From: Alphaproteobacteria bacterium
Lineage (GTDB): Bacteria; Pseudomonadota; Alphaproteobacteria; CAAHEQ01; UBA3637
Assembly (NCBI GenBank): GCA_017958225.1
Contig: JAGDDD010000013.1
Location: 31,863 to 95,862 of the forward strand
DNA: 64,000 nucleotides
Reading direction: 5' to 3'
Shown here: one piece after another, positions 1-64,000 of the stretch
Position numbering within the stretch: the stretch's first letter is position 1
Layout of the letters: every line of letters begins with the position of its first letter
The notes under the pieces: model-generated
The model's database searches: none
Told to the model about the DNA's origin: nothing
The model's input: the letters and a program-made list of their open reading frames with translations, nothing else
Translations under genes and position numbers: made by a program

Positions 1-1
1 G

Positions 2-145
2 AAAAAAGCCCCGGCGAAACCGGTCGCGAAAAAGCCCGTTGTGAAAGCGGTCAAGAAAACCGCTGTGAAAAGCACGGTCAATCCTATCCCCGTGAAGGCG
101 GAAGGTGCGCGTGTTTTGACACCGCTTTATAGCAAAAAAGCATAA
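2..145 (+). CDS. 3' fragment of a CDS: lysine/alanine/proline-rich C-terminal tail (KKAPAKPVAKKPVVKAVKKTAVK...YSKKA*), partial at window edge
   Basis: In-frame translation from nt 2 reaches TAA at 143-145. Composition resembles the AKP-rich tails seen on rpsI, rplI and gcrA in this window. Confidence 0.4.
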   Translation, partial: KKAPAKPVAKKPVVKAVKKTAVKSTVNPIPVKAEGARVLTPLYSKKA

Positions 146-159
146 GTTTTTAACTTATT

Positions 160-198
160 AAAAAACCCCCTCTGGCTATCACCAAAGGGGGTTTTCTT
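160..198. terminator. Bidirectional rho-independent terminator (aaaaaccccctctgg...ccaaagggggttttcttt) between the upstream CDS (+) and eno (-)
   Basis: GC-rich inverted repeat flanked by an A-run and a T-run; sits between two convergent genes. Confidence 0.5.
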
Positions 199-211
199 TA
201 TGGTCTTCGCT

Positions 212-1489
<1,278 letters not shown>

Positions 1490-1499
1490 TTATACTCCT

Positions 1500-1781
1500 T
1501 TATTGTTGTTCTGTTGTTTCTGTAGTTTCTGTCAAGTTGGGCATGGCGGCGTCTTGATGCCGAGCCAAAATACCCAAAATGAGCGTGACAATAAACAGGA
1601 TCACTGCGCAAATGGCTGTGGCTTTCGTCAAGATATTGCCCACCGCGCGTCCTGTCATAAAACTATTGCCGCTGCCGCCTGTCAGGCCACCCAAGGCACC
1701 GCCTTCGGAACGTTGAATTAAAACCAAGCCTGTTAAAAACAGAGCGTCAATAATTAAAATAACCAAAAAAACACTTTGCAT
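1500..1781 (-). CDS. secG: Preprotein translocase subunit SecG
   Basis: 93 aa, two TM segments, Gly-rich central loop (GGALGGLTGGSGNSFMTG). The secG-tpiA-adjacent placement is typical. Confidence 0.8.
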   Translation of the reverse strand: MQSVFLVILIIDALFLTGLVLIQRSEGGALGGLTGGSGNSFMTGRAVGNILTKATAICAVILFIVTLILGILARHQDAAMPNLTETTETTEQQ

Positions 1782-1793
1782 ATTTTCTTCCTT

Positions 1794-2549
1794 TTATTTT
1801 ACAGTTTCAGCAATAGCGGTAAAGTCAGCCGCCTTCAGGCTGGCTCCGCCAATTAAAGCGCCGTCTACATCCGGCAAAGATAATAATTCTTGAGCGTTGG
1901 ACGGTTTCACGCTGCCGCCATACAAAATACGAATGTTGTCGGCTGTTTCCGCGCCAAAGCGTTTTTGAATTTGTTCGCGAATAAAGGCGTGGACTTCTTC
2001 TACTTCGGCTGTGGTCGGCGTTTTGCCTGTGCCAATCGCCCAAACAGGCTCATACGCAATTACCGTATTTTCGGCGGTTGTTTCTTGCGGTAAAGACTCT
2101 TGCACCTGTTGTGCAATCACTTCTAAAGTTTGTCCGTTTTCGCGTTGCGCCAATGTTTCGCCGACGCAGATAATCACGAACAGGCTGGCCGCTAATGCCG
2201 CTTGCGCTTTCTCACACACTTGCGCGCTGGTTTCTTTATGGTCCGTGCGACGTTCCGAGTGCCCTAAAATCGTGGTTTGCGCGCCTAAATCTTTAATCAT
2301 AACAGGGCTGACATCGCCTGTGTGCGCGCCTTTATCAAACGGCGAGCAATCTTGCGCCGACAGCAACACGCCCGAGCCGGCCACTTGTTGCGCACAGGCG
2401 GTCAGCAAGGTAAAGGGTGGTGCAATCAGCATATCAAACGCAGGGTTGTGTTGATTTTTATAATAACTTGCCACGTCTTGTGCTAACTGCCGTCCGTCAG
2501 CCTGTAAGCAATTCATTTTCCAGTTTCCGGCGATTAAAGGTCTACGCAT
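1794..2549 (-). CDS. tpiA: Triosephosphate isomerase
   Basis: MRRPLIAGNWKMN... and AYEPVWAIGTGKT motifs. The likely start is the ATG at 2549 after GGAGA; the ORF track extends to 2600. Confidence 0.9.
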   Translation of the reverse strand: MRRPLIAGNWKMNCLQADGRQLAQDVASYYKNQHNPAFDMLIAPPFTLLTACAQQVAGSGVLLSAQDCSPFDKGAHTGDVSPVMIKDLGAQTTILGHSERRTDHKETSAQVCEKAQAALAASLFVIICVGETLAQRENGQTLEVIAQQVQESLPQETTAENTVIAYEPVWAIGTGKTPTTAEVEEVHAFIREQIQKRFGAETADNIRILYGGSVKPSNAQELLSLPDVDGALIGGASLKAADFTAIAETVK

Positions 2550-2608
2550 TGTTGTCTCCATATGTGGCTTTATTTGTAGCACATTTGTATAATTTTTCAA
2601 GTATTATT

Positions 2609-4270
2609 TTACGCTTGTTTCTTTTGAGTATAAAGATGACTGATCTTTTCCAAAGTTTCCGGCGCCGGAATCCATTTGAGCGGATATTGCGTCTGTATCT
2701 TATTCAATTCCAAAGCGTGCATCAGGTGTATTTGTGTTTTGGTGTGCTCTTGCCCATCCATCAACATGGCAATGTCGGCTTCGGGAAAGCGTGCGGCCAC
2801 CGCCTCGATAAAGGTGTTCAAGCGGGCAAAATCTTTTTCCGGTGGCGTGATTTCGCGCAACGACGGATTCAGCGCACACAATTGTTTATACAGGCTTGTC
2901 ATGCCCTCTATGGCCAAAGGCCTTTCGTGTAAAAGGCGCTGATAAGCATACATTTGCGCGGTCAGTTCCGTGTCGGCATTGACTTTGATTTCTGTTTTTT
3001 CTTTACCGACCCACAGGCTGTGCAACAACTCTTTCCAGCCGGTGCGCTTGACTTGCGCATTTTGATAAGATAAATAGCGCGCAGTCAGATGTTCTTTGTA
3101 ATGCTCCAATTGAATTTGCAGGCCGTATTGTTGATGGTAATAGCGCCAAAAATGATCCGAGGTCATGTTCTCCGGATACTGATAATCGGGCGCAAATGAG
3201 ATGTGTAAAAAGTGCTCTGCAGCCAGCACCGGACTTTGCTCGTCCTTGCGAATAAAGGACGTGGGCAGGTCGTTGCGCAGGGCATTGACCGCCTGTAAAA
3301 TCTCTTGTTCTGACGGGGTAATCGGGTCTTCTTGTAAAACAGGAAATAGCGAGCGGATAGACTGCGCGTCCTGCATTTGTTGCCGATACACCGCTTGCGA
3401 AATGGCTTGCCATGTGTGCTCGGACATCGGCCAGGAGCAATACGTTTTATATGCTTCCGGATTGAGGCCCAAGCGCGTTAAATGATCAGCGATGTCGGCG
3501 CTGTTTTTGGCGTGTTGTTTTTCGTCCGGCGAGCCATACAAGGCCAATGCAATGTCTTCTGCCGGCCACAGCGAGCCGACCAGCACGAAAAAGCGACACA
3601 GCACATTGATACGCGTTGTCGGGTTACTGATTTTTTTCAAGGGCGGATTGAGCCGGACCAGCGCTTTATAAGTTTCCACCAAGGCGTCGTAATTTGTTTG
3701 TGTATAGACATTGAGTGTATGTTGAAAAGCGCACAATTTGCGCGCCAAGACTTCTTCTCGCTCGGTGTCGGTGCCAAACAGGACCGATTGAATATCTTCC
3801 GGCTCGAATCGCCAACCGACCAACTGCGCAAACAATTGCAATTTGCGAATATCGTTTTGCGGGTCGGTAATCAGCGCCAACATGGGCGTTTGCTCACACA
3901 ATGTCGTGTAAATGTAGCGCGCATGCTCCAACATATCTTTGTCTTGTATTTGAGAGCGCGTCGGATTGACCAATTCTTGCGTATAAATATTGGACAGGTC
4001 GGTCATGTCTTGAATCAAGCCTTCTACAACCCACAAAATCGCCTGATATTTTTTTGTAAAATCAGCCGGTCGCATTTTGTCCGGAAAGCGATATTCCGGT
4101 GCTAACGTAATGCCTAATTCTTGGCCTAAACGCACAGCCGGTGCCGTATAAGTAAAAGCAAACTTTTTTTGCCATGCGCGAATATGTCCCGTCACTTCAC
4201 GTTTCGTGGGTGTGTATCTGTCCAAAGCAATATTTTTGGGCAACAAATAAATTAAAGGCACTTTGTTCAT
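2609..4270 (-). CDS. Hypothetical 553-aa soluble protein with internal tandem repeats (repeated P[ED]Y[RQ][FY]P[DE][KN]M and YKxLxxLNPxL[KR]xI motifs)
   Basis: Long ORF with coding-like composition and no recognisable family. The repeats are visible by eye in the translation. Confidence 0.5.
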   Translation of the reverse strand: MNKVPLIYLLPKNIALDRYTPTKREVTGHIRAWQKKFAFTYTAPAVRLGQELGITLAPEYRFPDKMRPADFTKKYQAILWVVEGLIQDMTDLSNIYTQELVNPTRSQIQDKDMLEHARYIYTTLCEQTPMLALITDPQNDIRKLQLFAQLVGWRFEPEDIQSVLFGTDTEREEVLARKLCAFQHTLNVYTQTNYDALVETYKALVRLNPPLKKISNPTTRINVLCRFFVLVGSLWPAEDIALALYGSPDEKQHAKNSADIADHLTRLGLNPEAYKTYCSWPMSEHTWQAISQAVYRQQMQDAQSIRSLFPVLQEDPITPSEQEILQAVNALRNDLPTSFIRKDEQSPVLAAEHFLHISFAPDYQYPENMTSDHFWRYYHQQYGLQIQLEHYKEHLTARYLSYQNAQVKRTGWKELLHSLWVGKEKTEIKVNADTELTAQMYAYQRLLHERPLAIEGMTSLYKQLCALNPSLREITPPEKDFARLNTFIEAVAARFPEADIAMLMDGQEHTKTQIHLMHALELNKIQTQYPLKWIPAPETLEKISHLYTQKKQA

Positions 4271-4398
4271 ATCTTTTCAGATACCACATCCGCCCCGTTG
4301 TGACAAGTGCTTTCTTATGTTTTTCTTAAAATTATGAAAAAAACTAGCCTTCCAAAATGATTTATGCTATAAAATCAACAGAACACGAAAGGAAAACT

Positions 4399-7300
4399 AT
4401 GTTAAATACCTTGAAAAACAAGAAGTTCTTGCCCTTATTATTGGCACATGCGTGTGCGGGGCTCAACGACAATCTGATTAAAAATATATTTGTCTTTTTG
4501 GCGGCTTATCAGTTTATACAAAGCAGCCTGTATTGGTTTTTATTTGCTTTTATTTTGTATGGTGCCGCTTTTGGCGTTGCCACGTTGATTTTTGGTCCGG
4601 TGGCCGATAAAATGTCGCGGACCACCTTTATTCATCGTGTGAAAATCGTTGAAGTCGTTGTGATGAGCACGACGGCAGTGGGCCTGTTGATGTCCAGTCG
4701 CCTGTTGATTTTGCTCTCTCTGGTGGGTATTTCGTGTTGCACGGCGGCGATTCGTGTGGTGAAATATGCGTTGGTGCCGAACCTGGTCGCCAAACATGAA
4801 TTATTGCCGGCCAACGCCTTGTTAAAGGCTTGCACTTTCATTATGTCGTTGGTGGCTACTTTAGTGATTTTGATTCCTTTCCAGCATGTCGCGCCGACGG
4901 AAGAGGTCGTGCATATCATGGCGGTGGCGATGATTGTATTTTCTGTTTTGGGTATGTTTGCCGCCGGTCGTATTGCGCCTGTGAAGCCAGTAGATCCTAG
5001 CATCTCCGTCTTTCCTGTGGGCTCGTTTGTGCCCAAGGTAACGCGTTGGTTGGATGATCATGCTGATGTGCGTTTTTATGTGGCCAGCGTGGCGTGGTAT
5101 TGGTTGTTGGGTGGTGTGGTCGTGTTGTTTGCCCCTGCCTTTGTGCGCGAATTGTTGATTGCCGATAAAAGCGTGTTGTTGTATTTGACGATGATTTTGT
5201 CCGTCGGCTATGTGGTCGGCGCTTTGTTGTGCGGTCGTTTATACACGTCAAAAATCGGCGGTTATTTGGTTCCGTTGAGCGCGGTTTTGTTGTCCGTATT
5301 CTTAGCGGACAGTGTGTTTGTGTCCGAGGCGATCGGTGCTGATACACAAGTGAAAACCATCACAACGCTGATGATGTTCGGGTGGCCGGCATGGCGCTTG
5401 TTCATCGATGTGTTTTTGTTGGGTATGGCGTCTGCCTACTTTATTGTGCCGTTCTATCCTCTGTTGCAATCGAAAACAGAAAACGCGGTGTTGGGTCGCG
5501 TTATGAGCTACACCACATTGGCGTGTTGGTTGGCGTTGTTCGGCTCGTCTTTGATTGTCTGGACGCTGGACGCTATGAGCCTGCCGCTGCAATGGATATT
5601 CTTGACGCTGGCGGTCATCAATTTGTTGATGGCGCTGTATGCCTGTCAGTTGTTGCCGGAAGAAACGCGGCGTCACATCATGCGCTATTTCCTGGCTTTG
5701 TGGTGCTCGGTGGATGTTGAAGGCTTGGAGCAGTTGGACAAATTAAAAGGCAAGCGTGTTTTAATCGTGGCTAATCATACGTCTTATCTGGATGTGTTGC
5801 TGATTTCCGTTGCGCTGAAACGCAAAATTACTTTGGCACTGAAGACGTCGTTGGCAAACAAATGGTGGGTGCGCCTGTTCTGTAACCTGGTAGAAATCAA
5901 GGCGTTAGAGCCTGACAGCCCGTGGGCTGTAAAGGTCATGGCACAAGAACTGTCCGCCGGTAAGTTGTGTATGATTTTGCCGGAAGGCATTATTAAAGAC
6001 GGTAATACGCGTATGCAGATTTACGAAGGGCCGGCATTGATGGCGTTGGCGGCGAAGGCTTATGTTTTGCCGATACAAATTGAGGGAGCATCTCATACCT
6101 TGTTCTCACGCGTGCGTCACAAAACATATGTGCAATGGCATCCGCATGTTCAAATTAAAGTGTTGCCGGCTGTCAATTTTGCCGAAGGCAAGGGTGTGTT
6201 CTTCCACAAAACGCGGCAACAGGTGGCGACAAAAATGTATGACATTATATCGCGCATGGTGTTTGATACCTCTGAAACGCATCAGACTTTCTTTGAGGCC
6301 ATTATCAAAACACAAAAGATGGTTGGTCGTCGCAAAGAGATGATGGAAGATACCGCGCGCAAGCCGATGAAGTTTCAATCTTTATTTCTGAAGGCGTTTG
6401 TGTTGGCGGAATTGTTTAAAAAAGCCTTTGCCGATGATAAGATGGTGGGCGTGTTGTTGCCGACTTCGAATGCTTGCGCTGTGACGATTTTAGGTCTGCA
6501 CGCATTGGGCAAAACACCGGCCATGGTCAATTTCTCGTCGGGCATTCAACAAGTGTTGGCAACCTGCAAAACTGTGAAGTTAAAAACGCTGGTGTGTGCG
6601 CGCAAAGTGGTGTCGCTAGGCAAATTGGAAGCCTTGATAGAGGCTTTGGAAAAAGCCGGTTATCGCATTGTCTATTTGGAAGATTTAGCCAAAGGGTTGA
6701 CACTGAAAGACAAGTTGATGGGCGTGTATGGCATGTTGTTCCCGCTGCATCGTTATCGTCAATTGGCGCCTGATGCTGATCCTTCGGATATTTCGGCGGT
6801 GTTATTCACATCCGGCTCGGAAGGTATGCCTAAAGCGGTGATTTTATCGCATGAAAACTTTATCAGTAATGTGCGGCAGGTTCCGTCACGCATCGACATT
6901 GACAAAAACGACATCATGTTGTGTTGCTTGCCGACCTTCCACTCATTTGGTTTGATGGCGGGTATTTATGCGCCTTTGATTTTAGGTTTGAAGACGGTGC
7001 TGTATCCGACCCCGTTGCATTATCGTATTATTCCTGGCCTGTGTGCTTCGGCCCGCGCCACGATTTTCTTTGCGACGGATACGTTCTTGTCTAACTATGC
7101 CAAATGTGCGCAACCCTATGACTTTAACACCTTGCGTATTGTGGCGGCCGGTGCGGAAAAACTGCGCGAAGAAACAAAGCAAGTGTGGGCTGATAAGTTC
7201 GGTATTCGTCTGATTGAAGGTTATGGCGCGACCGAGTGTTCGCCTATTTTAGCCTTGAATACGCACTTGCATATGAAAGCGGGCACGGTCGGTCGTTTGA

Positions 7301-7821
7301 TTACCGGCATGGAGTGCAAACTGAAGGAAGTGCCAGGCATTCGCGATGGTGCCGAATTGGTCGTGAGAGGCCCGAACGTGATGCAAGGTTATATGAAGTA
7401 TGACAAGCCGGGTGTGTTGCAACCGCCTAAAGACGGTTGGTATGAAACCGGCGATATCGTTCATATTGATGAAGACGGCTTTATCGCTATTCGCGGACGT
7501 GCCAAACGCTTTGCCAAAATCGGCGGCGAGATGGTGTCGCTGTTGGCTGTGGAGCAGGTGATTCACAACAAGTGGCAGGGTGGTCTGTCCGGCGTGGTGA
7601 ATATTCCAGATCCGAAAAAAGGCGAGCAATTGGTGCTGATTACCAACCTGCCGGATTTGACGCATGAGCAGTTGGTAGCGGCTTTCCGTGAAGCCGGTAT
7701 GACCGAGTTGGCTGTGCCCAAAAAGATAATTGTTACACCTGAGCCGCCTGTGTTGGCGACCGGTAAGTTCAATTATGTGGCCGCCACCGAATTGGCTCAA
7801 AAAGAAATCGGCGAAGGTTGA
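4399..7821 (+). CDS. aas: Tripartite fusion: MFS lysophospholipid transporter (LplT-like) + PlsC-type acyltransferase (HTSYLD HX4D motif) + acyl-ACP synthetase (AMP-binding, TSGSEGMPK), i.e. an LplT-Aas fusion
   Basis: About 12 TM segments in the N-terminal ~450 aa, then an acyltransferase motif and an adenylation motif. RBS GGAAA precedes the ATG at 4399. Confidence 0.8.
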   Translation: MLNTLKNKKFLPLLLAHACAGLNDNLIKNIFVFLAAYQFIQSSLYWFLFAFILYGAAFGVATLIFGPVADKMSRTTFIHRVKIVEVVVMSTTAVGLLMSSRLLILLSLVGISCCTAAIRVVKYALVPNLVAKHELLPANALLKACTFIMSLVATLVILIPFQHVAPTEEVVHIMAVAMIVFSVLGMFAAGRIAPVKPVDPSISVFPVGSFVPKVTRWLDDHADVRFYVASVAWYWLLGGVVVLFAPAFVRELLIADKSVLLYLTMILSVGYVVGALLCGRLYTSKIGGYLVPLSAVLLSVFLADSVFVSEAIGADTQVKTITTLMMFGWPAWRLFIDVFLLGMASAYFIVPFYPLLQSKTENAVLGRVMSYTTLACWLALFGSSLIVWTLDAMSLPLQWIFLTLAVINLLMALYACQLLPEETRRHIMRYFLALWCSVDVEGLEQLDKLKGKRVLIVANHTSYLDVLLISVALKRKITLALKTSLANKWWVRLFCNLVEIKALEPDSPWAVKVMAQELSAGKLCMILPEGIIKDGNTRMQIYEGPALMALAAKAYVLPIQIEGASHTLFSRVRHKTYVQWHPHVQIKVLPAVNFAEGKGVFFHKTRQQVATKMYDIISRMVFDTSETHQTFFEAIIKTQKMVGRRKEMMEDTARKPMKFQSLFLKAFVLAELFKKAFADDKMVGVLLPTSNACAVTILGLHALGKTPAMVNFSSGIQQVLATCKTVKLKTLVCARKVVSLGKLEALIEALEKAGYRIVYLEDLAKGLTLKDKLMGVYGMLFPLHRYRQLAPDADPSDISAVLFTSGSEGMPKAVILSHENFISNVRQVPSRIDIDKNDIMLCCLPTFHSFGLMAGIYAPLILGLKTVLYPTPLHYRIIPGLCASARATIFFATDTFLSNYAKCAQPYDFNTLRIVAAGAEKLREETKQVWADKFGIRLIEGYGATECSPILALNTHLHMKAGTVGRLITGMECKLKEVPGIRDGAELVVRGPNVMQGYMKYDKPGVLQPPKDGWYETGDIVHIDEDGFIAIRGRAKRFAKIGGEMVSLLAVEQVIHNKWQGGLSGVVNIPDPKKGEQLVLITNLPDLTHEQLVAAFREAGMTELAVPKKIIVTPEPPVLATGKFNYVAATELAQKEIGEG

Positions 7822-7873
7822 TCTCTTGCAAAAAGAGGAGAGGTAGCCTACACTGTAAGCAAGGAGGGAGAAA

Positions 7874-8056
7874 ATGCAGGCTGTTATTTTAACCGTTATC
7901 GGCATGGGATCGGTCTTTTTGTTCCTGTATCTTGTTATGTGCACGCTGGTCGGTGTGTTGTGGCTTGTGCGGCGGTTTGCAGCGGATGAGGCCGGCCTGA
8001 CGGGCGAAAAAGCGGCGGCTTTGGTGGGAATTGCTTTATCAAGGGGGATGAAATGA
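7874..8056 (+). CDS. oadG: Oxaloacetate decarboxylase gamma subunit (small membrane anchor)
   Basis: 60 aa, single TM. Sits immediately upstream of oadA with overlapping stop/start (ATGA). Confidence 0.55.
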   Translation: MQAVILTVIGMGSVFLFLYLVMCTLVGVLWLVRRFAADEAGLTGEKAAALVGIALSRGMK

Positions 8057-9816
8057 AAGTTGATATTTTATGCACGGCCTTTCGTGACGGGTTTCAATCG
8101 GTCTATGGCTCGCGCGTGTTGTCCAAAGATTTTTTGCCGATTGTGTCTATGGCCAAAACAGCCGGCATTCGTCGGTTTGAATCGGGCGGTGGCGCGGCCT
8201 TTCAGTCGGCTTTCTTTTATTTGAACGAAAACGCTTTTGATGTCATGGACGCGTTTCGCCAGGCGGCCGGCAAAGATGCTTATTTGCAAACTTTGGCACG
8301 CGGTATCAACGTTGTCGGTTTGGAATCTCAAAGCTCGGACATTATTCGCCTGCACGCGCAGTTGTTTAAAAAGCATGGGGTGACCGCGATTCGTAATTTT
8401 GATGCGCTGAACGATCCGGACAATTTGGCCTTTAGCGGTCAGTGTATTGTGGATGCCGGTCTAGAGCACCAGTTGGCGATTGCCATGATGTCGTTGCCGC
8501 CGGGAAGTCATGGCGCGCATGATCCTGACTTTTACGAAAACACCCTCAAAAAAATATTAAAAGCCAAAATACCGTTTCACTCGCTGGCCTTTAAAGATGC
8601 ATCGGGAACTTCGGTGCCCAGCGTGGTTTATGAGACGATTCGTCGGGCGCGTAACATGGTTGGGAAAAATGTGCCGATTGAGTTTCACTCACATGAAACG
8701 GGTGGCACGGGCTTGGCTTGCTATCTGGCGGCCTTAAACGCCGGCGCCAATATTGTTGATGTGTCGTTAGCGCCGGTATCGGGCGGGACCTGTCAGCCGG
8801 ATATTGCGACTTTGTGGCATGCGTTGCGCGGTACGGAGTTTGAACTGGATGTGGATATTGACGCGGTGATGCAGGTGGAAGAAGCCTTTAAGGACGCGAT
8901 GAAACCTTATTTCTTACCGCCGGAAGCGGTGCGTGTTGAGCCCAAGATTCCTTGGTCGCCGATGCCGGGCGGTGCGCTGACAGCGAATACGCAGATGTTG
9001 CGCGATAATAATTTAATGGATAAATATGCCGAAATTATTGCCGCTATGGAAGAGGTTGTGCGCAAAGGCGGTTATGGCACATCCGTGACGCCCGTGTCGC
9101 AATTTTATTTCCAACAGGCCTTTAACAATGTGGTGGTCGGCCCGTGGAAAAAAGTGGCGGAAGGTTATGGCAAAATGGTGCTGGGTTACTTTGGCAAAAC
9201 GCCGGTGGCTCCGGATGCCAAGGTGGTTAAACTGGCCTCTGAACAGTTGGGATTGCCACCGACGAAAAAATCGCCGCGTTTGATGAACGATGCTGATCCG
9301 AAAAAGGGAATCGCTGCCGCCAAAGCGCGCCTGAAGGAGCAAAACTTGCCCATCACCGATGAAAACATCTTTATTGTCGCTGCGTGTGGCGATAAGGGCT
9401 TGGCCTTTTTGCGTGGCGACGGCAAAGTGGCGGTGCGTTATGCGCAACAATCTCAAGCGCCGAAAGGTCCGCTCAATGTGGTGTTGGACGGCACGTCTTA
9501 TGAAGTTAAAGTGGAGGCCGGACAAGTGTTCGTCAATGGCAAGGCTTTGAATTATCAAGTGTCGGAAGGCAAGGAAGTGTCCTCTCCGACAAGCGCTGCA
9601 ACAGCGCAAGATGTGACGGCGCCTATGGCCGGAACCGTGACCAAACTGTTGGTTAAAGAGGGCGATAAAGTAGCGGCCGGACAAGCCTTGCTCATCTTGG
9701 AAGTGATGAAAATGGAAAACACGATTTCGGCAGAACAGGCCGGCGTTGTCAAAAAAATAGAGGTGGCCGAAGGGGCGCGTGTTGTCGCCGGGCAACCTTT
9801 GATTCGTTTGGGCTGA
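8053..9816 (+). CDS. oadA: Oxaloacetate decarboxylase alpha subunit (carboxyltransferase + C-terminal biotinyl domain, EVMKMEN)
   Basis: N-terminal RDGFQS, HSHETGG metal site, and a C-terminal biotin attachment motif AMKM-like (VMKM). Confidence 0.85.
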
Positions 9817-9829
9817 AAGGAGAAAGACA

Positions 9830-10960
9830 ATGGAAACATTGTGGGCGCTTTTACATCAAACGGGCTTAGCCGTTTTTCTGACAGACCCTGAAGGTTGGCG
9901 ACAGTTGGTGATGATTGTCGTTTGCTGTGTGTTGCTGTATCTGGGTATTGCGAAAAAGTTTGAGCCTCTGTTGCTGGTGCCGATTGCTTTCGGTGGTATG
10001 TTGGCGAACTTTCCTTTGGCCGGCATGACAGAGCCAGGTGGCGTGTTGTATGTCCTGTATCACATGGGTATTGAAAACGCGCTTTTCCCCTTGCTGATTT
10101 TTATCGGTATCGGTGCCATGACGGACTTTGGTCCGCTGATCGCCAACCCGAAGACTTTGTTGTTAGGCGCGGCTGCGCAATTTGGTATTTTTGCCACGTT
10201 GATTGGCGCCTATACCTTGGGCGGATTTACGATGAAAGAGGCGGCGTCTATCGGTATTATCGGGGGTGCTGACGGGCCGACCTCCATCTTTTTGACATCC
10301 AAATTAGCGCCTCATTTGTTGGCGCCGATTGCGGTGGCGGCTTATTCGTATATGGCTTTGGTGCCGATTTTGCAACCGCCGGTCATGCGCGCTTTGACGA
10401 CCGAAAAAGAACGTAAAATTAAAATGAAACAACTGCGTGCAGTGTCCAAAAGAGAGAAAATTATTTTCCCCTTTGTCGTGTTGTTTTTGTGCGCGCTTTT
10501 GTTCCCGCAAGCCACGCCTTTGGTCGGTATGTTGATGTTTGGTAATCTGTTACGGGAAAGCGGTGTTACCGCCCGTTTGTCCGAGACTGCGCAAAACGCG
10601 ATGATCAATATCGTGACGATTTTTTTAGGCCTGTCGGTCGGCTCTAAATTGACCGCGCAACAGTTTTTGACAACACAAACACTCATGATTGTGGTGTTAG
10701 GCGCGGCCGCCTTTGTGGTCGGCTCGGGCGCCGGGGTGCTGATGGCACGCCTGATGAACTTGTTTGTCAAAGAAAAAATCAATCCGCTGATTGGCTCAGC
10801 CGGTGTGTCGGCGGTGCCGATGGCGGCGCGCGTGTCGAACAAGTTAGGGCAAGAGGCCGATCCGAGCAATTATTTGCTGATGCACGCTATGGGGCCCAAT
10901 GTCGCCGGCACCATCGGCTCGGCTGTGGCTGCCGGTATCTTACTTGCGTTGTGTTCGTAA
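9830..10960 (+). CDS. oadB: Oxaloacetate decarboxylase beta subunit (Na+-translocating)
   Basis: 376 aa polytopic membrane protein with the OadB/GcdB-family sequence pattern. Directly follows oadA. Confidence 0.85.
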
Positions 10961-10969
10961 CTCGGCGTT

Positions 10970-11464
10970 TTAGTGCAAACTTTTCAAGAGTAGTTGATAG
11001 GCTTTGGTCAGGTTTTTGAACTTTTCTTCCAACGCCTTGTCGCCACCGGTTTTATCCGGATGATATTTTTTGGCTAACGTCTTATACGCCTTTTTCAAAT
11101 CGCCGGTTGTAAAATTATCCGACAGGCCGAGCAAGCGCATCGCTGCCTGTTGTTCTTTGGTGTGGCGTGTTGCCCTGTGGTGTGCTTTGCCCAAAATGCC
11201 CAGCGGGTCCCACAAGCGATGATTATACAGGTCATTGACGCGCCATGTCGGACGACGCCCTACCTCGTCAAAACGAATGTGCGCTTCTATTTCTTCCGGC
11301 GACATACCGGCGTAATAATCCCAACTTTTGTTATATTCTTGGACATGCTCTAAACAAAACCAATAAAAAGACTTTAAACTGCGGTCTTTGGGCGCACGAT
11401 ATTCGCCCGCTTTTTTACAATCGGGGAAGTCACAAGGGCGATGATGTTTTTCTTCTTTGGGCAT
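10970..11464 (-). CDS. J-domain protein with N-terminal Cys/His zinc-finger-like region (CDFPDCKK...CLEH) and C-terminal DnaJ domain (KKYHPDK)
   Basis: HPD tripeptide inside a J-domain consensus at the C-terminus. Confidence 0.7.
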   Translation of the reverse strand: MPKEEKHHRPCDFPDCKKAGEYRAPKDRSLKSFYWFCLEHVQEYNKSWDYYAGMSPEEIEAHIRFDEVGRRPTWRVNDLYNHRLWDPLGILGKAHHRATRHTKEQQAAMRLLGLSDNFTTGDLKKAYKTLAKKYHPDKTGGDKALEEKFKNLTKAYQLLLKSLH

Positions 11465-11592
11465 AGTAAAATCAGTATATCGCGCTGTCGGATAAAAGGC
11501 AATGAGTTTGTATGAAAAGGGCGTATTCTCCGCCTTTTGTTATACTTTTTTGTGCCCTGTGTATTTTTTTTATAGCCACGCGATGCTTTTTT

Positions 11593-11601
11593 TGGTATAA
11601 T
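11593..11601 (+). promoter_or_regulatory. Extended -10 element TGgTATAAT upstream of the 11632 gene
   Basis: TGGTATAAT sits 30 nt upstream of the ATG at 11632. The ORF-track start at 11600 lies inside this -10, so the track start is probably not real. Confidence 0.4.
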
Positions 11602-11631
11602 GCCTGGGCATAGTCAAAGAACGGTTTTAAG

Positions 11632-12814
11632 CATGGATACCAAGAAGTTAAAACAAAATGCACCGGTTTTTATCCTATGGACGCTTGTCTATTGGGGCTA
11701 TATCCATTATTTTTTCTCGGTTAACTGGAACTTTCATATTTTTTCCGTTAAAGATTGGCGTTTCTTTTCGCAACAATGGGCGCAAGGCTGGGTTGTGGAA
11801 GGTGCGGATCAGTGGACCTTCATTTTAGTGGCGATGGCCGCTATTCCGGTATGGTATATCGTGCTGAAATTGTTGTTGCCTATTCCTTATCGCAAGATAT
11901 TTGAGGACCTGTTTTTTGACAGCATTTACAAAAAGAAAATGGCCCAGTTGCACAACACGGAAAAAGCGGCGGTTAAAAAACGCCCGTCTTATCGGGATGT
12001 GCGACCCAAAGAGTTGGCACATGGTCTGGCGACGCCGACAGAAAAAGAGCCGCCGGCAGATATGCCTCCGGTGCATCCGCAACCGGCCGCGGCACAGTCA
12101 GCGCCTATGGCCGAGCGCAAGTTGTCTGTGCCTGTTCCTGCCCCGTCTGATCCGTTCCATTTGCAGGACAGTTTATATTCGGATGAAGAACATACCGAAA
12201 ATGTGGCGGCGCCAGAGGCCGAGCCGGTGGTGCCTTTTGAAAATATGGAAACCGAGATACAACCTTTGTCCGAAGATTTGGCAAAAATTATGCAAGCTAA
12301 TTGCGAAGTCTTTTCCAATGTGGCTGTTAAAGATGCGAAAGTGTCTTTTGTGGCGGTGGGTAAAAAGACCGTTTATCTGTGCCAGGTTGATGACGCTGAA
12401 GGCGATTGGTTGGCCGATGAAGATCCGTTTGGATCGGAAGCGCCTTTGTGGTTTTCGGATAGATCTCATCGCGTATCGCCTGTGTTCGAATTATTAAAAA
12501 TCCAGGCTGATGTGGAAAGCCTGTTGAAAAAGCAGCATATTGAGGCGGCCTGTCAATCGTTGTTGGTGAAAACGCAAGGCGTGATTATCAATGCCGAAGA
12601 AATGTTGTCCAAATGGAAAAATGTTGGCGTTATTGTGTGTCGCTCTCAAAACGGAGGGTCAGCGGCTTTGGCGTCGTTTACGGATTCCTTCCCGGACGAG
12701 ACAGCGCCGACGCAGGCATTTGTTAAAAAAGTTAAAGACGCTTTACATCTGACGGCCAAAAAAGCCGCGGCTAAGGGGGATAGCGCTAAACGCACGAAGA
12801 AGCCAAAAGGTTAA
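11632..12814 (+). CDS. Hypothetical membrane protein: 2 N-terminal TM helices, Pro-rich linker, C-terminal globular domain (weak NERD-like pattern), Lys-rich tail
   Basis: Coding-like ORF directly upstream of and co-oriented with the T4CP gene (10-nt gap). Confidence 0.5.
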
Positions 12815-12823
12815 GGAGAGATC

Positions 12824-14986
12824 ATGTTTGTCCGCCAAAATGAATTTAAAGAACGCGACCAAGCCACTCTGTTTTTAATGCGGTGGTTCGTATATGCCGT
12901 TCTGGCCGGTCTGTTGTCTGCCGGCTTGTTATTGCTGTTTATTTTCATGATATCCAACGGGTTGAGTTCCAACACCTTAAGCCAAATGGGCAAGCTGATT
13001 GCCTCATGGTTTAAAATGCCTTCATCCTTTTTCCGCACCTATTTGAAGTTTTGGGAAAGAACGGCGCATACGTCCGGTGCCATCAAAGTTTTGCCTTATG
13101 CGCCTTTCTTTGTTACGACTATGACGTTTACGTATGCGCTGATCGCCAACCCGTATGATTTTATGCTCAAAACCTTTGGTGGTGGCCGTATTGCGACCTA
13201 TCGCGACATTGTCAAAATGAAGTTGTTTAACGGCTTTGTCATTGTGTTGGGTAAGTTCCGCGGTAAGTTATTGATGTTGCCGGAAACTTTGTCCGCGTTG
13301 GTGGTGGCGCCTCCGGGCACCGGTAAAACCGTGGCGGTCGTTATTCCGACGATTTTGGAATCGCCCAAGATGAGTATTATTGTGAACGACCCGAAGCCTG
13401 AATTGTGCTTTAAGACTTCCGGTTATCGCGCGACGCAAGGGCCTGTGTTTGTCATCAACTGGGGTTGTTTGGACGAGCCGGATAAAGGTATCTATTATCC
13501 GTCGTGGAACCCGCTGTCGCCCAGATGTTTGCCGGCAGACGAAAACGAGCGCGGCTTGTATATCGACAGTATGGTGAAGGTGTTGATTGCCGAGCCTTCC
13601 GGCTCTGCGGACCCGCACTGGACGAACAAAGGTCGTGACGCGTTGTCCGGCTTCTTGTGGTTTATTTCCAATAAATGCGAAAGAGCGCGTGCCAATGATT
13701 ATTTCATCTCTCGTTTGTTGGACAATGCGCTGGATGAAGAAGATGCGCAGGTGTTGAGTTCGTATTACAGCAATATGAGCACGCCGGAATCGCAAATGGC
13801 GTTGGCGGCGTTGCAGAAAGGCGAATTGACGCAAGACAATTATGTGCCTATCGGAACATGGGCCGGCTTGCCGCAAGAATGGTATGGCTCTGAACCGTGT
13901 ATCGCTATGATCAACGACTGGCTGAACGATGCGCAAATGACAATTTCTGCTGACTTGAAACGGCGTGCGGATGAGGGCGACCAATCCGCCTTGTATGCTG
14001 ATCCGATGCGCGACGTGCTGGAATACGCGGTCAATGAGTGTATGCAATACAACTACTCACACCGTGCGGTGATTGAGCTCAACCAGTTGGCAGCGACTCC
14101 GGATAAAGAGCGCGGATCTATTTTGTCTACGGCTTTGGGCGGTATTAACGTGTTTAAGAACGCATCCGTGATTGCGCGAACACGCTTTTCCGACTTGTCG
14201 TTTAGAGATTTGCGCGGTATGCGCGATCCGATTACCGGCGAAATGAAACCGATTGCGGTATATTTGAGTATTGACCAGGTAAAAGCCCGCGCCTTGAACC
14301 CCATTACCGGTGTGTTTGTGGAGTTGATGAGCTCGTTCTTGATTGCTAACCCGCCTGATTTCGTTGGCAATGACGGACAAAAGGCCGGTCCTTATCCGGT
14401 GTTGTTCGTGCTGGACGAGTTTCCGCAAATGCCGAAGTTGGCCGCTGTGAAAGATGGTCCGGCGGTCGGCCGCGGACAGAAGGTGTCTTACTTGCTGATT
14501 GGGCAGGATTTGGGTCAGATTTCCGGTCAATATGGTAAGGACGATTTGGAAACAATTATCACCACCACCGCGGCTAAAGTTATTTTGGCACAAAACAACG
14601 AACAAACGGCAGAACGTTTCTCGAAGATGATTGGTTCTAAAACCATACAGAATACCAGCTATTCTGCACAAGAGGCTATTTTCGGCTTTAATGTTAAAAT
14701 GAGCAACAACGTGTCGCGCTCCTTGCAAAGTCAAAACGTGGTCGGCACATCGTCAATGATGAGCTTGGATTCGAAAAAGCAATATGTGTTGATGCAGGGC
14801 TTTTTGAACAGGCCGATTTTGGCCGATTCGCCGCGTTGGTTCTTGGATAAAAAGATGACCAAGAAATGCAGCCTGCCGCCTTCACCATTTGTGCCGGCGT
14901 GGATTGTGGCGCAACGCGAAGATACCGAAGTTGAAAAATTAGCGGCCGCTTTGACGCAGGAAGTCAAGGAAATGGAAGAAGGATAG
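12824..14986 (+). CDS. Type IV secretion coupling protein (VirD4/TraG/TraD family ATPase)
   Basis: N-terminal TM region, Walker A in the VirD4 context LVVAPPGTGKTVAVVIPTIL...SIIVNDPKPE, and Walker B VLFVLDEFPQM. Confidence 0.75.
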   Translation: MFVRQNEFKERDQATLFLMRWFVYAVLAGLLSAGLLLLFIFMISNGLSSNTLSQMGKLIASWFKMPSSFFRTYLKFWERTAHTSGAIKVLPYAPFFVTTMTFTYALIANPYDFMLKTFGGGRIATYRDIVKMKLFNGFVIVLGKFRGKLLMLPETLSALVVAPPGTGKTVAVVIPTILESPKMSIIVNDPKPELCFKTSGYRATQGPVFVINWGCLDEPDKGIYYPSWNPLSPRCLPADENERGLYIDSMVKVLIAEPSGSADPHWTNKGRDALSGFLWFISNKCERARANDYFISRLLDNALDEEDAQVLSSYYSNMSTPESQMALAALQKGELTQDNYVPIGTWAGLPQEWYGSEPCIAMINDWLNDAQMTISADLKRRADEGDQSALYADPMRDVLEYAVNECMQYNYSHRAVIELNQLAATPDKERGSILSTALGGINVFKNASVIARTRFSDLSFRDLRGMRDPITGEMKPIAVYLSIDQVKARALNPITGVFVELMSSFLIANPPDFVGNDGQKAGPYPVLFVLDEFPQMPKLAAVKDGPAVGRGQKVSYLLIGQDLGQISGQYGKDDLETIITTTAAKVILAQNNEQTAERFSKMIGSKTIQNTSYSAQEAIFGFNVKMSNNVSRSLQSQNVVGTSSMMSLDSKKQYVLMQGFLNRPILADSPRWFLDKKMTKKCSLPPSPFVPAWIVAQREDTEVEKLAAALTQEVKEMEEG

Positions 14987-15592
14987 TTGATGACGACTTC
15001 AAAACTGAACGATGTTTGTTTTGTGACGGATAAACTGATACACGACCTGTCGTATTGGGAAAATCTGTTCCAAAAACTGAACTTTCCCGGGATGGATTTG
15101 GTGGAAGCCACGGCCTATCCGTTGAGCATCGGGGAGCGCAGAGAAGCCAAAAAGGCTTTTCGGCAGATACGTCGTGAGTTTTTAAACCTGTTGATTGCTG
15201 AACGTTTGAACGATTTAAAAGAAGCCGGTTGTGATGAGAGCGCCATCTTGAGTTTGCGTCGCGGCGTCATGCCCGAAAACTTTAATATTCACATCAAGAT
15301 TCCGTTTGATTATACGGGGCAGGTTGATTTTTCCAATTTGGTCTTTATGCAAAGTTTGCCCTATCACAATGAAATCCATCGCTTTATGAATCTGCAAATG
15401 GCGGGGATGGAGCTGAATGCTCGTCCGCGTAAATTGTATATCCCTGTTCCGGTCGGCATGGTGTATTTGCCGCATACGGAAATTACAGGCTCGGGCGGAA
15501 AAAATAAAAGCGACCGCAGTGTGACCGCGGGCATGACAACCTCTTTCTTACAAAGTATGGCCTTAAAGACCATGAGAGGAGGCCGCGGATGA
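14987..15592 (+). CDS. Hypothetical protein (201 aa); start overlaps the T4CP stop
   Basis: ATGATGA overlap with the upstream gene. No family recognised. Confidence 0.5.
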   Translation: MMTTSKLNDVCFVTDKLIHDLSYWENLFQKLNFPGMDLVEATAYPLSIGERREAKKAFRQIRREFLNLLIAERLNDLKEAGCDESAILSLRRGVMPENFNIHIKIPFDYTGQVDFSNLVFMQSLPYHNEIHRFMNLQMAGMELNARPRKLYIPVPVGMVYLPHTEITGSGGKNKSDRSVTAGMTTSFLQSMALKTMRGGRG

Positions 15593-16062
15593 TTATGTTG
15601 CGTCAATTGTTGGATCGTCTTTACAGGACGGGCGGCATTATTTTTCCGCCGGCCAGTGCTGACGAGGGCGGCTTTTTGCGCTTGACCTTGGCGCGTCATA
15701 AAATCACGATGCCGTCGGCCGAGTATTTTCAATTTTTATCTTTAACCGACGGGTTGATTTTCCACGGCCTGCGTTTTTATGGCGTGCATTCGCATAAACG
15801 GGAAAAGGCCAATTACACGTTTCCTTCCTTGTTGGAAGTGAATATGAACTTTTATGATCAAAAGCGCGCGAATACGTTTTTGATTGTCGGCGAAACAGAT
15901 GAAGATTATGTCACGTATGATTTCCGTGATAAGTGTTATCATTTGGTGGACAAAATGGATTTGCGTTCCGATTTGGTGATGGAGCGTTTCTTTGACATTT
16001 TGTATCTGTTGTCCGAAGATATTGCCAAGTCGGCGCAGATGCCTTTGCGCTCGGCTCCGTAG
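15589..16062 (+). CDS. Hypothetical protein (157 aa), weakly SUKH/SMI1-KNR4-like (possible immunity-type fold)
   Basis: Start overlaps the previous stop (ATGA). The pattern LTDGLIFHGLRFYG...FLIVGETDEDYVTYD resembles SUKH cores. This is a by-eye resemblance only. Confidence 0.45.
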   Translation: MIMLRQLLDRLYRTGGIIFPPASADEGGFLRLTLARHKITMPSAEYFQFLSLTDGLIFHGLRFYGVHSHKREKANYTFPSLLEVNMNFYDQKRANTFLIVGETDEDYVTYDFRDKCYHLVDKMDLRSDLVMERFFDILYLLSEDIAKSAQMPLRSAP

Positions 16063-16145
16063 GCCACCTTTCAAAATAGTTTAAAAAAATCTTGCTAATC
16101 TGCTCGGATTGTGGTAAATAGAGTTGTTTTTACTCAATAACAGTT

Positions 16146-16172
16146 CTATGTCACTTGATGGATATGACATAG
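16146..16172. promoter_or_regulatory. Perfect 8-bp inverted repeat CTATGTCA-N11-TGACATAG ~25 nt upstream of the ppdK start
   Basis: Seen directly in the sequence. Candidate operator. Confidence 0.3.
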
Positions 16173-16193
16173 TATATCATGAAAGGAAAGTCC

Positions 16194-18851
16194 ATGACAA
16201 AATGGGTGTATACATTTGGAAACGGCAAAGCGGAAGGCGATGCCTCTATGCGCAATTTATTGGGTGGTAAAGGTGCCAACCTGGCGGAAATGTCCAGCAT
16301 TGGTTGTCCTGTGCCTCCGGGCTTCACTATTACGACTGAAGCATGTACATATTATTATAAAAACGGTAAGGCTTATTCTGACGAATTAAAAGAACAAGTC
16401 ATGGCCGGTTTAAAAGGCGTGGAAGAATTGATGGGCCGCAAGTTTGGCGATCCTGAAAATCCTTTGTTGTTCTCTGTGCGTTCCGGCGCTCGTGTTTCTA
16501 TGCCGGGCATGATGGACACCATCTTGAACTTAGGTTTGAACGATCAAACAGTGGAAGGTTTGGCGAAAGCGTCTAACAATCCGAAGTTTGCTTACGACTC
16601 CTATCGTCGTTTTATTCAGATGTATTCTGATACCGCTATGGGCGTGGATATTCACAAGTTTGAAGCGGTTTTGGATCGCGTTCGTGAAGAAAACGGTTAC
16701 AAGCATGATAACGAAATGACCGTTGAACAATTGAAAGCGGTCATTGAAGAATACAAGAAAATCGGTGTTGCCGAAGGCAAGCCCGTTCCGCAAGATGTGT
16801 ATGAGCAGTTGTGGGGCGCCGTCGGCGCAGTGTTCGGCTCTTGGATGAGCGAACGCGCTATTTTCTATCGTCGCTTGAACAACATCCCGGGGGATTGGGG
16901 CACCGCTGTTAATGTGCAGTGCATGGTGTTCGGTAACTCCGGCGACAATTCTGCAACGGGTGTGTGCTTCTCTCGTGACGCGGCCACCGGTGAAAATTAT
17001 TTCTATGGCGAATATTTGAAAAATGCACAAGGTGAAGACGTGGTGGCCGGTATTCGGACGCCGCAACAAATCTCCCGCATTGGTAATGAACGTCGTGGTT
17101 TGAACTTGCCCTGCATGGAAGACGAGTTCCCCGAAGTTTATAAACAATTGTGCGATATTCGTGCGAAATTGGAAAAACACTATAAAGATATGCAAGATAT
17201 GGAATTTACTGTCCAAGACGGTAAGTTGTTCATGTTGCAGACTCGTAACGGTAAGCGCACCGGTTTAGCGGCTTTGAAAGTGGCCGTGGATATGGTGCAT
17301 GAAGGCCTGATTACTAAAGAAGAAGCGGTAACACGTGTTGAGCCGGGACATTTGGATCAATTGTTGCACCCGATGTTTGACAAGTCCGCGAAACGTGATG
17401 TGATTGCGACCGGTTTGCCGGCCTCTCCGGGTGCCGCTGTCGGCCAAATCGTGTTTAGCGCCGCTGACGCCGAAAAGGCGGCCTCTGAAGGCAAAAAGGT
17501 TGTGTTGGTCCGTGTGGAAACATCTCCGGAAGACATTGCCGGTATGCATGCGGCTGAAGGTATTTTGACAGCTCGTGGCGGTATGACCTCTCACGCAGCT
17601 GTGGTGGCGCGTGGTATGGGTAAGCCCTGCGTGTCCGGTGTGTCAGATTTGCGCATTGACTATGATGCTCAATTCTTGAAAATCGGCGACAAAGTTTTGA
17701 AGGCGGGCGATATGCTGTCCTTGGACGGAACAACCGGTCAAGTGATGGTCGGCGCTTTACCGTTGGTCGTGCCCGAAATGGTCGGCGACTTTGGCGAATT
17801 CATGGGCTGGGTCGATTCCATCCGTAAGTTGCGCGTGCGCGCCAATGCGGAAACTCCGGCCGATGCGACAACAGCGAAGAAGTTCGGCGCCGAAGGTATC
17901 GGTTTGTGCCGCACAGAACATATGTTCTTTGACCCGCACCGTATTAACTTCATGCGCGAAATGATTTTGGCGAACAATGTCGAGGATCGTAAGAAAGCCT
18001 TGGCAAAATTGTTGCCGTTCCAACGCAAAGACTTTGTGGATTTATTCACAATTATGGCCGGTCTGCCCGTGACCATTCGTTTGTTGGATCCGCCTTTGCA
18101 TGAGTTCTTGCCGCATAAGCACGAAGAACAAGTGGCGTTGGCGCAGCAAATGGGTGTGACGGTGGAAGAAATCGTTGCTCGGACAAACAGTTTGAGCGAA
18201 GCGAACCCGATGTTGGGTCTGCGCGGTTGCCGTCTGGCTGTGGTGTTCCCCGAAATCTGCGAAATGCAGACGCGTGCGATTATCGAGGCCGCTTTGGAAG
18301 TGTCCGCTCAAGGTATCGCTGTTGAACCGGAAATTGAAGTTCCTTTGATTTCTTCCAAGAAAGAATTGGAAATCTGCAAAGCGATTATCGACAGCACCGC
18401 TGAAGAAGTCTTTAAAGAAAAAGGCGCTCGCGTCAAATACTTGGTCGGTACCATGATTGAGTTGCCGCGTGCGGCGTTGTTGGCCGGCGAAATTGCCGAG
18501 TTGGCTGACTTCTTCGAATTCGGAACCAACGACTTGACACAAACCACATTGGGTATGAGCCGCGATGACGCAGGCGCCTTCTTGCCGGTTTATGTCAATA
18601 AAGGCATTTACGAATTGGATCCGTTTGCCAGCCTGGATACAACCGGCGTCGGCAAACTCATTCAAATGGCTTGTGAAGCCGGACGCAAAGCGAAATCCGG
18701 TTTGTATTTGAGCATCTGTGGTGAGCACGGTGGTGATGCGAAGTCCATTGAGTTCTTGAACTCTTGCCTGGACGGCGTGTCCTGCTCTCCGTTCCGCGTG
18801 CCTTTGGCGCGTTTAGCGGCAGCACAGGCTGCGGTCAAATCAGCCAAATAA
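16194..18851 (+). CDS. ppdK: Pyruvate, phosphate dikinase
   Basis: MTKWVYTF...GGKGANLAEM N-terminus, phosphohistidine-domain and PEP-utilising-domain motifs. The ATG at 16194 after AAAGGAAAG is preferred over the ORF-track start at 16179. Confidence 0.95.
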   Translation: MTKWVYTFGNGKAEGDASMRNLLGGKGANLAEMSSIGCPVPPGFTITTEACTYYYKNGKAYSDELKEQVMAGLKGVEELMGRKFGDPENPLLFSVRSGARVSMPGMMDTILNLGLNDQTVEGLAKASNNPKFAYDSYRRFIQMYSDTAMGVDIHKFEAVLDRVREENGYKHDNEMTVEQLKAVIEEYKKIGVAEGKPVPQDVYEQLWGAVGAVFGSWMSERAIFYRRLNNIPGDWGTAVNVQCMVFGNSGDNSATGVCFSRDAATGENYFYGEYLKNAQGEDVVAGIRTPQQISRIGNERRGLNLPCMEDEFPEVYKQLCDIRAKLEKHYKDMQDMEFTVQDGKLFMLQTRNGKRTGLAALKVAVDMVHEGLITKEEAVTRVEPGHLDQLLHPMFDKSAKRDVIATGLPASPGAAVGQIVFSAADAEKAASEGKKVVLVRVETSPEDIAGMHAAEGILTARGGMTSHAAVVARGMGKPCVSGVSDLRIDYDAQFLKIGDKVLKAGDMLSLDGTTGQVMVGALPLVVPEMVGDFGEFMGWVDSIRKLRVRANAETPADATTAKKFGAEGIGLCRTEHMFFDPHRINFMREMILANNVEDRKKALAKLLPFQRKDFVDLFTIMAGLPVTIRLLDPPLHEFLPHKHEEQVALAQQMGVTVEEIVARTNSLSEANPMLGLRGCRLAVVFPEICEMQTRAIIEAALEVSAQGIAVEPEIEVPLISSKKELEICKAIIDSTAEEVFKEKGARVKYLVGTMIELPRAALLAGEIAELADFFEFGTNDLTQTTLGMSRDDAGAFLPVYVNKGIYELDPFASLDTTGVGKLIQMACEAGRKAKSGLYLSICGEHGGDAKSIEFLNSCLDGVSCSPFRVPLARLAAAQAAVKSAK

Positions 18852-18866
18852 TTGCTGAAGCACTTA

Positions 18867-18901
18867 CGAAAAATCCCTCGCTCAAGGCGGGGGATTTTTT
18901 T
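18867..18901. terminator. Intrinsic terminator cgAAAAATCCCTCGCtcaagGCGGGGGATTTTTTT (copy 1), downstream of ppdK
   Basis: 9-bp GC-rich stem, 5-nt loop, and a T-run. An identical 35-nt copy occurs at 19787. Confidence 0.6.
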
Positions 18902-18921
18902 AAGGTTGCACGTTATTTTAA

Positions 18922-19135
18922 TTTATGATATAATCCACATGTTGTTTGCAAATGGTTTGTGAGCAACGGGGCGTAGAATACCCCTGATAAATAGAGTTGC
19001 AACAAACTCTTTAAAAACTGTTGACATTCGTCCTTATGGGCGGATGTCGGCTGAATAGGCTTTTGCTAATAGGCTGAGCCGTTATTTATCACGGTATTCT
19101 AACATCCGCCCACCTTATTCAAGGTGGGTTTGTTT
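18922..19135 (+). promoter_or_regulatory. Sigma70-like -10 (TGATATAAT) followed by a ~200-nt structured leader that ends in a terminator-like hairpin (CCCACCttattcaaGGTGGGtttgttttt) 25 nt before the omp start. Candidate sRNA or attenuator/riboswitch-like leader
   Basis: Several inverted repeats: GTTGTTTGCAA/TTGCAACAAAC, GGGGcgtagaataCCCC, and GGCGGATGT/ACATCCGCC with the alternative partner GACATTCG. Confidence 0.3.
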
Positions 19136-19159
19136 TTAATAAAAGAAAGGTGTTAGAAA

Positions 19160-19750
19160 ATGAAAAAAATATTGTTAGTATCCGCAATCGCTTTGGTTGC
19201 GACAAGTGCCTCTGCTTTTGAAGTTAAACCCTATGTAGAAGGTAAAGTAAGCCGCAACGGGTTAAAGGCAGAATACAAAGAGCCTGGAGACAAAATAAAC
19301 CTCAAAGATAACGTCTTTGGCGGACAATTAGAAGTTGGTGCTAAATTAGACCAATTTAGAGTTGGGTTGGAAGGCTACTACAATGACAAAGCGGATGATA
19401 TAGCATTCAGCATTCTTCCGGTTGAATTGGAAAGCAAAGGTCTTTTCTTAAATGGATATTGGGATATTCCATTAAGCGAAGTAAAGGCTGTTAAACCGTT
19501 CATCGGTGTTGGTGTTGGTTATAATTGGTTAAAGGTAAGTGCCAAAGAAACAATATACACTTATCCGGGGCGCGCCAAAGATAAAGGTTTCGGTTGGAAT
19601 GTCGGGTTAGGTGTTGCTTACGCCGTGAAAGATAACGTTGATTTGACTGTAGGTTATCGCTATGAATATCTTGGCAAAGTCAAAGACGAAGATAGCAAAA
19701 CGAAGTTTTACAACAATAAAGTTTCGTTTGGCGTAAGATACACGTTCTGA
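19160..19750 (+). CDS. Small outer-membrane beta-barrel protein (OmpA-like/opacity/OmpW-type), signal peptide, C-terminal ...RYTF
   Basis: Signal peptide MKKILLVSAIALVATSASA, alternating beta-strand pattern, and a terminal aromatic residue. Confidence 0.7.
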   Translation: MKKILLVSAIALVATSASAFEVKPYVEGKVSRNGLKAEYKEPGDKINLKDNVFGGQLEVGAKLDQFRVGLEGYYNDKADDIAFSILPVELESKGLFLNGYWDIPLSEVKAVKPFIGVGVGYNWLKVSAKETIYTYPGRAKDKGFGWNVGLGVAYAVKDNVDLTVGYRYEYLGKVKDEDSKTKFYNNKVSFGVRYTF

Positions 19751-19786
19751 TGGAACAATAAGTCCTATAATCCATAATCTATGGGA

Positions 19787-19821
19787 CGAAAAATCCCTCG
19801 CTCAAGGCGGGGGATTTTTTT
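19787..19821. terminator. Intrinsic terminator (copy 2, identical to 18867-18901). Bidirectional: serves omp (+) and rnpB (-)
   Basis: Identical 35-nt sequence with A-run/T-run flanks. Confidence 0.6.
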
Positions 19822-19824
19822 ATA

Positions 19825-20170
19825 AGTCAGAAGGTCTGTAAGCCGGATTTTGTTATGACAATCATTCATCTGGTGTTGCCTTTGCAGACAACCTCTAGCG
19901 ACCTACCTTGTGGGGGAACAGAAGCTTTCCCTTTTCTCAAGCGCCACGACTTGGTCTTGCTTCGGATGGGGTTTATCGTGCCTTTCCTGTTACCAGCAAA
20001 GCGGTGAGCTTTTACCTCGCCTTTTCACCCTTACCCGCAAAATGCGGGCGGTTTATTTTCTGCGACACTTTCCCGCGGGTTGCCCCGGGCGGCCGTTAGC
20101 CGTCATCCTGCTTCTGCGAAGTCCGGACTTTCCTCAATCTTGCGACCGCGATTGTCCGACCTTCTGACCT
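19825..20170 (-). ncRNA. rnpB: RNase P RNA (bacterial type A)
   Basis: The minus strand reads GAGGAAAGTCCGGAC (P4 5' strand) ~45 nt from the TSS. The 3' region reads ACAAAATCCGGCTTA (P4 3' strand). A P1 helix is possible between 5' GGTCAGAAGG and 3' CCTTCTGAC. An upstream TTGACT-N18-TATAAT promoter is present on the minus strand. Confidence 0.8.
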
Positions 20171-20273
20171 GCTCATTATACACAAAATACAAGCAAAAGT
20201 CAAGAGGTGCTTTAATGCGCCTTTCCCGCGTGTGGTATTATAATACCTTCTTTAAAAAAGTTGAAAAACAGGC

Positions 20274-20301
20274 TTGACAAAAGATAAAAATGTGATAATA
20301 T
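20274..20301 (+). promoter_or_regulatory. Sigma70 promoter for rplM-rpsI (TTGACA-N16-TAATAT with TG extension), divergent from the rnpB promoter
   Basis: Consensus hexamers with 16-nt spacing ~35 nt upstream of rplM. Confidence 0.45.
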
Positions 20302-20334
20302 ACAATCCTCATTTGAATAAAAAGGACACTAAAA

Positions 20335-20799
20335 ATGAAAACAACTCAAAGCGTAAAGGCGTCTGAAATCAAAAGACAATGGTACTTGATTGACGCCGAA
20401 GATCTTGTCCTGGGACGGTTGGCGAGTCGCATCGCGGCCATCTTGCGCGGCAAGAACAAAACAAATTACACTCCGCACATGGATTGTGGCGATTATGTCG
20501 TTGTCATCAATGCGGACAAAGTCGTTTTAACCGGCTCCAAATGGGCTAAAAAAGTGTATCATCACCACACAGGCTATATCGGTGGTATCAAAGATATTCC
20601 CGCCGAGGCTGTGAAACAGGCTCATCCGGAACGCGTGCTTTACAAAGCGGTGGAACGTATGCTCTCTCGCAACAAACTGGGCGCGGCTCAATTGAAGAAA
20701 TTGCGCATTTATGCCGGACCGGAACATCAACATGCGGCTCAAAATCCTCAAGTGTTGGATATCGGGGCGCAAAACAGAAAGAATAAAAGGAGCGTCTAA
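20335..20799 (+). CDS. rplM: 50S ribosomal protein L13
   Basis: Full-length L13 pattern ([31 protein letters not shown]...). Confidence 0.95.
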
Positions 20800-21470
20800 T
20801 GGCTACGACAAAAACAACTGCTAAAAAAGCAACGACAAAGAAAACAGCCGAGAAAAAGCCGGTTGAAAAGAAAACTGTCGCTAAAACCGCAACCAAAACA
20901 ACCGCCAAAAAGACAGCAACAAAACCTGTGAAAACAGAAGTTGTTGTCAAAAAAGCGGTCAAAGCGAAAGCCGAAAAGGTTGTCGAATTAAAAGACTTGA
21001 AAGCCGCTGTCGAACAGGCCGCTGCTCCTGCCGAAAAGAAGGTGGAAGAAGCCCCTGTCAAACGTGAGCCGAAAAAAGATAAGTTCGGTCGTGCGTTTGC
21101 TGCCGGTAAGCGCAAAGACGCGATTGCTCGTGTTTGGTTAAAATTGGGCAAAGGCAAAATTACCGTCAATGGACAAGATGTCAATACGTATTTTGCTCGT
21201 CCCGTGTTGCAAATGATTATCAATCAACCGTTTGTGGCAACAAGCCGCGTCGGTCAATATGATGTCGAATGCACGGTGCGCGGTGGTGGCCTTTCCGGTC
21301 AAGCCGGTGCATTGCGCCATGGTATCAGCCGTTGCTTGGATGCGTTTGAGCCCGATTTGCACTCTGTGTTGCGCAAAGGCGGATTCTTAACGCGTGACTC
21401 GCGTGCGGTTGAACGTAAGAAATACGGTAAAGCCAAAGCCCGTCGTTCTTACCAATTCAGTAAGCGTTAA
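20799..21470 (+). CDS. rpsI: 30S ribosomal protein S9 with a ~90-aa Lys/Ala/Thr-rich N-terminal extension
   Basis: The S9 core begins at ~[19 protein letters not shown] and ends ...RRSYQFSKR. The N-terminal part is a low-complexity AKT repeat. Confidence 0.9.
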
Positions 21471-21487
21471 GCGGTTATGCTTTATAC

Positions 21488-21518
21488 GAAAAAGGCGCCT
21501 TCCGGCGCCTTTTTTTTG
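21488..21518. terminator. Bidirectional intrinsic terminator AAAAAGGCGCCttccGGCGCCTTTTTTTT between rpsI (+) and the MORN-like gene (-)
   Basis: Perfect 7-bp GC stem with A/T runs on both sides. Confidence 0.55.
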
Positions 21519-21523
21519 TGGGA

Positions 21524-22621
21524 TTATTCCCGCTCCATTTCGGACGATATGCGAGAGTTGGGAGAGGGCCAATGCTGGCTGTCCACTTTTCTTGGCAACT
21601 CTTTTAAGACGGGCGTTAAGAGTTCTGGCGGTAATTTGGAAGAAAAGCCGGTATGATAGACGACATTTGTTTTGACAATCGGGTCTACCCCCTCTATCTG
21701 CAATGCCGTCAAAGCACGGCGTGCTTTGCGTTCGGCATCCTGTTTTGCACCGCGCAGGAAACGATCCATGTGGTAAGCGGCGTTGCCGTCACGTCCGGTT
21801 TCTGCTCCGTTTTCATCATAACTGATAAAAGCATCTTCCTTGCCATTTAAGAATAAAGTTTTGCGAGTCACGTGACCTTGCATGTCATAATTTATGCGCG
21901 CGGTCAGATTGTCGTTGTGAAAAAACTCTTCTTTATACACGGTGCCGTCCGGCCAATAAGTTTTCCACAAACCTTCCTGTTTGTCGTTTATCATCAGACC
22001 TTCGGCATAAACAGAACCGTTTTCGCGATACACAATGTAAGGGCCATACAATTTATCTTTTCTATAAGACATTTTTTGAATCAGGCGAGCCCTCTCGTCT
22101 TTAACTTCCCAGTCACCGACACGCTGATTGTTCTGAATCTGTCCAAAGGCCATATTGTGTGGCTCAGCAGATTTGAATTGAGGCGGTTGTTGTGCGTCTG
22201 GTTTCTTGCCATTTACATCCATGTTGATGCGCACGACATCCTGTCCGAACGCCAGCATTGAGGCTTCGCCATGTTTTCCCATTTCTACCACGGGTTTTTC
22301 ATCATACAAAAGGGCAACAGTGTTCTTTTCGGGTGTTGTCGCATGCACAACTTCGGCCTTGCCAACAACAATTTTTTGATAAGATTCTGTTTCAGACGGG
22401 GCTGTTTTATAGATGTCCACCAACTCCTTTTGGCTATAGCGCACCGTGATATGTTCGTTGGCCAAGGGTTTAGGCTCTGTGGTTTTTTGCTCTTTGATAT
22501 TAAAAGGAATAAACGCTGCCGCCCCCAGTAAAAAAGCGGTTATACGAGAGTGAGCCATGGTGTCTATACGTTGAAAAAAACGACGCATCCGTCCTTCACG
22601 TTTAGGTTGTTGTTCTGTCAT
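21524..22621 (-). CDS. Exported MORN/YwqK-like repeat protein (hypothetical)
   Basis: Signal-peptide-like N-terminus (AFLLGAAAFIPF). Repeated YxxGxxxGxWxxYxxxG-like units in the C-terminal half. The true start may be internal. Confidence 0.4.
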   Translation of the reverse strand: MTEQQPKREGRMRRFFQRIDTMAHSRITAFLLGAAAFIPFNIKEQKTTEPKPLANEHITVRYSQKELVDIYKTAPSETESYQKIVVGKAEVVHATTPEKNTVALLYDEKPVVEMGKHGEASMLAFGQDVVRINMDVNGKKPDAQQPPQFKSAEPHNMAFGQIQNNQRVGDWEVKDERARLIQKMSYRKDKLYGPYIVYRENGSVYAEGLMINDKQEGLWKTYWPDGTVYKEEFFHNDNLTARINYDMQGHVTRKTLFLNGKEDAFISYDENGAETGRDGNAAYHMDRFLRGAKQDAERKARRALTALQIEGVDPIVKTNVVYHTGFSSKLPPELLTPVLKELPRKVDSQHWPSPNSRISSEMERE

Positions 22622-22840
22622 AAAAGCCTCCTTACTATATTGCGGAACACTTTCAGTTTAGACAACAAAGGCCCTGTTGTCAAGGATTACATTTTTTTCT
22701 TGACTTTTGATGTGTATCGGGTATAATGAGCGCACTTGATAGCTCCTTGTCCGCCATTTGCGGACTATGCCACGGGCCGGGTTTTCATGGTGAAAGCTTT
22801 GGTTTTAACAAGTGGCCGAGATATCCATAAGGGGAATAAA

Positions 22841-23227
22841 ATGTCTTTTTATGAACATATTTTTATTGCACGCCCTGATTTGACCCCCGATCAAGTCAAT
22901 GCCTTAGCCGACAAATACGAGGCTGTCATTGTCAAAGACGGTGGTAAGGTCACAAAGCGTGAAAACTGGGGATTGCGGACCCTGGCCTATAAAATCGCAA
23001 AAAACAAAAAAGGTTATTATGTTTTGATGAACGTGGATGCGCCTGCCGCTGCGGTGGCCGAATTGGACCGCCTGATGCGCGTTGATGAGGACGTCATCCG
23101 CTATTTGACAGTGAAAGTGGATGCCTTGGAAGAAGGTCCGTCCGCGATGCTGTCTCAAAAGAATCACAAAACCTATGATGAGTTCGAGTTTGATATGAAC
23201 GCTGAAGGAGAGGGTGTCAATGGCTGA
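22841..23227 (+). CDS. rpsF: 30S ribosomal protein S6
   Basis: [14 protein letters not shown]... S6 signature. RBS AAGGGGAA lies before the ATG at 22841; the ORF track over-extends to 22736. Confidence 0.9.
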
Positions 23228-23441
23228 GTTCTTTAAACACACAAAGTCGAATCCGTTGGGTAATACCCCGATTGACTACAAAGACATCAAACTGCTTCAA
23301 AAGTTTGTGTCCGAAAGCGGTAAAATTATTCCGTCCCGTATTTCTGCGGTTCCTGTCAGCAAACAACGCGAATTGGCAAAAGCCATCAAGCGCGCGCGTT
23401 TCTTGGCTTTGATGCCGTATGTGGCCGGTTCTGAAAATTAA
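23220..23441 (+). CDS. rpsR: 30S ribosomal protein S18
   Basis: S18 pattern ([51 protein letters not shown]). The ATG at 23220 follows GGAGAGG. Confidence 0.9.
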
Positions 23442-23451
23442 GGAGAGGCCT

Positions 23452-24021
23452 ATGGAAGTTATTTTATTGGAAAAAATTGCCAACTTAGGACAAATGGGCG
23501 ATGTCGTGACCGTGAAAACTGGCTATGCCCGTAACTATTTGTTGCCGCAAAAGAAAGCCTTGCGCTCCACAAAAGAAAACTTGGCTTATTTTGAAAGTCA
23601 AAAGGCACAACTCGCTGCTTTAGACGCGCAACGCAAGAAAGATGCCGAAGCCGCCGCCAAAGCCTTGGTCGGCTGCAAAGTTTCTTTGGTGCGTCAAGCC
23701 TCGGAAGCCGGTCAGTTGTATGGTTCTGTGACTTCTCGCGACATTTACGACGCTTTACACGCGGACAATGTCCATGTGGAACGTAATCAAATCGATTTGC
23801 CTCAACCGTTAAAGGAAGTTGGCGTATATGAAGTGCGCATTGTGCTTCATCCGGATGTCAGCCAAGTCATCAAAGTGACCGTGGCGCGTTCTGCCGATGA
23901 GTCCAAAAAGTTGATTGACAAGCACGAAGCCGATGCTGCCAAGGCTGCACAAGCCGCTAAAAAGGCAGAAGAGGCTAAAGAAGAAACAGCCGAACAGGCT
24001 CCAGTTGGAAAGGAGGGATAA
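23452..24021 (+). CDS. rplI: 50S ribosomal protein L9 with a Lys/Ala/Glu-rich C-terminal extension
   Basis: MEVILLEKIANLGQMGDVVTVKTGYARNYLLPQKKA... The ATG at 23452 follows AAGGAGAGG. Confidence 0.9.
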   Translation: MEVILLEKIANLGQMGDVVTVKTGYARNYLLPQKKALRSTKENLAYFESQKAQLAALDAQRKKDAEAAAKALVGCKVSLVRQASEAGQLYGSVTSRDIYDALHADNVHVERNQIDLPQPLKEVGVYEVRIVLHPDVSQVIKVTVARSADESKKLIDKHEADAAKAAQAAKKAEEAKEETAEQAPVGKEG

Positions 24022-24024
24022 CCT

Positions 24025-24231
24025 ATGGTTCAAGTTATCGTCCGCGAAAACAACGTAGATCAAGCGCTGAAAATCTTGAAAAAGAAAATGCAACGCGAAG
24101 GCTTGTTTCGTGAAATGAAATTGCGTCGCAATTACGAGAAACCGTCCGAAAAACGCAAACGCGAAAAGGCGGAAGGTATTCGGCGTTCTCATAAAATTGC
24201 CAGAAAACGCAGATACGCAGAAGGATTCTAA
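24025..24231 (+). CDS. rpsU: 30S ribosomal protein S21
   Basis: 68 aa, basic, with the S21 pattern. Confidence 0.9.
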
Positions 24232-24271
24232 TTGTATGTGGATAGCGATGGTTGCTATCCACAGAATCCAT

Positions 24272-24362
24272 GGATGGGTGGCCGAGCGGTTGAAGGCGCA
24301 CGCCTGGAAAGTGTGTTTAGGTCTAAAGCCTAACGCGAGTTCGAATCTCGCCCCATCCGCCA
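24272..24362 (+). tRNA. tRNA-Ser (anticodon GGA), long variable arm, encoded CCA
   Basis: GGATGGG acceptor stem with complementary CCCATCC-G-CCA. Anticodon stem CACGC/GTGTG with loop CTGGAAA. Long extra arm, and a T-arm GGTTCGAATCC-like (GAGTTCGAATCTCG). Confidence 0.9.
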
Positions 24363-24367
24363 TTTAG

Positions 24368-24398
24368 CAAAAACAGCTCCTAATGGGGCTGTTTTTTT
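24368..24398 (+). terminator. Intrinsic terminator after tRNA-Ser (AAAAACAGCTCCtaatGGGGCTGTTTTTTT)
   Basis: Hairpin plus T-run 6 nt after the tRNA 3' end. Confidence 0.5.
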
Positions 24399-24403
24399 AT
24401 GCC

Positions 24404-24444
24404 TAATAAAATTGTATAGACAAAATAATTTTTATGATTACAAT
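24404..24444 (+). promoter_or_regulatory. Conserved palindromic promoter/operator element, copy 1 (TAATAAAATTGTATAGACAAAATAATTTTTATGATTACAAT)
   Basis: One of three near-identical 40-41-bp elements (24404, 27463, 29035). Half-sites TAGACA/TGTCTA double as -35 TAGACA and -10 TACAAT with a 16-nt spacer. Confidence 0.5.
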
Positions 24445-24462
24445 GACGGATGGAGAGAGTCA

Positions 24463-26580
24463 TTGAAATACGGACGCGCTTTTGTGAAATTATGTCTGGT
24501 CCTGATCCTGTGCCTAGGATTGGGCGCATCAGTGGCGTATGCTCAAAACCAGAAGACCACGCCGGCGCCAACGACCTTGCAATGTGGCGCGAGGGACGCA
24601 TGCCGGCCGGCCATGGAGGCCTGGTGTTATCAAAACAAGACGATATTGGATCGATATCTGACCGGTAAGATTTTAAAAAGACCGCCTTCTGTGTGGCGTA
24701 AAATTGCTAGTTTTGTTTTTCTAAATTCCTCTCTTGGCGGTTTGACTTATAAATACATTATCTCGCGCCTCGTCGAAGTCGATGTGACCACGGACGAATA
24801 TTACCGGTATTTGGATCAGGTCAATTGTCAACAACAGTTTTGTTGTTTTGCTTTGGGCGTGGATAAAGGCCTGTTGAAAGATTTTTGGGACATATGGCAT
24901 GGCTCGGACATTGAGGATTTGGATAATGCTTATAATCCGGTGTGGGAGCTGACTAAATCCAAAGACTATTTGTCTAGGGAAGGATTCACGCAGGGATATG
25001 AAGATCAAATCAAGAAAGATATTGACGGACTGGATGTGCCCGAGAATATCAGAAAAGCCTTGAAAAAAGGCGTCGATAAAGGGTGGTCGCCTTATCAAAC
25101 TTTGGCTGCCATGACTTCAGAGATGTTGGAACGCTACAAAGGCTCCGGCATTACTAAACAACTTTGGAACTTTGTCAAACATTCGTTTGGATCGGCCTGG
25201 GAAAGCGTCGTCAATTCGCTGCGAAAATCCGAATTCGCTGAAGCGGAAAAAAACGGAAATGTGCTGGAATGCCCCTATATTTTGCAGGGCATTTTTGATC
25301 AGGTCCACACCAGCGTTGATTGTTGGTTGTGTCCTTTGTTGGAAGACATTTTTGTTTCCGGCAACGCGTTTGCCTCGGCGTTATACACGCAAATCAGCAA
25401 AGCGATGCTGGCGTTGCTGGGCGTGTTTGCCGCTCTGACAATTATGTGGATGGTTTTCCGCGTCTTAGCAGACTTTTCCGGCAAAGAGTCGCGCGCCTTT
25501 ATCAAAAAAACTTTCTTTTTATGTTTGCGCGTGGCGATTATTGCCGTGATTTTAGTGCAATCGCCCAAAGTCGTCGGAGATTTGTTCTTTACGCCATTTG
25601 TGCATTTAAGCACAGGTCTTGGGATGGAGGTGATGGCGGGCACGCAGTTGGAGGTCAATCACGCGCATCTCAACTATTTCAAAGAAAACTTTAATAACGA
25701 AGATAGCGTTATGGGCTGCACACATTCGCACCCCGATATTTGGTCGAATGAGCAAAAGTTGATGTTTTCAAAGACAACCTGTAATACTTTGGTTGGCTTG
25801 GTGCAACTTATGTCTATTGAAATAGCAACGCCCTTCCACTATGGCCAGACACTTATGTCTTACGCCTTTAGCCACGGTCGGCCATCGGAAATTATGCCGA
25901 AATTTAAACTCTTTTTCACCGGCCTGGTGATTGTGATTATTTTTGTCGTGCTGTTGGTGGCTATTCCGTTTAAGATTGTGGATATTTTTGTGCAGTTGGT
26001 CGCTTTGTGCGCCTTAAGCCCGTTGGCCATTACGTTGTTTGCGTTCCCCGCGACTCGTTCGTATACAAAGGGTGTGTGGAAGATGTTCACCAGCTGCCTG
26101 TTGCAATTGGTGATGGTGTCATTGATGGTCGCGCTGGCCGTGGCTTTCTTTACCGGCAAGACGGATGATGAGACGTTAGCGCTGTTTCTACAAAATCGCA
26201 ATGACGAGGCCTATCAACGCATTGGATTAGGCAGTATGTCCTTTTTGGGTTTGATTGCGTTGGGCTATGTCGCATATAAGTTGCTGAACAGAGCGGTTGA
26301 GTTCGCCGAGCAATTAGGCAGTGCGGTCAAATTGGCTATGTTTGAGCCGATGACCCGGGCGACGGCCGCCACGACGGCTAAGGTTGCGGGAGAGTTCACG
26401 GGCGCTGTTGCTGGTCCAACCATAGACAAAGGCAAAGACTGGGCCAAAAAGCAGGTGGATAAAGGCACAGCCGCCTTGAAACGCCCTGTCAGAAGAGGGC
26501 TACGCAACGGCGCTTATGTTGTCGTCAAAAGCGCCTATCAATTTAAAGATAAATTTAAAGAGTGGCTTAAATCGATATAA
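24463..26580 (+). CDS. Paralog 1 of a 5-member tandem family of large polytopic membrane proteins (putatively VirB6/TrbL-like). Signal peptide and Cys-rich periplasmic N-domain
   Basis: The N-terminus KYGRAFVKLCLVL... is conserved with paralogs 2 and 3. Motifs C..C.P.MEAWC.QN, DCWLCPLLE, MGCTH...TCNTLVGLVQ, VPFKVVDIFVQL and LFAFPATR.YT are shared. The TTG at 24463 follows GGAGAGAG; the ORF-track start at 24412 lies inside the promoter palindrome. The family assignment is tentative. Confidence 0.5.
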   Translation: MKYGRAFVKLCLVLILCLGLGASVAYAQNQKTTPAPTTLQCGARDACRPAMEAWCYQNKTILDRYLTGKILKRPPSVWRKIASFVFLNSSLGGLTYKYIISRLVEVDVTTDEYYRYLDQVNCQQQFCCFALGVDKGLLKDFWDIWHGSDIEDLDNAYNPVWELTKSKDYLSREGFTQGYEDQIKKDIDGLDVPENIRKALKKGVDKGWSPYQTLAAMTSEMLERYKGSGITKQLWNFVKHSFGSAWESVVNSLRKSEFAEAEKNGNVLECPYILQGIFDQVHTSVDCWLCPLLEDIFVSGNAFASALYTQISKAMLALLGVFAALTIMWMVFRVLADFSGKESRAFIKKTFFLCLRVAIIAVILVQSPKVVGDLFFTPFVHLSTGLGMEVMAGTQLEVNHAHLNYFKENFNNEDSVMGCTHSHPDIWSNEQKLMFSKTTCNTLVGLVQLMSIEIATPFHYGQTLMSYAFSHGRPSEIMPKFKLFFTGLVIVIIFVVLLVAIPFKIVDIFVQLVALCALSPLAITLFAFPATRSYTKGVWKMFTSCLLQLVMVSLMVALAVAFFTGKTDDETLALFLQNRNDEAYQRIGLGSMSFLGLIALGYVAYKLLNRAVEFAEQLGSAVKLAMFEPMTRATAATTAKVAGEFTGAVAGPTIDKGKDWAKKQVDKGTAALKRPVRRGLRNGAYVVVKSAYQFKDKFKEWLKSI

Positions 26581-26588
26581 TTCCGACG

Positions 26589-26819
26589 TTAAGTGTGTGT
26601 GCGATTTTGCGTGGTTGGTGTGGGCGCCGCGTTTTCGTTGATCTGTTCCTGTGGAGAAGGTTGCGCTGTTTTACTGCGCTCGTCCAGCGCTTGTGTCATC
26701 TGTCCTGCCGAAGATTCTTTGAAGCTGGCGATTTGTTTTATTACGTTGGGCACTTCCTTACACAATGTGTTTCGTCGAGCACCAAGGTTCTCTCCTATCT
26801 TTTCCAAATTGTCGCTCAT
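26589..26819 (-). CDS. Hypothetical small protein (76 aa)
   Basis: ORF with an RBS-like context, convergent with paralog 1. No family recognised. Confidence 0.35.
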   Translation of the reverse strand: MSDNLEKIGENLGARRNTLCKEVPNVIKQIASFKESSAGQMTQALDERSKTAQPSPQEQINENAAPTPTTQNRTHT

Positions 26820-26828
26820 AATGTCTCC

Positions 26829-27446
26829 TTATATTGTTAAATTTTTTAAAAATTGGGCCAGTTCATCGTTCCACCGCTTGCCTTTGTCCGCGCTGATAAT
26901 GGTTTTGCCTTTCTCATCTGTTGTTATAATTGGCGAAAAATAAGCCGGAGTCGTTGTCAGCAATTCCCAGGCCTTGTCAGGTTGATGGGCGGCCATATTG
27001 ATATAGTTCAGCAACAGGGCGTGCGCATCCACCGGGAACTTGGCCGCTTTGATTTTTTCTTCACAAGCGGCGATAATGGCATCACGATCGGCCAGATAAT
27101 TGTTGAGTTGCTTGAGGGCTTGTTTGCCTTCGGCCAATAATGTGCCATCCAGGCGCGGGCGTTTCGTTGGGTCCATCAAACCAATCACTTCCCCCAAAAG
27201 CAAACGCCAAAAGGATGTCGGCGACGGATATTTTTTATCCAGGCTGGCGGCCATGGCTTCCGGATTTGGGTCTTCCACTTCCAACAGAGAACAGGCGGTA
27301 TCCACCAAATCCTGCATCATTACCTCTTCGTCCGGGTCTTGTTCCACCTCTTCCAGGGTTAAACTGAAATCGGGGGGTGGCTCAATGAGGTCTTGATTTT
27401 CCCACAAAGCCTTGTATAAGCTGGTAATAAGTTCTGTTTGCGCCAT
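26829..27446 (-). CDS. Hypothetical acidic protein (~205 aa from MAQTELITSLYK...)
   Basis: The ATG at 27446 follows AAGGA. Divergently transcribed from the paralog 2 promoter/operator. Confidence 0.5.
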   Translation of the reverse strand: MAQTELITSLYKALWENQDLIEPPPDFSLTLEEVEQDPDEEVMMQDLVDTACSLLEVEDPNPEAMAASLDKKYPSPTSFWRLLLGEVIGLMDPTKRPRLDGTLLAEGKQALKQLNNYLADRDAIIAACEEKIKAAKFPVDAHALLLNYINMAAHQPDKAWELLTTTPAYFSPIITTDEKGKTIISADKGKRWNDELAQFLKNLTI

Positions 27447-27462
27447 GGTCTTTCGTCCTTCT

Positions 27463-27502
27463 TTATAAAATAGTATAGACAAAAAAATTTTTATGTCTAC
27501 AA
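27463..27502 (+). promoter_or_regulatory. Conserved palindromic promoter/operator element, copy 2 (TATAAAATAGTATAGACAAAAAAATTTTTATGTCTACAAT)
   Basis: See copy 1. Lies between divergent genes. Confidence 0.5.
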
Positions 27503-27527
27503 TAAAAATGTTTGGAGAAATAAATCG

Positions 27528-29021
27528 ATGCGCAAGTATGCCTTTTTCAAAATATGTGTTGTAGCGCTTTCCGGGCTCATGCTGGCCCTGTGTGCTTCGC
27601 CTGCGCAGGCCGAGGAGACGTCCTGGTGCCCCAAAAGATCCACATGTAATCCAGTTATGGAGGCGTGGTGTCGGCAAAACGCAGAGATATTGAAAACCGC
27701 TGCCGATGAAGGTAAGAAGTATGTTTATCACGATGTGCAATGTGATAAGGCCGGGTGTTGTGTTGAACCGTTAGAGAAAACCGGACCTGGCGCGGGTATT
27801 GGCGGAGCTACTTATACTCAAACATATACCGTTTTCCCGGCATTTTTACAGGCGCTTGTTGATAAAAATCGTGCTAATGTGGATTGTTGGTTGTGTGGTT
27901 TGTTGGAAAGTATTTTTGTGCGCGGGGATTTATTGGCGACGCGCCTGTATACCTCCATGAGCCACATTATGTTGTTCCTTTTGGGCGTCATGACCACGGT
28001 GACGCTGTTGTGGTTTGCGTTCCGTGTATTCGTGGATTTTTCCGGTAAAGAATCGCGCGCTTTTTTACAAAAATCAACCGGCTTGTTTGCGCGCGTTGCC
28101 ATTATTGCGCTGATTTTGATTCAATCCCCCAGTTCGGTCGGTAATTTCTTTTTTGCCCCCTTTATTTCTTTGGGAACTGGGTTGGGATTGGAGATGTTGG
28201 CCGTGTCGGCCGGCGGGCAGGAAGCGTCTCATCCGCATATTACTTATTTTACGCAACACCTTTATGATGAAGATTCTATTATGGGCTGCACGCATCAGGA
28301 GCAATCATTTTGGGATAATCATCCCGATTTGTTGTTGTCCAAAGCCACATGTAATATGTTGGTAGGCTTGGTCCAGATTATTTCGATAGAAGTTACGACG
28401 CCGATTAATTTTGGAATGGCGTATATGCGATTTTCTACGAACGAGCTGAGATGGGGATTTGTTCCGCATTGGGGGCCTTTTTTCTATGGGGCTCTTATGA
28501 TTATCGCCTTTTTCTGTATTTTGATATTGGTGCCGTTTAAGGTTATTGATATTTTTGTGCAGTTGATTGTGGCGTCCTGTTTCCTGCCCTTGGCTTTGAC
28601 CTTGTTCGCTTTTCCGGCGACACGCAAATATACGCAAGCCATGTGGAAGCTGTTTTTAGCCTGTATTATTCAATTGGTTATGTTGTCGTTGATGGTGGCC
28701 TTGGCTGTGAATTTATTTGTCGGCAGTGGTGGCGCAACCAATCAAGTCGTCCTGCCCTTGTTCTTAATGGGCGAAGATGAGGAAGCGTATAAAGCTTTGG
28801 CCATGGCCGGCAATGGTATTATTGCTTCGTTGGGCGCATCTTTCATAGCGTTTTATTTGATTACGCGAGCTGCCTCGTTTGCTAAACAGTTAGGTATGAG
28901 CATCAATTTGGGAACGGGCGACGCCTTACAAGATCCGTTTATGTCCGCGACGGCGAAGACCGCAGGTACGGCGGCCGGTGGGGTAAAAACGCTGTGGGAC
29001 AAAGCGACGGGTAACATATAA
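27528..29021 (+). CDS. Paralog 2 of the tandem polytopic membrane protein family (putatively VirB6/TrbL-like), shortest member (497 aa)
   Basis: ATG with RBS GGAGAAA. Signal peptide ...LALCASPAQA. Shared motifs WCPKRSTCNPVMEAWCRQN, DCWLCGLLE, MGCTHQ, VPFKVIDIFVQL and LFAFPATRKYT. Confidence 0.5.
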   Translation: MRKYAFFKICVVALSGLMLALCASPAQAEETSWCPKRSTCNPVMEAWCRQNAEILKTAADEGKKYVYHDVQCDKAGCCVEPLEKTGPGAGIGGATYTQTYTVFPAFLQALVDKNRANVDCWLCGLLESIFVRGDLLATRLYTSMSHIMLFLLGVMTTVTLLWFAFRVFVDFSGKESRAFLQKSTGLFARVAIIALILIQSPSSVGNFFFAPFISLGTGLGLEMLAVSAGGQEASHPHITYFTQHLYDEDSIMGCTHQEQSFWDNHPDLLLSKATCNMLVGLVQIISIEVTTPINFGMAYMRFSTNELRWGFVPHWGPFFYGALMIIAFFCILILVPFKVIDIFVQLIVASCFLPLALTLFAFPATRKYTQAMWKLFLACIIQLVMLSLMVALAVNLFVGSGGATNQVVLPLFLMGEDEEAYKALAMAGNGIIASLGASFIAFYLITRAASFAKQLGMSINLGTGDALQDPFMSATAKTAGTAAGGVKTLWDKATGNI

Positions 29022-29034
29022 GTTGGCGCCCGGT

Positions 29035-29075
29035 AATAAAATTGTATAGACAAAACAATTTTTGTGTCTACAATA
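29035..29075 (+). promoter_or_regulatory. Conserved palindromic promoter/operator element, copy 3 (TAATAAAATTGTATAGACAAAACAATTTTTGTGTCTACAAT)
   Basis: Best palindrome of the three (TTGTATAGACAAAA / TTTTGTGTCTACAA). Starts 14 nt after the paralog 2 stop. Confidence 0.5.
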
Positions 29076-29093
29076 GTGCTGTGGAGAGGCGAA

Positions 29094-31157
29094 TTGACAT
29101 ATAGGCATGCTTTTTTGAAACTGTGCACTGTTCTGGCCCTTTGTCTGGGGCTGGGGATTTCTGCGGCTCAGGCGGACGGCAGCAAGACATTGGGCTGCCC
29201 GGCCGGATCGCGTTGTAATCCGGTAATGGAAGGTTGGTGCCGGCAAAATGAAGCTATTTTATCCAAAAAATTATCCGGCAAGACGTTGAAACCTAAAGTG
29301 CGTATGGGTAATGTGTCGACTGTGACCAATGATTTGCTCGAGGTGTATACTTACTCTTCAACGATTGATTGCCACAGCTCATTTTGTTGTTTCCATTCTA
29401 GGACTGATACACAAGCAGCGTTGATTGGGGACATATGGGACGCCCTGAAAGAAGGCGCGGCTCGCACCAATCAACAGGTTAAAGACGCCAGGAAGGGCGA
29501 ATATCTTAGGCAAATCAAAGAATATACAAAACAATTGAAAGCCACGACAAAAGCGCTCAAAGAGCTGAAAAAGAAATTGGCTGCGAAAAATCAAACGAAA
29601 CCTACTGACCTGGACATCGACGCTTTGGGCCTTTCGGATGACATGGCAAACCAACTGAAAGAACATCTTGTCCAGGGCGATGATACGATAGATGATGCGT
29701 TAGCTGTGTATAATGAACAGCTTAAAGGTCGTTGGTGGAGAACACTGAAAGAACAGATAGCGCAGTCGTTGACAGATTTTTTAACCAATCCTTTTTTGAG
29801 CGGGCCGGTTCCCTTAATCGGAACGTTGGGGAGCAACGCTTGGGATGCGTATAAAGAGAAGAAAAAAGCCCAAGAGGAAGCCAATCAGAAGGCCAACGAA
29901 GGCGACGGAGAGGGCGGGGAAGACTCCGAGCAAGCCTCTGGCGAAACGGTGGATATGCCTTACTTCCTGTTGGCTATCTTGGATAAAAATAATGCGGCGA
30001 TTGATTGTTGGTTGTGTCCTTTATTGGAAAGAATATTTGTAATCGGCGACGGGCTGGCGACGCGTCTGTATGCGGTGATGCGTGATGGTATGTTGGCGCT
30101 TGTCGGCGTGGTTACGGTCTTGGTGATGATGTGGATGATTGTCAAAGTCTTTATTGATTTTACAGGCAAATCAGCCCGATCTTTTTTACAACAACTGGCT
30201 GGCTTTTTGGCGCGGGTGCTTATCGTAGCCCTGTTGTTGGTGCAATCTCCCAGCTTTATTGGCGAATGGTTCTTGACGCCGTTGATTAATTTTAGTGTGG
30301 GCATGAGCGTGCAATTTATGTCCGGCGAAGACATGACACAGTCGGCACATATCAATTATTTTAACGAACATTTCAATAAAGAAGATAATATTATGGGCTG
30401 CATTCACAGCACAGATTTTTGGCAAACAAATGAGGACTTGCTGTTCCCGAAAACAACGTGTAATACCTTGGTCGGGTTGGTGCAACTCATCTCCATAGAA
30501 TTGTCGACGCCTATTCAATATGGTCAGGCGCTGATAGCGTATGGTTGGTCGGATTTGAAATGGTTTATTTTCCCTCGTTTCACCGACATTATTGCCGGTG
30601 CCATTATGGCGGGCTTCTTCTTTATCTTGCTGATAGTGGTGCCCTTTAAAGTGGTGGATATTTTTGCGCAATTGGCCTGCGTCGGGTGCTTGTTACCTTT
30701 GGCCATTGTGCTGTTTGCCTTCCCGACCACGCGTAAGTATACCCAAAATATGTGGCAATTGTTTGTCGCCTGTATTATTCAATTGATGGTGCTGGCGTTG
30801 ATGGCGTCCATTGTGATTGCTATGTTCACGGCTGGCATGAGTCAATCCACAAATACCTCTGTTTTAGAGTTGTTTTTGGAAGGCAAAGATAAAGCGGCGG
30901 CTGATGCTTTGAAAATGGGCGGCGTTGGTATTTTGTTCTTTATTGCCATGGCGTTGCTCGGTTGGAAATTGATTGGTCAGGCGGGCGCCTTTGCGCAGCA
31001 GTTGGGTGGCGCGCTCAATTTAGGCTTGGGTCAAGCTTTGTCCGGCGCGGTCGGTTGGGCAACCTCACGTTTAGGCTTTGTGGTCGGCGGGGCGAGCGTC
31101 TTGGGCGTCAAGTTGATGAAGAAAAAAGAAGGCGGAGGAGAAGGAGGCGGCAGCTGA
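29094..31157 (+). CDS. Paralog 3 of the tandem family, with a ~190-aa Lys-rich coiled-coil insertion in the periplasmic N-domain
   Basis: TTG start after GGAGAGG (the ORF-track GTG at 29064 is inside the operator). Motifs GCPAGSRCNPVMEGWCRQN, DCWLCPLLE, MGCIH, VPFKVVDIFAQL and LFAFPTTRKYT. C-terminal Gly/Glu-rich tail. Confidence 0.5.
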   Translation: MTYRHAFLKLCTVLALCLGLGISAAQADGSKTLGCPAGSRCNPVMEGWCRQNEAILSKKLSGKTLKPKVRMGNVSTVTNDLLEVYTYSSTIDCHSSFCCFHSRTDTQAALIGDIWDALKEGAARTNQQVKDARKGEYLRQIKEYTKQLKATTKALKELKKKLAAKNQTKPTDLDIDALGLSDDMANQLKEHLVQGDDTIDDALAVYNEQLKGRWWRTLKEQIAQSLTDFLTNPFLSGPVPLIGTLGSNAWDAYKEKKKAQEEANQKANEGDGEGGEDSEQASGETVDMPYFLLAILDKNNAAIDCWLCPLLERIFVIGDGLATRLYAVMRDGMLALVGVVTVLVMMWMIVKVFIDFTGKSARSFLQQLAGFLARVLIVALLLVQSPSFIGEWFLTPLINFSVGMSVQFMSGEDMTQSAHINYFNEHFNKEDNIMGCIHSTDFWQTNEDLLFPKTTCNTLVGLVQLISIELSTPIQYGQALIAYGWSDLKWFIFPRFTDIIAGAIMAGFFFILLIVVPFKVVDIFAQLACVGCLLPLAIVLFAFPTTRKYTQNMWQLFVACIIQLMVLALMASIVIAMFTAGMSQSTNTSVLELFLEGKDKAAADALKMGGVGILFFIAMALLGWKLIGQAGAFAQQLGGALNLGLGQALSGAVGWATSRLGFVVGGASVLGVKLMKKKEGGGEGGGS

Positions 31158-31158
31158 T

Positions 31159-33063
31159 ATGCGTAACTTTTTCCACTCCTTGAAAATATGGGTCACCACC
31201 CTGTTACTTCCCGGGCTGTTGCTGGGGTGTGCAGCGGCGAAAGTCGAAACAAGCGCCACAACAGATGAGTGTGTTTCTTGCGACTTGGCAGTGACCATTT
31301 TTGACGCCATCAATAGTTTGGCGGAAAACGTGATGCAAAATATGTGTCACATAGGTTTGGTTTTGTTGGGTATTTGTTATGCGCTGTGGTTGTTGATTGC
31401 GGTCAGCAACGGTTTGTTGAAAGGCCAACGTGTGGACCGCGACTTCTTTATTATCCAGGTGACGATGTTGGCGAAGGTGGTAGGCGTTGGGATTTTGCTG
31501 TCCAACGTCGATTTCCTGTATTACATTTGTCAGACGATTATCAATCCGTTTTTGCGTGTCTTCTTTGATTTTGCCGCCTGGATTATGCGACAAGGTGCAG
31601 AAACGTCTGGCTTGGCGACCGGCCACAATTTGCCGGCCAATCCGGCCAGAGCTTCCAATGTCTTGGATCCGTTGCTGATTGCAAGTGTGCGGACGGTTGT
31701 CTTCTATATTCAAATCTTTATCGACACCTTAAGACTTTGGGGCGCACGGTTTTACATTGAATGGCCCATTAATGCCGTGGTTGGCTGGTTGGGTCTTTTT
31801 GTGATTTTGTTAAGTTACACTATGTCGTTGGCCTTTTCGTTCCTTTTGTTGGAGCCATTCTTCCGCTTGGCGTTGTTTTTGGTGTTGATGCCGGTGTGGG
31901 CTGTGGCTTGGTGTTTTTCGGCAACACAGGGGATGGCCATAGCCGCGATGAAAAAGATTGTTGTGGCGGCCGGCCAGATGTTTTTAACCTCCATTTATTT
32001 TGCCATCTTATTTATTTTCATTGTCGCCTATACCTCGTATTTGGATATCCCGTCGCTGGCTCTATCTCATCCCATTATGTTGGCGTGGTCAGCGCAAGGC
32101 AATATCTCCGCTTGGCTATATTTCATTTCCTTCTGCCTGTTGTATTATTTCTTACAGGGGATGAATACATCCATTGGCTATGTTTTAAACGAAGATTTGA
32201 GTAGCTTTATCGGTCATGATTTCTTGAAGGGCTTGGATGGGTTGATTAAGCAAATGATTAATCTGATCAAGTTGCATGTTAAACTGGCCAAGGAAGCCCT
32301 GAAGATTGCCGCATGGACTGTGGCTACGGTTGCAACCGGCGGTGCGATGGCTGTGCCTGCCGCAACCAAGGCTACTATCAGAGCTACGCTTGCCGCGATT
32401 AAGACGACGGTTAAGACCGCTGCCAGACTCGTAGCTATGCAGACGAAACGGGTGATCAAAAGCGCCTTTACGGCGACAGGTCGCATGCTCAAGAAGGCGG
32501 CCATGTCCGTTGGCAAGACCATACAGGCTATGGGTCGGTCTGTCTGGAACGGGGTCAAGAGATTTGCGACAAAGGCCGGCATTCCCAAGATGGCCAAAAA
32601 ACTGGTATCTGCTTGGCGTATTGCCAAACAATGGACTGCCAACGGCTTCAACTGGGTGCGTTCTGCGCCGCGTAAACTGTTTGAGCGTCTGAAGAATTTC
32701 AACTTCCTCGAGTGGTTGAAAAAATTGGGCAGGAGAAGGACGCCTTCGCCCATCAAAAAAAGCTTTGTCCAAAGAATCCGCGACTTCTACAGGCGTAAAA
32801 AAGCGTCTCCTCCGCCCCCGCGGCCACGCCCGAAGACAGAAGAGAAAAAGCCTAAGCCCAAGAAGAAAAAGCCGTTGTGGAAACGCATTGCCGACAGATG
32901 GTTGAAAAACACCGGCTGGGTGGATGCGCAGGATAACGGAACTTACAGCAATATGAACGCTGTCCGAGATACGGTCAACGAAGAAGGGGAAGAGCAGCGG
33001 AGCCCGTCTCACCACGACTATACAAAGGGCGGCTCGTCTTCCGAGTCGGACGAAGGGAGTTAA
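31159..33063 (+). CDS. Paralog 4 (divergent) of the tandem family. Lipoprotein-type signal (LLGC), polytopic core, basic/Pro-rich C-terminal tail
   Basis: The core aligns by eye to the paralog 1-3 block: DECVSC...IFD...LVLLGICYALWLLIAVSNG...DRDF matches DCWLC...IFV...LLGV...MWMVFRV...SRAF. Starts 2 nt after the paralog 3 stop, consistent with an operon. Confidence 0.4.
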   Translation: MRNFFHSLKIWVTTLLLPGLLLGCAAAKVETSATTDECVSCDLAVTIFDAINSLAENVMQNMCHIGLVLLGICYALWLLIAVSNGLLKGQRVDRDFFIIQVTMLAKVVGVGILLSNVDFLYYICQTIINPFLRVFFDFAAWIMRQGAETSGLATGHNLPANPARASNVLDPLLIASVRTVVFYIQIFIDTLRLWGARFYIEWPINAVVGWLGLFVILLSYTMSLAFSFLLLEPFFRLALFLVLMPVWAVAWCFSATQGMAIAAMKKIVVAAGQMFLTSIYFAILFIFIVAYTSYLDIPSLALSHPIMLAWSAQGNISAWLYFISFCLLYYFLQGMNTSIGYVLNEDLSSFIGHDFLKGLDGLIKQMINLIKLHVKLAKEALKIAAWTVATVATGGAMAVPAATKATIRATLAAIKTTVKTAARLVAMQTKRVIKSAFTATGRMLKKAAMSVGKTIQAMGRSVWNGVKRFATKAGIPKMAKKLVSAWRIAKQWTANGFNWVRSAPRKLFERLKNFNFLEWLKKLGRRRTPSPIKKSFVQRIRDFYRRKKASPPPPRPRPKTEEKKPKPKKKKPLWKRIADRWLKNTGWVDAQDNGTYSNMNAVRDTVNEEGEEQRSPSHHDYTKGGSSSESDEGS

Positions 33064-33065
33064 AC

Positions 33066-34883
33066 ATGTTTAAGAAGCTGTCTTTCAAAAAGCGTTCCCT
33101 TTTATTTGTCGAGGCCGTGTTGTTGGCGTTGGTGGCCTGGGGTCTGGTTTCTCTGCCGCCCTCCTTTGTGACGGTTGCCGGGATCGTTGCTTGGTGTATG
33201 GTGGCGCTGTTGTTGATTGTGGTTATAGGCACATATTGCGTGTATAAACATCGGCATTGGTTATGTTTCCTCGGTTGTTTGTTCATCATGGCCGGCGCTG
33301 CGCACGCTGATATTGCTTATATTCAAGTTGAGCCTATGTCTGAAGGGGAAAATCAATGTCATGTCGTGGCCAAAGCCAGGACCGCTGCAGAAGGGGACAG
33401 CGAGGTGACGCAAGAACAACTAGACACCTGGATGCAAGAGGGTCTTGATATTTTCAAACCGTTCCAGTGTGACGAATGTCAGAAGCAACATGTATCATCA
33501 GAATACGAAACCAAAATGAAGCAGATGTCAGCCCAGAAAGGCCTGCTGGAAACCGAAAAGCCTTGGGATGACGAGAAGAAAAAACAGGTGTTTTTAATCG
33601 AAGCCACTTTGGCTTATTATCAACACTGTAAAATGTTTGAAGATGCTGATGGCTGCAAAACCCCGCGTCAATATGCCGAAGACGATCAAAAAGATTGTTA
33701 TACTTGTATGTTGGTTGGCTTGGCGATAACCGCCGTTGATGTCACTACTTTAATTTTTGAAGGATATGTCAGCCAGTATATGCTTGTTGTTCTGGCCTTA
33801 TGTTTTTGTTTATGGTTGATGTGGATGGTGGCGCGTTGCCTGATTGGTGTAGACGACGGGGTCACGTTTGCCGGCGCTGTTTTTGCTAAAGTTCTGTGGT
33901 TCATCCTGATTGTTTTGCTATTGCAACAGCCTGTATCGTGGGTGCTGGAAACGTTGACCGTGCCGTTTGCTCGCCTGAGCGGATGGATGGCACAAGTGAC
34001 GTCGGACGCTACCGCCTTGGGCGAAACGACGTCGCCTATTTCCACAACGGAAAGTCGGGTAGCGATGCCCAATTATTGTGCAGATAACACGCAATGGGAT
34101 AGTTCCAAATATCTGAAATATATCCCGCGGTATCAACAATCAGATAAAGATGTTTCCATCTTGGGGCCTGAAATTAAAAACGCGGTTATGTGCCCGGTAT
34201 ATAATAATTTCAAGGTTGTTGTCACTTCGTTGGCAGTAGGGCAAGCTTTAACGTGCCGTGCGCGCTATGTCAATTCGGGGACCCAGGCCGAAGACGAGGC
34301 TGACAAACATGTTTTCGCGGATGTGAATCTGATGGTAACCGGCTTGATATTGACTATTGCCAGTTATTTTATCATGTTCTTGCTACCTTATTTCATGGTG
34401 GAAGTTGTGCTGCGCATGGCGTTGTTCTTTGTGCCATTCCCGATTTGGTGTTTGGCTTTGATGTATAAGCCAACCCGTGGCTTTGCCACACGCGCATTTA
34501 CGGTGTTTGTGCATGCACTGTTGTGTTTGGTGACGTTGTCCATTGCGGCCGCCTTTATTACGGAAGCTTTTGTGACAGTGGTTACGCCGACGGCAGAAGC
34601 CGCCATCATTATCAGGAACGTGTTGAATGATCCGAAGGGCAGCGTTGAGCCGTTGGTCGAGCTGTTTAGTGTATCTAAAAACTTCAAAATGGCCATTATG
34701 TTCATTATTTTGAGTTGGTTTACGTATCGGATTTTGGCGTTGTCCGTGCTTTTTGCTGACAAGATATTAGGGGCGTCCATGGGGAGCGCGGCCTCGGCCT
34801 TTGGTGCGAGCGTGCACAAGAGCTTTATTGCTATACGTGATGCTGTGCGCAAGGCTATTACAGATGCCGCCACGCCTTCGTGA
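33066..34883 (+). CDS. Paralog 5 (divergent) of the tandem family, polytopic membrane protein
   Basis: DCYTCMLVGLA...LWLMWMVARCLIG...FAG block resembles the DCWLC...MWMVFRVLADFSG block. Starts 3 nt after the paralog 4 stop. Confidence 0.35.
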   Translation: MFKKLSFKKRSLLFVEAVLLALVAWGLVSLPPSFVTVAGIVAWCMVALLLIVVIGTYCVYKHRHWLCFLGCLFIMAGAAHADIAYIQVEPMSEGENQCHVVAKARTAAEGDSEVTQEQLDTWMQEGLDIFKPFQCDECQKQHVSSEYETKMKQMSAQKGLLETEKPWDDEKKKQVFLIEATLAYYQHCKMFEDADGCKTPRQYAEDDQKDCYTCMLVGLAITAVDVTTLIFEGYVSQYMLVVLALCFCLWLMWMVARCLIGVDDGVTFAGAVFAKVLWFILIVLLLQQPVSWVLETLTVPFARLSGWMAQVTSDATALGETTSPISTTESRVAMPNYCADNTQWDSSKYLKYIPRYQQSDKDVSILGPEIKNAVMCPVYNNFKVVVTSLAVGQALTCRARYVNSGTQAEDEADKHVFADVNLMVTGLILTIASYFIMFLLPYFMVEVVLRMALFFVPFPIWCLALMYKPTRGFATRAFTVFVHALLCLVTLSIAAAFITEAFVTVVTPTAEAAIIIRNVLNDPKGSVEPLVELFSVSKNFKMAIMFIILSWFTYRILALSVLFADKILGASMGSAASAFGASVHKSFIAIRDAVRKAITDAATPS

Positions 34884-34920
34884 TGCTTGTTTGGCCAGAG
34901 AAAATCTTATTTTTAAAAAA

Positions 34921-34950
34921 ATAGACAATTTTTGTTGTTTTTTTGTCTAT
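34921..34950 (+). promoter_or_regulatory. Related operator variant ATAGACAA-N14-TTGTCTAT (perfect 8-bp arms) upstream of the XRE regulator gene, followed by a TATAAAAT -10-like box
   Basis: Same TAGACA/TGTCTA half-sites as copies 1-3, but with a longer spacer. Confidence 0.45.
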
Positions 34951-34997
34951 TTTTGTGGTATAAAATCTGATATAAAAGTAAGGGTAAGGAGTTTTTT

Positions 34998-35957
34998 ATG
35001 GAAGAGATCGTATTTCCCAATCAGATTCGTATGTTAAGACGCATGCGCGGTAAGACCATGAAGTCGTTGGCAGATGAGCTGGGCGTCAGTTTGTCGGCTG
35101 TCAGTAAAATTGAAAAAGGCTATCGCGCCATTAACGAACAACAACTGCAACGCATTGTGACTTTTTTGGATTGCCCGAAAGAGAGCGTGTTTGTTTATGA
35201 AACGACATCGCAGCCGGAAGTTGTCCATTCGTGGAAAAAAGAACAGGAGCGTCGCAAACAAATCAACGAGACCAGCGGTCTGAAAACCTTAGGTGCCGGC
35301 TTGCGTTATTTGCGCGGGCAAAAACGTTTGACGTTGCAGGATGTGGCGCGTGGTGCGCGGATGACCTTGTCGGTTTATCATCGCATAGAAATGGGGCAGC
35401 GCGAGGTGGATGAGACGCAGTTACAGCGAATCGCGCATGCTTTGGGACTGAGCACAGAAGCTTTGCAAATGCAGGTGTATGAATTGGATATGGCTGGCGC
35501 GTTAAAGGCCTTTAAGAAGGGGGATAAACCAGGCATTTTTCACTCTAAAGGCGGTTACAATGACCTGCCCATGAATGAGAAACTGTTATACACGCCCAAG
35601 ATTGCGTTGGTGGGACAGGAAGACGGACAGGGCGTCTTGACGGTGGATGCGGACCATCCGGTGGATATGTTGGAAGCCGAGTTTTTACACATCCCCGCGT
35701 TGTATGCGTTGGTGGTGTCGGCACGTCGGTTGAGTTTGCCCGGCAAGCGCGTGATGTTATTTGTGGATAAAAGTTTGACGCCCGCTGTGGGAGATGTGGC
35801 GGTCGTCGAAGTGAGTGAAAAACAGGTAGAGGTTGGCTATTTGCGTCAAAAGGGAGAGGCTTTTTGTTTGGAAAATTGTGCGACGAATACGCCGTATGAC
35901 GTATCGCCCGAACAACTGAAAACGGCGCATAAAGTTACCTATATTCATTTCTTGTGA
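34998..35957 (+). CDS. Dual helix-turn-helix XRE-family transcriptional regulator (two HTH_XRE domains plus a ~120-aa C-terminal domain)
   Basis: Two copies of the XRE HTH pattern (LRRMRGKTMKSLADELGVSLSAVSKIEKG and LRYLRGQKRLTLQDVARGARMTLSVYHRIEMG). RBS AAGGAG before the ATG. Confidence 0.7.
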   Translation: MEEIVFPNQIRMLRRMRGKTMKSLADELGVSLSAVSKIEKGYRAINEQQLQRIVTFLDCPKESVFVYETTSQPEVVHSWKKEQERRKQINETSGLKTLGAGLRYLRGQKRLTLQDVARGARMTLSVYHRIEMGQREVDETQLQRIAHALGLSTEALQMQVYELDMAGALKAFKKGDKPGIFHSKGGYNDLPMNEKLLYTPKIALVGQEDGQGVLTVDADHPVDMLEAEFLHIPALYALVVSARRLSLPGKRVMLFVDKSLTPAVGDVAVVEVSEKQVEVGYLRQKGEAFCLENCATNTPYDVSPEQLKTAHKVTYIHFL

Positions 35958-35965
35958 GGTTGATT

Positions 35966-36835
35966 ATGGTTTATACAATCAGAGATTGGCAGAAAGCAAA
36001 GCAGAAAAAAGAAGGCGACGAAACCCCGATTGCGGTGGCGCGTCGGCTGATGAATCTGTTCCGCCAAATGGCGCATTTGGACGATCACTCTATGGAGCAA
36101 TTTAACCAAATGCTGTTGGCCGCGGATGCGGAAGCACTGACCGCTTTGAACTCAATTCCCGGCGGTAATGAATTACACGAATATCGCACTTATTTGCGCA
36201 ATAAAGCAGCAGGGGCTAATGCTTCTGGTGCGTCGGGTGCAGAGGATGCGGCGGACGAGCCGGTGGATATCACCAGCATGGAAGCTGCGTTGTTGCCGCC
36301 TGCCGAGGCTTTGTCGCCGTTGTGGAGCACATGGGGTGGCGGCGCTGTCGGCGGAGCCTCGACGGATCATGTCTTGACGGAAACAAAGATTCAATCGTTG
36401 GCCGGTGATATGTCAGCCTGCGCCGGCGAAACTTTGGCGTCTATTGAAAAGGACGCGTTGGCGCGCTATGACGATTATCAGCAAAAAATTATTCGTTTGT
36501 TGGAGTCGCTTGTCATTGATTCTGATGTGCAAAAAATGCAGACTAATTTGGCTGATACCGTTGAAAAAATCCATCGGGTTCAGGCGCAACAAAAACAAGA
36601 TTTGCAAGACAGTCAGCGTCGTAACAAGGCAGCTTTATGTGATACCATCAATCAGCGGGCTATCGCGATTTTACATGGGCAAAGTGCCAGTGCGCCGCAT
36701 ACTTTTGACGAGGTTGTGATTGAGGAAATGACCGAAGCCGATAAACCAACATCCGAACAGGTGGCTCAATTGTTGCGTCAGCAGCAAAATGACGCCCCTA
36801 AGTTTTCGGTGCAACCAGTGGGCGAGGACGAGTGA
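35966..36835 (+). CDS. Hypothetical protein (289 aa), Ala/Gln-rich, coiled-coil-like
   Basis: ATG after GAGGT. Start-stop overlap with the XRE gene suggests co-transcription. Confidence 0.45.
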   Translation: MVYTIRDWQKAKQKKEGDETPIAVARRLMNLFRQMAHLDDHSMEQFNQMLLAADAEALTALNSIPGGNELHEYRTYLRNKAAGANASGASGAEDAADEPVDITSMEAALLPPAEALSPLWSTWGGGAVGGASTDHVLTETKIQSLAGDMSACAGETLASIEKDALARYDDYQQKIIRLLESLVIDSDVQKMQTNLADTVEKIHRVQAQQKQDLQDSQRRNKAALCDTINQRAIAILHGQSASAPHTFDEVVIEEMTEADKPTSEQVAQLLRQQQNDAPKFSVQPVGEDE

Positions 36836-36896
36836 ACTTTAAGCAAATATTAACTATGACGCGATACACTATAATTCAAAGAAAAAGGAGATAGAC

Positions 36897-38402
36897 ATGG
36901 TAAATGACCCTTCTTTACAAGCAGTAATCGATGCCTTGACAATGTATCAAAATGACCTGGAGACATTGCAGGCTGTGGTCAAGGCGGCAGAAGCGTCTTT
37001 GGGGGATGATTGGATCTCTCTGTTGCCTTCCGTTTTGGACAAGGCAGAATTAGAAGCGTCTCAAAAAGATTTGCTGAAGGAACGCGCCGATCATGCTATC
37101 CACTATTATGGTGCGACAGCCGCTTATTCCGAAATTCAAGAATATTTGAAAGATCCGGCGCAATTGGATAAAACGCAAGTGGCGGCCCGGTTGCCCGTCT
37201 TGGAATATTGGATGGAGTTTTTTGGCGACGAAGGCATGAACTTGGTGCGCACTTTGAAAACAAAGTTAGAGCCGGAAGAGGCTGCGTCATCTCCGCAATG
37301 GGATGCACAAGTGGAAAAAGTGCAGCAGGAAACACAAGAGGCCGAAGAAACGCCGGCTGTTGATGAACAAATGGTCGATGAATCTAAATTATTCGACAGC
37401 CCGGAAGGCACGCCGGCCGATGCGGTGGCTCAGGCGTTTGAAAATATCTTACGTCCGGATGGTAAGGCGGAACCGGAAGAGGTGGCCGAAGAGCCGGTTG
37501 AGCCTGCTCCCGTTGCCGAAGAAGCCCCCGCAGAAGTTGCTGTTAAAGAAAGTGCTGAAGAAGTGACCCCAGAGGCTGTTGAACAACCGGCCGAAGAGCC
37601 CGCCGAACAAGTGCAAGAGATTGCCGAACCGACATCTGTAGAGACGCCTGCGGAAACTGTTGAGGCGTCCGAGGAAGTGGCGCCCGTTGAACAGGAACCG
37701 GCCGCGGAAGAAATCAGTGCCCCGGAAATTGTGGAGCCGGCCCCGCAGGATGAAGTTGCCGAAATGCAAGAGCCTGCCGCCGACGATATCCCCTTGGACA
37801 AAGATTTCCCGACGACGTTGGAAGAGGCCGAAGCGCAAGCACAAGTTGAGCCCGTCCAGCGCGAAAACACAAACAAAGACTGGGAAGTGGAAAATGTGTT
37901 GCGTGAGTGGCACTTATACGAAGATGTCTTTGCCTGGTTAAATGCGCGCTCTGTGCGTTTGAAATTGTCAGACAAGAGAAACTATCCGTATTATGGTTTC
38001 TTGGTCGATTTAATGCGCACCTTGCATGATGATGCGCAGGCTTTGTTAGATAACGCTAAATATGAGGCGGTGTTGCCGACAGCGGTTGAAGGCGGTCGGG
38101 AAGCTATCGAAAGTTTGGTGGCCGCTTTGGACAAAGAGATTCTTGATTTGGCTGACGAATATCCTGCATCCGTGGAAGAACAGTTGAATCCTAAAAAGGT
38201 AGAAGATATCTTAGGTCCGTTGGACACCGGCCCTGAAGAAGATGTCGGACCGGATCCGAATGACTTTGAGGCGATTGAAGATCCTTATGAGGCTGCCAAG
38301 AAAGAAGAAGAGGCCAAAGAGGCCGCAGAAGAGGCAGCCAAAAAAGAAGAAAAGAAGTCCTCCAAAGAGAAAAAATCGAAAAAACAGGAGTCAGACGAAT
38401 GA
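36897..38402 (+). CDS. Highly acidic Glu/Pro/Ala-rich repeat protein (501 aa) with a Lys/Glu-rich C-terminal tail
   Basis: Low-complexity repeats of the form EEPVEPAPVAEEAPAEV... RBS AAGGAG. Confidence 0.55.
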   Translation: MVNDPSLQAVIDALTMYQNDLETLQAVVKAAEASLGDDWISLLPSVLDKAELEASQKDLLKERADHAIHYYGATAAYSEIQEYLKDPAQLDKTQVAARLPVLEYWMEFFGDEGMNLVRTLKTKLEPEEAASSPQWDAQVEKVQQETQEAEETPAVDEQMVDESKLFDSPEGTPADAVAQAFENILRPDGKAEPEEVAEEPVEPAPVAEEAPAEVAVKESAEEVTPEAVEQPAEEPAEQVQEIAEPTSVETPAETVEASEEVAPVEQEPAAEEISAPEIVEPAPQDEVAEMQEPAADDIPLDKDFPTTLEEAEAQAQVEPVQRENTNKDWEVENVLREWHLYEDVFAWLNARSVRLKLSDKRNYPYYGFLVDLMRTLHDDAQALLDNAKYEAVLPTAVEGGREAIESLVAALDKEILDLADEYPASVEEQLNPKKVEDILGPLDTGPEEDVGPDPNDFEAIEDPYEAAKKEEEAKEAAEEAAKKEEKKSSKEKKSKKQESDE

Positions 38403-39523
38403 AAAAATTGCTCGCTTTGCTGATGTTGTTGAGCCTCCCCGTCGGGGCCGTCGAACTGCATGATGTTGAAATGAACAAATTAAACATCGAAAAGGCGGTG
38501 CGGTGTCAAACAAGCACGCCGGCCTTGGAAGTGGTCCAAAGCGTCGTTGTGCAGCCGGGCGAATTGGTTTTGTGGCCTGTGGGCGGCGATACTTTGCCGG
38601 CCTTTAATGTGGACAAGTTTGAAGCTTCGCAAATGCCGTTGGATGCCGTGTTGCAGGAATTGGTGGCCGAAGCCGGTATCAAAGTATGTTCGGATGACGG
38701 TGTGTTTCCCAATATTGCGGTCAAGGGCTTGGAAGGCTCGTTGCAGGATGTTGTGTGGGAAATCGCTCGTTTAGGCGATGCCTTTGTGCGTTATGACGCG
38801 GTGGAAAAGACGTTGCACGTTGCGCGTCAAGCGACTTTTGAAGTGCATATGCCGGCGGGGCGTTTAGGCATGTATGCCATCATTGACGCTTTGCGCGGTG
38901 CAAAAGTTTTTGATATGAAGCCGGATTGGAGCGAAAATGTGCTCTATCTGAATTTGAACAGTGATACCTATGCCATTACGCAAAACCTGTTAGACACCAT
39001 TCGTCAACGACCGCAATTGTTGGTTTGGGACGTGAAGTTTTATCGCTTGTCTCCGGAGATTGCGGATTGGGAGCCGATTGTTAAACAATTCGGTGCTAAA
39101 CGCGTCAATTCTTCTTTGAACGGATTGGCCGGTCGCCTGTTGATTTCTGATCATCAGAAAAAAGGTTGGACAATGGTGCAGGATTTGGAGAAAAGAGGCT
39201 CGGTCACGCCGGTGTGTGAAGGAATTGCGGTCATGCCGGCCAACTTTGATGTGCTGTTTTCTTTAGGTTTGTGCAGTGACGGGCAGGGCCGTGACCTGGT
39301 GATGAATCTCAAGGGCGAGGTCTATGATACCGATAAGATGCAGACCAAGTTCTCTGTTTCCACAAAACAAGGCGAAATCACAGCCTTTGATGCCATTTAT
39401 GACATTGATGACACTTTGGATGTGATTGACTTGCCGAATACAATTTTTGGTCCAACTGCTGCACAGGTGGAATATTTTATTACAATTAAACCCCGCCTTG
39501 TGCGGTTGATGATAAGGGAGTAA
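38399..39523 (+). CDS. Exported protein with secretin-like features (N-terminal STN/secretin_N-like segment, C-terminal ...NTIFGPTAAQVEYFITIKPRLV), tentative
   Basis: Signal peptide MKKLLALLMLLSLPVGA. By-eye resemblance to secretin N-domain and C-terminal consensus. Too short (374 aa) for a canonical secretin. Confidence 0.3.
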   Translation: MKKLLALLMLLSLPVGAVELHDVEMNKLNIEKAVRCQTSTPALEVVQSVVVQPGELVLWPVGGDTLPAFNVDKFEASQMPLDAVLQELVAEAGIKVCSDDGVFPNIAVKGLEGSLQDVVWEIARLGDAFVRYDAVEKTLHVARQATFEVHMPAGRLGMYAIIDALRGAKVFDMKPDWSENVLYLNLNSDTYAITQNLLDTIRQRPQLLVWDVKFYRLSPEIADWEPIVKQFGAKRVNSSLNGLAGRLLISDHQKKGWTMVQDLEKRGSVTPVCEGIAVMPANFDVLFSLGLCSDGQGRDLVMNLKGEVYDTDKMQTKFSVSTKQGEITAFDAIYDIDDTLDVIDLPNTIFGPTAAQVEYFITIKPRLVRLMIRE

Positions 39524-39525
39524 TT

Positions 39526-40089
39526 ATGTCGGAACAACCTCGTTTTCCTATGCCTAACAGTTCTGATTTGAATAACATGCCGGCTGCGCATGCCCCGACG
39601 ATTCCTGATGAGCCGAAAGAGGAAGTGGCTCGGGCGTGGGCTGAAGATGCCAAACCTAAAGCGGCAGAAAAAACTATGCCGGACAGCAATGTGGTCGAGG
39701 ATTTGCGCTTGCCTGTGTCTTTATTGAAAACGAAAGTTTTCATTGCCATGATGATTGGTATATTTGTGGTCGGCATTTTGTTTGGTGCGGCTTTGTTCGG
39801 CGGTGGCAAACAAGCGGTCGTCTCGCAAGGCTTGTCCGGTGTTGTGGAAAATCCGGACGCCGAAAAAGGCTTGCGGCGTTGTGGTTATGCGCCACGTGGC
39901 GAACGTTGCGTTTTATATGTGATGAACAATATTCGCAAAGAAATCAAAGCCCAAGAATTATTTAAGTTAGTATCTCAATTGGCCAGTGTGTCCGAGTTCT
40001 TGATTCAGACGGCCAATGTGGGTTATGCCTCGACCATTATTCGGCCGGGTTATTTTGCTCAGTTTGTGATACCTGATTTGAAAAATTAG
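39526..40089 (+). CDS. Hypothetical single-TM protein with a Pro-rich N-terminus (187 aa)
   Basis: Starts 3 nt after the upstream stop. One hydrophobic helix (VFIAMMIGIFVVGILFGAALFGG). Confidence 0.45.
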   Translation: MSEQPRFPMPNSSDLNNMPAAHAPTIPDEPKEEVARAWAEDAKPKAAEKTMPDSNVVEDLRLPVSLLKTKVFIAMMIGIFVVGILFGAALFGGGKQAVVSQGLSGVVENPDAEKGLRRCGYAPRGERCVLYVMNNIRKEIKAQELFKLVSQLASVSEFLIQTANVGYASTIIRPGYFAQFVIPDLKN

Positions 40090-40268
40090 TGCGTTGTCAC
40101 CAACGTATAGTTTTCATCCACAGCGGTTTCTAAAGCGGCTTTATCTTCGGAATAAGCCAACAGTTCTCCGTGTTCTTCACGCAACGTCCAAACAAGACGA
40201 TTGTTGATTACGTCTTTGCGTATATAGACAATTTGCGGTGTATTTTCGGGCGTTTGAGAACTAATCAT
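40086..40268 (-). CDS. Small protein (60 aa) translationally coupled to ibpA, possibly a DUF1150-like Hsp20 partner
   Basis: ATGA overlap with the ibpA stop. This small-ORF-after-hsp20 arrangement is recalled from other alphaproteobacteria, so the call is low confidence. Confidence 0.35.
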   Translation of the reverse strand: MISSQTPENTPQIVYIRKDVINNRLVWTLREEHGELLAYSEDKAALETAVDENYTLVTTH

Positions 40269-40704
40269 CTGTTGTCCATGCGATTTTCTTTTGGGCCGGT
40301 GTGTTAATTTTAATTTTGGTTGTTTTTTGGATATGCGCCGGCTGTTCCAAATCTATGGAAAGCAAGCCTTGTTCCAACGAGGCCGATTTGATTTTCATGC
40401 CTTGAGCCAACATAAAGGAGCGGCGAAATTGCCGATGCGCAATGCCTTTGTATAAAAACTGCTTTTCCGGCTCTTCCATCGGGTGCGCGCAGATAATCAG
40501 TTGATTGTTTTCCAACGCGACTTCCAACTCATTTTCGCTGTAACCTGCAACCGCCAAAGACAATTTCAAGCGACGCGGCGCTATCTGTTCAATGTTATAG
40601 GGCGGATAGTTGGTGTCGTTGCCGGCTTTGGCAAATTGTTCCAGCATTTGCTCTAAATGATCAAAGCCTAACATAAAGGGCGTATTAAATGTCAATCTTG
40701 CCAT
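40261..40704 (-). CDS. ibpA: Small heat shock protein, Hsp20/IbpA family
   Basis: PPYNIEQIAPRRLKLSLAVAGYSENELEV... matches the IbpA alpha-crystallin domain (PPYNVE..., AGF..EL). Confidence 0.8.
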   Translation of the reverse strand: MARLTFNTPFMLGFDHLEQMLEQFAKAGNDTNYPPYNIEQIAPRRLKLSLAVAGYSENELEVALENNQLIICAHPMEEPEKQFLYKGIAHRQFRRSFMLAQGMKIKSASLEQGLLSIDLEQPAHIQKTTKIKINTPAQKKIAWTTDD

Positions 40705-40768
40705 GATAAAACCTCATTGTGTGTTGATAAGAATAACATAGGATGCTCAACACGTTTTTTCAAGAGGG

Positions 40769-42106
40769 TCAGGAATATCTTTGTAAGGACTTGCGCAACG
40801 CTTCGACATCTTCATATACTTTAAGGTCGGCTTTCATGCGTTCCTCGATGGTGCGGACAGCGTGCATAATGGTGGTGTGATCGCGGTCAAAGGCGGCGCC
40901 GATTTCCGGTAAAGAGTGCGTTGTCAGCACTTTGGACAAATACATGGCAATCTGTCTGGGTTGCGCCACGCGACGTTCTTTGCTGTTTGATTTCAAGTTG
41001 TTGGGCTGAATCTGGAAATATTCGGCTGTTTCTTTTTGAATCAGGTCAATGGACAACTCTTTTTCATACAGATTGAGCGTGTCCCGCAAAATCATCTTGG
41101 TGGTGTCCAAGGTAATGGGGCTGCCCAGCAATTGCGCATTGGCGACGACTCGGCGTAACGCGCCTTCTAACTCACGCACATTGGTCGTGATTCGCTCGGC
41201 CAAAAACTCGATGACATCTTGCGGAATAGCGGCGTTCATAGCCTGTGCTTTCGATTGTAAGATGCCGATTCGCATTTCATAGGTGGTCGGGAAAATATCG
41301 ACAACCAGCCCTTGTGCCAGACGAGTCTTTAAGCGCGCGTCAATGTCTTTGAGGGCTAGTGGGGAACTGTCAGAGCAAAGCACAATCTGCTTGCCTTCGC
41401 TGATTAGCTCATTAAAGGTGTGGAAGAACTCTTCCTGTGTAGCTTTCTTGCCGCAAATAAACTGAATATCATCCACCATCAAGACATCCACTTCGCGGAA
41501 CATATCGCGGAAAGACAGCGTATCCTGCGTTTTGAGCGCTTTAACAAATTGATACATAAACTGTTCGGCCGACAGATACAAGAAGCGGCAACCCGGGCGG
41601 CTTTTGCGCAACTCCCAAGCAATCGCGTGCATCAGGTGCGTTTTGCCTAAACCGACGGAACTGTGGATATACAAAGGATTGAAAGCAATGTCGGCAATGG
41701 TCGCGACTCGGCGCGCGGCGGCTGTTGCAAATTCGTTGGGCTTGCCCACAACAAAGTTTTCAAAGGTAAAAGCCGGATTGAGGTGGGACAGATTCGAATC
41801 CGCATTGTCGGTGATGACTTCGGCAACGGGTTCTTCTTCCGGCATTTCAGGTGCCGGCAAAACCGCGAATTGAACCGCTTTGATGGCGGGGTTGATCTGT
41901 TGCCATATGGATGTCATCAAGGCGTCATAAGCCTTATCGACCAGCCAATCACGCATAAAGCGAGTCGGAGCAGAGATGACAATGTTTTCCGCGTCCGTCA
42001 TTTCCGGAGACAACTGAGAAAGCCAGCCTTGCAGCACAGCGTCGCGGGATTCGTTCCGAATCCTTTCACATATTTGCTGCCATTGCTGTTGTAAGTCTTT
42101 CTGCAT
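40769..42106 (-). CDS. dnaA: Chromosomal replication initiator DnaA
   Basis: 445 aa. AAA+ Walker A GLGKTHLMHAIA and the DnaA domain IV pattern at the C-terminus. Confidence 0.95.
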   Translation of the reverse strand: MQKDLQQQWQQICERIRNESRDAVLQGWLSQLSPEMTDAENIVISAPTRFMRDWLVDKAYDALMTSIWQQINPAIKAVQFAVLPAPEMPEEEPVAEVITDNADSNLSHLNPAFTFENFVVGKPNEFATAAARRVATIADIAFNPLYIHSSVGLGKTHLMHAIAWELRKSRPGCRFLYLSAEQFMYQFVKALKTQDTLSFRDMFREVDVLMVDDIQFICGKKATQEEFFHTFNELISEGKQIVLCSDSSPLALKDIDARLKTRLAQGLVVDIFPTTYEMRIGILQSKAQAMNAAIPQDVIEFLAERITTNVRELEGALRRVVANAQLLGSPITLDTTKMILRDTLNLYEKELSIDLIQKETAEYFQIQPNNLKSNSKERRVAQPRQIAMYLSKVLTTHSLPEIGAAFDRDHTTIMHAVRTIEERMKADLKVYEDVEALRKSLQRYS

Positions 42107-42311
42107 ACGAGTCTCTATTTTTTTCTGTGTTGATACTATGATATTACGAGGATGAGTATTTTCTGCAACAAAACTTTTTGCAAAAAATGCAATTAAATTG
42201 CTTGACGCAAAATATCAAAAACGACTCTATATCTTGTTTTTTTCATCACAAGTTCTTGTTTTTTATGATTCTTTTTTTCGAATCGCCCGCGTTAGATTCG
42301 CCACAGGCATT

Positions 42312-42337
42312 AAAAAAGCCCGCATTTCTGCGGGCTT
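42312..42337 (-). terminator. Intrinsic terminator after rpsT (minus strand reads AAGCCCGCagaaatGCGGGCTTTTTT)
   Basis: Perfect GC hairpin plus T-run, 17 nt after the rpsT stop. Confidence 0.5.
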
Positions 42338-42354
42338 GAACGGTGTTTAAACGC

Positions 42355-42618
42355 TTATGCCATCTTTTTGATTTTGGCGTTCAGACGGGAAGTCTTACGC
42401 GAAGCGGCTTTTTGTTTAATCACGCCCTTTTTGGCAGCCTTTGTCAAAGCCGATTCTGTTTTCGGCATTTGCGCCTTGGCGGCTTCTTTTTCACCGGCGG
42501 CGATCAGTTTTTCCAAACTGCGCACGATGGTCTTTAATTGAGCCACATAAGCGGTATTGACGGTTTGTGCTTTCGCGTTACGTTTAATTCTGATTTTTGA
42601 AGAATGATGATTTGCCAT
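42355..42618 (-). CDS. rpsT: 30S ribosomal protein S20
   Basis: MANHHSSKIRIKRNAKAQTVN... S20 pattern. Confidence 0.9.
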   Translation of the reverse strand: MANHHSSKIRIKRNAKAQTVNTAYVAQLKTIVRSLEKLIAAGEKEAAKAQMPKTESALTKAAKKGVIKQKAASRKTSRLNAKIKKMA

Positions 42619-42679
42619 AGTTTTCTGTCCTTTGTAAGTTAAAAGTTAAGATTGTTTTTAGCGGAAAAAAATAAGAAAG

Positions 42680-43024
42680 TCAAGGGTTATTTATCGCAGC
42701 CTTTAATTGCAGGCGTAATGTGGTCAGATCCTTTGTCGCGGAAACGGGCTCTAAAGTGAGGGTGTCTTCCCCGCGTTTGAAGTGATTCTCACCCGCAGAT
42801 TGCCAACCCAATTGCGGCAACGTCTCGTTATAAAATTGTTGTGTTTCTTTCAAAGATGAGGGCGCATACACGACGACTTGTGTCAAGTGTGTGTCGTCGG
42901 TATCAAAGTCAAACACGGATTCGCTTTCGGCGCCTTCCGGCAACGGAATATCGGGGAGATTGGGAATAAAGTCCTGCGCACAGGCTATACTGGCCCATAG
43001 CAGTCCGAGGAAAACGAATCTCAT
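42680..43024 (-). CDS. Hypothetical exported protein (114 aa, signal peptide)
   Basis: MRFVFLGLLWASIACAQ signal. Start/stop overlap with the upstream Sel1 gene. Confidence 0.45.
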   Translation of the reverse strand: MRFVFLGLLWASIACAQDFIPNLPDIPLPEGAESESVFDFDTDDTHLTQVVVYAPSSLKETQQFYNETLPQLGWQSAGENHFKRGEDTLTLEPVSATKDLTTLRLQLKAAINNP

Positions 43025-43761
43025 TCGGTCCGGACCGTGCGTTTTTGATAGAAAATCGTCTTGTGTTCAGCCGGCTCTTCCGGTTGTGCTGTCGTCAGCA
43101 GATCTTCTTCCTCTCCGCCTTCTTCTGTCGCTTCGGCAGAGGCCGTTGTGGGCAAATCGGCGCGTTGGCGTTGCGAGTCTGTCAAGATTCGTCCGAAATG
43201 TTCCAATTCCATGACTTCCTGGTTCAAAGTGGAGACGACATCGCGCATTCTTTCCACTTCTTTGGTCACATTTTCCAATTCGTCTTGCTGACGTTGGCGA
43301 ATCAGGGATAACGAATCGCCCAATGTGCTGGTGGAAGCCTGAATATCGTCAATAGACAAGAACTGTTCAATGGAAGCGCCAAACTTGTCGGCTTCTTCAT
43401 GTCCGTTCAAAGCAGCCAAGGTGGCCCACTTATAGGCGGCTAAGTCGCTTTTCGGCAAAGCCAAGCCCTTGTGATACATTTGCGCGACTTGATATTGCGC
43501 ATCCACGTTGCCGAGTTGTGCGGCGGCCAACAAGCAATAGCCGGCGCCTTGGCGAACATAGCCGGGCTCTTCCAGGAAATGCATACCGATTTCGTATAAT
43601 TCTTCTGGATTCATCAATGTGCTGCCTTCATAGAACGCATTATCACATTCCTGCGGAATAATCATTGTGTTGTCGTCTTCATCAAAGCCCCAGAACACCT
43701 CTTGAGCCATAGCCGGCGCAGCTACCAAAACACACGCGGTAAGCAAGAATTTTTTAAACAT
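43021..43761 (-). CDS. Exported Sel1-repeat (TPR-like) protein with a coiled-coil/acidic C-terminus
   Basis: Signal peptide MFKKFLLTACVLVAAPAMA. Sel1 motifs (AQYQVAQMYHKGLALPKSDLAAYKWATLAALNGHEEA). Confidence 0.7.
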   Translation of the reverse strand: MFKKFLLTACVLVAAPAMAQEVFWGFDEDDNTMIIPQECDNAFYEGSTLMNPEELYEIGMHFLEEPGYVRQGAGYCLLAAAQLGNVDAQYQVAQMYHKGLALPKSDLAAYKWATLAALNGHEEADKFGASIEQFLSIDDIQASTSTLGDSLSLIRQRQQDELENVTKEVERMRDVVSTLNQEVMELEHFGRILTDSQRQRADLPTTASAEATEEGGEEEDLLTTAQPEEPAEHKTIFYQKRTVRTE

Positions 43762-43897
43762 GGTCCCATCCTTTTATATGACTTCTTGGTTAAGAATACT
43801 TCTGATTTTTTTAATATACAGTTAATTTTTATAAAATACTAGTTTTTTCTTTTTGTGTGTGTTAAAACTAGACAAGTTGAATAAGGAGCGTTTGAAG

Positions 43898-46345
43898 ATG
43901 AAACAGTCCACCTATAAGAAACCCAGCCCGCGCGCGTTGGCCGAACGTATTGAACACCATATGAAATATACGCTGTGCAAGCGCATGGAAGAGGCGTCCA
44001 AAGAACATTTGTTTACGGCTTTGGCGTTGGCGGTGCGTGATGTGTGTGTCGATCAGATGTTTTCAACCGCTTCACGCCACGAATCTTGTCATCCCAAGCG
44101 TGTGTATTATCTGTCGCTGGAATATCTGATTGGTCGTATGCTGACAGACACCTTGAAAAACTTTGGTATTTACGATGAGTTGGACCAAATCAAGCTCAAT
44201 ACGAAAATTGCCCTCAAAGATGTGTTGGATGAAGAATACGATCCGGCGTTGGGCAATGGCGGGTTAGGGCGGTTGGCCGCCTGTTTTTTGGATTCTATGG
44301 CGACCTTGGGTTATCCGGCCTATGGTTACGGCATCAATTACCAGTTCGGCCTGTTTCGGCAACGTTTTGAAAACGGCTATCAAAAAGAAAGCGCCGACGC
44401 GTGGTTGGACAGAAGTTCGCCTTGGCTGATTGAACGGTCGGACCGCGCCTGTTATGTGCCGGTCGGCGGGCGTATTCACTATGAGGAAAAAGACGGAAAA
44501 CGCTATCCGCATTGGGTGGATGTAGATCACATTATGGGTGTGCCGAACGATATGCCTGTTGTTGGTTATGGTGGCGAAACGGTCAATTATTTGCGCCTGT
44601 TTTCGGCTTTTTCGTCAACAGCTTTGGACTTGCAAGCATTTAACGCCGGCGGCTATATTGAGGCGGTGGAAAACAAGATCCAAATGGAGACCATTTCCAA
44701 AGTGTTGTATCCGTCGGATTCGTTTGAAGCCGGTCGCAAACTGCGCCTGATGCAACAATATTTCTTTGTTTCCTGTGCGGTCAATGATATTTTGCGTCGC
44801 TTTTTGGAAGAATATGATGATTTACATCTTTTGCCCGAAAAAGTGGTTATCCAGCTCAATGATACGCACCCGACACTGGCGATTGCCGAAATGGTGCGTG
44901 TTTTGATGGATGTGCACGGCTTGTCGTTTGAAGAAGCCTTTGATATTACCTCGCGCACGATGGCCTATACGAATCACACCTTGTTGCCGGAAGCGTTGGA
45001 AAAGTGGTCTGTGCGCCTGTTTGAAGAACAGTTGCCGCGTCATTTGCTGATTATCAACGACATCAATGCGTGGTTGTTAAAGCAGGTGCAGGCGTATTAT
45101 CCGAACGACCCGTCCAAGCGCATTGCGATGAGCATTTTTGAAGAAGGCAACGACAAGAAGATTCGCATGGCTTATTTGGCGATTGCCGGCAGTTTTTCCG
45201 TCAATGGTGTATCCGCGATTCATACGGATATTTTAAAACATCAGTTGGTGCCCGATTTTTACAATATGTGGCCTGAAAAGTTTAATAACAAAACCAATGG
45301 CGTGACGCCGCGTCGGTGGTTGTTGTCGGCGAATATGGGCTTGGCAGATTTGATTTCCTCGCGCATTGGCGACGGGTGGATTACCGATTTACAGCAACTG
45401 CATCAGCTGGAATCGGCCGTGACCGATGAAGGCTTTTTGACACAATTGTGGGATGTTAAAGCTCAAAACAAGCGTCGTTTGGCTGACTTTATTGCCAAAA
45501 CAACGGGCGTGTTGGTCAATCCCGATTCGATTTTTGATGCGCAGACCAAGCGTATTCACGAATACAAGCGTCAGTTGCTCAATGCTCTGCACATTATGCA
45601 TCAGTATTTATCCATTGTGGAAGATGGTGTGCGGTTAGCTTCGCCCAAAACTTATATCTTTGCGGGCAAGGCGGCGCCGGAATACACCGTTGCTAAGTTG
45701 ATTATCAAGCTGTTGAACAATATTGCGATGGTAGTGAATAATGACAAGAAAGTGCACGATCAGTTGCAGGTGGTCTTTATTCCCGATTATAAAGTGTCGG
45801 TGGCCGAGATTATTATTCCCGGCACAGAGGTGTCCGAACAGATTTCTGCCGCCGGTTACGAAGCGTCCGGCACAGGCAATATGAAGTTTATGATGAACGG
45901 CGCTTTGACGGTCGGCACACTGGACGGGGCGAATGTGGAGATTCGGCAAGTCGTGGGCGAAGAGAACTTTTATTTGTTCGGCCTGACCGCGTCTGAAGTG
46001 TTTGACCGCCATAAAAACGGCACGCATAAGCCTTGGGATTATTACAATGGTAACCCGGCTATTAAACGCGTGATGGACGCCTTGACATCCAGCCTGTTCT
46101 CGGAAGATCCGAACTTATTTACGCCTTTGTTTCAAAAAATTATGTTTGATGATTTTTATATGGTGTTGGCGGATTTTGATGCCTATGTCAAAATTCACGA
46201 ACAGATAGAAAAAGATTATCAAGACAAAATGAGTTGGTCGCGCAAATCGTTGATGAATATTGCGTCGTCCGGCGTGTTTTCTTCCGACAGAACGGTCAAA
46301 GAATACGCCGATCAGATTTGGCACATTGAATCGACCTTAAAGTGA
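43898..46345 (+). CDS. glgP: Glycogen/alpha-glucan phosphorylase
   Basis: GNGGLGRLAACFLDS and the pyridoxal-phosphate region (EASGTGNMKFMMNGAL). The ATG at 43898 follows AAGGAG. Confidence 0.9.
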   Translation: MKQSTYKKPSPRALAERIEHHMKYTLCKRMEEASKEHLFTALALAVRDVCVDQMFSTASRHESCHPKRVYYLSLEYLIGRMLTDTLKNFGIYDELDQIKLNTKIALKDVLDEEYDPALGNGGLGRLAACFLDSMATLGYPAYGYGINYQFGLFRQRFENGYQKESADAWLDRSSPWLIERSDRACYVPVGGRIHYEEKDGKRYPHWVDVDHIMGVPNDMPVVGYGGETVNYLRLFSAFSSTALDLQAFNAGGYIEAVENKIQMETISKVLYPSDSFEAGRKLRLMQQYFFVSCAVNDILRRFLEEYDDLHLLPEKVVIQLNDTHPTLAIAEMVRVLMDVHGLSFEEAFDITSRTMAYTNHTLLPEALEKWSVRLFEEQLPRHLLIINDINAWLLKQVQAYYPNDPSKRIAMSIFEEGNDKKIRMAYLAIAGSFSVNGVSAIHTDILKHQLVPDFYNMWPEKFNNKTNGVTPRRWLLSANMGLADLISSRIGDGWITDLQQLHQLESAVTDEGFLTQLWDVKAQNKRRLADFIAKTTGVLVNPDSIFDAQTKRIHEYKRQLLNALHIMHQYLSIVEDGVRLASPKTYIFAGKAAPEYTVAKLIIKLLNNIAMVVNNDKKVHDQLQVVFIPDYKVSVAEIIIPGTEVSEQISAAGYEASGTGNMKFMMNGALTVGTLDGANVEIRQVVGEENFYLFGLTASEVFDRHKNGTHKPWDYYNGNPAIKRVMDALTSSLFSEDPNLFTPLFQKIMFDDFYMVLADFDAYVKIHEQIEKDYQDKMSWSRKSLMNIASSGVFSSDRTVKEYADQIWHIESTLK

Positions 46346-46351
46346 GCGTGC

Positions 46352-47002
46352 ATGGCCGGTCCTGTTTTACGATTTTATGGACGACATCATGGTAAAAGGT
46401 TGAGCGCGGCCCGTCAGGCGCTTATGCAAACTTTTTTGCCGCGCGTGCGGTTTTCGGATGTGGCGTCGTTGCCCAAAGGCGTGCCGCTTTATTTGGAAAT
46501 CGGCTTTGGCGGTGGCGAGCATTTGTTCGCCGTGGCACAGCGTCATCCCGAAGCCTTTTTTATTGGCGCCGAGCCTTTTGTCAATGGCGTGGCCTCTTTG
46601 GTGGATATGCTTCACCAAAACCCGCAGGTGCAAAATGTGCGCATTTATCCGGACGATATTCGTCAAGTATTTGACGCGTTGCCCGATGGCATTTTTGACG
46701 GGATTTTTCTGTTGTATCCGGACCCTTGGCCAAAAGTAAGACACGAAAAAAGGCGCTTTTTGGTGCCGTCTCAACAACAACAGTTGGCGCGCCTGTTGAA
46801 ATCGGATGGGTGGTTACAGGTGGCAACGGATGCTGCCGACTATGCTCTATGGGCGCAACAGGTCATGCAAGAGACGGGCTTATGGCGACAAACGCAGAAA
46901 GATATTCATTGTCCACCGGCCGATTGGGTGACGACGCGCTATGAGCAAAAAGGCCTAAAAGCCGGCCGCGTGCCCAGTTATTTTCTGTATGTGAAAAACT
47001 AA
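46352..47002 (+). CDS. trmB: tRNA (guanine46-N7)-methyltransferase
   Basis: LEIGFGGGEHL SAM-binding motif and DPWPK pattern. Confidence 0.85.
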   Translation: MAGPVLRFYGRHHGKRLSAARQALMQTFLPRVRFSDVASLPKGVPLYLEIGFGGGEHLFAVAQRHPEAFFIGAEPFVNGVASLVDMLHQNPQVQNVRIYPDDIRQVFDALPDGIFDGIFLLYPDPWPKVRHEKRRFLVPSQQQQLARLLKSDGWLQVATDAADYALWAQQVMQETGLWRQTQKDIHCPPADWVTTRYEQKGLKAGRVPSYFLYVKN

Positions 47003-47724
47003 TTGTCCAAAAATTGCCGCACAGCCAATAAGTCTTTCCAAAAAACTTTCTTTTGTGCCGGTGTGCGCAACAGATAGGCCGGATGAAAGACCGCCATAGT
47101 CGGGATATTTAATCCGTCGTAAGTATAGGTCATCCACGTGCCGCGCGCTTTTGAAATCGGCCCTGTTTTTTTCATTAAAGCACTTAAAGCCACTGCGCCC
47201 AAGCACAGTAAAACTTTGGGTTTGACAAGTTCGATATGCTTGCGGATAAAGGGCAAACACATGGCAATTTCCGATTGTGAGGGCGTTCTATTCCCGGGCG
47301 GACGCCAAGGGATAATGTTGGAAATATAACAGTTTTTTTTGCGGGATAAGCCGATGGCATTGAGTGCTTTTTCCAGTAATTGTCCGCTTTCGCCGACAAA
47401 GGGCTCGCCCACACGATCTTCGTCCGCGCCAGGCGCCTCGCCGACGCACATGACATCCGGTTGTAAGGGCCCGACGCCAAACACCAATTGGGTGGCTGTT
47501 TTTTTCAAAGCGCATCCGTCAAAAGACAACAGCAGTTGTCGCAATTGCTCCAAATCTGTGGCTTTTTGTGCGCCGTTACGGGCGTCGTTAATCAAGTTGT
47601 TGAGCGGGTTGAGCGGCTCTGTGGTCGTTGTTTTGGGTTGCAAGCGATTGACGGGTTCTTCGCCGATAGCCTCGGTGACGCCGGCCAACTGATACCACTC
47701 TAAAATGTTTTTTTGCGTGCTCAT
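46999..47724 (-). CDS. Uracil-DNA glycosylase, family 4
   Basis: GEAPGADEDRVGEPFVGESGQLL and HPAYLLR motifs. Confidence 0.85.
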   Translation of the reverse strand: MSTQKNILEWYQLAGVTEAIGEEPVNRLQPKTTTTEPLNPLNNLINDARNGAQKATDLEQLRQLLLSFDGCALKKTATQLVFGVGPLQPDVMCVGEAPGADEDRVGEPFVGESGQLLEKALNAIGLSRKKNCYISNIIPWRPPGNRTPSQSEIAMCLPFIRKHIELVKPKVLLCLGAVALSALMKKTGPISKARGTWMTYTYDGLNIPTMAVFHPAYLLRTPAQKKVFWKDLLAVRQFLDN

Positions 47725-47807
47725 AAATAAAACACTGTATTTTTGCTTTCTTTTGGCTTATACTATATAATATTCCGGTAAAAAAAGCGAGTCTTAAATC
47801 ACAGAAT

Positions 47808-49577
47808 ATGAAAAAAATGCAAAAAAGAATCGGGTTTTTGTTCGTCGTCGCCGCAAGCGCTTTATCGGCTTGCGTTTATTTTGCAAATAAAGATGCCGCG
47901 TCTCCGTCATCGGCCTTGCCCACGTTGGATGCGGAAGAAGCCGTAGCGGAACAAGAAAGTTGGTTTGCGGATCGAGAGTTGAGAGATATTCCCGCTGATG
48001 CGGCTTTCGGGGCTTACCTGGTGTCGCAATTTGCGCAAGCGTCGCGCGATTATGGTGCAGCAGCCAAAGCCGCAGCCCAAGCGTTGGAAAAAGACCCGAC
48101 ACATCCGGATCTAATCAACCAAACGTATTTACTTTATGTGCTGGCCGGTCAGTTGCCCGAGGCGTTGCCTTATGCGCAAAAGGCATTAGATGCCGATCCG
48201 GCGAACCTGTTGCCGCGTTTGGCGTTGTTTACGGATTTAGTCAAGAAAAACAAGTATGACCAGGCCGCGCAGCTGATGTCTGTTGAGCAACGCGAAGGCT
48301 ATACTGTTTTATTGGCGCCTTTGGTTAAATCTTGGTTGCTGGTCGGACAAAACAAAATGCAGGAAGCATTGGATTCTTTGAAGGATTTGGAAGGCAATAA
48401 GGACCTGGCGGCCTTGTATTTATTTAATCGGGCTCTGATTTTTGAATATTTTCACAAACTCCCACAGGCCAAGGAAGCCTATGACAACCTGTTTGCCGAA
48501 ATCAAATCGCGTCGCTTGTTACGGGCGATGTTGGCCATGAATCGCTTTTTTAGCGAAAATCGTTTTATGCCGGCCGATAACGCGTTTTTCACACTCTATC
48601 AGCAAATGCAGGCCGAATCTTTTTCCGGACGCGAGATTATGTCGTCTGATTTAAGCAGTTTGCGTGTCGATACGCCGCAAAAAGGGTTAGCATTAGTGTT
48701 TAATGATTTTTCACAATTGTTGGCGCAGATGGATTCGTCCAAAACAGCGCTTTATTTGGCGCAGTTGGCTTTTCATTTGGCTCCCGATCCGATTATGCGC
48801 CTTTACATTGGCGAATTATTGGAAAACGCAGAACAATTTGAACAGGCGAATCAGTTGTATTTGGCCGGCGCTGACGAAAAAGCCTTAGCCTTTTCTTTCC
48901 AGATACGTCGCGCCCTCAATTTAGCACGTATGAAGCAAACACAGGCCGGCATAGACATTATGCAAAAACTGGCCAAAGAATATACGCGTATTCCTATTTT
49001 TTCGCTGATTTTAGGCGATTTACAAGCACAAGCGGATGATTGCCCGTCTGCGGTGGCATCTTATACCAACGCGCTGGATGTGTTTGGCAATGCGCGCGAG
49101 CCGGCAACTGCGGTGATTTATTTTAATCGCGGGTCGTGTTACGACAGGTTGGGGCAAACCAAAAAAGCGTTGCCCGATTTACAAATCGCCCTGTCTTTAG
49201 CACCGGATAACCCTATTTATATGAACTATGTGGCTTACACATGGGCCGAGCAAAATAAATCGTTGGACAAGGCCTTGAAACTGGCGCAAAAGGCTGTTGA
49301 ATTGGCGCCGGAAGATGGTCATATTTTAGATACCTTGGGCTGGGTTTATTATCGCATGGGTCAATACGATAAAGCCGCGAAAGTATTGGAACAGGCTGTA
49401 GAGAAGGTGCCGGCCAATGCGGCTGTCAATGATCATTTGGGCGATGTGTATTATAAACAGGGCCGCAAACGTGAAGCGCGTTTTCAATGGGCGCATGCCC
49501 GCGTGTTGCCCGACGACAGCTCTCCGGCTTTGCTGAAGAAAATAGAAAATAAATTATCCGGCAAACACTTACCGTAA
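47808..49577 (+). CDS. Exported tetratricopeptide-repeat protein (589 aa)
   Basis: Signal/lipobox-like N-terminus (LSACVYF). Multiple TPR-like helical repeats. Confidence 0.65.
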   Translation: MKKMQKRIGFLFVVAASALSACVYFANKDAASPSSALPTLDAEEAVAEQESWFADRELRDIPADAAFGAYLVSQFAQASRDYGAAAKAAAQALEKDPTHPDLINQTYLLYVLAGQLPEALPYAQKALDADPANLLPRLALFTDLVKKNKYDQAAQLMSVEQREGYTVLLAPLVKSWLLVGQNKMQEALDSLKDLEGNKDLAALYLFNRALIFEYFHKLPQAKEAYDNLFAEIKSRRLLRAMLAMNRFFSENRFMPADNAFFTLYQQMQAESFSGREIMSSDLSSLRVDTPQKGLALVFNDFSQLLAQMDSSKTALYLAQLAFHLAPDPIMRLYIGELLENAEQFEQANQLYLAGADEKALAFSFQIRRALNLARMKQTQAGIDIMQKLAKEYTRIPIFSLILGDLQAQADDCPSAVASYTNALDVFGNAREPATAVIYFNRGSCYDRLGQTKKALPDLQIALSLAPDNPIYMNYVAYTWAEQNKSLDKALKLAQKAVELAPEDGHILDTLGWVYYRMGQYDKAAKVLEQAVEKVPANAAVNDHLGDVYYKQGRKREARFQWAHARVLPDDSSPALLKKIENKLSGKHLP

Positions 49578-49581
49578 TCAC

Positions 49582-50532
49582 CTAATTGTGTTCTTTTTCA
49601 ATGAGCGACAATTTGCCTTGGCGCAGGTTACGTGCTCTGCGCACCGGCTGCACCTGTTTGCTCTCTTTGATATTGTTGTTGGCCCATTTGTTCCAACCTT
49701 TAATAAAAGCTACCGCATAGGCATAACTGTCGGGGCTTTCAATAGGCACATAATAGGTGGTCCATTTATCTTTCGTCACATAAGCCAATAATTTCTTGTT
49801 TTTGAAAATGTAAGGCGGACGAACATCTGTTAAAGGGGCATACAGGCTACGCGCACGCGCACCGTCTATCCAACCTCGCGTGCTTTCTGTTATCACATCC
49901 GGCGTATCAGAGTCAGGGCGTAACACAAGTGTTTCCGCTTTAACGGAAAGCCACAATGTTTTTGCCGGAGCTTTTTGCCCGTTCCAACCGGACAAAAATC
50001 CTTTGACATACACATAGGGTTTTGAGCTGGGGACCCACTGATTTGTGCCGGCCGGTCTTTCCCATACTTGTCGCTCTGCGTCGATGCGATACGTGCAGGG
50101 TTGGTGTGCTAAATGGGCTTTCTTGCCCTCGGCATACCCGTCGCGCATGTTTTCTTTTTGTCTGAAAGAGGTCAATGTGTCCGTTAAAAATGGCGGATAT
50201 TCTTGCAATTTGCCTTTGATACGATAGGGTTCTTGGGTGGTGTCTATCGAGGGTTCTTCTTTCAATTTGTCGGCTAAAGTCGGCACCTTTCCTAAGGCTT
50301 TTTTGAACTCTTTTTCGCGGGCGGCGGCTTCGCGACCTTGGATATAGCCGGCGGCAAAGGGCACGTCGGACATATAACCCAACTTTACCAATTTGTCGTC
50401 GTTTGTCCGCTTGAACACGATATTGTGCTGTCTGGGATGCCGCAAATATTTGGCAGGCTCACCGTTCTCAAAACTTTTACGGCCTGCTTCGCGGCCTTCG
50501 GTTTCATCCTCAAGATCATATATATCGCTCAT
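49582..50532 (-). CDS. Hypothetical basic protein (~316 aa from MSDIYDLEDE...)
   Basis: The ATG at 50532 follows AGGAGA (the ORF track extends to 50655). No family recognised. Confidence 0.5.
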   Translation of the reverse strand: MSDIYDLEDETEGREAGRKSFENGEPAKYLRHPRQHNIVFKRTNDDKLVKLGYMSDVPFAAGYIQGREAAAREKEFKKALGKVPTLADKLKEEPSIDTTQEPYRIKGKLQEYPPFLTDTLTSFRQKENMRDGYAEGKKAHLAHQPCTYRIDAERQVWERPAGTNQWVPSSKPYVYVKGFLSGWNGQKAPAKTLWLSVKAETLVLRPDSDTPDVITESTRGWIDGARARSLYAPLTDVRPPYIFKNKKLLAYVTKDKWTTYYVPIESPDSYAYAVAFIKGWNKWANNNIKESKQVQPVRRARNLRQGKLSLIEKEHN

Positions 50533-50678
50533 TGTCCGTCTCCTAAACGCATAATGGCTCATTGTGTCATATTTTGATTTTTTTGTCAAGAAGGATATGT
50601 GCTTTGTATCTTTTTTGTTGGCATTATGATTTTTATTTGCTAAACTAACAGGCAATAGGGATAAAAAAGGAGAGTGTC

Positions 50679-51980
50679 ATGCAAACACGATTGACCGAAA
50701 ATCTTTTCCGTAAAGCGCTTGATCAAGCCTTTACATATGCGTTGGACCATTTCCTGAAGGGGGAGCCTTTAGCGGCCTTGTTGCCAAAGATTACGGATGA
50801 AGTGGCTGACCTGTTAAAAGTGCCGCTGTTGTGGGTGGGTGTTGTCCAACCGGACCAGTCCATTTGCGTTGTCGGCTCGGCCGGTCCTAAAAGCGCGTTG
50901 GCGCCTATGGATTCTGTTTTGTCGTTGGACAGAAAAGATGAGCCAGCCTTTATGGCTTTACAGAAAAAACATTCGGTCAGCGCCGTTATCAAAGACAAAG
51001 ATAAAAAAGATTACACATTTTTTGCGCAACCGATTTGTCATCAAGATGCGGTGTTGGGTGTTGTGTGCGCCCTTATCCCCGGCCGTCGCTTGAGCGAGGT
51101 GCTTGTGCAGTGTATGGATATTTTTGTGCAACAGCTTGACCAGTTATATTACATGGGGCAGTTGCGCCAAGATAATTTATTTGCGTTTGTGTCCGATCGT
51201 ATTCGCAATTTGGATTTGGCGCGTGAATTGCCGCGTGCTTTGAAAAATAAGGAGTTTTTCTTAAACTTCCAACCTCAAATTGATATTGAAGACAAGCAGA
51301 TTAAAGGTTGGGAAGCGTTGGTGCGTTGGCAACATCCTCAACGCGGTTTGGTGCCGCCTTTGGACTTTATTCCGTTATGCGAACGTTACGGTTATATCGA
51401 CGAGTTGTTTAATGTCGTTTTGGATCAGGCCATGGAGCAGATGGCGGTATGGAGCAAAATGGGCTATAAAGACTTGTTTATCGCGGTCAATTTGTCGCCG
51501 GCGCAGTTTTACAACCCCGTCTTTGTCCAACATGTCTATAGCACTTTGAAAAAATATAAATTGCCTGCGCATATGTTGGAGTTGGAACTGACAGAAGGCA
51601 TGCTCATGCACGACACGGACAAGGCCTATAGCCTGTTAAAAGACCTGTTAGACCATGGTGTCCGCGTGGCGTTGGACGATTTCGGCACAGGCTATTCTTC
51701 GTTGGGTTACCTGCATCATTTTCCGGTGAATAAAATTAAAATCGATTGCTCGTTTGTGCGTGAGATGGAACAAAGTTTGGAAATGCGCGAAATCTGTCGG
51801 GCGATTGTGAAATTAGGCCGCATTTTGAATTGTGATATCGTTGCGGAAGGTGTGGAACACAACTCGCAATTGGATATCGTTTCGCATATCGGTTGCCACA
51901 TTGTGCAGGGTTATTTGTTAGGACGGCCCATGCCGGCTGCCGAGGCGACAGAGTTTTTGAAACAGAAGAAAGCAAAATGA
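50679..51980 (+). CDS. EAL-domain c-di-GMP phosphodiesterase with an N-terminal sensor (GAF-like) domain
   Basis: EAL signature motifs ELTEGM and DDFGTGYSSL. RBS AAAAGGAGAG. Confidence 0.8.
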   Translation: MQTRLTENLFRKALDQAFTYALDHFLKGEPLAALLPKITDEVADLLKVPLLWVGVVQPDQSICVVGSAGPKSALAPMDSVLSLDRKDEPAFMALQKKHSVSAVIKDKDKKDYTFFAQPICHQDAVLGVVCALIPGRRLSEVLVQCMDIFVQQLDQLYYMGQLRQDNLFAFVSDRIRNLDLARELPRALKNKEFFLNFQPQIDIEDKQIKGWEALVRWQHPQRGLVPPLDFIPLCERYGYIDELFNVVLDQAMEQMAVWSKMGYKDLFIAVNLSPAQFYNPVFVQHVYSTLKKYKLPAHMLELELTEGMLMHDTDKAYSLLKDLLDHGVRVALDDFGTGYSSLGYLHHFPVNKIKIDCSFVREMEQSLEMREICRAIVKLGRILNCDIVAEGVEHNSQLDIVSHIGCHIVQGYLLGRPMPAAEATEFLKQKKAK

Positions 51981-52606
51981 CGCCGGCTCGCATTTTCAAG
52001 CGCTTGCAAGAAGAAAATCCGCACCCTAAATGCGAATTGTATTATGTCAATCCTTTTACTTTGATGGTGGCGATTATGTTGTCGGCACAAGCGACGGATA
52101 AGGGCGTGAATAAGGCTGTCCAGCCGCTGTTTGCCCAATTTAACACGCCACAACAATTTTTGGCGTTGGGTGTTGAAGGCTTGGAAAAATATGTGAAAAG
52201 CATCAACTATTACCACACAAAAGTGCGCCATATTTTGCAGATGACCGAACAATTGGTGTCGCGCTATCAAGGCCAGTTTCCCAAAACTATTGAAGAATTG
52301 CAAACGTTGCCGGGTGTGGGTCGCAAGACCGCTAATGTGTTTTTAAATGAAGCCTTTGAGGCGCCGACAATTCCTGTGGATACGCATGTTTTTCGTGTGG
52401 CGCAAAGGTTAGGTTTGGCCAAAGGAAAAACGCCGGTTCAAATAGAAACACAATTACAAAAGGTTGTGCCCGACGCCTATAAGGCCAATTGTTCTCATTG
52501 GTTGGTGTTGTTGGGTCGTTATACATGTAAGGCGCAAAAGCCGGCCTGCGCACAATGCGTTGTGCGTGATCTGTGTCCGTCTGCCCAAAAGCAGGAGGCT
52601 AAATGA
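51977..52606 (+). CDS. nth: Endonuclease III
   Basis: HhH-GPD (LPGVGRKTANV) and a 4Fe-4S cluster loop (CTCKAQKPACAQCVVRDLC). The ATG at 51977 overlaps the EAL stop. Confidence 0.9.
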   Translation: MTPARIFKRLQEENPHPKCELYYVNPFTLMVAIMLSAQATDKGVNKAVQPLFAQFNTPQQFLALGVEGLEKYVKSINYYHTKVRHILQMTEQLVSRYQGQFPKTIEELQTLPGVGRKTANVFLNEAFEAPTIPVDTHVFRVAQRLGLAKGKTPVQIETQLQKVVPDAYKANCSHWLVLLGRYTCKAQKPACAQCVVRDLCPSAQKQEAK

Positions 52607-54309
52607 TGAAAAAAATACTCATCGGTATATTGCTGTTGTTAGGCGCTCCCGTGCTGGCGCAAAGCTTTTCTCCGGATGCTTTGTTGTCGGGAAAGGCATC
52701 TTCGGATGCGCATGTCAAAGTCTTTTTCCAAGATGAAATTGACCCGCCAAAACCTGCCTTTGTCCCTTCGCCGGTCACATGGGCACCGGAAGAGCCGACG
52801 GTGTCTTTTACTACGCCGTTCGGACAAACCTACAAAGCGTATTTTGTAACGCATATTCCCTTTGTCGGCTTTCATATGGCAGTGTCGCCTTCGGGTAATG
52901 TTTTTGTGACAGAGGATATTTATTATATGTCAGGCACGCCGGCGCCAACCGAGGCGGTGCAACGTTCTTTTGCCAAGCAATTGACAACTTTGACACAGCA
53001 TCAGGTGTCTCCCAAAATCAACATTTTAAGCGTTCAGCGCGATGGTGTTGCGTTGCCGTTGCGTTTGTCGGATAGTGCTGAGGCTGTAACGGTTGAGTTG
53101 TCCGAAGGGCCTGAGACGCCGGGTTTGCACCATTATGTTTTATCCTATGTGTTGCATGATTCTATGTTGTGGGGCCAGCAAGGCAATGCGCTGTTTGTCA
53201 GCCTGTTCGGAGCGCGTCAGCCGTATGCGATAGAACGCTTTGCCGGTGTTGTGTCTTTGCCGGCCGAAAGCACGACCTTGGATGTGCGTTTTGCCTTTGG
53301 TGACAATAATTTGGAAGCAGACAAAGCGGTGGCGTGGCGACAGGATGAGCAACGTCTGGTTTTCCGTTCGGGCAGGTGGTTGCCGGCCGATCTTGATGCG
53401 CGTTTGAGCCTGGGCGTGTCTAAAAAAGGTTTCGTGCAAACATCGCTAGGCGAGCGGGCGGCAGATGCGTTTTTTGCCTCTTTATGGGCGCTGGTCTTGC
53501 TTGCATCTCTTGCGTTGATGATAGGTTATTATGCGGTGCAGATTCGTTTGTCCGGCCGCACGGTGCAAGACAAACTGTATCAAGCCAAAATTCGTCAGAA
53601 ATGGTTGTATAAGCCGGCTGTCATGCGGCTTGTTTTGGCAAAATCTATCGATCGGCGCACGTTGGCCGGTGTGATCTTTGCGTTGGCACAAAAGGGGATG
53701 ATTAAGGTCCATCAGAAAGGTGGCATCTATGCATTGACGCGCACAGAGGCGCATCGTCGCTTGCCGTGGACAGAACGTTTGGTATTGCGTCGCCTGTTTA
53801 AGGGCCAAAAGAAGGTCTTGCTCAAAGATATTTCGTTGCCCAGTTTTATTAAACATCGCCTGATTCCTTGTGTCCATTTGTCCTATGGTTGTCAGTATTT
53901 TCTTTTAACAAAGCAATATATGTTGATGGGTGGTGCGCTGGTTATTTTGGGCGTTGTTTTGGCCGCATTGAGCGGTGGCAGTTTGAGCGCGGTTTTGACT
54001 GTGCTGTTCTGTCTGTTATTGGCATGGGCGGTCTGTCTGCATGTGTTTTTTGAAAAGTCAGCGTATCGGACTTTTTTACGCCTGTTATATGAGCAATATC
54101 AAGCCTATATGTCGGGCTTTTCCGAAGAAACGCCGGCGGATGTATTGCTGAAAAATGTGCCCTTTGCGGTGGCGTTGGATTTGACTTCTTTGTTTCCGTT
54201 AAAGGCTGGGCAGTTGGCATGGCTGACCACAACCAACAAATCGGAAAGTCTGTCCGCTGTCGAAAAAGCGATTATGCAAAGTCTGTTATACAGCAAGAAA
54301 ACAGGTTAA
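52603..54309 (+). CDS. Hypothetical membrane protein (signal peptide, large exported domain, C-terminal TM helices; DUF2207-like architecture)
   Basis: MMKKILIGILLLLGAPVLA signal. Hydrophobic segments in the C-terminal third. Confidence 0.45.
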   Translation: MMKKILIGILLLLGAPVLAQSFSPDALLSGKASSDAHVKVFFQDEIDPPKPAFVPSPVTWAPEEPTVSFTTPFGQTYKAYFVTHIPFVGFHMAVSPSGNVFVTEDIYYMSGTPAPTEAVQRSFAKQLTTLTQHQVSPKINILSVQRDGVALPLRLSDSAEAVTVELSEGPETPGLHHYVLSYVLHDSMLWGQQGNALFVSLFGARQPYAIERFAGVVSLPAESTTLDVRFAFGDNNLEADKAVAWRQDEQRLVFRSGRWLPADLDARLSLGVSKKGFVQTSLGERAADAFFASLWALVLLASLALMIGYYAVQIRLSGRTVQDKLYQAKIRQKWLYKPAVMRLVLAKSIDRRTLAGVIFALAQKGMIKVHQKGGIYALTRTEAHRRLPWTERLVLRRLFKGQKKVLLKDISLPSFIKHRLIPCVHLSYGCQYFLLTKQYMLMGGALVILGVVLAALSGGSLSAVLTVLFCLLLAWAVCLHVFFEKSAYRTFLRLLYEQYQAYMSGFSEETPADVLLKNVPFAVALDLTSLFPLKAGQLAWLTTTNKSESLSAVEKAIMQSLLYSKKTG

Positions 54310-54313
54310 ATAT

Positions 54314-55324
54314 ATGCGCATTAAACAGATTTTTTTGGGCCTGTGTTTTAGTCTTGTCGGTGGGGCGGTCAGCGCGCAAATACCTGAGTTGGTCGGCCAG
54401 TTGATAGATCGTCCGTCGCTATATACGGACCAGGCTGTTTTGGAAATTATTCCTCAAATAGATCCCTTGTATCGGCAATATATCTTTCCGGCTTTTCATG
54501 AAATGTCCGCGATGTCGCACCGGTTGAGGACGATGCCGGAAATTGCCAAGTGGCGCGGGAAAGTGCCGACGCGTTTGGCTCCTGAAGTCGAAGGCAAAGG
54601 CCCTTACGGTTGGCGGTATTTATCACCGTTTTTATACATTTATCTTATGCCGGAAATGTGGCCTTCTTTTTATCGGGAAAGCGAGCCGCCGAAGCCGGAA
54701 ATTACGCGTCAAATTGATTGGACAAATGCAGAAGATGTGGCGCGCACTTTTGACCAATTTGCCGATGCCGAAGCAGCGCGTCAAGCGTTTGTCGAGCGCG
54801 CTTTAAAAGATGTACCTGGCGGTCTTTCCGAACAGGATATGCGCACGGTGCATCAAGTGCTTTCTGACTTGATAGATGTATCGGAAACGCGCGAAGGCAA
54901 AGCGGTTTTTGCGCATGTGGTTGTGGCTTTAGATTCGGATGACATTTATCCGACTATGGCGCGTCCGTGTGCATCGTTGGTAGCGCGGTTGCACACCATC
55001 GGGATGGAACATTTTTTAACGCCCGTTTTACAAAAAGCAGGTGTATCAGAACAAGATTTTGTGGATAAATGCGAACGCGTAACGCGCGCTTATCGTGTGG
55101 CCAACAGCTCACCGGAAATGGCTATGTATATTATCGGCATACGACGCAAATTAAAGGCAGAACCTTCCGCACAAAAGGCGCCTATATGGCAAGCTTTGGT
55201 GGATATGTTCTCGGTTTCTATGGCAGATGTGCAGGCGGTGCAGCCTTATCAGGCGCAGTGGAAAGAATTGTTCAATCGGCAGCGTCCCTTGTTGTTGGGA
55301 ACACCGTTTATGCTTGACTTTTAA
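54314..55324 (+). CDS. Hypothetical exported protein (336 aa)
   Basis: Signal peptide MRIKQIFLGLCFSLVGGAVSA. Confidence 0.45.
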   Translation: MRIKQIFLGLCFSLVGGAVSAQIPELVGQLIDRPSLYTDQAVLEIIPQIDPLYRQYIFPAFHEMSAMSHRLRTMPEIAKWRGKVPTRLAPEVEGKGPYGWRYLSPFLYIYLMPEMWPSFYRESEPPKPEITRQIDWTNAEDVARTFDQFADAEAARQAFVERALKDVPGGLSEQDMRTVHQVLSDLIDVSETREGKAVFAHVVVALDSDDIYPTMARPCASLVARLHTIGMEHFLTPVLQKAGVSEQDFVDKCERVTRAYRVANSSPEMAMYIIGIRRKLKAEPSAQKAPIWQALVDMFSVSMADVQAVQPYQAQWKELFNRQRPLLLGTPFMLDF

Positions 55325-55363
55325 TTCAAAATAGTGTTTAATAAGGCCCGTCAAGGAGGCATT

Positions 55364-56056
55364 ATGGCTTGGACAAATGATGATATTAAAAAATTAAAAC
55401 AATTGTGGCAAAAAGGGCTCTCTACGGTTGCCATCGGGCAGGCGTTAGGTATGAGCAAAAATGCGGTTATTGGCAAAGTGCACCGGTTGCAATTGCAAGC
55501 ACGTCCGTCTCCGATTGTGGCTGTGAAGCCGGCTACCAGTCGCAAAAAAGCACCGGCTAAAAAGCCTGGTTTAAAGGTCGTCAAGCCGATTATGAAACCG
55601 ATTACGCGCAAACCTGTGGCCAAAAAAGTTGTAAAATCAAAGGCGCCTGCACCTAAAAAAGCCAAGCCGACCGTGGTTAAAAAAACCGTGGCCAAACCGG
55701 TTAAAAAAACACCGGTGGTTAAAGCGGCTCCGAAAAAAGCACCCGTGAAAAAACCGGCGCCCGTTGTGCAAATAAAAGCGCGTCCGGCTGTCAAACCGGC
55801 TCCTGCAGCGCCCAAGGCCGGCAAAAAACCGGTTTTGATTCCGCAATCTCGTCGGGAACTGTTCACCAAAAAGACAACGCAAATCAAGCACAAAGGTGTG
55901 CCCTTGGTGGAGTTAAAAGCGACCTCTTGTCGTTGGCCGTTGGGCGATCCTAATGACTCGGATTTTTCCTTCTGTGGCAAAGAGGCGGTTCCGGGCAAAC
56001 CTTATTGTGCAACACATTGTTTGGAAGCGTATACTGGCGTGTTTAAACCGCGATGA
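55364..56056 (+). CDS. gcrA: Cell-cycle transcriptional regulator GcrA with an extended Lys/Pro/Ala-rich linker
   Basis: N-terminal MAWTNDDIKKLKQLWQKGLSTVAIGQALGMSKNAVIGKVHRL. C-terminal CRWPLGDP...FCG...GKPYCATHC. The ATG at 55364 follows AAGGAGG. Confidence 0.8.
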   Translation: MAWTNDDIKKLKQLWQKGLSTVAIGQALGMSKNAVIGKVHRLQLQARPSPIVAVKPATSRKKAPAKKPGLKVVKPIMKPITRKPVAKKVVKSKAPAPKKAKPTVVKKTVAKPVKKTPVVKAAPKKAPVKKPAPVVQIKARPAVKPAPAAPKAGKKPVLIPQSRRELFTKKTTQIKHKGVPLVELKATSCRWPLGDPNDSDFSFCGKEAVPGKPYCATHCLEAYTGVFKPR

Positions 56057-58662
56057 CGCAAACACTTTGTTTAATAGACGGATCAGGTTATATTTATCGC
56101 GCATTTTATGCGGTGCCTTCGCATATGACGCGTCCGCGCGACAAGTTGCCTATCAATGCTGTGTATGGCTTTACGTCTATGATGATACAGTTTTTGCAAA
56201 AACATTCTCCGGATTATTTGGCGGTTGTTTTTGATGCCAAGCGCGCTAATTTTCGCAACACCATTTATCCCGAATATAAAGCCACACGTCGTGAAGTGCC
56301 CGAAGCGTTGGTGCCACAATTTCCTTTGATTCGTGAAGCGGTCAAGGCCTTTCAGATTCCCGGCATTGAGCAGGAAGGGTTTGAGGCCGACGACCTGATT
56401 GCCAGTTATGCGCGACAAGCTAAAGATTCAATGCAAGTTATTGTTGTGTCGGCCGATAAAGATTTGATGCAACTGATGTCGCCTTCCGTGTCTATTTATG
56501 ACCCGATGAAGGGGAAAATGCTGACCGAAGAAGACGTGAAAAATAAGTTCGGTGTGACGCCGGATCAGGTGGTGCAGGTGCAAGCGTTGGCCGGTGATTC
56601 TTCGGACAATGTGCCGGGTGTGGCCGGTGTCGGGCCTAAAACTGCAGCCTCACTGATACAAAAATATGGCTCCGTGGATGGCGTCTATCAGCATATTGAT
56701 GAGGTGGCCGGCGCGGTCGGGCAGAAATTGCGACAAGATAAAGACAAGGCGTTGATGTCTTTGCAGTTGGTAAAACTGGCCGATGAGGCGTCATTGCCGT
56801 TGCCGGTGGCTGACTTAAAACGACAGGCGATTGTGCGTGAAAATATTGAAAGTTTTTGTCGGGATAACGGCTTTTTCAGCTTGTTGCCGCGGCTGGATAA
56901 GATTTGTAACGCGCCTCAAGTTGCCCCTGTGCGTCCGGCTCTGCAATATACGGTGATTCAAGCGGCCGACCCATTAAAAAAATGGTTGAGCGAGGTCACG
57001 TCTCCTATGGCGTGGGTTACACAAGAAAGCGAGGGTGCTTTGGTGGGCGTTGCGTTGGCGACAGCTCAAGGGCGTGCCTGTTATATTCCTTTGCGACAGG
57101 CGGCCGCGCAAGCCGATTTGTTCGGACAGACTTTTTCGGTCGTGCCGAAAGATTTAAAACAAGCGTTGGCAGGCCTGTGGGGGCAAAAAAATATTTGCAA
57201 AATCGGTCATGGTATCAAGTCGGTGTGGTCGGCGTTGCGCGCCTTTTTCGGCACAGAAGGCGCGGGTTGGGAAGATACACAACTGTTGGCCTATACCGCT
57301 TGTGGTGCGCGACAAGATTTGACGTTGCCGGCGTTGTCGCAACTGTTTTTGAAAACGTCGTTGCCTCAAGCCGATTCCGCAGAACGAGCTTTGGCCGAAC
57401 AAGCCTACACCATCGCCTGTTTGTTCGAAGCATTACAAAAGTATGTGCAGGCGCCGTCGTATCGTCAATTTGACCTGCCTTTAATGCCGGTTTTGGCGTC
57501 TATGGAACAACAGGGGCTTTTGTTAGATCCTGCGCGGTTAAAGGCGTTATCCGAAAAATTAGATGCGCAGATGAAGGAATTGTCCGAAAATATTTATGCT
57601 CTGGCCGGGGGCACTTTTAATATCAATTCGCCGGCACAGTTAGGCGAAATCTTGTTTGATAAAATGGGTTTGAAATGCCAAAAAGGGAAAAATACGGCAC
57701 GTTCTACCGACATAGAGATTTTAGAAGATTTGGCTCAACAAGGTGTTTTGATCGCCTCTCATGTCATTGAATATCGCCGGTGTGCCAAACTGAAATCGAC
57801 TTATGCCGATGCTCTGTTGGCACAGATGGACCCGCAAACGTGTCGTATTCACACAACCTTTTCGCAGATTGCGACATCCACCGGACGCTTGTCATCCAGC
57901 GATCCTAATTTACAAAATATTCCTGTGCGCACACCGGTTGGCAAAGATATTCGATCGGCTTTTATTGCGCCTAAAGGGCATGTGTTGTTGTCGGCCGATT
58001 ATTCACAAATTGAGTTGCGTTTAATGGCCCATGTGGCTGATGTCACAGCGTTGCGGCAAGCCTTTGAACAAGGGGCGGACATTCATACATCTACCGCGCA
58101 AGCTGTCTTTAAAGCGGACAAAGTCACGCCGGAATTGCGACGTCGCGCCAAGGCTATCAACTTTGGTATTATGTATGGCCTGTCGCCGTTTGGTTTGGCG
58201 CGTCAATTGGGTATTTCCAACAGTGACGCCAAAGCCTATATTGACAGTTATTTTGAACATTATCCGCAAATACGTGAATATATGCGCAAAACCGCAGAAC
58301 AGGCTGAACACGATGGTTATGTAACCACATTATTTGGGCGTCGTTGCTTCGTCAATTTCGGTGCCACTGCCATGGCCAAGGCAGCGGCTGTGCGTGCGGC
58401 TATCAATGCGCCTATTCAAGGGGGCGCTGCCGATTTGATTAAAAAAGCGATGATAGAAATTGCCGATGAACTTGCCGCGCAAAAGCGCAGAACAAGGATG
58501 CTTTTGCAGGTCCATGACGAATTGATTTTTGAGGTGCCTGAAAAAGAACTGGACATCGTCAAGCCGATGATCAAAGAAAAAATGGAGCACGCGGTTGAGT
58601 TGAGTGTGCCGTTGGTTGTTGAAACGGGCGCGGCCGATAATTGGATGGCGGCGCACGAATAA
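56053..58662 (+). CDS. polA: DNA polymerase I
   Basis: 5'-3' exonuclease N-terminus, and polymerase motifs A/B/C (DYSQIELR, RRRAKAINFGIMYG, QVHDEL). Confidence 0.95.
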   Translation: MTQTLCLIDGSGYIYRAFYAVPSHMTRPRDKLPINAVYGFTSMMIQFLQKHSPDYLAVVFDAKRANFRNTIYPEYKATRREVPEALVPQFPLIREAVKAFQIPGIEQEGFEADDLIASYARQAKDSMQVIVVSADKDLMQLMSPSVSIYDPMKGKMLTEEDVKNKFGVTPDQVVQVQALAGDSSDNVPGVAGVGPKTAASLIQKYGSVDGVYQHIDEVAGAVGQKLRQDKDKALMSLQLVKLADEASLPLPVADLKRQAIVRENIESFCRDNGFFSLLPRLDKICNAPQVAPVRPALQYTVIQAADPLKKWLSEVTSPMAWVTQESEGALVGVALATAQGRACYIPLRQAAAQADLFGQTFSVVPKDLKQALAGLWGQKNICKIGHGIKSVWSALRAFFGTEGAGWEDTQLLAYTACGARQDLTLPALSQLFLKTSLPQADSAERALAEQAYTIACLFEALQKYVQAPSYRQFDLPLMPVLASMEQQGLLLDPARLKALSEKLDAQMKELSENIYALAGGTFNINSPAQLGEILFDKMGLKCQKGKNTARSTDIEILEDLAQQGVLIASHVIEYRRCAKLKSTYADALLAQMDPQTCRIHTTFSQIATSTGRLSSSDPNLQNIPVRTPVGKDIRSAFIAPKGHVLLSADYSQIELRLMAHVADVTALRQAFEQGADIHTSTAQAVFKADKVTPELRRRAKAINFGIMYGLSPFGLARQLGISNSDAKAYIDSYFEHYPQIREYMRKTAEQAEHDGYVTTLFGRRCFVNFGATAMAKAAAVRAAINAPIQGGAADLIKKAMIEIADELAAQKRRTRMLLQVHDELIFEVPEKELDIVKPMIKEKMEHAVELSVPLVVETGAADNWMAAHE

Positions 58663-58714
58663 CTTGACAAGAGAGCGAAAAAGAAGTATTGCCTAAAAGA
58701 AAGAGGATAAAACC

Positions 58715-59389
58715 ATGGTAAAAAAACAGCAGCAAGATTTACAGGATTTACAACAAGAACTTTTGTGCCAGGAAGTGGATCAGGCTTTGTATGATGAAAA
58801 ATTACAAAACCTGTGGAAGAAATATCACAAGGCGCTTTTTGCGCTTGTCGCCGTGATTATTTTGGGCACTATCGGCATGGAAATGTGGTTGGGCTATCGC
58901 CACAATCGGCAAATGACCGAATCTGATACCTATGAAAAAGCCGCGATTTTGAACGCGCAAGGCAAGGCCGATGACGCGTTGGCGGTGTATGAGCAACTGG
59001 CAAAAATATCTTCGTCCGATTACCAAACTTTAGCAAAAATGCGCATGGTCGGTATTTTACAGGAAAAAGGTCAACCGGCCGAGGCTTTGCAAAAATTACA
59101 AGAGTTGCAGGCCGATTCGTCGGTGAGCCCTGTGTTGCATGATGCTTTAACCTTGGCTTTGGTGCGCATGCAGTTGGCCGAAAATCAAACCGTGCAACAA
59201 AATCTGCTCACACCTTATTTAAAGCCGACATCTTCCTGGTATGGTATGGCGGTGGAGTTGCAGGCGTTGATTTTTGTCAAACAACAGGAAAAAGCACAGG
59301 CGGTGTCTTTGATTGAACAGGCTTTGCCACAAACCAACGGGGCTGTGCGCGAACGCTTACAGGCTTTCTTGAACACATTGAAAAAATAA
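58715..59389 (+). CDS. Membrane-anchored TPR-like protein, YfgM family (upstream of der as in other proteobacteria)
   Basis: Single TM (LFALVAVIILGTIGM) followed by a TPR-like domain. Synteny with der. Confidence 0.5.
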   Translation: MVKKQQQDLQDLQQELLCQEVDQALYDEKLQNLWKKYHKALFALVAVIILGTIGMEMWLGYRHNRQMTESDTYEKAAILNAQGKADDALAVYEQLAKISSSDYQTLAKMRMVGILQEKGQPAEALQKLQELQADSSVSPVLHDALTLALVRMQLAENQTVQQNLLTPYLKPTSSWYGMAVELQALIFVKQQEKAQAVSLIEQALPQTNGAVRERLQAFLNTLKK

Positions 59390-59390
59390 G

Positions 59391-60701
59391 ATGACAGTTG
59401 TAGCAATCGTCGGGAAAACAAATGTAGGCAAGTCCACATTTTTTAATCGTTTGTGTGGGCGTAAGACGGCTATTGTCCATGATCAGCCCGGCGTTACACG
59501 CGATTGGCGAGAGGGAAAGGCCAGATTGGCTGACCTGCAATTTACTTTGTTAGATACGGCCGGCTTGGAAGCGTCTTCCGAACTGTCCGAGGATATGTGG
59601 GCGCAGACACAAAAAGCCATGCAACAGGCGGATGTGATTTTAATGATGGTGGATGGGCGCGCCGATATTTCTGCACTGGATAGACGACTAGCCCAACTGG
59701 TGCGTCAAGCACAAAAACCTTATTTTTTATTAGTCAATAAATGTGAAAGTCAGACTTTTCCGGAAGAAGCCTACAGTTTAGGGTTGGGCGATCCGTTACC
59801 GGTGTCCGGTGCGCATGGTTTGGGCTTGGCTGAACTTTACCAGGTGTTACAACCACATATTACAGAAGACGCCGATACGCCGAAACAAGCCTTGAAATTA
59901 GCGGTGGTCGGTCGGCCTAATGTCGGTAAATCTACGTTGGTCAATGCCTTGTTGAAACAAGAGCGTATGCTGACCGGTGCGCAAGCGGGCGTGACGCGTG
60001 ATGCTATCTCTACGGTCTTTACATGGCAAGATCAGGTCGTGGAATTGACAGATACCGCCGGTATGCGTCGGCGCAGCAAACAAGATGATGTGTTGGAACA
60101 ATTGGCTGCACAAGACAGCGTGCGTGCTTTAAATCAGGCGCAAGTTGTCGTTGTGGTGTTAGATGCGCAGAAACTTTTTGAAAAACAAGATTTACAAATT
60201 GCCCGACAGGTTGTGGATGAAGGGCGTGCCTTGGTGATTGCGCTCAATAAATGGGATTTGATTAAAGATAAAAACAGCGCATTGTCGGAACTCAATCAGC
60301 AACTGCAGGCGTCGTTACAACAGGTCAAAGGTGTGGCCTGTGTGCCCATTTCTGCGGTTAAAAAGACAGGGTTAGACGATTTGATGAAGGCAATGTTTCA
60401 CGCCTATGCGCTGTGGAACAAGCGTGTGCCGACGCATAAACTGAACGATTGGCTGAAAAAAATGACCGAGAAAATGCCACCCCCTGTGGCGAAAAACGGT
60501 CGGCGTATTCCTATGCGCTATATGACACAAGTCGGTGTGCGTCCGCCGACCTTTGTGATTTTTTCGTCTAATCCAGCCGAATTGCCCGAATCGTATTTGC
60601 GCTATCTGACCAATGGGTTGAGAACAGATTACGGGTTGATGGGCGTGCCTATTCGTTTGAATATGCGCAAGCGTCAGAATCCTTATGCCAAAAATGCTTG
60701 A
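59391..60701 (+). CDS. der: Ribosome-associated GTPase Der (EngA), tandem GTPase domains + KH-like domain
   Basis: Two G1 motifs (GKTNVGKST, GRPNVGKST). Confidence 0.9.
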   Translation: MTVVAIVGKTNVGKSTFFNRLCGRKTAIVHDQPGVTRDWREGKARLADLQFTLLDTAGLEASSELSEDMWAQTQKAMQQADVILMMVDGRADISALDRRLAQLVRQAQKPYFLLVNKCESQTFPEEAYSLGLGDPLPVSGAHGLGLAELYQVLQPHITEDADTPKQALKLAVVGRPNVGKSTLVNALLKQERMLTGAQAGVTRDAISTVFTWQDQVVELTDTAGMRRRSKQDDVLEQLAAQDSVRALNQAQVVVVVLDAQKLFEKQDLQIARQVVDEGRALVIALNKWDLIKDKNSALSELNQQLQASLQQVKGVACVPISAVKKTGLDDLMKAMFHAYALWNKRVPTHKLNDWLKKMTEKMPPPVAKNGRRIPMRYMTQVGVRPPTFVIFSSNPAELPESYLRYLTNGLRTDYGLMGVPIRLNMRKRQNPYAKNA

Positions 60702-60736
60702 CAGGTGCGCTATCGGTCAGTAAAATCGAGTTCGTT

Positions 60737-61021
60737 ATGAAAAAATACTTATGTATTGCTTTTGCGCTTTTAACCGCTTGTATGCCGGAACGTCAGGACA
60801 ACCTGATTTTGAGCATGGCACAACCGTCATCTATTAATGTTTTGCAACAGAAAACAACGGAGCAGGTAGCGCAATTGTTGGGCGAGCCCACATTTGTGCG
60901 TCGTGAAGAGCCCAATCAATCGTGGGTGTATCGTGGGCGTGATTGCGTGTTGTTTGTCTTTTTTGATCAAGACGGTATCGCCTCTTACACCGAGGCCAAA
61001 GGCAACTGCCCGTCGTCCTAA
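60737..61021 (+). CDS. Small putative lipoprotein (LLTAC lipobox)
   Basis: MKKYLCIAFALLTAC signal/lipobox. The ATG at 60737 is preferred over the track start. Confidence 0.4.
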   Translation: MKKYLCIAFALLTACMPERQDNLILSMAQPSSINVLQQKTTEQVAQLLGEPTFVRREEPNQSWVYRGRDCVLFVFFDQDGIASYTEAKGNCPSS

Positions 61022-62328
61022 TTATTTTCCGGTAAGCGTTTGATGTTGGCGCCACAGGCTTGGAGTTTGCCGACCAGGTTATCATACCCTCTGTCCAAAT
61101 GATACACGCGATGGACGGTCGTTGTGCCTTGCGCGGCTAAACCGGCCAAAATCAAAGCGGCGGAAGCGCGCAAATCCGAGGCCATAACAGGCGCGCCAAT
61201 CAAGTGATCTACGCCTTTGACAACCGCGGTATTTTTATCTTTGAGTTGTATGTGTGCGCCCATGCGGGCCAATTCCGGCACATGCATAAATCTGTTTTCA
61301 TAAATCGTTTCCGTTACCGACGATTCGCCGGCGGCCAAGGTCATTAAAGCCATCAATTGCGCCTGGTCATCTGTCGGAAAGCCCGGGTATTCTTTCGTTG
61401 TAACACGAACCGGTTTAAGCGGCCATATATTGTTTGACACCGTAATCGAATCTTGAGCGGTTTGAATATTGACACCTGCCGATGTTAAAACATCCAACAC
61501 ATTTTGCAACAATTCGGCTTTGATGTTGGTGAGAGTCAATTGCCCTTGGGTAATAGCGGCAGCAATCGCATATGTGGCGGCCTCAACACGATCGGAAATC
61601 ACCGCATAAGTCGTGCCATGTAGCCGTTCTACGCCTTCTATTACCAAATGCGGCGTGCCAATGCCGGAGATTTTCGCGCCCATAGACACCAAACAATTCG
61701 CCAAGTCGGTGACTTCCGGCTCGATGGCGGCGTAGTCAATTGCTGTGCGTCCTTTGGCTAAAACCGAGGCCATCAACGCGTTCATTGTGGCGCCGACGCT
61801 GGGTTTGAACGTGGATGTATCATAAAAAGGCGTGACCAACGTGCCCGGCCCAAACGATAAGTGAGCGCCTTTTAACCCGTCTTTGGCTTGGCACTCAACA
61901 TAACCGCCGACCATGTCAATGTTGGCGCCTAACTGATGCACAACATACAAATGTCGATCCACCGCGCGCACGCCGATAGCGCAACCGCCGGGCATAGATA
62001 CGCGCGCTTGCCCGAAGCGTCCGACCAAAGGACCCAGCACCCAAAAGGAAGCCCGCATGGTCGAGACCAATTCATAAGGCGCTTCAAACTGTGTGATGTT
62101 ATCCGCCTGTAAGGTCATTGTTGTCCCGTTGCGGGTAATCTTCATGCCAAAATGTTCCAACACTTTTTGCATGGTGCGAATATCGGCCAATTCGGGCACA
62201 TCTTGTAAAACGACCGGTTCGGCGGTCAATAGCGCACACGCCATCAAAGGCAGAGCCGCATTTTTGGCGCCGCTGATTCGTATAGAGCCTTGCAGTTTTT
62301 GTCCGCCGACGATTTCTATTTTATCCAT
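61018..62328 (-). CDS. murA: UDP-N-acetylglucosamine 1-carboxyvinyltransferase
   Basis: MDKIEIVGGQKLQGSIRISGAKNAALP... Full-length MurA. Confidence 0.95.
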   Translation of the reverse strand: MDKIEIVGGQKLQGSIRISGAKNAALPLMACALLTAEPVVLQDVPELADIRTMQKVLEHFGMKITRNGTTMTLQADNITQFEAPYELVSTMRASFWVLGPLVGRFGQARVSMPGGCAIGVRAVDRHLYVVHQLGANIDMVGGYVECQAKDGLKGAHLSFGPGTLVTPFYDTSTFKPSVGATMNALMASVLAKGRTAIDYAAIEPEVTDLANCLVSMGAKISGIGTPHLVIEGVERLHGTTYAVISDRVEAATYAIAAAITQGQLTLTNIKAELLQNVLDVLTSAGVNIQTAQDSITVSNNIWPLKPVRVTTKEYPGFPTDDQAQLMALMTLAAGESSVTETIYENRFMHVPELARMGAHIQLKDKNTAVVKGVDHLIGAPVMASDLRASAALILAGLAAQGTTTVHRVYHLDRGYDNLVGKLQACGANIKRLPENN

Positions 62329-62884
62329 TTTTTGCTTCCTGTTGTTGTTTTCTTAATTGAAGGTTTCTGCGCAGCAAGGCTGCTTCTTTGTCAAATTTGT
62401 TTTGCGCTTTTTCGTTGCGTTCGGTCGTCGGCACAGGGGCAGTATTCGGCGTATCCACAATAAAAGTCGCCGGCCCGTCGTTGATGAGTTCTACCTGCAT
62501 ATCGGCTTGAAAAATGCCGGTTTGAACGGGGATGTGCCACGCGTCAAACGCTTTTGTGAATTGGGTATAAAGGCGTTTCGCCATGGAAGGTGCCCCCGCC
62601 TGAACAAACGAAGGACGACGCCCTTTGCCGCAATCACCATATAAAGTGAATTGAGAAATCGCTAACACCGAGCCTTTGATGTCTTGTATGGACAGATTCA
62701 TTTTCGCGTTTTCATCTTCAAAAATACGCAAGAACGCAATTTTTTCGGCCATCCACGCGACTTCTTTGTCGGTGTCCGTCGGGCTGACCGCCAAGAAAAC
62801 GCACAGGCCTTGTTGTATTTTTCCGGTGATTTTTCCATCAACGCGGACATTGGCTTTTTTAACACGCTGAATAACAGCCCTCAT
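62321..62884 (-). CDS. dtd: D-aminoacyl-tRNA deacylase with a ~40-aa basic/coiled C-terminal extension
   Basis: SQFTL and NDGPATF motifs. Confidence 0.85.
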   Translation of the reverse strand: MRAVIQRVKKANVRVDGKITGKIQQGLCVFLAVSPTDTDKEVAWMAEKIAFLRIFEDENAKMNLSIQDIKGSVLAISQFTLYGDCGKGRRPSFVQAGAPSMAKRLYTQFTKAFDAWHIPVQTGIFQADMQVELINDGPATFIVDTPNTAPVPTTERNEKAQNKFDKEAALLRRNLQLRKQQQEAKNG

Positions 62885-62990
62885 TTGTTTCTCCGTTTGT
62901 CAATTTGGTTTTTTTATACTCTGTTTAAGGGGATTTTGCAAATAAAAAATAACTGTTGCGATGGGGGATTTTTTCCGCTATGATGCAAGC

Positions 62991-64000
62991 ATGAAACGAA
63001 GTTGGTTACTCAATGTTATTTCCACGCTTGGCAGCCTGTTCTTCTTCGGCTGCTTTGTTGTTTTGGTGTTAGCGTTAGGCATTGTTGTGCATTATAGCCG
63101 CGATTTGCCGGATTATCGCCAATTGGAAGATTACAAGCCGCTGATTACGACCCGCCTGTATGCCGGTAACGGACAGCGCCTGATGGAATATGCCACAGAG
63201 CGCCGCATTTTTGTGCCTATCGAATCTGTGCCCGAAAAATTAAAACAGGCCTTTATTTCTGCCGAGGATAAAAACTTTTATCAACATAACGGTGTCGATT
63301 TTTGGGGCGTGCTGCGCGCCTTGATGACTAACGTCGGCAATATCGGAGAATCGAAACGTTTGGTTGGCGCATCCACCATTACGCAACAGGTGGCCAAGAA
63401 CTTCTTTTTGACTAACGAAAAATCTTTTTCACGCAAAATTAAAGAAGCGTTGTTAGCCAGAAAAATGGAAAACGCTTTTGATAAAAATCATATTTTGGAA
63501 CTTTACCTCAATCAGATTTTTTTAGGTATGCGCTCATATGGTGTGGCGGCCGCGGCGTTGGCCTATTTTGATAAATCGTTGGATGAGCTCGACTTGAGCG
63601 AAATGGCGTTTCTGGCCGGTTTGCCCAAAGGGCCGAACAATTACAATCCCATCAAAAATCCAGAAGGCGCCAAAGCGCGTCGCGATTATGTTTTGGATCG
63701 TATGTATAGCAACGGATATATTACCGCACAGGAAAAAGACGAGGCACAAAATCAGCCGCTGGTCGTGGCAAAAACAGGTGCTGCGCAGGCCGTGCCTGAT
63801 GCTGATTTTTACAGCGAAGAAATTCGCCGTCTGATCGTGGAAAAATATGGCGATGACGCTTTATATCAGGGTGGTTTGGCCGTGCGGGCCGCCATAGATC
63901 CGACCTTGCAGGCTTATGCTGTCAAAGCGTTGCGCGACGGTCTGTTTGCCTATGACAAACGCCACGGATATCGGGGCGCGTTTGCGCATATCAAAGACAT
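62991..64000 (+). CDS. mrcA: Penicillin-binding protein 1A (5' part, continues beyond the window). Transglycosylase domain
   Basis: N-terminal TM, then glycosyltransferase family 51 motifs (EDKNFYQHNGVD, RKIKEALLA, EAAAL...). Runs off the window end, so absent from the ORF track. Confidence 0.85.
   Translation, partial: MKRSWLLNVISTLGSLFFFGCFVVLVLALGIVVHYSRDLPDYRQLEDYKPLITTRLYAGNGQRLMEYATERRIFVPIESVPEKLKQAFISAEDKNFYQHNGVDFWGVLRALMTNVGNIGESKRLVGASTITQQVAKNFFLTNEKSFSRKIKEALLARKMENAFDKNHILELYLNQIFLGMRSYGVAAAALAYFDKSLDELDLSEMAFLAGLPKGPNNYNPIKNPEGAKARRDYVLDRMYSNGYITAQEKDEAQNQPLVVAKTGAAQAVPDADFYSEEIRRLIVEKYGDDALYQGGLAVRAAIDPTLQAYAVKALRDGLFAYDKRHGYRGAFAHIKD

Follow-up and report, generated by a model that had tools for sequence, protein, structure and literature searches.

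A four-gene coupling-protein cassette with a toxin-derived HNH protein and a SUKH-family partner in uncultured gut Alphaproteobacteria

Layout of the cassette, its coupling protein and its membrane partner

The window, the whole 64,000-nucleotide stretch of DNA analysed here, carries a cassette of four intact open reading frames on its forward strand: gene A (11633-12814; 393 aa), gene B (12824-14986; 720 aa), encoding a type IV coupling protein (T4CP) of the VirD4/TraG family, gene C (14990-15592; 200 aa), encoding a toxin-derived HNH (beta-beta-alpha-metal) domain protein, and gene D (15589-16062; 157 aa), encoding an immunity-type protein of the SUKH superfamily (YrhA family). Genes A and B are separated by 9 nt, where an earlier note on this DNA had counted 10. 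Gene B stops at 14986 and gene C starts at ATG 14990 or TTG 14987, while the stop of C and the start of D share an ATGA at 15589-15592, a 4-nt overlap that bears out the overlapping codons reported earlier. We infer that the four genes are transcribed as one operon.

A candidate sigma-70-like promoter (11573-11601, forward strand; TAGCCA-17-TGgTATAAT), recognised by consensus match only, with 10/12 matching positions and an extended -10 TG, lies in the 168-bp gap between the cassette and a divergent DnaJ-domain gene (10970-11464, reverse strand; Pfam DnaJ 2.9e-15) with a Cys/His-rich N-terminus. The longest reading frame for gene A starts at 11600, inside this candidate. Because the promoter candidate overlaps that ATG and P0169, a near-identical database protein, is 393 aa long, we place the start at ATG 11633, essentially the position (11632) proposed previously.

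Gene B matches Pfam T4SS-DNA_transf (PF02534; E 5e-54, 184 bits against a cut-off of 20.1), TraG-D_C (PF12696; 1e-21) and TrwB_AAD_bind (PF10412; 6e-20). All of its Pfam and NCBIfam matches are of VirD4/TraG type rather than of another P-loop family; it scored below every equivalog cut-off in the NCBIfam scan, and neither the single sequence nor the family profile gave a sequence match to T4CPs in the PDB. The protein has two N-terminal hydrophobic segments, a Walker A motif (APPGTGKT, residue 162) followed by NDPKPE at 188, a Walker B motif (VLFVLDEF, residue 526) and an acidic C-terminal tail; Walker A is present in 80/80 relatives and Walker B in 78/80. Judged by its profile match and intact Walker motifs, the 720-aa product is a genuine VirD4/TraG-family T4CP, as the earlier note had claimed. 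It shares its Pfam families, N-terminal hydrophobic segments and Walker motifs with P-type VirB/D4 T4CPs, and the closest plasmid T4CP found (Erythrobacter aureus NZ_CP031358; 34% identity over 86% of the protein) sits within a canonical virB2-virB11-virD4 operon, whereas gene B lies outside a virB operon, within its own four-gene unit.

Gene A, located upstream of the T4CP gene in 78/82 related loci, has no Pfam or NCBIfam family (E up to 1). Hydropathy analysis identified hydrophobic helices at residues 12-30 and 64-82, followed by a basic juxtamembrane KKxSYxxxRP motif and a variable Pro/acidic linker. The predicted topology (N-terminus inside, two helices, cytoplasmic domain) is shared by A and B. 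The cytoplasmic domain of A (~215-375) is modelled with a PD-(D/E)xK fold (AF2, pLDDT 87.8), and an alignment of 32 homologs revealed an invariant acidic/aromatic motif, GDWLADE..F..E.PLWFS...HR.SP., with no conserved Lys at the canonical PD-(D/E)xK position. This nuclease-fold domain is probably non-catalytic.

Conservation and secretion-system context

Comparative analysis drew on 80-82 related loci of uncultured gut Alphaproteobacteria represented by 359 species-level genomes, in which relatives of gene B are 56-73% identical. In 76-82 of the 82 loci the genes keep the order A-B-C-D, in agreement with the earlier view of the four genes as one unit, and they do so again in locus L088, from a more distant lineage; the outer flanking genes differ between loci. 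On this comparative evidence, the cassette is kept by purifying selection in hundreds of species.

The cassette is immediately flanked by genes for oxaloacetate decarboxylase alpha and beta, the DnaJ-domain protein and pyruvate phosphate dikinase, and a profile scan of these flanks found no T4SS gene directly adjoining it. The description of an orphan T4CP in the earlier note holds for these immediate flanks but not beyond them. Beginning 8.3 kb downstream of the cassette, the same window contains five tandem VirB6/TrbL-like genes on the forward strand (24412-26580, 27528-29021, 29064-31157, 31159-33063 and 33066-34883). Pfam TrbL is matched in three of the five, two of them exceeding the gathering score; the five proteins are paralogous by BLASTP and polytopic, with 7-10 hydrophobic segments each. 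They are probably channel subunits of the T4SS served by the gene B T4CP. In a relative (locus L083), a VirB4 gene and a 97-aa gene of VirB3 size that matched nothing in Pfam lie 6.6 kb from the cassette amid housekeeping genes. As read from these gene neighbourhoods, the T4CP belongs to a chromosomal VirB/D4-type T4SS whose genes are scattered amid housekeeping genes.

This arrangement resembles the rvh system of Rickettsiales, in which T4SS genes are likewise scattered amid housekeeping genes and five VirB6-like paralogs stand in tandem. The rvh VirD4 gene, however, comes after rvhB8-B11, whereas gene B lies elsewhere, in the cassette that it shares with A, C and D, and the cassette hosts are gut MAGs, one of which, Candidatus Scatocola, is placed under Rhodospirillales in the NCBI taxonomy.

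The toxin-derived HNH protein and its SUKH partner

Left unassigned as a 201-aa protein in the earlier note, the product of gene C turned out to be the most informative partner. It has no Pfam or NCBIfam family (E up to 1), but a profile search with its family retrieved 504 representatives (E down to ~1e-15), the distant matches often forming the extreme C-terminus of long proteins. When ten of these long proteins were scanned, PT-HINT, PT-TG, RHS repeats, MuF_C or Portal_Mu turned up in five, and a weak Pfam HNH match at the aligned position in nine. The core of C (PEN..vH[LI]K.P..YGG..dF.N.vLiQ..P.H..IH) aligns gap-free with the C-terminal domains of RHS, PT-HINT, PT-TG and MuF toxins, and a structure search with the predicted model returned mostly HNH nucleases (Cas8-HNH, teneurin, Rhs2-CT, colicin E7/E9), the Gme HNH nickase being also among the fold matches. 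By alignment and model comparison, C is an HNH domain descended from polymorphic-toxin C-termini.

In every cassette-type copy, L, I, M, V, Q or R replaces the second His of the toxin 'HH', the position that acts as general base in colicin E7 (H545; PMC4104000); the three metal-ligand positions and an Asn are retained. Since the general-base His is absent from all cassette-type C proteins, C may no longer be an active nuclease. The family is 31-58% identical, occurs as a single copy in a fixed place, and lacks the polymorphism of arms-race toxins. An N-terminal extension differs between species, from 0 to ~230 aa, while the C-terminus is a conserved, basic, disordered tail (GSGGKxKxDRSVxAG...MPGR), found in no other open reading frame across ~1.4 Mb (the window and the loci of relatives). 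The tail is missing in a Scatocola-like clade, which nevertheless keeps the cassette. Compared with polymorphic toxins (PMC3482391), C and D correspond to the HNH C-terminal domains and SUKH proteins of those systems, but C is a separate protein that lacks both an N-terminal trafficking domain and repeats, is conserved with no spare cassettes, and reads HxK instead of HHK.

Gene D, found in 72/82 loci, scored 72.4 bits against the NCBIfam YrhA family (NF038335; cut-off 55). Weak Pfam matches among 31 homologs were to SMI1_KNR4 (18 proteins, best 9e-5), SUKH_6 (20) and SUKH_5 (11), and the family profile matched the SUKH structure Lin2918 (2icg) at E 0.17. The SUKH/SMI1-KNR4-like pattern previously noticed in this 157-aa protein is thus substantiated, and its profile matches place D in the SUKH immunity superfamily, YrhA family. 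Imm-SUKH is listed as immunity partner of HNH toxins for ten families (Zhang et al., 2012; PMC3482391). This documented pairing, together with the SUKH assignment, the C/D overlap and locus L086, where a D homolog stands downstream of an HH-type C relative, identifies D as the expected partner for a toxin-derived C. C-D pairs without a nearby T4CP gene occur in L086 and in L091, the latter pair being of H-nonH type.

Substrate recruitment and alternative readings

The best explanation of the locus is that it constitutes the substrate-receptor (coupling) operon of a scattered chromosomal VirB/D4-type T4SS in a large clade of gut Alphaproteobacteria. More specifically, and with slightly less than even confidence, we read it as a dedicated substrate-recruitment module, with C as cargo, D as immunity protein or chaperone and A as membrane co-receptor; the effector-recruitment platform suggested in the earlier note survives here as the leading reading. 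B would act as a hexameric coupling ATPase at the inner membrane, where A, given its like topology, could pair with it and offer its acidic, nuclease-fold, probably non-catalytic cytoplasmic domain as co-receptor. C would be a small DNA-targeting protein of HNH nuclease toxin descent, co-transcribed with the T4CP as its dedicated cargo, which would be secreted and might still cut DNA. D, as its SUKH immunity partner, would protect the producer from C while keeping C fit for export, much as VirE1 acts with VirE2 or X-Tfi proteins with X-Tfe effectors. The basic disordered tail of C would be the signal that the acidic tail of the T4CP, A or both receive, with putative contacts linking all four proteins. 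VirB/D4 substrates typically bear positively charged C-terminal signals, and the charges are complementary: the C tail has a pI of ~10-11, versus family medians of ~4.2 for the T4CP tail and ~4.5 for the A domain. We found no published description of a T4CP combined with a membrane partner and a nuclease-toxin/immunity-derived pair.

Agrobacterium VirE2 is a secreted DNA-binding T4SS substrate and VirE1 its small chaperone; under the recruitment reading, C would similarly be a DNA-binding substrate, and D the small protein encoded alongside it that holds it inactive until the T4CP takes it over, albeit with no homology and unlike folds. In the Xanthomonadales X-T4SS, which kills bacteria, VirD4 recruits X-Tfe toxins, including the nuclease TfdA, each encoded with an X-Tfi (PMC6536674, PMC8740702, PMC11253643). 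Here too, a VirB/D4-type T4CP accompanies a toxin-family protein encoded beside an immunity-type gene. X-Tfe effectors bear a ~120-residue XVIPCD domain, in place of which C has a 40-residue basic tail; further differences are the one fixed C-D pair in the T4CP operon versus many dispersed, variable effectors, the absence of the general-base His from C, and hosts that belong to gut Alphaproteobacteria instead of Xanthomonadales.

The conservation of C, which resembles that of a machine part and not that of a typical toxin, sits uneasily with the recruitment reading, as do the missing general-base His, the clade without the tail, the restriction of the tail to C among the ~1.4 Mb of reading frames compared, and the C-D pairs away from a T4CP.

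The main rival, an unlikely but credible alternative, is that C and D are a domesticated toxin-immunity pair that is no longer secreted but serves the coupling complex as fixed subunits or adaptors, acting as IcmS/IcmW/DotN do on DotL, with A as a DotM-like membrane subunit and other effectors as the real substrates. The clade-wide loss of the general-base His with metal ligands and Asn kept, the strong conservation of a single-copy C in a fixed place directly after the T4CP, the nuclease fold of A, also without its canonical Lys, and the persistence of the cassette with a tail-less C all argue for domestication. Against it, the tail looks more like a signal carried by substrates than like a docking domain, the variable N-terminal extension is effector-like, the H-nonH pair of L091 persists without an adjacent T4CP, and we know of no adaptor of C's fold. 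In Legionella, the order icmP(dotM)-icmO(dotL) places a membrane partner immediately 5' of the T4CP, as gene A is here, and the Dot/Icm coupling complex (DotL, DotM, DotN, IcmS/IcmW) offers a parallel in concept, in which a membrane-anchored protein with its own cytoplasmic domain works alongside small soluble ones. A Dot/Icm layout is nonetheless rejected: A and C, lacking any profile family, show no DotM or DotN match, B matches only VirD4/TraG-type proteins, and the channel genes that go with the cassette are of the VirB6-like kind (type IVA).

It is improbable that the cassette serves relaxase-independent DNA handling, with A and C binding or nicking DNA at the membrane, D regulating C and the T4CP exporting or exchanging DNA. 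Two nuclease-fold proteins do bracket a DNA-translocase-type ATPase, HNH nickases exist (the Gme enzyme among the fold matches of C), and 23 loci carry upstream of A a small RHH_4-type gene, with a fold as in relaxosome accessory proteins. The window and the 82 loci with 10 kb on either side yielded no relaxase; within that span, the absence favours such DNA handling. The putative active sites of A and C are non-canonical, however, the nearest relatives of C are toxins, not processing enzymes, and SUKH partners typify toxins (PMC3482391).

That C and D are a hitch-hiking toxin-antitoxin-like module, selfish or stabilising and with no role in secretion, is very improbable: their tight overlap is usual for such pairs and standalone pairs exist in other lineages (L086 and L091), but T4CP adjacency in 76/82 loci, at 56-73% T4CP identity and with the outer flanks fully turned over, speaks against it, as does the likely loss of the catalytic base for a working poison.

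Finally, the lack of adjoining T4SS genes and the nuclease folds would fit a remnant, of the kind that the earlier note had also entertained, in the form of a decaying conjugative element, or an anti-phage defence system around a T4CP-like ATPase. This reading is refuted for practical purposes by the intact reading frames, the near-invariant Walker motifs, retention in hundreds of species, flat GC content with no integrase, flanking repeat or adjacent tRNA found at the cassette, a PADLOC scan yielding only a 15-bit mads_8 match that is not meaningful, and the T4SS genes nearby (VirB6-like in the window, VirB4 in L083).

Outside the cassette, the DnaJ-domain gene is a frequent though not universal neighbour, adjacent and divergent in 33/82 loci.

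Layout of the cassette and its coupling protein

The four plus-strand open reading frames of the cassette, genes A to D, occupy positions 11600/11633-16062. The longest ORF of gene A opens at 11600, in a codon overlapped by a sigma-70-like site (TAGCCA-17-TATAAT, 11573-11601), and a near-identical database protein (P0169) has 393 residues; on these two grounds the start was set at the ATG at 11633, in agreement with the coordinate given in the earlier note. Gene A ends at 12814 and is separated by a 9-nt gap from gene B (12824-14986), which encodes a VirD4/TraG-type type IV coupling protein (T4CP). Gene C most likely starts at the ATG at 14990, its closest database homologs (P0121-P0124) being 200 aa long, and ends at 15592, overlapped by four nucleotides (ATGA) by the SUKH/YrhA gene D (15589-16062).

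Housekeeping genes flank the cassette, with oxaloacetate decarboxylase alpha and beta (8053-10960) on one side and pyruvate phosphate dikinase (16179-18851) on the other, and a divergently transcribed DnaJ-domain gene with a Cys/His-rich N-terminus (10970-11464, minus strand) precedes gene A. The window is chromosomal and alphaproteobacterial, and its gene content includes GcrA, DnaA, PolA, Der and ribosomal proteins. The longest ORFs for ribosomal proteins S9, S6 and L9 (20799-21470, 22736-23227 and 23419-24021, plus strand) are much longer than their Pfam domains (223 aa for S9, with the domain at residues 103-223), reflecting either over-extended start codons or real lineage-specific extensions. 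Inspection of the cassette surroundings for signs of a mobile element revealed no integrase, no adjacent tRNA and no flanking direct or inverted repeats beyond chance size. Since the GC content of the cassette (0.47-0.50) is that of the remainder of the window and the sole tRNA found lies far away, at 24272, carriage on a mobile element was rejected.

The product of gene B (720 aa) matches PF02534 (T4SS-DNA_transf) with an E-value of 5e-54 (184.3 bits, cut-off 20.1), as well as PF12696 (TraG-D_C; 77.5 bits, cut-off 22) and PF10412 (TrwB_AAD_bind; 72 bits, cut-off 20.5). Of 80 relatives, all 80 retain its Walker A motif (APPGTGKT, residue 162) and 78 its Walker B motif (VLFVLDEF, residue 526), and two N-terminal hydrophobic segments at residues 25-43 (KD 2.69) and 89-107 (KD 1.36) qualify as a membrane anchor. 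The T4CPs of this family all finish in an acidic tail, with net charges of -5 to -48. B nevertheless falls below all NCBIfam equivalog cut-offs (VirD4, IncP TraG, F TraD, CD1115 and others), with a best equivalog score of 138.8 bits against a cut-off of 250 for the CD1115 family and 122 bits against 728 for VirD4 (PRK13897). None of the solved T4CPs was matched in a PDB sequence search with B alone, and the B family profile returned nothing at E-values up to 0.01. Judged by these scores, B is a divergent T4CP lineage.

The closest plasmid relatives of B are 34% identical T4CPs encoded on alphaproteobacterial megaplasmids, and the best of these, from Erythrobacter aureus, ends a canonical virB2-B3-B4-...-B8-B9-B10-B11-virD4 operon. 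The families matched by B, together with this plasmid kinship, identify it as a T4CP of the VirD4 kind with a type IVA origin and set it apart from DotL-like proteins. A 160-aa gene following the Erythrobacter T4CP was considered as a homolog of gene A and rejected (weak tblastn hit, E 0.059; hhalign probability 2%).

Conservation and secretion-system context

Relatives of the T4CP are present in 359 species-representative genomes, and the cassette comparison was based on the best 80 (56-73% identity). Nearly all of these 80 derive from genomes labelled as uncultured Alphaproteobacteria, Rhodospirillales/Rhodospirillaceae or "proteobacterium", and their hosts are represented by human, ruminant, horse, rabbit and chicken gut; they include a few evidently mislabelled bins (Lactobacillales, Holdemanella), and one belongs to Candidatus Scatocola faecigallinarum. 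In tblastn searches the A-B-C-D order was recovered in essentially all of the best 80, with identities across relatives of 24-48% for A, 56-73% for B, 31-58% for C and 23-54% for D, and the oxaloacetate decarboxylase and pyruvate phosphate dikinase flanks were never common to the relatives. Unsupervised clustering of ORFs from 82 loci returned B (82 loci), A (78), C (76) and D (72) as the only near-universal families. The next commonest was the divergently adjacent DnaJ-domain gene (33 of 82 loci; e.g. L002:7723-8274, in a related locus from another genome). In 23 of the 82 loci a gene of 93-98 aa lies between the DnaJ-domain gene and gene A (e.g. L002:8412-8708), matching Pfam RHH_4 in the related locus L083; the window has no counterpart of it. 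Locus L088, from a more distant lineage whose C protein was detected only at a profile E-value of 1e-24, likewise carries all four cassette genes in A-B-C-D order.

The earlier note had described the coupling protein as an orphan, a description contradicted by other type IV secretion system (T4SS) genes in its vicinity. Five tandem VirB6/TrbL-like genes on the plus strand (24412-26580, 27528-29021, 29064-31157, 31159-33063 and 33066-34883) begin 8.3 kb downstream of the cassette within the same window; three of the five match Pfam TrbL, their paralogy is evident from BLASTP, and each encodes 7-10 hydrophobic segments. In L083, a 486-kb contig, a VirB4 gene and a VirB3-sized gene (97 aa, without a Pfam match) lie 6.6 kb from the cassette, with Dxs, RsuA and other housekeeping genes standing between the cassette and VirB4, and in the related locus L081 the cassette adjoins the ftsZ-ftsA-ftsQ-ddl-murB-murC cluster. 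The VirB6-like array and the layouts of these two loci indicate that the T4SS is chromosomal and split into islets.

The VirB6-like array starts 50 nt after a tRNA-Ser gene (24272-24362) and is followed by a double-HTH regulator (34998-35957) and four ORFs without family assignment (35954-40089). Between its first and second members lies a minus-strand gene (26829 to about 27440) whose product shows at its C-terminus 36% identity over 78 aa to a family of ~370-aa proteins. In at least 14 related loci a gene of this family precedes the T4CP cassette at a distance of 2-4 kb. The minus-strand gene is a possible further T4SS-associated gene, and the plus-strand ORFs that overlap it (26593-26943 and 27100-27396) are probably spurious.

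The partner proteins A, C and D

Alignment of 32 homologs divides the 393-aa protein A into four. First comes a Trp-rich membrane module of two helices (NWxF...W...GWVI..SDWxF); the basic motif KKKSYKxxRP directly follows the second helix and leads into a variable low-complexity linker, after which stands a conserved domain of ~160 residues with invariant GDWLADE..F..E.PLWFS...HR.SP and G.IINAEDM..W motifs. The N-terminus and the stretch following helix 2 are positively charged, which suggests that both ends of the protein are cytoplasmic. A stand-alone 165-aa paralog of the two-helix module is encoded immediately upstream of gene A in L088 (3914-4411) and in a further related locus, L076 (8136-8630).

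A PDB sequence search with A as a single sequence gave nothing usable. The AlphaFold2 model of its C-terminal domain (pLDDT 87.8) predicts a PD-(D/E)xK fold with an alpha-beta-beta-beta-alpha-beta core. The earlier characterization of this domain as weakly NERD-like thus holds at the level of the fold and fails at that of the family, as the Pfam NERD profile did not match A at E-values up to 1. No invariant or near-invariant Lys of a D...(D/E)xK signature occurs among the 32 homologs, and the beta2 Asp is a Ser in the window protein, so that A lacks a canonical nuclease site. The domain is acidic, with a family median pI of 4.5.

Searches of Pfam, NCBIfam and the PDB with C as a single sequence were all without match, and a Pfam search with C and 29 aligned homologs yielded no nuclease family, only five unrelated single-member matches. 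The family is defined by the motif G..PEN..vH.K.P..YGG..dF.N.vLiQ..P.H..IH, in which, across 30 diverse homologs, H101 never varies and conservation reaches at least 90% at N116, H126 and H130. The family profile meets the pyocin AP41 DNase exactly at the HNH motif, at an E-value of only 0.66. In the AlphaFold2 model, which combines a core at pLDDT 85-90 with a disordered tail, six of the eight top Foldseek matches are HNH domains, each individually non-significant (E ≥0.49), and structure alone lends weak support to a beta-beta-alpha-metal fold.

It is sequence homology to the C-terminal domains of toxins that we regard as decisive for C. A profile search among 1.84 billion representative sequences retrieved 504 proteins, 221 of them at E-values of 1e-10 or below, and outside the cassette family the match (profile positions ~55-165) often falls at the extreme C-terminus of long proteins. 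Five of ten such long proteins scanned carry PT-HINT, PT-TG, RHS repeats, MuF_C or Portal_Mu, and nine of the ten show a weak match to Pfam HNH (PF01844) at the aligned position. The C profile hits the C-termini of the PT-HINT/PT-TG/RHS/MuF_C/Portal_Mu proteins with E-values of about 1e-12 to 1e-15, in almost gapless alignments of ~115 residues. Long proteins of these types are textbook polymorphic-toxin architectures (PMC3482391).

Cassette-type C proteins differ from these toxin relatives at the second His of the motif, which reads VHHK.P in the toxins and vH[L/I/M/V/Q/R]K.P in every cassette-type C. In ColE7 the second His of the "HH" pair, H545, is the general base (PMC4104000), and the presence of a non-His residue at this position in every cassette-type C implies that the clade has lost the general base. 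In the cassette clade the first His and the Asn persist, as does the downstream H..IH pair, whose last His the toxin relatives lack (H..IT). C would thus hold a colicin-like three-His metal site minus the catalytic base; it may bind DNA or metal but not cut, or may rely on another base. The tail of C, formed by the last 40 residues (GSGGKxKxDRSVxAG...MPGR), is conserved, has a strongly basic character with a pI of about 10-11 and is missing in a Scatocola-like clade. An HMM of this tail found no other carriers in ~1.4 Mb comprising the window and the related loci; the idea of a tail that serves as a shared modular signal is not supported, and this null result neither helps nor excludes a signal function in C itself.

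The 157-aa product of gene D matches the NCBIfam YrhA family model NF038335 (72.4 bits, cut-off 55). D itself has no Pfam match, and a single-sequence PDB search gave nothing usable; among its 31 homologs, weak Pfam matches are to SMI1_KNR4 (18), SUKH_6 (20) and SUKH_5 (11), and a marginal match to the SUKH structure Lin2918 comes from the family profile. Gene D lies directly downstream of C, with the 4-nt overlap in the window and in the same arrangement in 72 loci. For ten HNH toxin families, the immunity superfamily on record is Imm-SUKH (PMC3482391).

C-D pairs also stand alone. In the related locus L086 (GCA_039814445.1; 6768-9484), C-like proteins of the "HH" type with 191 aa and 519 aa, the latter with two C-like domains, are encoded in tandem and followed by a SUKH homolog of D, with no T4CP nearby, and may show the C-D pair in its ancestral, toxin-type form. 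The tandem is preceded by two genes, one for a pentapeptide-repeat-like protein and the other for an internally duplicated protein of 492 aa. A further related locus, L091, contains a stand-alone C-D pair of the H-L type. By the SUKH identity of D and these stand-alone pairs, C-D is a module of the toxin-immunity type that either was captured by the T4CP operon or arose beside it.

Candidate roles and known coupling complexes

Coupling proteins determine what a T4SS exports. To our knowledge, only a few coupling complexes are so far understood, namely relaxosome-TraD, DotL-DotM-DotN-IcmSW and VirD4-XVIPCD. A search of the literature on T4SSs of gut Alphaproteobacteria, T4CPs with SUKH or HNH proteins and VirB6 paralogs found no description of the cassette arrangement, nor any of the T4SS of the gut Alphaproteobacteria that carry it, and we rate the cassette as a coupling or effector module built on a T4CP, with a clade-wide set of partners not previously described. 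It adds a fourth, compact and strongly conserved set of T4CP partners, made up of two proteins with a predicted nuclease fold whose active sites are altered and of one immunity-type protein.

The predicted folds of A and C are unlike those of known coupling-complex partners. The earlier note had named a standard Dot/Icm layout as a finding that would speak against a new arrangement. Pfam and NCBIfam returned no family for A or C, and hence no DotM- or DotN-type match, and all family matches of B are of the VirD4/TraG type; a Dot/Icm layout was accordingly rejected. The cassette would work like DotL-DotM-type complexes without being a member, as the fold of A differs and the channel genes that accompany it are of the VirB6-like, type IVA kind. 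It would likewise resemble in its workings, without belonging to it, the bacteria-killing T4SS of Xanthomonadales, in which VirD4 is combined with toxin-immunity pairs. The XVIPCD of the X-Tfe effectors spans ~120 residues, whereas only ~40 residues follow the HNH core of C, which we judge too short to hold a domain of that size. Classical polymorphic toxins feature an N-terminal trafficking or repeat region, a hypervariable toxin domain and spare cassettes; C, in contrast, is free-standing, conserved and single-copy, with no paralog in the window. The Rickettsiales rvh system, with its rvhB6a-e layout, is also marked by duplicated VirB4/B8/B9 and the lack of VirB5. Our comparison with rvh concerns two traits, scattered chromosomal islets and tandem VirB6 multiplication, and in both the systems are alike; the five VirB6-like genes resemble rvhB6a-e, but the host here is a gut alphaproteobacterium.

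VirB/D4 substrates typically bear positively charged C-terminal signals. Building on the identities, folds, synteny and T4SS context, the reading we lean towards, at somewhat less than even confidence, sees in the operon the receptor end of a T4SS, encoded together with its dedicated substrate. The basic disordered tail of C would act as the substrate signal, its counterparts being the acidic tail of the T4CP and the acidic domain of A, and D would mask C in the producer cell. We also entertain, as a doubtful proposal, that an ancestral HNH toxin/SUKH pair and the membrane-anchored pseudo-restriction-endonuclease are built into the coupling complex, as permanent adaptors or for a relaxase-free hand-over of DNA to the T4CP. 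If so, a toxin-immunity pair would for the first time be seen domesticated into secretion machinery, and the coupling complex would have a new architecture, one core to an abundant uncultured lineage of human and animal gut Alphaproteobacteria.

The main rival to the dedicated-substrate reading, unlikely as it stands, is that C and D have been domesticated as fixed adaptors and the real effectors are encoded elsewhere; the loss of the general base in cassette-type C, the conservation of C in the manner of a machine part and the missing tail in the Scatocola-like clade all speak for it. Relaxase-independent handling of DNA by both nuclease-fold proteins is improbable, and a hitch-hiking toxin-antitoxin-like pair slightly more so. 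A remnant or a defence system is highly improbable, since a decaying remnant is ruled out by motifs that are still intact, by purifying selection and by the changing surroundings of the cassette, and PADLOC returned for the cassette nothing but a 15-bit mads_8 match on B.

Were C cargo, the T4SS of these common gut Alphaproteobacteria would be dedicated to delivering a DNA-targeting protein into bacterial neighbours or into host or protist cells, which would bring a new actor into antagonism among gut microbes; were C and D adaptors, the cassette would record the recycling of conflict systems into machinery. On either reading it offers a four-protein system small enough to reconstitute, from organisms not yet cultured. 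The window also encodes MORN-repeat, Sel1-repeat and TPR proteins (21524-22621, minus strand; 43021-43761, minus strand; 47808-49577, plus strand), repeat classes often tied to interactions with eukaryotic cells, which could bear on the target of the T4SS.

Follow-up and report, generated by a model that had tools for sequence, protein, structure and literature searches.

A conserved module of five tandem VirB6-like genes with a secretin-like partner in an uncultured gut alphaproteobacterium

The block described here belongs to an uncultured alphaproteobacterium known from ruminant gut metagenomes and lies within a window of 64 kb, by which we mean the whole stretch of DNA that was analysed. 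Its left border is a tRNA-Ser(GGA) gene (24272-24362, plus strand; found with ARAGORN; Rfam tRNA, 56 bits), and inspection of the sequence reveals a hairpin with a T-run 3' of this gene, at about 24369-24399. From there the order is P1, g76, g205, P2, P3, P4, P5, a regulator gene, g289, g501, g374, and g187. Our gene calls agree with an earlier note on this DNA, which had described five same-strand genes 3' of the tRNA gene with two small opposite-strand genes interposed; both of the latter (g76 and g205) fall between P1 and P2. The regulator and the 289-aa, acidic 501-aa, exported 374-aa, and single-transmembrane (TM) 187-aa proteins that it had placed downstream are all present.

The five array genes are all on the plus strand and fall into three types of VirB6-like protein. 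P1 (24463-26580, 705 aa; gene call), P2 (27528-29021, 497 aa), and P3 (29094-31157, 687 aa; alignment A1) are type A. Hydropathy and a cysteine map divide P1 into a signal peptide, a Cys-rich periplasmic N-domain, an insert of ~150 aa, a CxxC motif, a multi-TM core, and a basic C-tail; its start is likely at 24463, because the alternative TTG at 24412 falls within a promoter cassette. P2 is a minimal form, and P3 carries a charged, coiled-coil-like insert. P4 (31159-33063, 634 aa), of type B, tightly abuts P3, with 2 nt from stop to start, and has a lipobox-like N terminus (LLGC), CxxC at residues 38 to 41, and a long basic C-terminal tail. P5 (33066-34883, 605 aa), of type C, in turn tightly abuts P4 and begins with three hydrophobic segments. 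The suggestion that all five carry a signal peptide and a Cys-rich N-domain held for P1 to P3, each of which has a disulfide-rich periplasmic N-domain, but not for P4, which has the lipobox-like start and no such domain.

Judged from their sequences, P1 to P5 are paralogous far above chance. Identity is 39 to 46% among P1, P2, and P3, compared to 17 to 24% for P4 and P5 against these three, and a profile from which P4 and P5 had been left out nevertheless recovered both (E = 1.1e-11 and E = 3.5e-17, respectively), bearing out the earlier view that the last two are divergent yet alignable. When checked against the Pfam TrbL model (PF04610; cut-off, 25.9 bits), P1 and P3 scored above the cut-off (29.2 and 29.9 bits) and P5 near but below it (22.7 bits); across the wider family, 27 of 58 members match. 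By hydropathy, every paralog has an N-terminal signal or TM segment followed by 5 to 7 TM segments. The CxxC is invariant across the 58 members, and the motifs CWFCP and FPATxxYTKKAW are specific to the array family. An hhalign comparison of this family with a plasmid VirB6 gave no match; the fold match of the VirB6-like proteins to TrwI is specific. We conclude that P1 to P5 are polytopic proteins of the inner membrane and belong to the TrbL/VirB6 family, three of type A, one of type B, and one of type C. In other genomes the best match of P4 is the middle gene of triads, and the strongest matches of P5 are mostly the last gene of each array. On a refined reading, the ancestral unit is an A-B-C triad in which type A has been triplicated in this lineage, P1 to P3 being recent duplicates.

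Every type-A gene is preceded by its own 41-nt cassette, in which a palindrome (degenerate in the copy at P1) encompasses the predicted -35 and -10 elements. The three copies form a direct-repeat family, D6, with 88 to 90% identity. Copy 1 (24404-24444, plus strand) reads TAGACA-16 nt-TACAAT with a degenerate right palindrome half, gives 10/12 matches in a promoter scan, and is kept in sister species L003. Copy 2 (27463-27503, strandless) contains the perfect palindrome TAGACA-N12-TGTCTA at 27476-27499, is conserved in L003 to L006, and has 10/12 promoter matches on both strands, predicting face-to-face promoters for P2 (plus) and g205 (minus). Copy 3 (29034-29074, plus strand), ahead of P3, has its palindrome at 29047-29070. 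A related palindrome, TAGACA-N16-TGTCTA (34922-34949, strandless), lies at the regulator promoter, where a TTTTGTCTATTT box and an extended -10 are kept in distant genomes. Exact palindromes were observed three times against 0.01 expected, and there are 10 copies of ATAGACAA for an expectation of 1.2; the top-scoring sigma-70-like sites fall on the cassettes, and the cassette is retained across species.

The regulator gene itself (34998-35957, plus strand) encodes a dual-HTH protein of the XRE family, with Pfam HTH_3 matched over two stretches (81.6 bits) and a C-terminal domain of ~160 aa, and in another 13 loci its orthologues directly follow the array (E from 1e-66 to 1e-97). The idea that the array has its own operator and regulator is supported by this dedicated dual-HTH gene and by the repeated promoter/operator-like palindromes before P1, P2, P3, and the regulator. 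We suggest that the regulator binds the TAGACA/TGTCTA palindromes overlapping the promoters, and that such binding would control the dosage of VirB6-like subunits along with the regulator's own synthesis.

The remaining genes of the block encode the partner proteins of the module. On the minus strand, g76 (26589-26819, 76 aa; gene call) encodes a small, fast-evolving cytoplasmic protein with no family match; at the corresponding position L003 has a homologue that is 28% identical over 53 aa. The other, g205 (26829-27446, 205 aa; gene call; alignment A9), encodes an acidic (pI 4.5) cytoplasmic protein, the conserved divergent partner of the array. Homologues of g205 occur in 30 loci, where they always lie on the minus strand immediately ahead of the first VirB6-like gene, and searches of Pfam, PADLOC, and PDB returned nothing for it. 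Downstream on the plus strand, the product of g289 (35966-36835, 289 aa; alignment A8) is acidic and cytoplasmic, begins with a conserved domain of ~80 aa, and ends in a helical tail rich in Q; it has homologues at the matching position in 12 further loci and no family match. The product of g501 (36897-38402, 501 aa) is cytoplasmic and very acidic (pI 4.1; E 25%, A 16%, P 12%), with homologues at the matching position in 11 further loci. It had been taken for an EPA-repeat protein; its central E/A/P/V-rich region is instead of low complexity, with no true tandem repeat. The bitopic protein g187 (39526-40089, plus strand, 187 aa; alignment A6), with one TM segment by hydropathy, has a Pro-rich cytoplasmic N terminus and a conserved C-terminal domain of ~95 aa with two invariant cysteines, and its homologues lie directly 3' of g374 in 8 loci. 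Relatives of known function were not detectable for g205, g289, g501, or g187.

Between g501 and g187 lies g374 (38399-39523, plus strand, 374 aa), whose exported product consists of N0/N1-type ring-building domains and a C-terminal beta domain. The predicted structure favors the earlier description of this protein as secretin-like: its significant Foldseek matches are all secretins, with alignments that cover their secretin domains, albeit at low TM-scores (0.13 to 0.31). Like the secretins BfpB, PilQ, GspD, InvG, pIV, and RcpA, g374 is exported and shares their domain order, with N0/N1-type domains first and a beta-rich domain at the C terminus, and it can also be likened to N0-domain outer-membrane proteins of type IV secretion systems (T4SSs), DotD and Xanthomonas VirB7. 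Unlike secretins, it has just 374 aa, and no secretin family was matched by sequence (Pfam Secretin/Secretin_N and NCBIfam secretin models).

Ten kilobases upstream of the block is a virD4 gene that the earlier note had overlooked. It encodes a VirD4-type type IV coupling protein (12824-14986, plus strand; Pfam T4SS-DNA_transf, 184 bits, with TraG-D_C and TrwB_AAD_bind) with 33 to 35% identity to coupling proteins of alphaproteobacterial plasmids and a phmmer match to canonical VirD4 of E = 1e-100. First in its operon is the gene for a membrane protein, g404 (11600-12814, plus strand; translation probably begins at the conserved Met near 11633). Contiguous with virD4 are genes for two small cytoplasmic proteins, g201 and g157 (14987-16062, plus strand), of which g201 starts 1 nt past the virD4 stop and g157 overlaps g201 by 4 nt; neither has homologues in the related loci compared. 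In other genomes g404 homologues are found within the module, in its divergent arm, and here g404 is adjacent to virD4; g404 thereby ties the module to virD4.

Scans of genomes and metagenomes yielded 32 and 4 loci, respectively, with three to six tandem VirB6-like genes in every locus long enough for more than one gene. The module (g205, three to six VirB6-like genes, regulator, g289, g501, g374, and g187) recurs in >30 metagenome-assembled genomes of gut alphaproteobacteria, and the partner genes keep a constant order wherever the loci extend far enough, with g205 upstream in about 25 of the loci and the regulator, g289, g501, and g374 downstream in about 11 to 14. The start of P1 ~100 bp past the tRNA-Ser gene, together with the affinity of VirB6 and VirD4 for conjugative elements, of which both are typical, could suggest a genomic island or the remnant of an integrative and conjugative element, and the earlier note had indeed proposed an accessory region. 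We consider this very improbable. Block GC (0.479) matches that of the flanks (0.481 and 0.477), no second copy of the tRNA-Ser 3' end (an att-like repeat) exists in the window, and a Pfam search of the block proteins found no integrase or transposase domain, as had been noted before, nor a relaxase. Plasmid homologues of P1, g374, and the regulator were not found. In a sister species the block lies at the identical rpsF-rpsR-rplI-rpsU-tRNA locus, its proteins being ~60% identical, with gene order and chromosomal locus unchanged in L003 and L004. The whole module recurs in >30 other species, in differing chromosomal contexts with constant partner genes, and so behaves as lineage core, not cargo. 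It is best read as a vertically inherited chromosomal module.

We lean, with moderate confidence, toward the view that the block is the membrane-channel module of a divergent, scattered, rvh-like T4SS with a novel secretin-like partner. VirD4 in the window and the likeness of g374 to DotD, the Xanthomonas VirB7 N0 domain, and secretins support this. In Rickettsiales, islet A of the rvh T4SS comprises virB3-virB4a-virB6a-e and T4SS genes are scattered (Gillespie et al. 2009, PMC2653234); rvh hallmarks are listed in PMC11077975, and the alphaproteobacterial gut order Rs-D84 is reported to be genome-reduced and probably partner-dependent (PMC12306168). Our system resembles rvh in its alphaproteobacterial host, in its tandem, strongly diverged VirB6/TrbL-domain genes (three to five or more) with extra flanking domains, and in its T4SS genes, which are chromosomal, vertically inherited, and scattered, VirD4 being encoded at a site of its own. 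It differs in that virB3/virB4 are missing in front of the array, as the earlier note had stated, and virB8-11 in front of virD4; in the fixed module of dual-HTH regulator, three acidic proteins, and secretin-like and bitopic proteins; and in the family's own invariant CxxC. The tandem VirB6 layout was known only from Rickettsia-type bacteria and is apparently undescribed in this gut lineage, and within the searchable literature the module appears to be undescribed, as the earlier note had thought possible.

In the minimal T4SS of plasmid R388, TrwI/VirB6 (PDB 7o3v chain F) is the stalk/inner-membrane subunit. Compared with TrwI, single-copy in R388, the proteins here are five paralogs of three types with 12% identity to it (not significant as a sequence match, E = 6.1), and they have long tails, periplasmic domains rich in Cys, and either a signal peptide or a lipobox. 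On the model of the R388 VirB6 pentamer, the A, B, and C subunits may assemble into a hetero-oligomeric platform or stalk in the inner membrane, into whose channel VirD4 would deliver substrates; g374, perhaps with g187, may build a periplasmic or outer-membrane ring, and the apparatus could serve contact-dependent export into other cells. VirB4 and VirB8-11 would then be encoded elsewhere, scattered as in Rickettsiales rvh, an assumption that goes with a search made near the arrays: phmmer, with one canonical reference set, found no VirB4, VirB2/3, or VirB8-11 in the window or in the ~20 kb surrounding each of about 36 related arrays, and Pfam found none of these in most window open reading frames of at least 150 aa. 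Against a T4SS, VirB4 is to our knowledge the sole ATPase common to every known T4SS, and we know of no described T4SS that uses a secretin, DotD and VirB7 lacking the secretin barrel.

These same absences could instead mean that the module is a self-contained hybrid machine, with the A/B/C platform and VirD4 coupled to a secretin-like g374 outer-membrane pore and to g187 as a bitopic linker, missing the canonical VirB7/9/10 outer-membrane core and possibly VirB4 as well. If true, this would be a secretion architecture not known before. The consistent position of g374 and g187 after the array, the uniformly secretin Foldseek matches, and the lack of known families among the module partners fit this reading, which we nonetheless regard as unlikely: the absence of VirB genes is local in scope, Rickettsiales likewise scatter theirs (PMC2653234), and VirD4-dependent systems without VirB4 are not known to work. 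A doubtful alternative, and one to which we give little weight, is that the VirB6-like proteins do not secrete at all and have been repurposed, for instance in the envelope or transport of a genome-reduced symbiont, their neighbors being unrelated lineage-specific proteins and VirD4 the remnant of an old conjugative element. Their strong divergence from canonical VirB6 (threshold Pfam scores, the hhalign null, no plasmid homologues), their family-specific motifs, and the lack of adjacent core T4SS genes are consistent with this; the specific TrwI fold match, the strict linkage of an exported N0-domain/secretin-like protein to the array, and the tie through g404 argue against it, as does virD4 itself, which is intact, full-length, and within an operon.

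Directly downstream of a tRNA-Ser(GGA) gene (24272-24362, plus strand; ARAGORN and Rfam), and of a hairpin plus T-run that follows its 3′ end, the gene calls place five plus-strand genes, P1 (24463-26580), P2 (27528-29021), P3 (29094-31157), P4 (31159-33063), and P5 (33066-34883). Two minus-strand genes, g76 (26589-26819) and g205 (26829-27446), lie between P1 and P2 and are named, like the other partner genes below, by the length of their products in amino acids. For P1 and P3 we preferred the shorter calls, because a TTG at 24412 and a GTG at 29064 fall within promoter elements. Five same-strand genes with two opposite-strand genes interposed is the layout described in the earlier note, and its list of downstream genes was likewise recovered: a regulator with two HTH_3 stretches (Pfam, 81.6 bits), which places it among the XRE-family Cro/C1-type HTH proteins, g289 (289 aa, pI 4.8), g501 (501 aa, pI 4.1), g374 (374 aa, with a signal peptide), and g187 (187 aa, with a single transmembrane [TM] segment). 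A stretch of g501 rich in E, A, P, and V had been read as an EPA repeat. It proved to be low-complexity sequence with no tandem repeat, and we rejected a true repeat at this position.

We conclude that P1 to P5 are all VirB6-family proteins. P1 to P3 are 39 to 46% identical to one another, versus 17 to 24% for P4 and P5 against these three, and a profile built from P1 to P3 plus distant relatives, with P4 and P5 left out, recovers both P5 (E = 3.5e-17) and P4 (E = 1.1e-11); a close trio with two divergent yet alignable members, as proposed from the sequence, is therefore borne out. An HMM search of the five proteins with PF04610 (TrbL/VirB6; gathering score, 25.9 bits) succeeded in part: P1 (29.2 bits) and P3 (29.9 bits) scored above the gathering score, P5 fell just under it (22.7 bits), and P2 and P4 gave no match. 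Across the family, 27 of 58 sampled members matched this model weakly (E ≤ 0.01). A canonical VirB6 defined by position on an Erythrobacter plasmid escapes Pfam too, so the model is insensitive and weak scores are normal for VirB6 proteins. The P1-P5 family has the VirB6 three-dimensional fold, and hydropathy predicts that each is a polytopic inner-membrane protein whose N-terminal part lies in the periplasm and which has 5 or more TM segments. Specifically, a Kyte-Doolittle scan finds 6 to 10 hydrophobic segments per protein, read as an N-terminal signal/TM segment plus 5 to 7 further TM segments. The shared membrane design claimed earlier holds in these respects for all five, but not for its Cys-rich N-domain, which P4 lacks. 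Eight periplasmic Cys residues precede an invariant CxxC in P1 to P3; a lipobox-like LLGC leads directly into the CxxC in P4; and the P5 N terminus carries three hydrophobic segments.

An exhaustive profile search returned 1569 family clusters at 50% identity, 969 of them at E ≤ 1e-10, with the motifs CWFCP, PFKLID, and FPATxxYTKKAW in common. This exhaustive search was needed because word-indexed searches with P2 or a 58-sequence profile as the query gave only 8 to 9 close relatives. When the VirB6-like, g374, g187, and g205 families were run as profiles against PDB sequences, nothing significant emerged (TrwI reached only E = 6.1), and an hhalign comparison of a single canonical plasmid VirB6 with the family profile gave no informative match.

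The array belongs to a conserved module. A genome scan with one genome per species and a 16-sequence alignment as the query identified 32 loci, nearly all from uncultured Alphaproteobacteria that inhabit the human, rabbit, or ruminant gut, and a metagenome scan added four; a tblastn search of 72,556 plasmids with P1, g374, and the regulator found no match. Every locus long enough for more than one gene carries 3 to 6 tandem VirB6-like genes, and neighbor gene order is kept wherever flanks are present: g205 is divergent and upstream of the array (30 loci), and the regulator directly follows it (16 loci, E down to 1e-97), with g289, g501, g374, and g187 next in that order. Beyond g205, the divergent arm of many genomes extends to a family that we call X and then to a homologue of g404, a gene that in the window adjoins virD4. 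The arrays resolve into a triad of a large type A protein, a type B protein of 405 to 490 aa, and a large type C protein, with P1 to P3 belonging to type A, P4 to type B, and P5 to type C. The A-B-C triad is ancestral, and at least two other lineages, L029 and L033, have multiplied type A independently.

Family X, which is absent from the window, is conserved and unannotated and spans 360 to 730 aa; examples lie at 6539-8599 in locus L020, 7277-9052 in L028, 7867-9009 in L012, and 6724-8634 in L041, in each case on the minus strand. Searches of Pfam, NCBIfam, and PADLOC with X and with g205, g289, g501, g374, g187, g404, g201, and g157 returned only generic HTH matches. The most distant loci, L038 (1818-10724; titled “Acetobacter sp. 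46_36”) and L039 (1521-10428; titled “uncultured Rickettsiales bacterium UMGS1453”), contain about six consecutive VirB6-like open reading frames (ORFs), one of 1030 aa, followed by the dual-HTH regulator.

Upstream of each of P1, P2, and P3 lies a 41-nt cassette, with copies 88 to 90% identical. It contains TAGACA-16 nt-TACAAT, giving the top-scoring sigma-70-like sites of the region, and a palindrome, TAGACA-N12-TGTCTA; the P2 copy is mirrored on the minus strand, where it serves g205. The regulator’s own promoter carries the palindrome TAGACA-N16-TGTCTA. Three exact palindromes were observed versus 0.01 expected, and the palindromic sites are kept in the sister species. The window contains 10 copies of ATAGACAA (1.2 expected), and a TTTTGTCTATTT box plus extended -10 upstream of the regulator is conserved even in distant genomes. 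XRE-family (HTH_3) regulators bind palindromic operators at the promoters they regulate, and it is reasonable to infer that the adjacent dual-HTH protein controls these candidate cassette and palindrome sites. An extra box containing ATAGACAA sits at 40224-40246, between g187 and a convergent 147-aa minus-strand ORF (40261-40704).

g374 and its relatives have no sequence match to any secretin family (Pfam PF00263, NCBIfam). An AlphaFold2 model built with 28 homologues as input was confident (pLDDT 82, pTM 0.80), and all 27 Foldseek matches to it at E ≤ 1e-3 were secretins, including BfpB (E = 7.7e-10, probability 1.0). These alignments span the whole model and full-length secretins, yet their TM-scores are low (0.13 to 0.31). 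In the model, the N0/N1 domains that build the N-terminal rings of secretins are solidly predicted. Members of the secretin superfamily form a 12- to 15-mer outer-membrane barrel; a true barrel of this kind in g374 is putative.

The only type IV secretion system (T4SS) core gene found in the window is virD4 (12824-14986), which encodes a full-length coupling protein (Pfam, 184 bits) with 33 to 35% identity to plasmid coupling proteins. It is the lone type IV coupling protein gene of an apparent operon, g404-virD4-g201-g157 (11600-16062), whose three other genes are unannotated and which lies 10 kb from the VirB6 array. Because the ATG annotated for g404 (11600) overlaps a TGGTATAAT extended -10, translation more probably starts at a conserved Met near 11633. 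Because the adjoining g404 has homologues in the module’s divergent arm elsewhere, virD4 is tied to the module by shared neighborhood. The sole copy of ATAGACAA near the operon, at 11685, falls within g404, and thus nothing indicates that virD4 is part of the regulon. Our search covered the window and flanks of up to 10 kb at related loci. Pfam and NCBIfam scans of the window proteins examined, which included most ORFs of at least 150 aa, revealed no other T4SS core gene, and a canonical VirB2-B11 set (phmmer --max) matched nothing in the window, in 39 loci, or in 4 metagenome loci. VirB4 and VirB8-11 were not found near any related module locus, nor were T2SSE/VirB11 or VirB8-10 domains found around virD4. 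Over this range, the array does not share its neighborhood with T4SS core genes such as VirB4, apart from virD4. A 553-aa ORF without a family (2609-4270, minus strand) shows a faint TraG P-loop match (E = 0.019).

The rvh T4SS, which belongs to the order Rickettsiales, has duplicated VirB4, VirB8, and VirB9 and lacks VirB5. Multicopy VirB6 is one of its hallmarks and the dispersal of its genes another (PMC2653234, PMC11077975), and multicopy VirB6 arrays are currently taken as its signature (PMC11077975). The module resembles rvh in its tandem VirB6 genes, five in the window and 3 to 6 in related loci, but differs from it in several respects. In rvh, islet A virB3-virB4 lies directly upstream of the virB6 array; here, as the earlier note had observed, these genes are missing, and rpsF-rpsR-rplI-rpsU and the tRNA-Ser gene (in other genomes, g205, X, and g404) occupy that position. 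The virB8-virB9-virB10-virB11-virD4 cluster of rvh is also absent, with virD4 instead set between g404 and g201/g157, and the array is accompanied by a constant group of partner genes that lack annotation, one of which encodes the secretin-like protein.

By analogy with rvh, we lean toward reading the block as one part, the channel module, of a divergent T4SS-like apparatus whose genes are scattered over the chromosome. A self-contained hybrid of VirB6, VirD4, and secretin-like parts strikes us as unlikely. Such an envelope-spanning machine, to which we assign the same low likelihood, would have VirD4 feed a hetero-oligomeric VirB6-like A/B/C channel in the inner membrane and a miniature secretin-like g374 pore in the outer membrane replace the VirB7/9/10 core complex; it could allow genome-reduced gut Alphaproteobacteria contact-dependent exchange with, or parasitism of, neighboring cells. 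Repurposing of the VirB6-like proteins for a role unrelated to secretion seems less probable again; the lack of core genes found near the array would fit it, and the neighborhood shared with virD4 speaks for a secretion context. A remnant of an island or integrative element at tRNA-Ser is very improbable. The lack of integrase and transposase reported in the earlier note agrees with our Pfam search, which found no integrase in the block, but the tRNA-linked island suggested there fails on several counts: with a GC content of 0.479, the block does not differ from its flanks (0.481 and 0.477), the tRNA-Ser 3′ end is not repeated in the window, and in the sister species (about 60 to 67% protein identity) all five genes and those downstream of them occupy an identical ribosomal-protein/tRNA locus, against variable presence there.

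Our literature searches found no description of a T4SS or of VirB6 arrays in these gut lineages. A 2025 paper on the gut order Rs-D84 inferred a partner-dependent lifestyle and noted only “hypothetical membrane-bound proteins,” and some related lineages are reported to be metabolically dependent (PMC12306168). VirB6 arrays, the same solution as in rvh, occur here in Alphaproteobacteria that are widespread in the human, rabbit, and ruminant gut but uncultured, and they combine a clear A-B-C subunit logic and repeated independent type A amplification with a regulator of their own and a partner that resembles secretins. The module offers a second, independent data set on the purpose of VirB6 multiplicity and a candidate mechanism for how these bacteria interact with other cells, and it gives seven conserved unannotated protein families a secretion context.

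The flanks consist of housekeeping genes. Upstream lie ppdK, the RNase P RNA gene, rplM-rpsI, and rpsF-rpsR-rplI-rpsU, and downstream lie dnaA, glycogen phosphorylase, gcrA, polA, and others; GcrA marks the organism as an alphaproteobacterium. Metagenomes from the ruminant gut contain contigs that match the window, and 8.5 kb further left the contig holds only housekeeping genes. Directly after the module is dnaA (40769-42106, minus strand). Cumulative GC skew rises monotonically over all 64 kb, with no turning point (origin) visible next to dnaA in the window; dnaB or ruvAB lies near the module in several related genomes. A class A bacterial RNase P RNA (19823-20167, minus strand; 289 bits) separates rplM from a small outer-membrane beta-barrel gene (19160-19750, plus strand) whose product weakly resembles the Rickettsia Adr adhesin and Surface_Ag_2. 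This protein and a 365-aa protein (21524-22621, minus strand) with faint MORN-repeat and LIC20035-adhesin similarity are possible surface proteins. The S9 gene (20799-21470, plus strand) encodes 223 aa, as also called in metagenome contigs, and the S9 model covers only residues 100 to 223, which implies that the protein is extended by about 95 aa at its N terminus. Sizeable ORFs without a family include one at 49582-50655 (minus strand, 357 aa) and two at 52603-55324 (plus strand; 568 aa, with a weak DUF2207 match, and 336 aa). Genes for Na+-translocating oxaloacetate decarboxylase subunits (8053-10960) and pyruvate,phosphate dikinase (16179-18851) lie close together, which fits an anaerobic, fermentative gut lifestyle.

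Follow-up and report, generated by a model that had tools for sequence, protein, structure and literature searches.

Overlapping divergent sigma-70 promoters with one shared control region are known from tetA/tetR of Tn10, and the overlapping divergent promoters of E. coli bioA/bioBFCD carry a dyad operator of about 40 bp that is bound by BirA. Wmk, the male-killing protein of Wolbachia prophage WO, possesses two XRE HTH domains and, to our knowledge, no cI/LexA-like C-terminal domain, unlike the regulator described here, and proteins of the ErxR/EcxR type reportedly regulate T4SS genes in Rickettsiales. The symmetrical bidirectional promoters characterized by the Grainger and Wade laboratories have a single shared -10 and divergent starts whose usual distance is 18 bp, 10 or 23 bp also being seen (PMC12825309; bioRxiv 10.1101/2020.01.31.928960), and in Anaplasma phagocytophilum the cI/Cro-like HTH protein Tr1 binds upstream of duplicated genes for T4SS components (PMC13410764).

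We have analysed a 64-kb stretch of DNA (the window) from an uncultured gut-type alphaproteobacterium that encodes an array of TrbL/VirB6-like membrane proteins (paralogs 1 to 5, Table 1). The gene order (206-aa gene, array, regulator) is conserved, with the 206-aa gene pointing away from the array in 37 loci and the regulator gene at the array's 3' end in all loci recovered; family searches with the 206-aa and 76-aa proteins gave no matches. The tRNA gene and its terminator insulate paralog 1 from upstream transcription, so that paralog 1 needs its own promoter, while paralogs 3, 4 and 5 abut and thus probably form one transcription unit.

Table 1. Coordinates of the features discussed, numbered from the first nucleotide of the window.
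Feature	Position	Strand	Details
tRNA-Ser(GGA) and terminator	24272-24398	+	tRNA 24272-24362; hairpin and T-run ~24374-24398
Cassette copy 1	24404-24444	+	-35 TAGACA 24417-24422; -10 TACAAT 24439-24444; right arm TGATTA 24435-24440
Paralog 1, TrbL/VirB6-like	24463-26580	+	TTG start after GGAGAGAG
Leftward unit	26589-27446	-	206-aa gene 26829-27446; 76-aa gene 26589-26819
Cassette copy 2	27463-27503		candidate paralog 2 promoter; rightward -35 27476-27481, -10 27498-27503
Cassette copy 2, leftward promoter			-35 TAGACA 27499-27494; -10 TATACT 27477-27472; predicted to drive the 206-aa and 76-aa genes
Paralog 2, short form, 497 aa	27528-29021	+	ATG start
Cassette copy 3	29034-29074	+	-35 29047-29052; -10 29069-29074; candidate internal promoter for paralogs 3, 4, 5
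Paralogs 3, 4, 5	29094-34883	+	29094-31157 (TTG start); 31159-33063; 33066-34883
Inverted repeat ATAGACAA-N14-TTGTCTAT	34921-34950		upstream of the regulator gene
Candidate extended -10s, regulator operon	34956-34976	+	TGgTATAAA 34956-34964; TGaTATAAA 34968-34976 (read from sequence)
Regulator-led operon	34998-40089	+	regulator 34998-35957; then 293, 501, 374 (secretin-like) and 187 aa genes

From the sequence, it is clear that the window holds one three-copy family of 41-nt repeats (pairwise identity 88-90% in a repeat search of the 64 kb), which the first-pass annotation had rightly noticed, placing copies 2 and 3 one nucleotide off. This cassette is the best-conserved DNA common to the paralog units, the coding repeats being 64-82% and the paralog proteins 40-46% identical. 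Its anatomy is promoter-like: the -35 TAGACA and -10 TACAAT with a 16-nt spacer that had been proposed are found at all three copies, each scoring 10/12 in a promoter scan, and the minus strand of copy 2 carries an opposed TAGACA-16-TATACT, likewise 10/12, aimed at the 206-aa gene (ATG 27446). The rpsF housekeeping promoter of the window is a canonical TTGACT-17-TATAAT. A Shine-Dalgarno site and a start codon follow directly after each copy. The listed ORF starts of paralogs 1 and 3 (24412, TTG, and 29064, GTG) do fall inside the element, and the suggestion that translation truly begins at the downstream TTG after GGAGAG is supported at 24463 and 29094; from the corrected starts, the three paralog N-termini align as signal peptides, and the orthologs keep TTG or GTG at this position after GGAGAG. 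Copy 3 begins 13 nt past the stop codon of paralog 2, with no terminator found between the two.

We have compared 11 orthologous cassettes from four lineages, in which the paralog 2 proteins are 59-67% identical and paralog 1 is seen in three. Both hexamers, -35 and -10, are invariant in 11/11, as are the spacing between them and their place 8-25 nt upstream of the Shine-Dalgarno site and start; AAAAT-N-GTATAGACAAAA and TACAAT are unchanged throughout, and hexamers, spacing and position are also conserved in nine more distant species, which argues for the earlier reading of these elements as promoters. Upstream of paralog 2, the intergenic DNA is 82-95% identical, against 67-70% for the paralog 2 coding sequence. 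A short, palindromic, A/T-rich, multi-copy element might also be a generic dispersed repeat (REP, MITE or similar) lying beside these genes by chance, but this is very hard to credit, since the window copies occur solely at three gene starts, the full cassette recurs in 1.5 Mb of related loci solely at orthologous positions, orientation and distance to the Shine-Dalgarno site and start are fixed, and an exact-pattern scan of a metagenome collection returned zero matches. The generic spread that the first-pass annotation had named as a risk is thus not seen in the window or in these loci, and GTATAGACAAAA is confined within the window to the three cassettes. Lone TAGACA-type -35 boxes do precede a few other genes.

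The first-pass annotation had also described all three copies as palindromes. The half-sites TAGACA and TGTCTA are indeed present at copies 2 and 3, 12 nt apart, where the dyads overlap both -35 and -10, but copy 1 has TGATTA in place of TGTCTA and is no palindrome. The pattern TAGACA-N10..20-TGTCTA matches three times in the 64 kb (27476, 29047 and 34922), against 0.01 expected. Across the lineages, the right-arm GTCTA is found in 4/4 at copy 2, 3/4 at copy 3 (intact in the window, GCCTA in the related locus L088) and 0/3 at copy 1 (variants GATTA and GTTTA); as each site is represented by only three or four lineages, the contrast between copies 2 and 3 is not statistically firm. The right arm is strictly kept only at copy 2, between divergent genes, where the leftward gene needs it as its -35. 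At copies 1 and 3, which have no leftward gene, the left side AAAATTGTATAGACAAAA is invariant at 7/7 sites, the non-consensus A of TAGACA included; this A pairs with the T at -12 of the opposing -10 hexamer. The nine more distant species have just one promoter for the array, which in every case lies in the divergent gap beside the 206-aa homolog; it has the sequence ATTATAGAC-N15-GTCTATAAT, that is (T/A)ATAGAC-N15-GTCTATA(A/C)T, and a hexamer gap of 13 nt. It gives TAGACn-17-TAnnnT in both directions and can be read as two fully overlapping opposed promoters.

We consider it reasonably probable that the cassette is a duplicated sigma-70-type promoter whose symmetry derives from an ancestral two-way copy 2. 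An A/T-rich upstream tract, the -35, the 16-nt spacer and the -10 would fire rightward into paralog 1, paralog 2 and the paralog 3-4-5 unit, with rightward transcription predicted to start near 24451, 27510 and 29081 and leftward transcription near 27465. Copy 2, between divergent genes, would be the ancestral form, its two completely overlapping opposite promoters being the source of the dyad: each arm, GTC+TA(T/C)A(A/C)T, would act as -10 one way, while its other strand supplies the TAGAC of the opposing -35. Copies 1 and 3 would be lineage-specific duplicates, carried along with the 5' ends of long-form paralogs and serving as one-way promoters, so that their right-arm GTC was free to decay, and in copy 1 it is gone. 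Since the right arm is intact in 4/4 only at the divergent copy 2 and the distant site is two-way, the dyad appears to be mainly promoter symmetry. However, the invariance of the left side at copies 1 and 3 exceeds what a -35 hexamer should need and hints at an UP element or a bound factor, so that promoter symmetry is probably not the whole story.

As in tetA/tetR and bioA/bioBFCD, two opposed promoters with dyad symmetry would share the same ~40 bp of a divergent intergenic region, and one bound protein could silence both. Unlike in those systems, the promoter hexamers could by themselves account for the symmetry here, since the -35 of each promoter lies directly against the -10 of the other; any binding protein is putative, and the cassette has been duplicated to sites where one direction alone is useful. 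The cassette resembles the Grainger and Wade promoters in its pseudo-symmetrical sequence, on which RNA polymerase would bind in either orientation and the two events would be mutually exclusive, but copy 2 has separate -10s and predicted starts ~45 bp apart.

It is also possible, though in our view rather unlikely, that the TAGACA/TGTCTA dyad serves as an operator at which the neighbouring dual-HTH cI-like protein binds as a dimer. Sitting over -35 and -10, this protein would repress the paralog promoters as well as the divergent gene, and it would regulate itself through the repeat at 34921-34950. The two readings are compatible; the operator reading differs in its claim that the dyad is maintained by selection for protein binding and not by promoter symmetry. 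The constant place of the regulator gene beside the array and the overlap of the dyads of copies 2 and 3 with the hexamers agree with it, as does the protein itself, whose two cI/Cro-type HTH domains and C-terminal lambda cI/LexA-like domain (fold matches 3bdn, E 7.6e-6, and 2ho0, TMt 0.69) make up a dimerising repressor architecture. The regulator is like lambda cI/LexA in joining an N-terminal cI/Cro-type HTH to a C-terminal cI/LexA (S24)-fold beta-domain and in having candidate sites that overlap promoters, but its HTH is duplicated in tandem and it is probably non-cleavable, since the G-x-S-M serine motif is absent from 23 aligned homologs and its sole recorded Pfam S24 match is faint. It shares with Wmk a tandem XRE-type HTH pair in one polypeptide of ~300 aa; membership in that family was rejected, as the Wmk NCBIfam match reaches 35 bits, far below the cut-off of 300. 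A precedent exists in Tr1, which binds upstream of the T4SS virB2 paralogs of Anaplasma (PMC13410764). Tr1, too, is a cI/Cro-like HTH protein encoded beside a paralog array, a likeness in architecture and setting, but Tr1 has a single HTH and its C-terminal domain is of another kind, and its host is one of the Rickettsiales whereas the hosts here are uncultured, gut-associated Alphaproteobacteria.

The region upstream of the regulator gene bears on the operator in both directions. The half-sites noticed there earlier are present and form a perfect 8-bp inverted repeat (0/100 shuffles match) that is kept in L007 and L088 with different flanks, and that promoter symmetry leaves unexplained. It is no minor spacing variant, since the hexamers lie 16 nt apart (16 and 15 nt in the relatives, 15 in L088) and not 12, a different geometry; relative to the 12 nt of the paralog sites, or 13 in distant relatives, the extra 3-4 bp would turn one half-site against the other by over 100 degrees. 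Of the two arms, the right one is the box TTTTGTCTATTTT, which is widely conserved, whereas the left arm occurs only in the window's clade: the ATAGAC box (TTGTCTAT) stands in the regulator's own promoter in 55/81 loci, and 45 of the 48 distinct box-bearing promoters lack the left half-site, so that most relatives have a single half-site here. Moreover, the recognition helices SLSA[IV]SKIEKGYR and TLSVYHRIEMGQREV are identical in a clade without any box, a second box-bearing clade has no TAGAC-GTCTA dyad at its array promoter, and spacer symmetry is not conserved. With the right half-site lost at copy 1 (3/3 lineages) and altered at copy 3 (1/4) while the promoter hexamers never change, the earlier proposal of one operator common to the three paralogs is not supported in that form. 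The clade restriction and the other spacing of the regulator-site repeat leave co-regulation by the regulator no more than plausible.

The repeat before the regulator could also act as RNA, a hairpin (34917-34954) at which the paralog 3-4-5 transcript ends, acting as a weak intrinsic terminator or as an insulator in place of the canonical terminators of relatives and reusing the existing GTCTAT box as its 3' arm. Clear hairpin-plus-T-run terminators do follow the last paralog, ahead of the box, in L004, L008 and L010 and not in the window, where a 12-bp stem flanked by A and U runs is predicted (-10.6 kcal/mol, z = -4.45; 0/200 shuffles fold as well). But the A/U-rich stem, which has a 14-nt loop and only two G-C pairs, fails the terminator scan, its z-score is just -1.1 in longer context, and in L007, which has no left A-run, pairing is limited to 8 bp; we hold this role to be improbable.

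Returning to the duplicated promoter, the box of the regulator promoter lies at about -36, the place of the promoter-proximal half of a cI-type activating site, and relatives conserve the second candidate -10 as TG-n-TATAA, located 20 nt past the GTCTAT box. A factor recognising the ATAGAC(AA) box would cover the -35 regions of the cassette promoters as well as that of the regulator operon. Conserved synteny, the box and the cI-like fold make the adjacent dual-HTH protein a plausible binder of the cassettes and, as we more tentatively infer, the most plausible candidate for such a factor.

From a repeat search of the window, it is clear that a single three-copy family of 41 nt lies in front of paralogs 1, 2 and 3 of an array of five polytopic proteins encoded in tandem, and that its copies (copies 1, 2 and 3, or cassettes) are 88–90% identical. 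The coding stretches common to the same three gene units reach a best identity of only 64–82%, and the three proteins are 40–46% identical to one another; this non-coding element is therefore better conserved than any other DNA of the repeat unit. In the 64-kb window, TAGACA-N10..20-TGTCTA occurs three times (0.01 expected), GTATAGACAAAA is present at the three cassettes only, and the inverted repeat ATAGACAA-N14-TTGTCTAT in front of the gene for a dual-HTH, cI/LexA-like protein (the regulator) was matched in none of 100 shuffles. Looser ATAGAC/GTCTAT dyads (up to two mismatches, gaps of 8–20 nt) gave 33 matches in the window versus 18–36 in shuffles, and only one further dyad with at most one mismatch was found besides the cassettes and the regulator site. 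The first-pass annotation had fitted all three copies to one palindromic consensus; the repeat itself is real, except that the right half of copy 1 reads TGATTA, which leaves this copy non-palindromic and breaks that consensus.

Coordinates of the elements and genes discussed (window numbering)
Feature	Position	Strand	Remark
VirD4/TraG-type coupling gene	12824-14986	+	10 kb upstream of the array
Promoter-like site at the coupling-gene locus	11560-11640		TGgTATAAT
Region upstream of rpsF	22661-22729		TTGACT-17-TATAAT
Copy 1	24404-24444		precedes paralog 1
ATG of the 206-aa gene	27446	-	
Copy 2	27463-27503		precedes paralog 2
Rightward site in copy 2	27476-27503	+	between ATG 27446 and ATG 27528
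Leftward site in copy 2	27499-27472	-	between ATG 27446 and ATG 27528
ATG of paralog 2	27528	+	
Copy 3	29034-29074		precedes paralog 3
TAGACA-N10..20-TGTCTA	27476, 29047, 34922		three occurrences
Regulator site	34921-34950		inverted repeat
Possible hairpin over the regulator site	34917-34954		
Regulator gene	34998-35957		plus strand; overlaps the next gene; heads a five-gene unit
374-aa protein gene	38399-39523	+	in the regulator-led operon
Further dyad, at most one mismatch	40224		8-nt gap
dnaA	40769-42106	-	about 5 kb from the cluster

Taking −35-like and −10-like hexamers 16–18 nt apart as the mark of a sigma-70-type promoter, the cassettes are, judged by their sequence, sigma-70-type promoters. 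A promoter scan found TAGACA-16-TACAAT at all three copies with a score of 10/12, the −10 ends 18–24 nt before the start codon with GGAG following it, and both hexamers are unchanged in 11 orthologous cassettes; the hexamer match, the fixed place in front of transcription units and the conservation in orthologs all speak for the promoter function first proposed from the window. From this reading follow the earlier corrections that moved the starts of paralogs 1 and 3 to downstream TTG codons, and these are borne out by the alignment of the signal-peptide N-termini and by orthologs that keep TTG or GTG after GGAGAG. The NCBI annotation of paralog 2 (P0121, locus tag ILP11_01705, 480 aa, 100% identical) appears to begin 17 codons downstream of its ATG; this ATG has GGAGAA in front of it, and homology to the N-termini of paralogs 1 and 3 supports it. 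TAGACA is not simply the usual −35 of this organism, since the nearby rpsF gene has a canonical TTGACT-17-TATAAT housekeeping promoter. That promoter is itself preceded by an unrelated inverted repeat, GACAACA-N7-TGTTGTC.

Copy 1 lies directly downstream of a tRNA-Ser(GGA) gene and a terminator hairpin, paralogs 3, 4 and 5 abut one another, and between paralog 1 and copy 2 two genes, for proteins of 206 and 76 aa, run in the opposite direction. We have considered these two products as regulators and rejected them, as neither has a Pfam or NCBIfam match or an obvious DNA-binding motif. Towards the 206-aa gene, the promoter scan returned a second, leftward promoter-like site within copy 2, TAGACA-16-TATACT, and this opposed layout recurs in nine distant species and three close lineages.

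The nine distant species, in which the regulator is 51–57% identical over its full length (74–76% where only the N-terminal HTH half aligns), keep the gene order of the 206-aa gene on the minus strand, the array, the regulator and then four genes. They have a single array promoter, always in the divergent gap, of the form (T/A)ATAGAC-N15-GTCTATA(A/C)T, which reads TAGACG-17-TATAAT rightward and TAGACT-17-TAnnnT (TATAAT, TATACT, TATATT or TATTAT) leftward. With the hexamers overlapping in this way, each arm would be the −10 of one promoter plus part of the −35 of the other on the opposite strand. The T at position −12 of the opposing −10 is the base-pair partner of the non-consensus A in TAGAC, and the spacer is asymmetric in all nine. 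Copy 2 follows the same two-way logic, but with 16-nt spacers, and on its sequence belongs with the classical overlapping divergent promoters. It does not correspond to the bidirectional promoters of Warman et al., in which a single −10 is shared and divergent starts lie ~18 (or 10 or 23) bp apart; here there are two separate −10 hexamers, with start positions 26 nt apart, and the predicted transcription starts are ~45 bp apart.

TAGACA-17-TAnnnT promoters also stand before another gene in a few relatives, so in some of them the array promoter is not the only one with the ATAGACAA-type −35. Four loci (L008, L009, L010 and L012) have TAGACA-17-TA(A/T)A(A/C)T-like sites on the minus strand ~6.4–6.7 kb upstream of the regulator gene, in front of a large gene that carries no annotation (809 aa in L010) and lies next to the homolog of the 206-aa gene, and L068 and L072 have further promoter-like sites of this type, also on the minus strand.

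How the dyad fares after duplication can be followed in the four close lineages (the window, L088/L090, L091/L092 and L093; paralog 2 proteins 59–67% identical), all of which have the layout of the window with three cassettes. We have aligned 11 orthologous cassettes, three from the position before paralog 1 (P1) and four each from those before paralogs 2 and 3 (P2 and P3). AAAAT-N-GTATAGACAAAA and TACAAT are invariant in all 11, and the sequence immediately outside is unalignable. The right-arm GTCTA is intact in 4/4 lineages at P2, where a leftward gene is present; without a leftward gene, it is intact in 3/4 at P3 (GCCTA in L088) and in 0/3 at P1 (GATTA and GTTTA). The intergenic DNA at P2 is 82–95% identical, compared with 67–70% for the adjoining coding DNA. 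P1 and P3 both have the long form of the protein, N-termini that resemble each other, TTG starts and an AAAATTG cassette variant, and are for these reasons taken to be duplicates of each other that took their promoter along. The dyad is thus best explained, on these alignments, as the trace left by a two-way promoter at its ancestral site, which would have been passed to the duplicates and would decay where one direction alone is useful. The left side at P1 and P3 is nevertheless invariant throughout, down to the non-consensus A and the 13 nt that lie upstream of the −35, although neither site has a leftward gene, and an UP element or a bound factor would be needed to account for it.

Several other readings of the repeat have also been checked. 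The full cassette is not dispersed, as a generic REP- or MITE-type repeat would be, and we have rejected that class since it occurs only at cognate sites in the window and at orthologous sites in 1.5 Mb of related loci; an exact-pattern search of a metagenome collection (JGI) gave 0 matches, and the close relatives sit in ENA assemblies. An Rfam search of the 23–37 kb region returned tRNA only, and RNA hairpins at copies 2 and 3 did not outdo shuffled sequence (z = −1.5 and −0.8). The inverted repeat in front of the regulator gene could form the hairpin of an RNA terminator, with a 12-bp stem of −10.6 kcal/mol at a position where relatives carry real terminators; the stem is, however, A/U-rich with 2 G-C pairs and was not called by the terminator scan, which makes this a weak explanation. 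A DnaA box was rejected by inspection, since GTATAGACA agrees with TTATNCACA at 7/9 positions with the CACA core broken. In a more distant clade (L040, L041, L060 and L017), the gap between the 206-aa gene and the array has no TAGAC-GTCTA dyad and instead carries a conserved AATAATC(C/T)ACAAAAAAATG upstream of TTGGTA-17-TGgTATACT; TAATCCACA in this clade resembles a DnaA box.

The regulator has two Pfam HTH_3 matches, and its AlphaFold (AF2) model (mean pLDDT 75.6, C-terminal domain mostly 86–95) matches full-length lambda repressor (3bdn_A, E 7.6e-6), the lambda C-terminal domain (2ho0, TMt 0.69) and LexA (3k2z and 1jhh) in Foldseek. As modelled, an N-terminal HTH followed by a C-terminal S24-fold domain gives it the makeup of the lambda cI/LexA (peptidase S24) proteins. 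It is probably not self-cleaving, since 23 homologs show no conserved G-x-S-M serine motif, although this is suggestive only; the Pfam S24 match is faint, and a non-significant pairwise alignment with the cI C-terminal domain (E 0.8) places no Lys opposite K192 and leaves the Ser149 region outside. It scores below the cut-off of the Wmk family (NCBIfam NF047948; 35.4 bits versus 300). The protein is very widespread: more than 1,200 homologs were found, and 559 tblastn-confirmed matches in a genome-contig collection all come from uncultured gut or rumen Alphaproteobacteria. Among homologs ~50% identical overall, the first ~190 residues (both HTHs and the linker) are near-invariant and the cI/LexA-like C-terminal domain is highly variable.

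The first-pass proposal was that one protein, plausibly this regulator, recognizes the palindrome at the paralog promoters and at its own. In the regulator promoter region, the box TTTTGTCTATTT(T/C)C is present in 55/81 loci, with a conserved TG-n-TATAA or GTGTATAGT element 20–22 nt downstream of it, which centres the box near −36. The left arm that completes a perfect ATAGACAA/TTGTCTAT repeat is seen only in the clade of the window (the window, L007 and L088), with differing flanks, and a second half-site upstream of the box is absent in 45/48 distinct promoters of relatives. Copies 2 and 3 and the regulator site have the dyad, but it is missing from copy 1 and from P1 in 3/3 lineages, so inverted half-sites do not stand at every supposedly regulated promoter. 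The spacing expected for one dimer is likewise not constant, with 12 nt between hexamers at the paralog sites, 13 in the distant array promoter, 15 in L088 and 16 at the regulator site of the window and L007.

A cI-like dimer bound to dyads at the paralog promoters and at its own promoter is unproven and in part contradicted: the gaps differ between the paralog and regulator sites, most species have just one box in front of the regulator gene, one clade has the box yet no dyad at the array promoter, and a clade that lacks the box has the same recognition helices, with no co-variation between HTH residues and box. The invariant left side at P1 and P3, the box in the regulator promoters and the clade-specific inverted repeat together make a common ATAGAC-recognizing factor plausible, for which the neighbouring cI-like protein would be the obvious candidate. 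A precedent is Tr1, a cI/Cro-like Anaplasma protein whose binding is upstream of virB2 paralogs of the T4SS (PMC13410764).

The array itself is TrbL/VirB6-like. Paralogs 1 and 3 match PF04610 (TrbL/VirB6) at 29.3 and 29.9 bits, above the gathering cut-off of 25.9, and paralog 5 falls below it (22.7); paralogs 2 and 4 have no Pfam match, but paralog 2 can be aligned to 1 and 3 at 40–46% identity. The window is chromosomal, with dnaA, polA, PPDK, glycogen phosphorylase and a VirD4-like coupling protein among its genes. The coupling gene lies behind a 404-aa gene of unknown family, and the promoter-like site there has no ATAGAC box; the cassette is not common to all secretion-related genes. The 374-aa protein carries a signal peptide and matches nothing in Pfam or NCBIfam, and its AlphaFold model (pLDDT 62, residues 50–220 well predicted) resembles secretins (BfpB, E 1.7e-8; PilQ, E 4.9e-8; the N-domains of InvG and GspD/XcpQ). 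A secretin-like gene beside a TrbL/VirB6-like array is an unusual pairing and may indicate an undescribed envelope machine. In the genome-contig collection, a regulator-alignment search returned 80 loci and a paralog-alignment search no relatives; a literature search on RF32 gut Alphaproteobacteria and type IV secretion found no papers.

Taken together, these observations allow a tentative reading that we consider rather improbable as a whole, in which a non-cleavable, cI-like repressor with a duplicated HTH controls the array and its own operon. Acting through ATAGAC boxes over −35 regions, it would switch off the two-way promoter that serves the TrbL/VirB6-like array, along with the internal copies of that promoter, and the box at about −36 would let it govern its own operon. 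The loss of one half-site would have freed paralog 1 from full control. The controlled machine would combine multiple VirB6-like proteins with a secretin-like channel in an undescribed envelope system that, if the reading is true, is kept in hundreds of uncultured gut Alphaproteobacteria.

As an element the cassette is of an ordinary kind, with an arrangement here that is neat and informative, and it is a warning that a palindrome overlapping a promoter need not be an operator. It offers a natural experiment in promoter duplication, in which one-way copies of a two-way promoter keep the half that is needed and lose the other. For this uncultured lineage, it gives an operon map of a five-gene TrbL/VirB6-like array, with two start codons corrected and four promoter regions defined.
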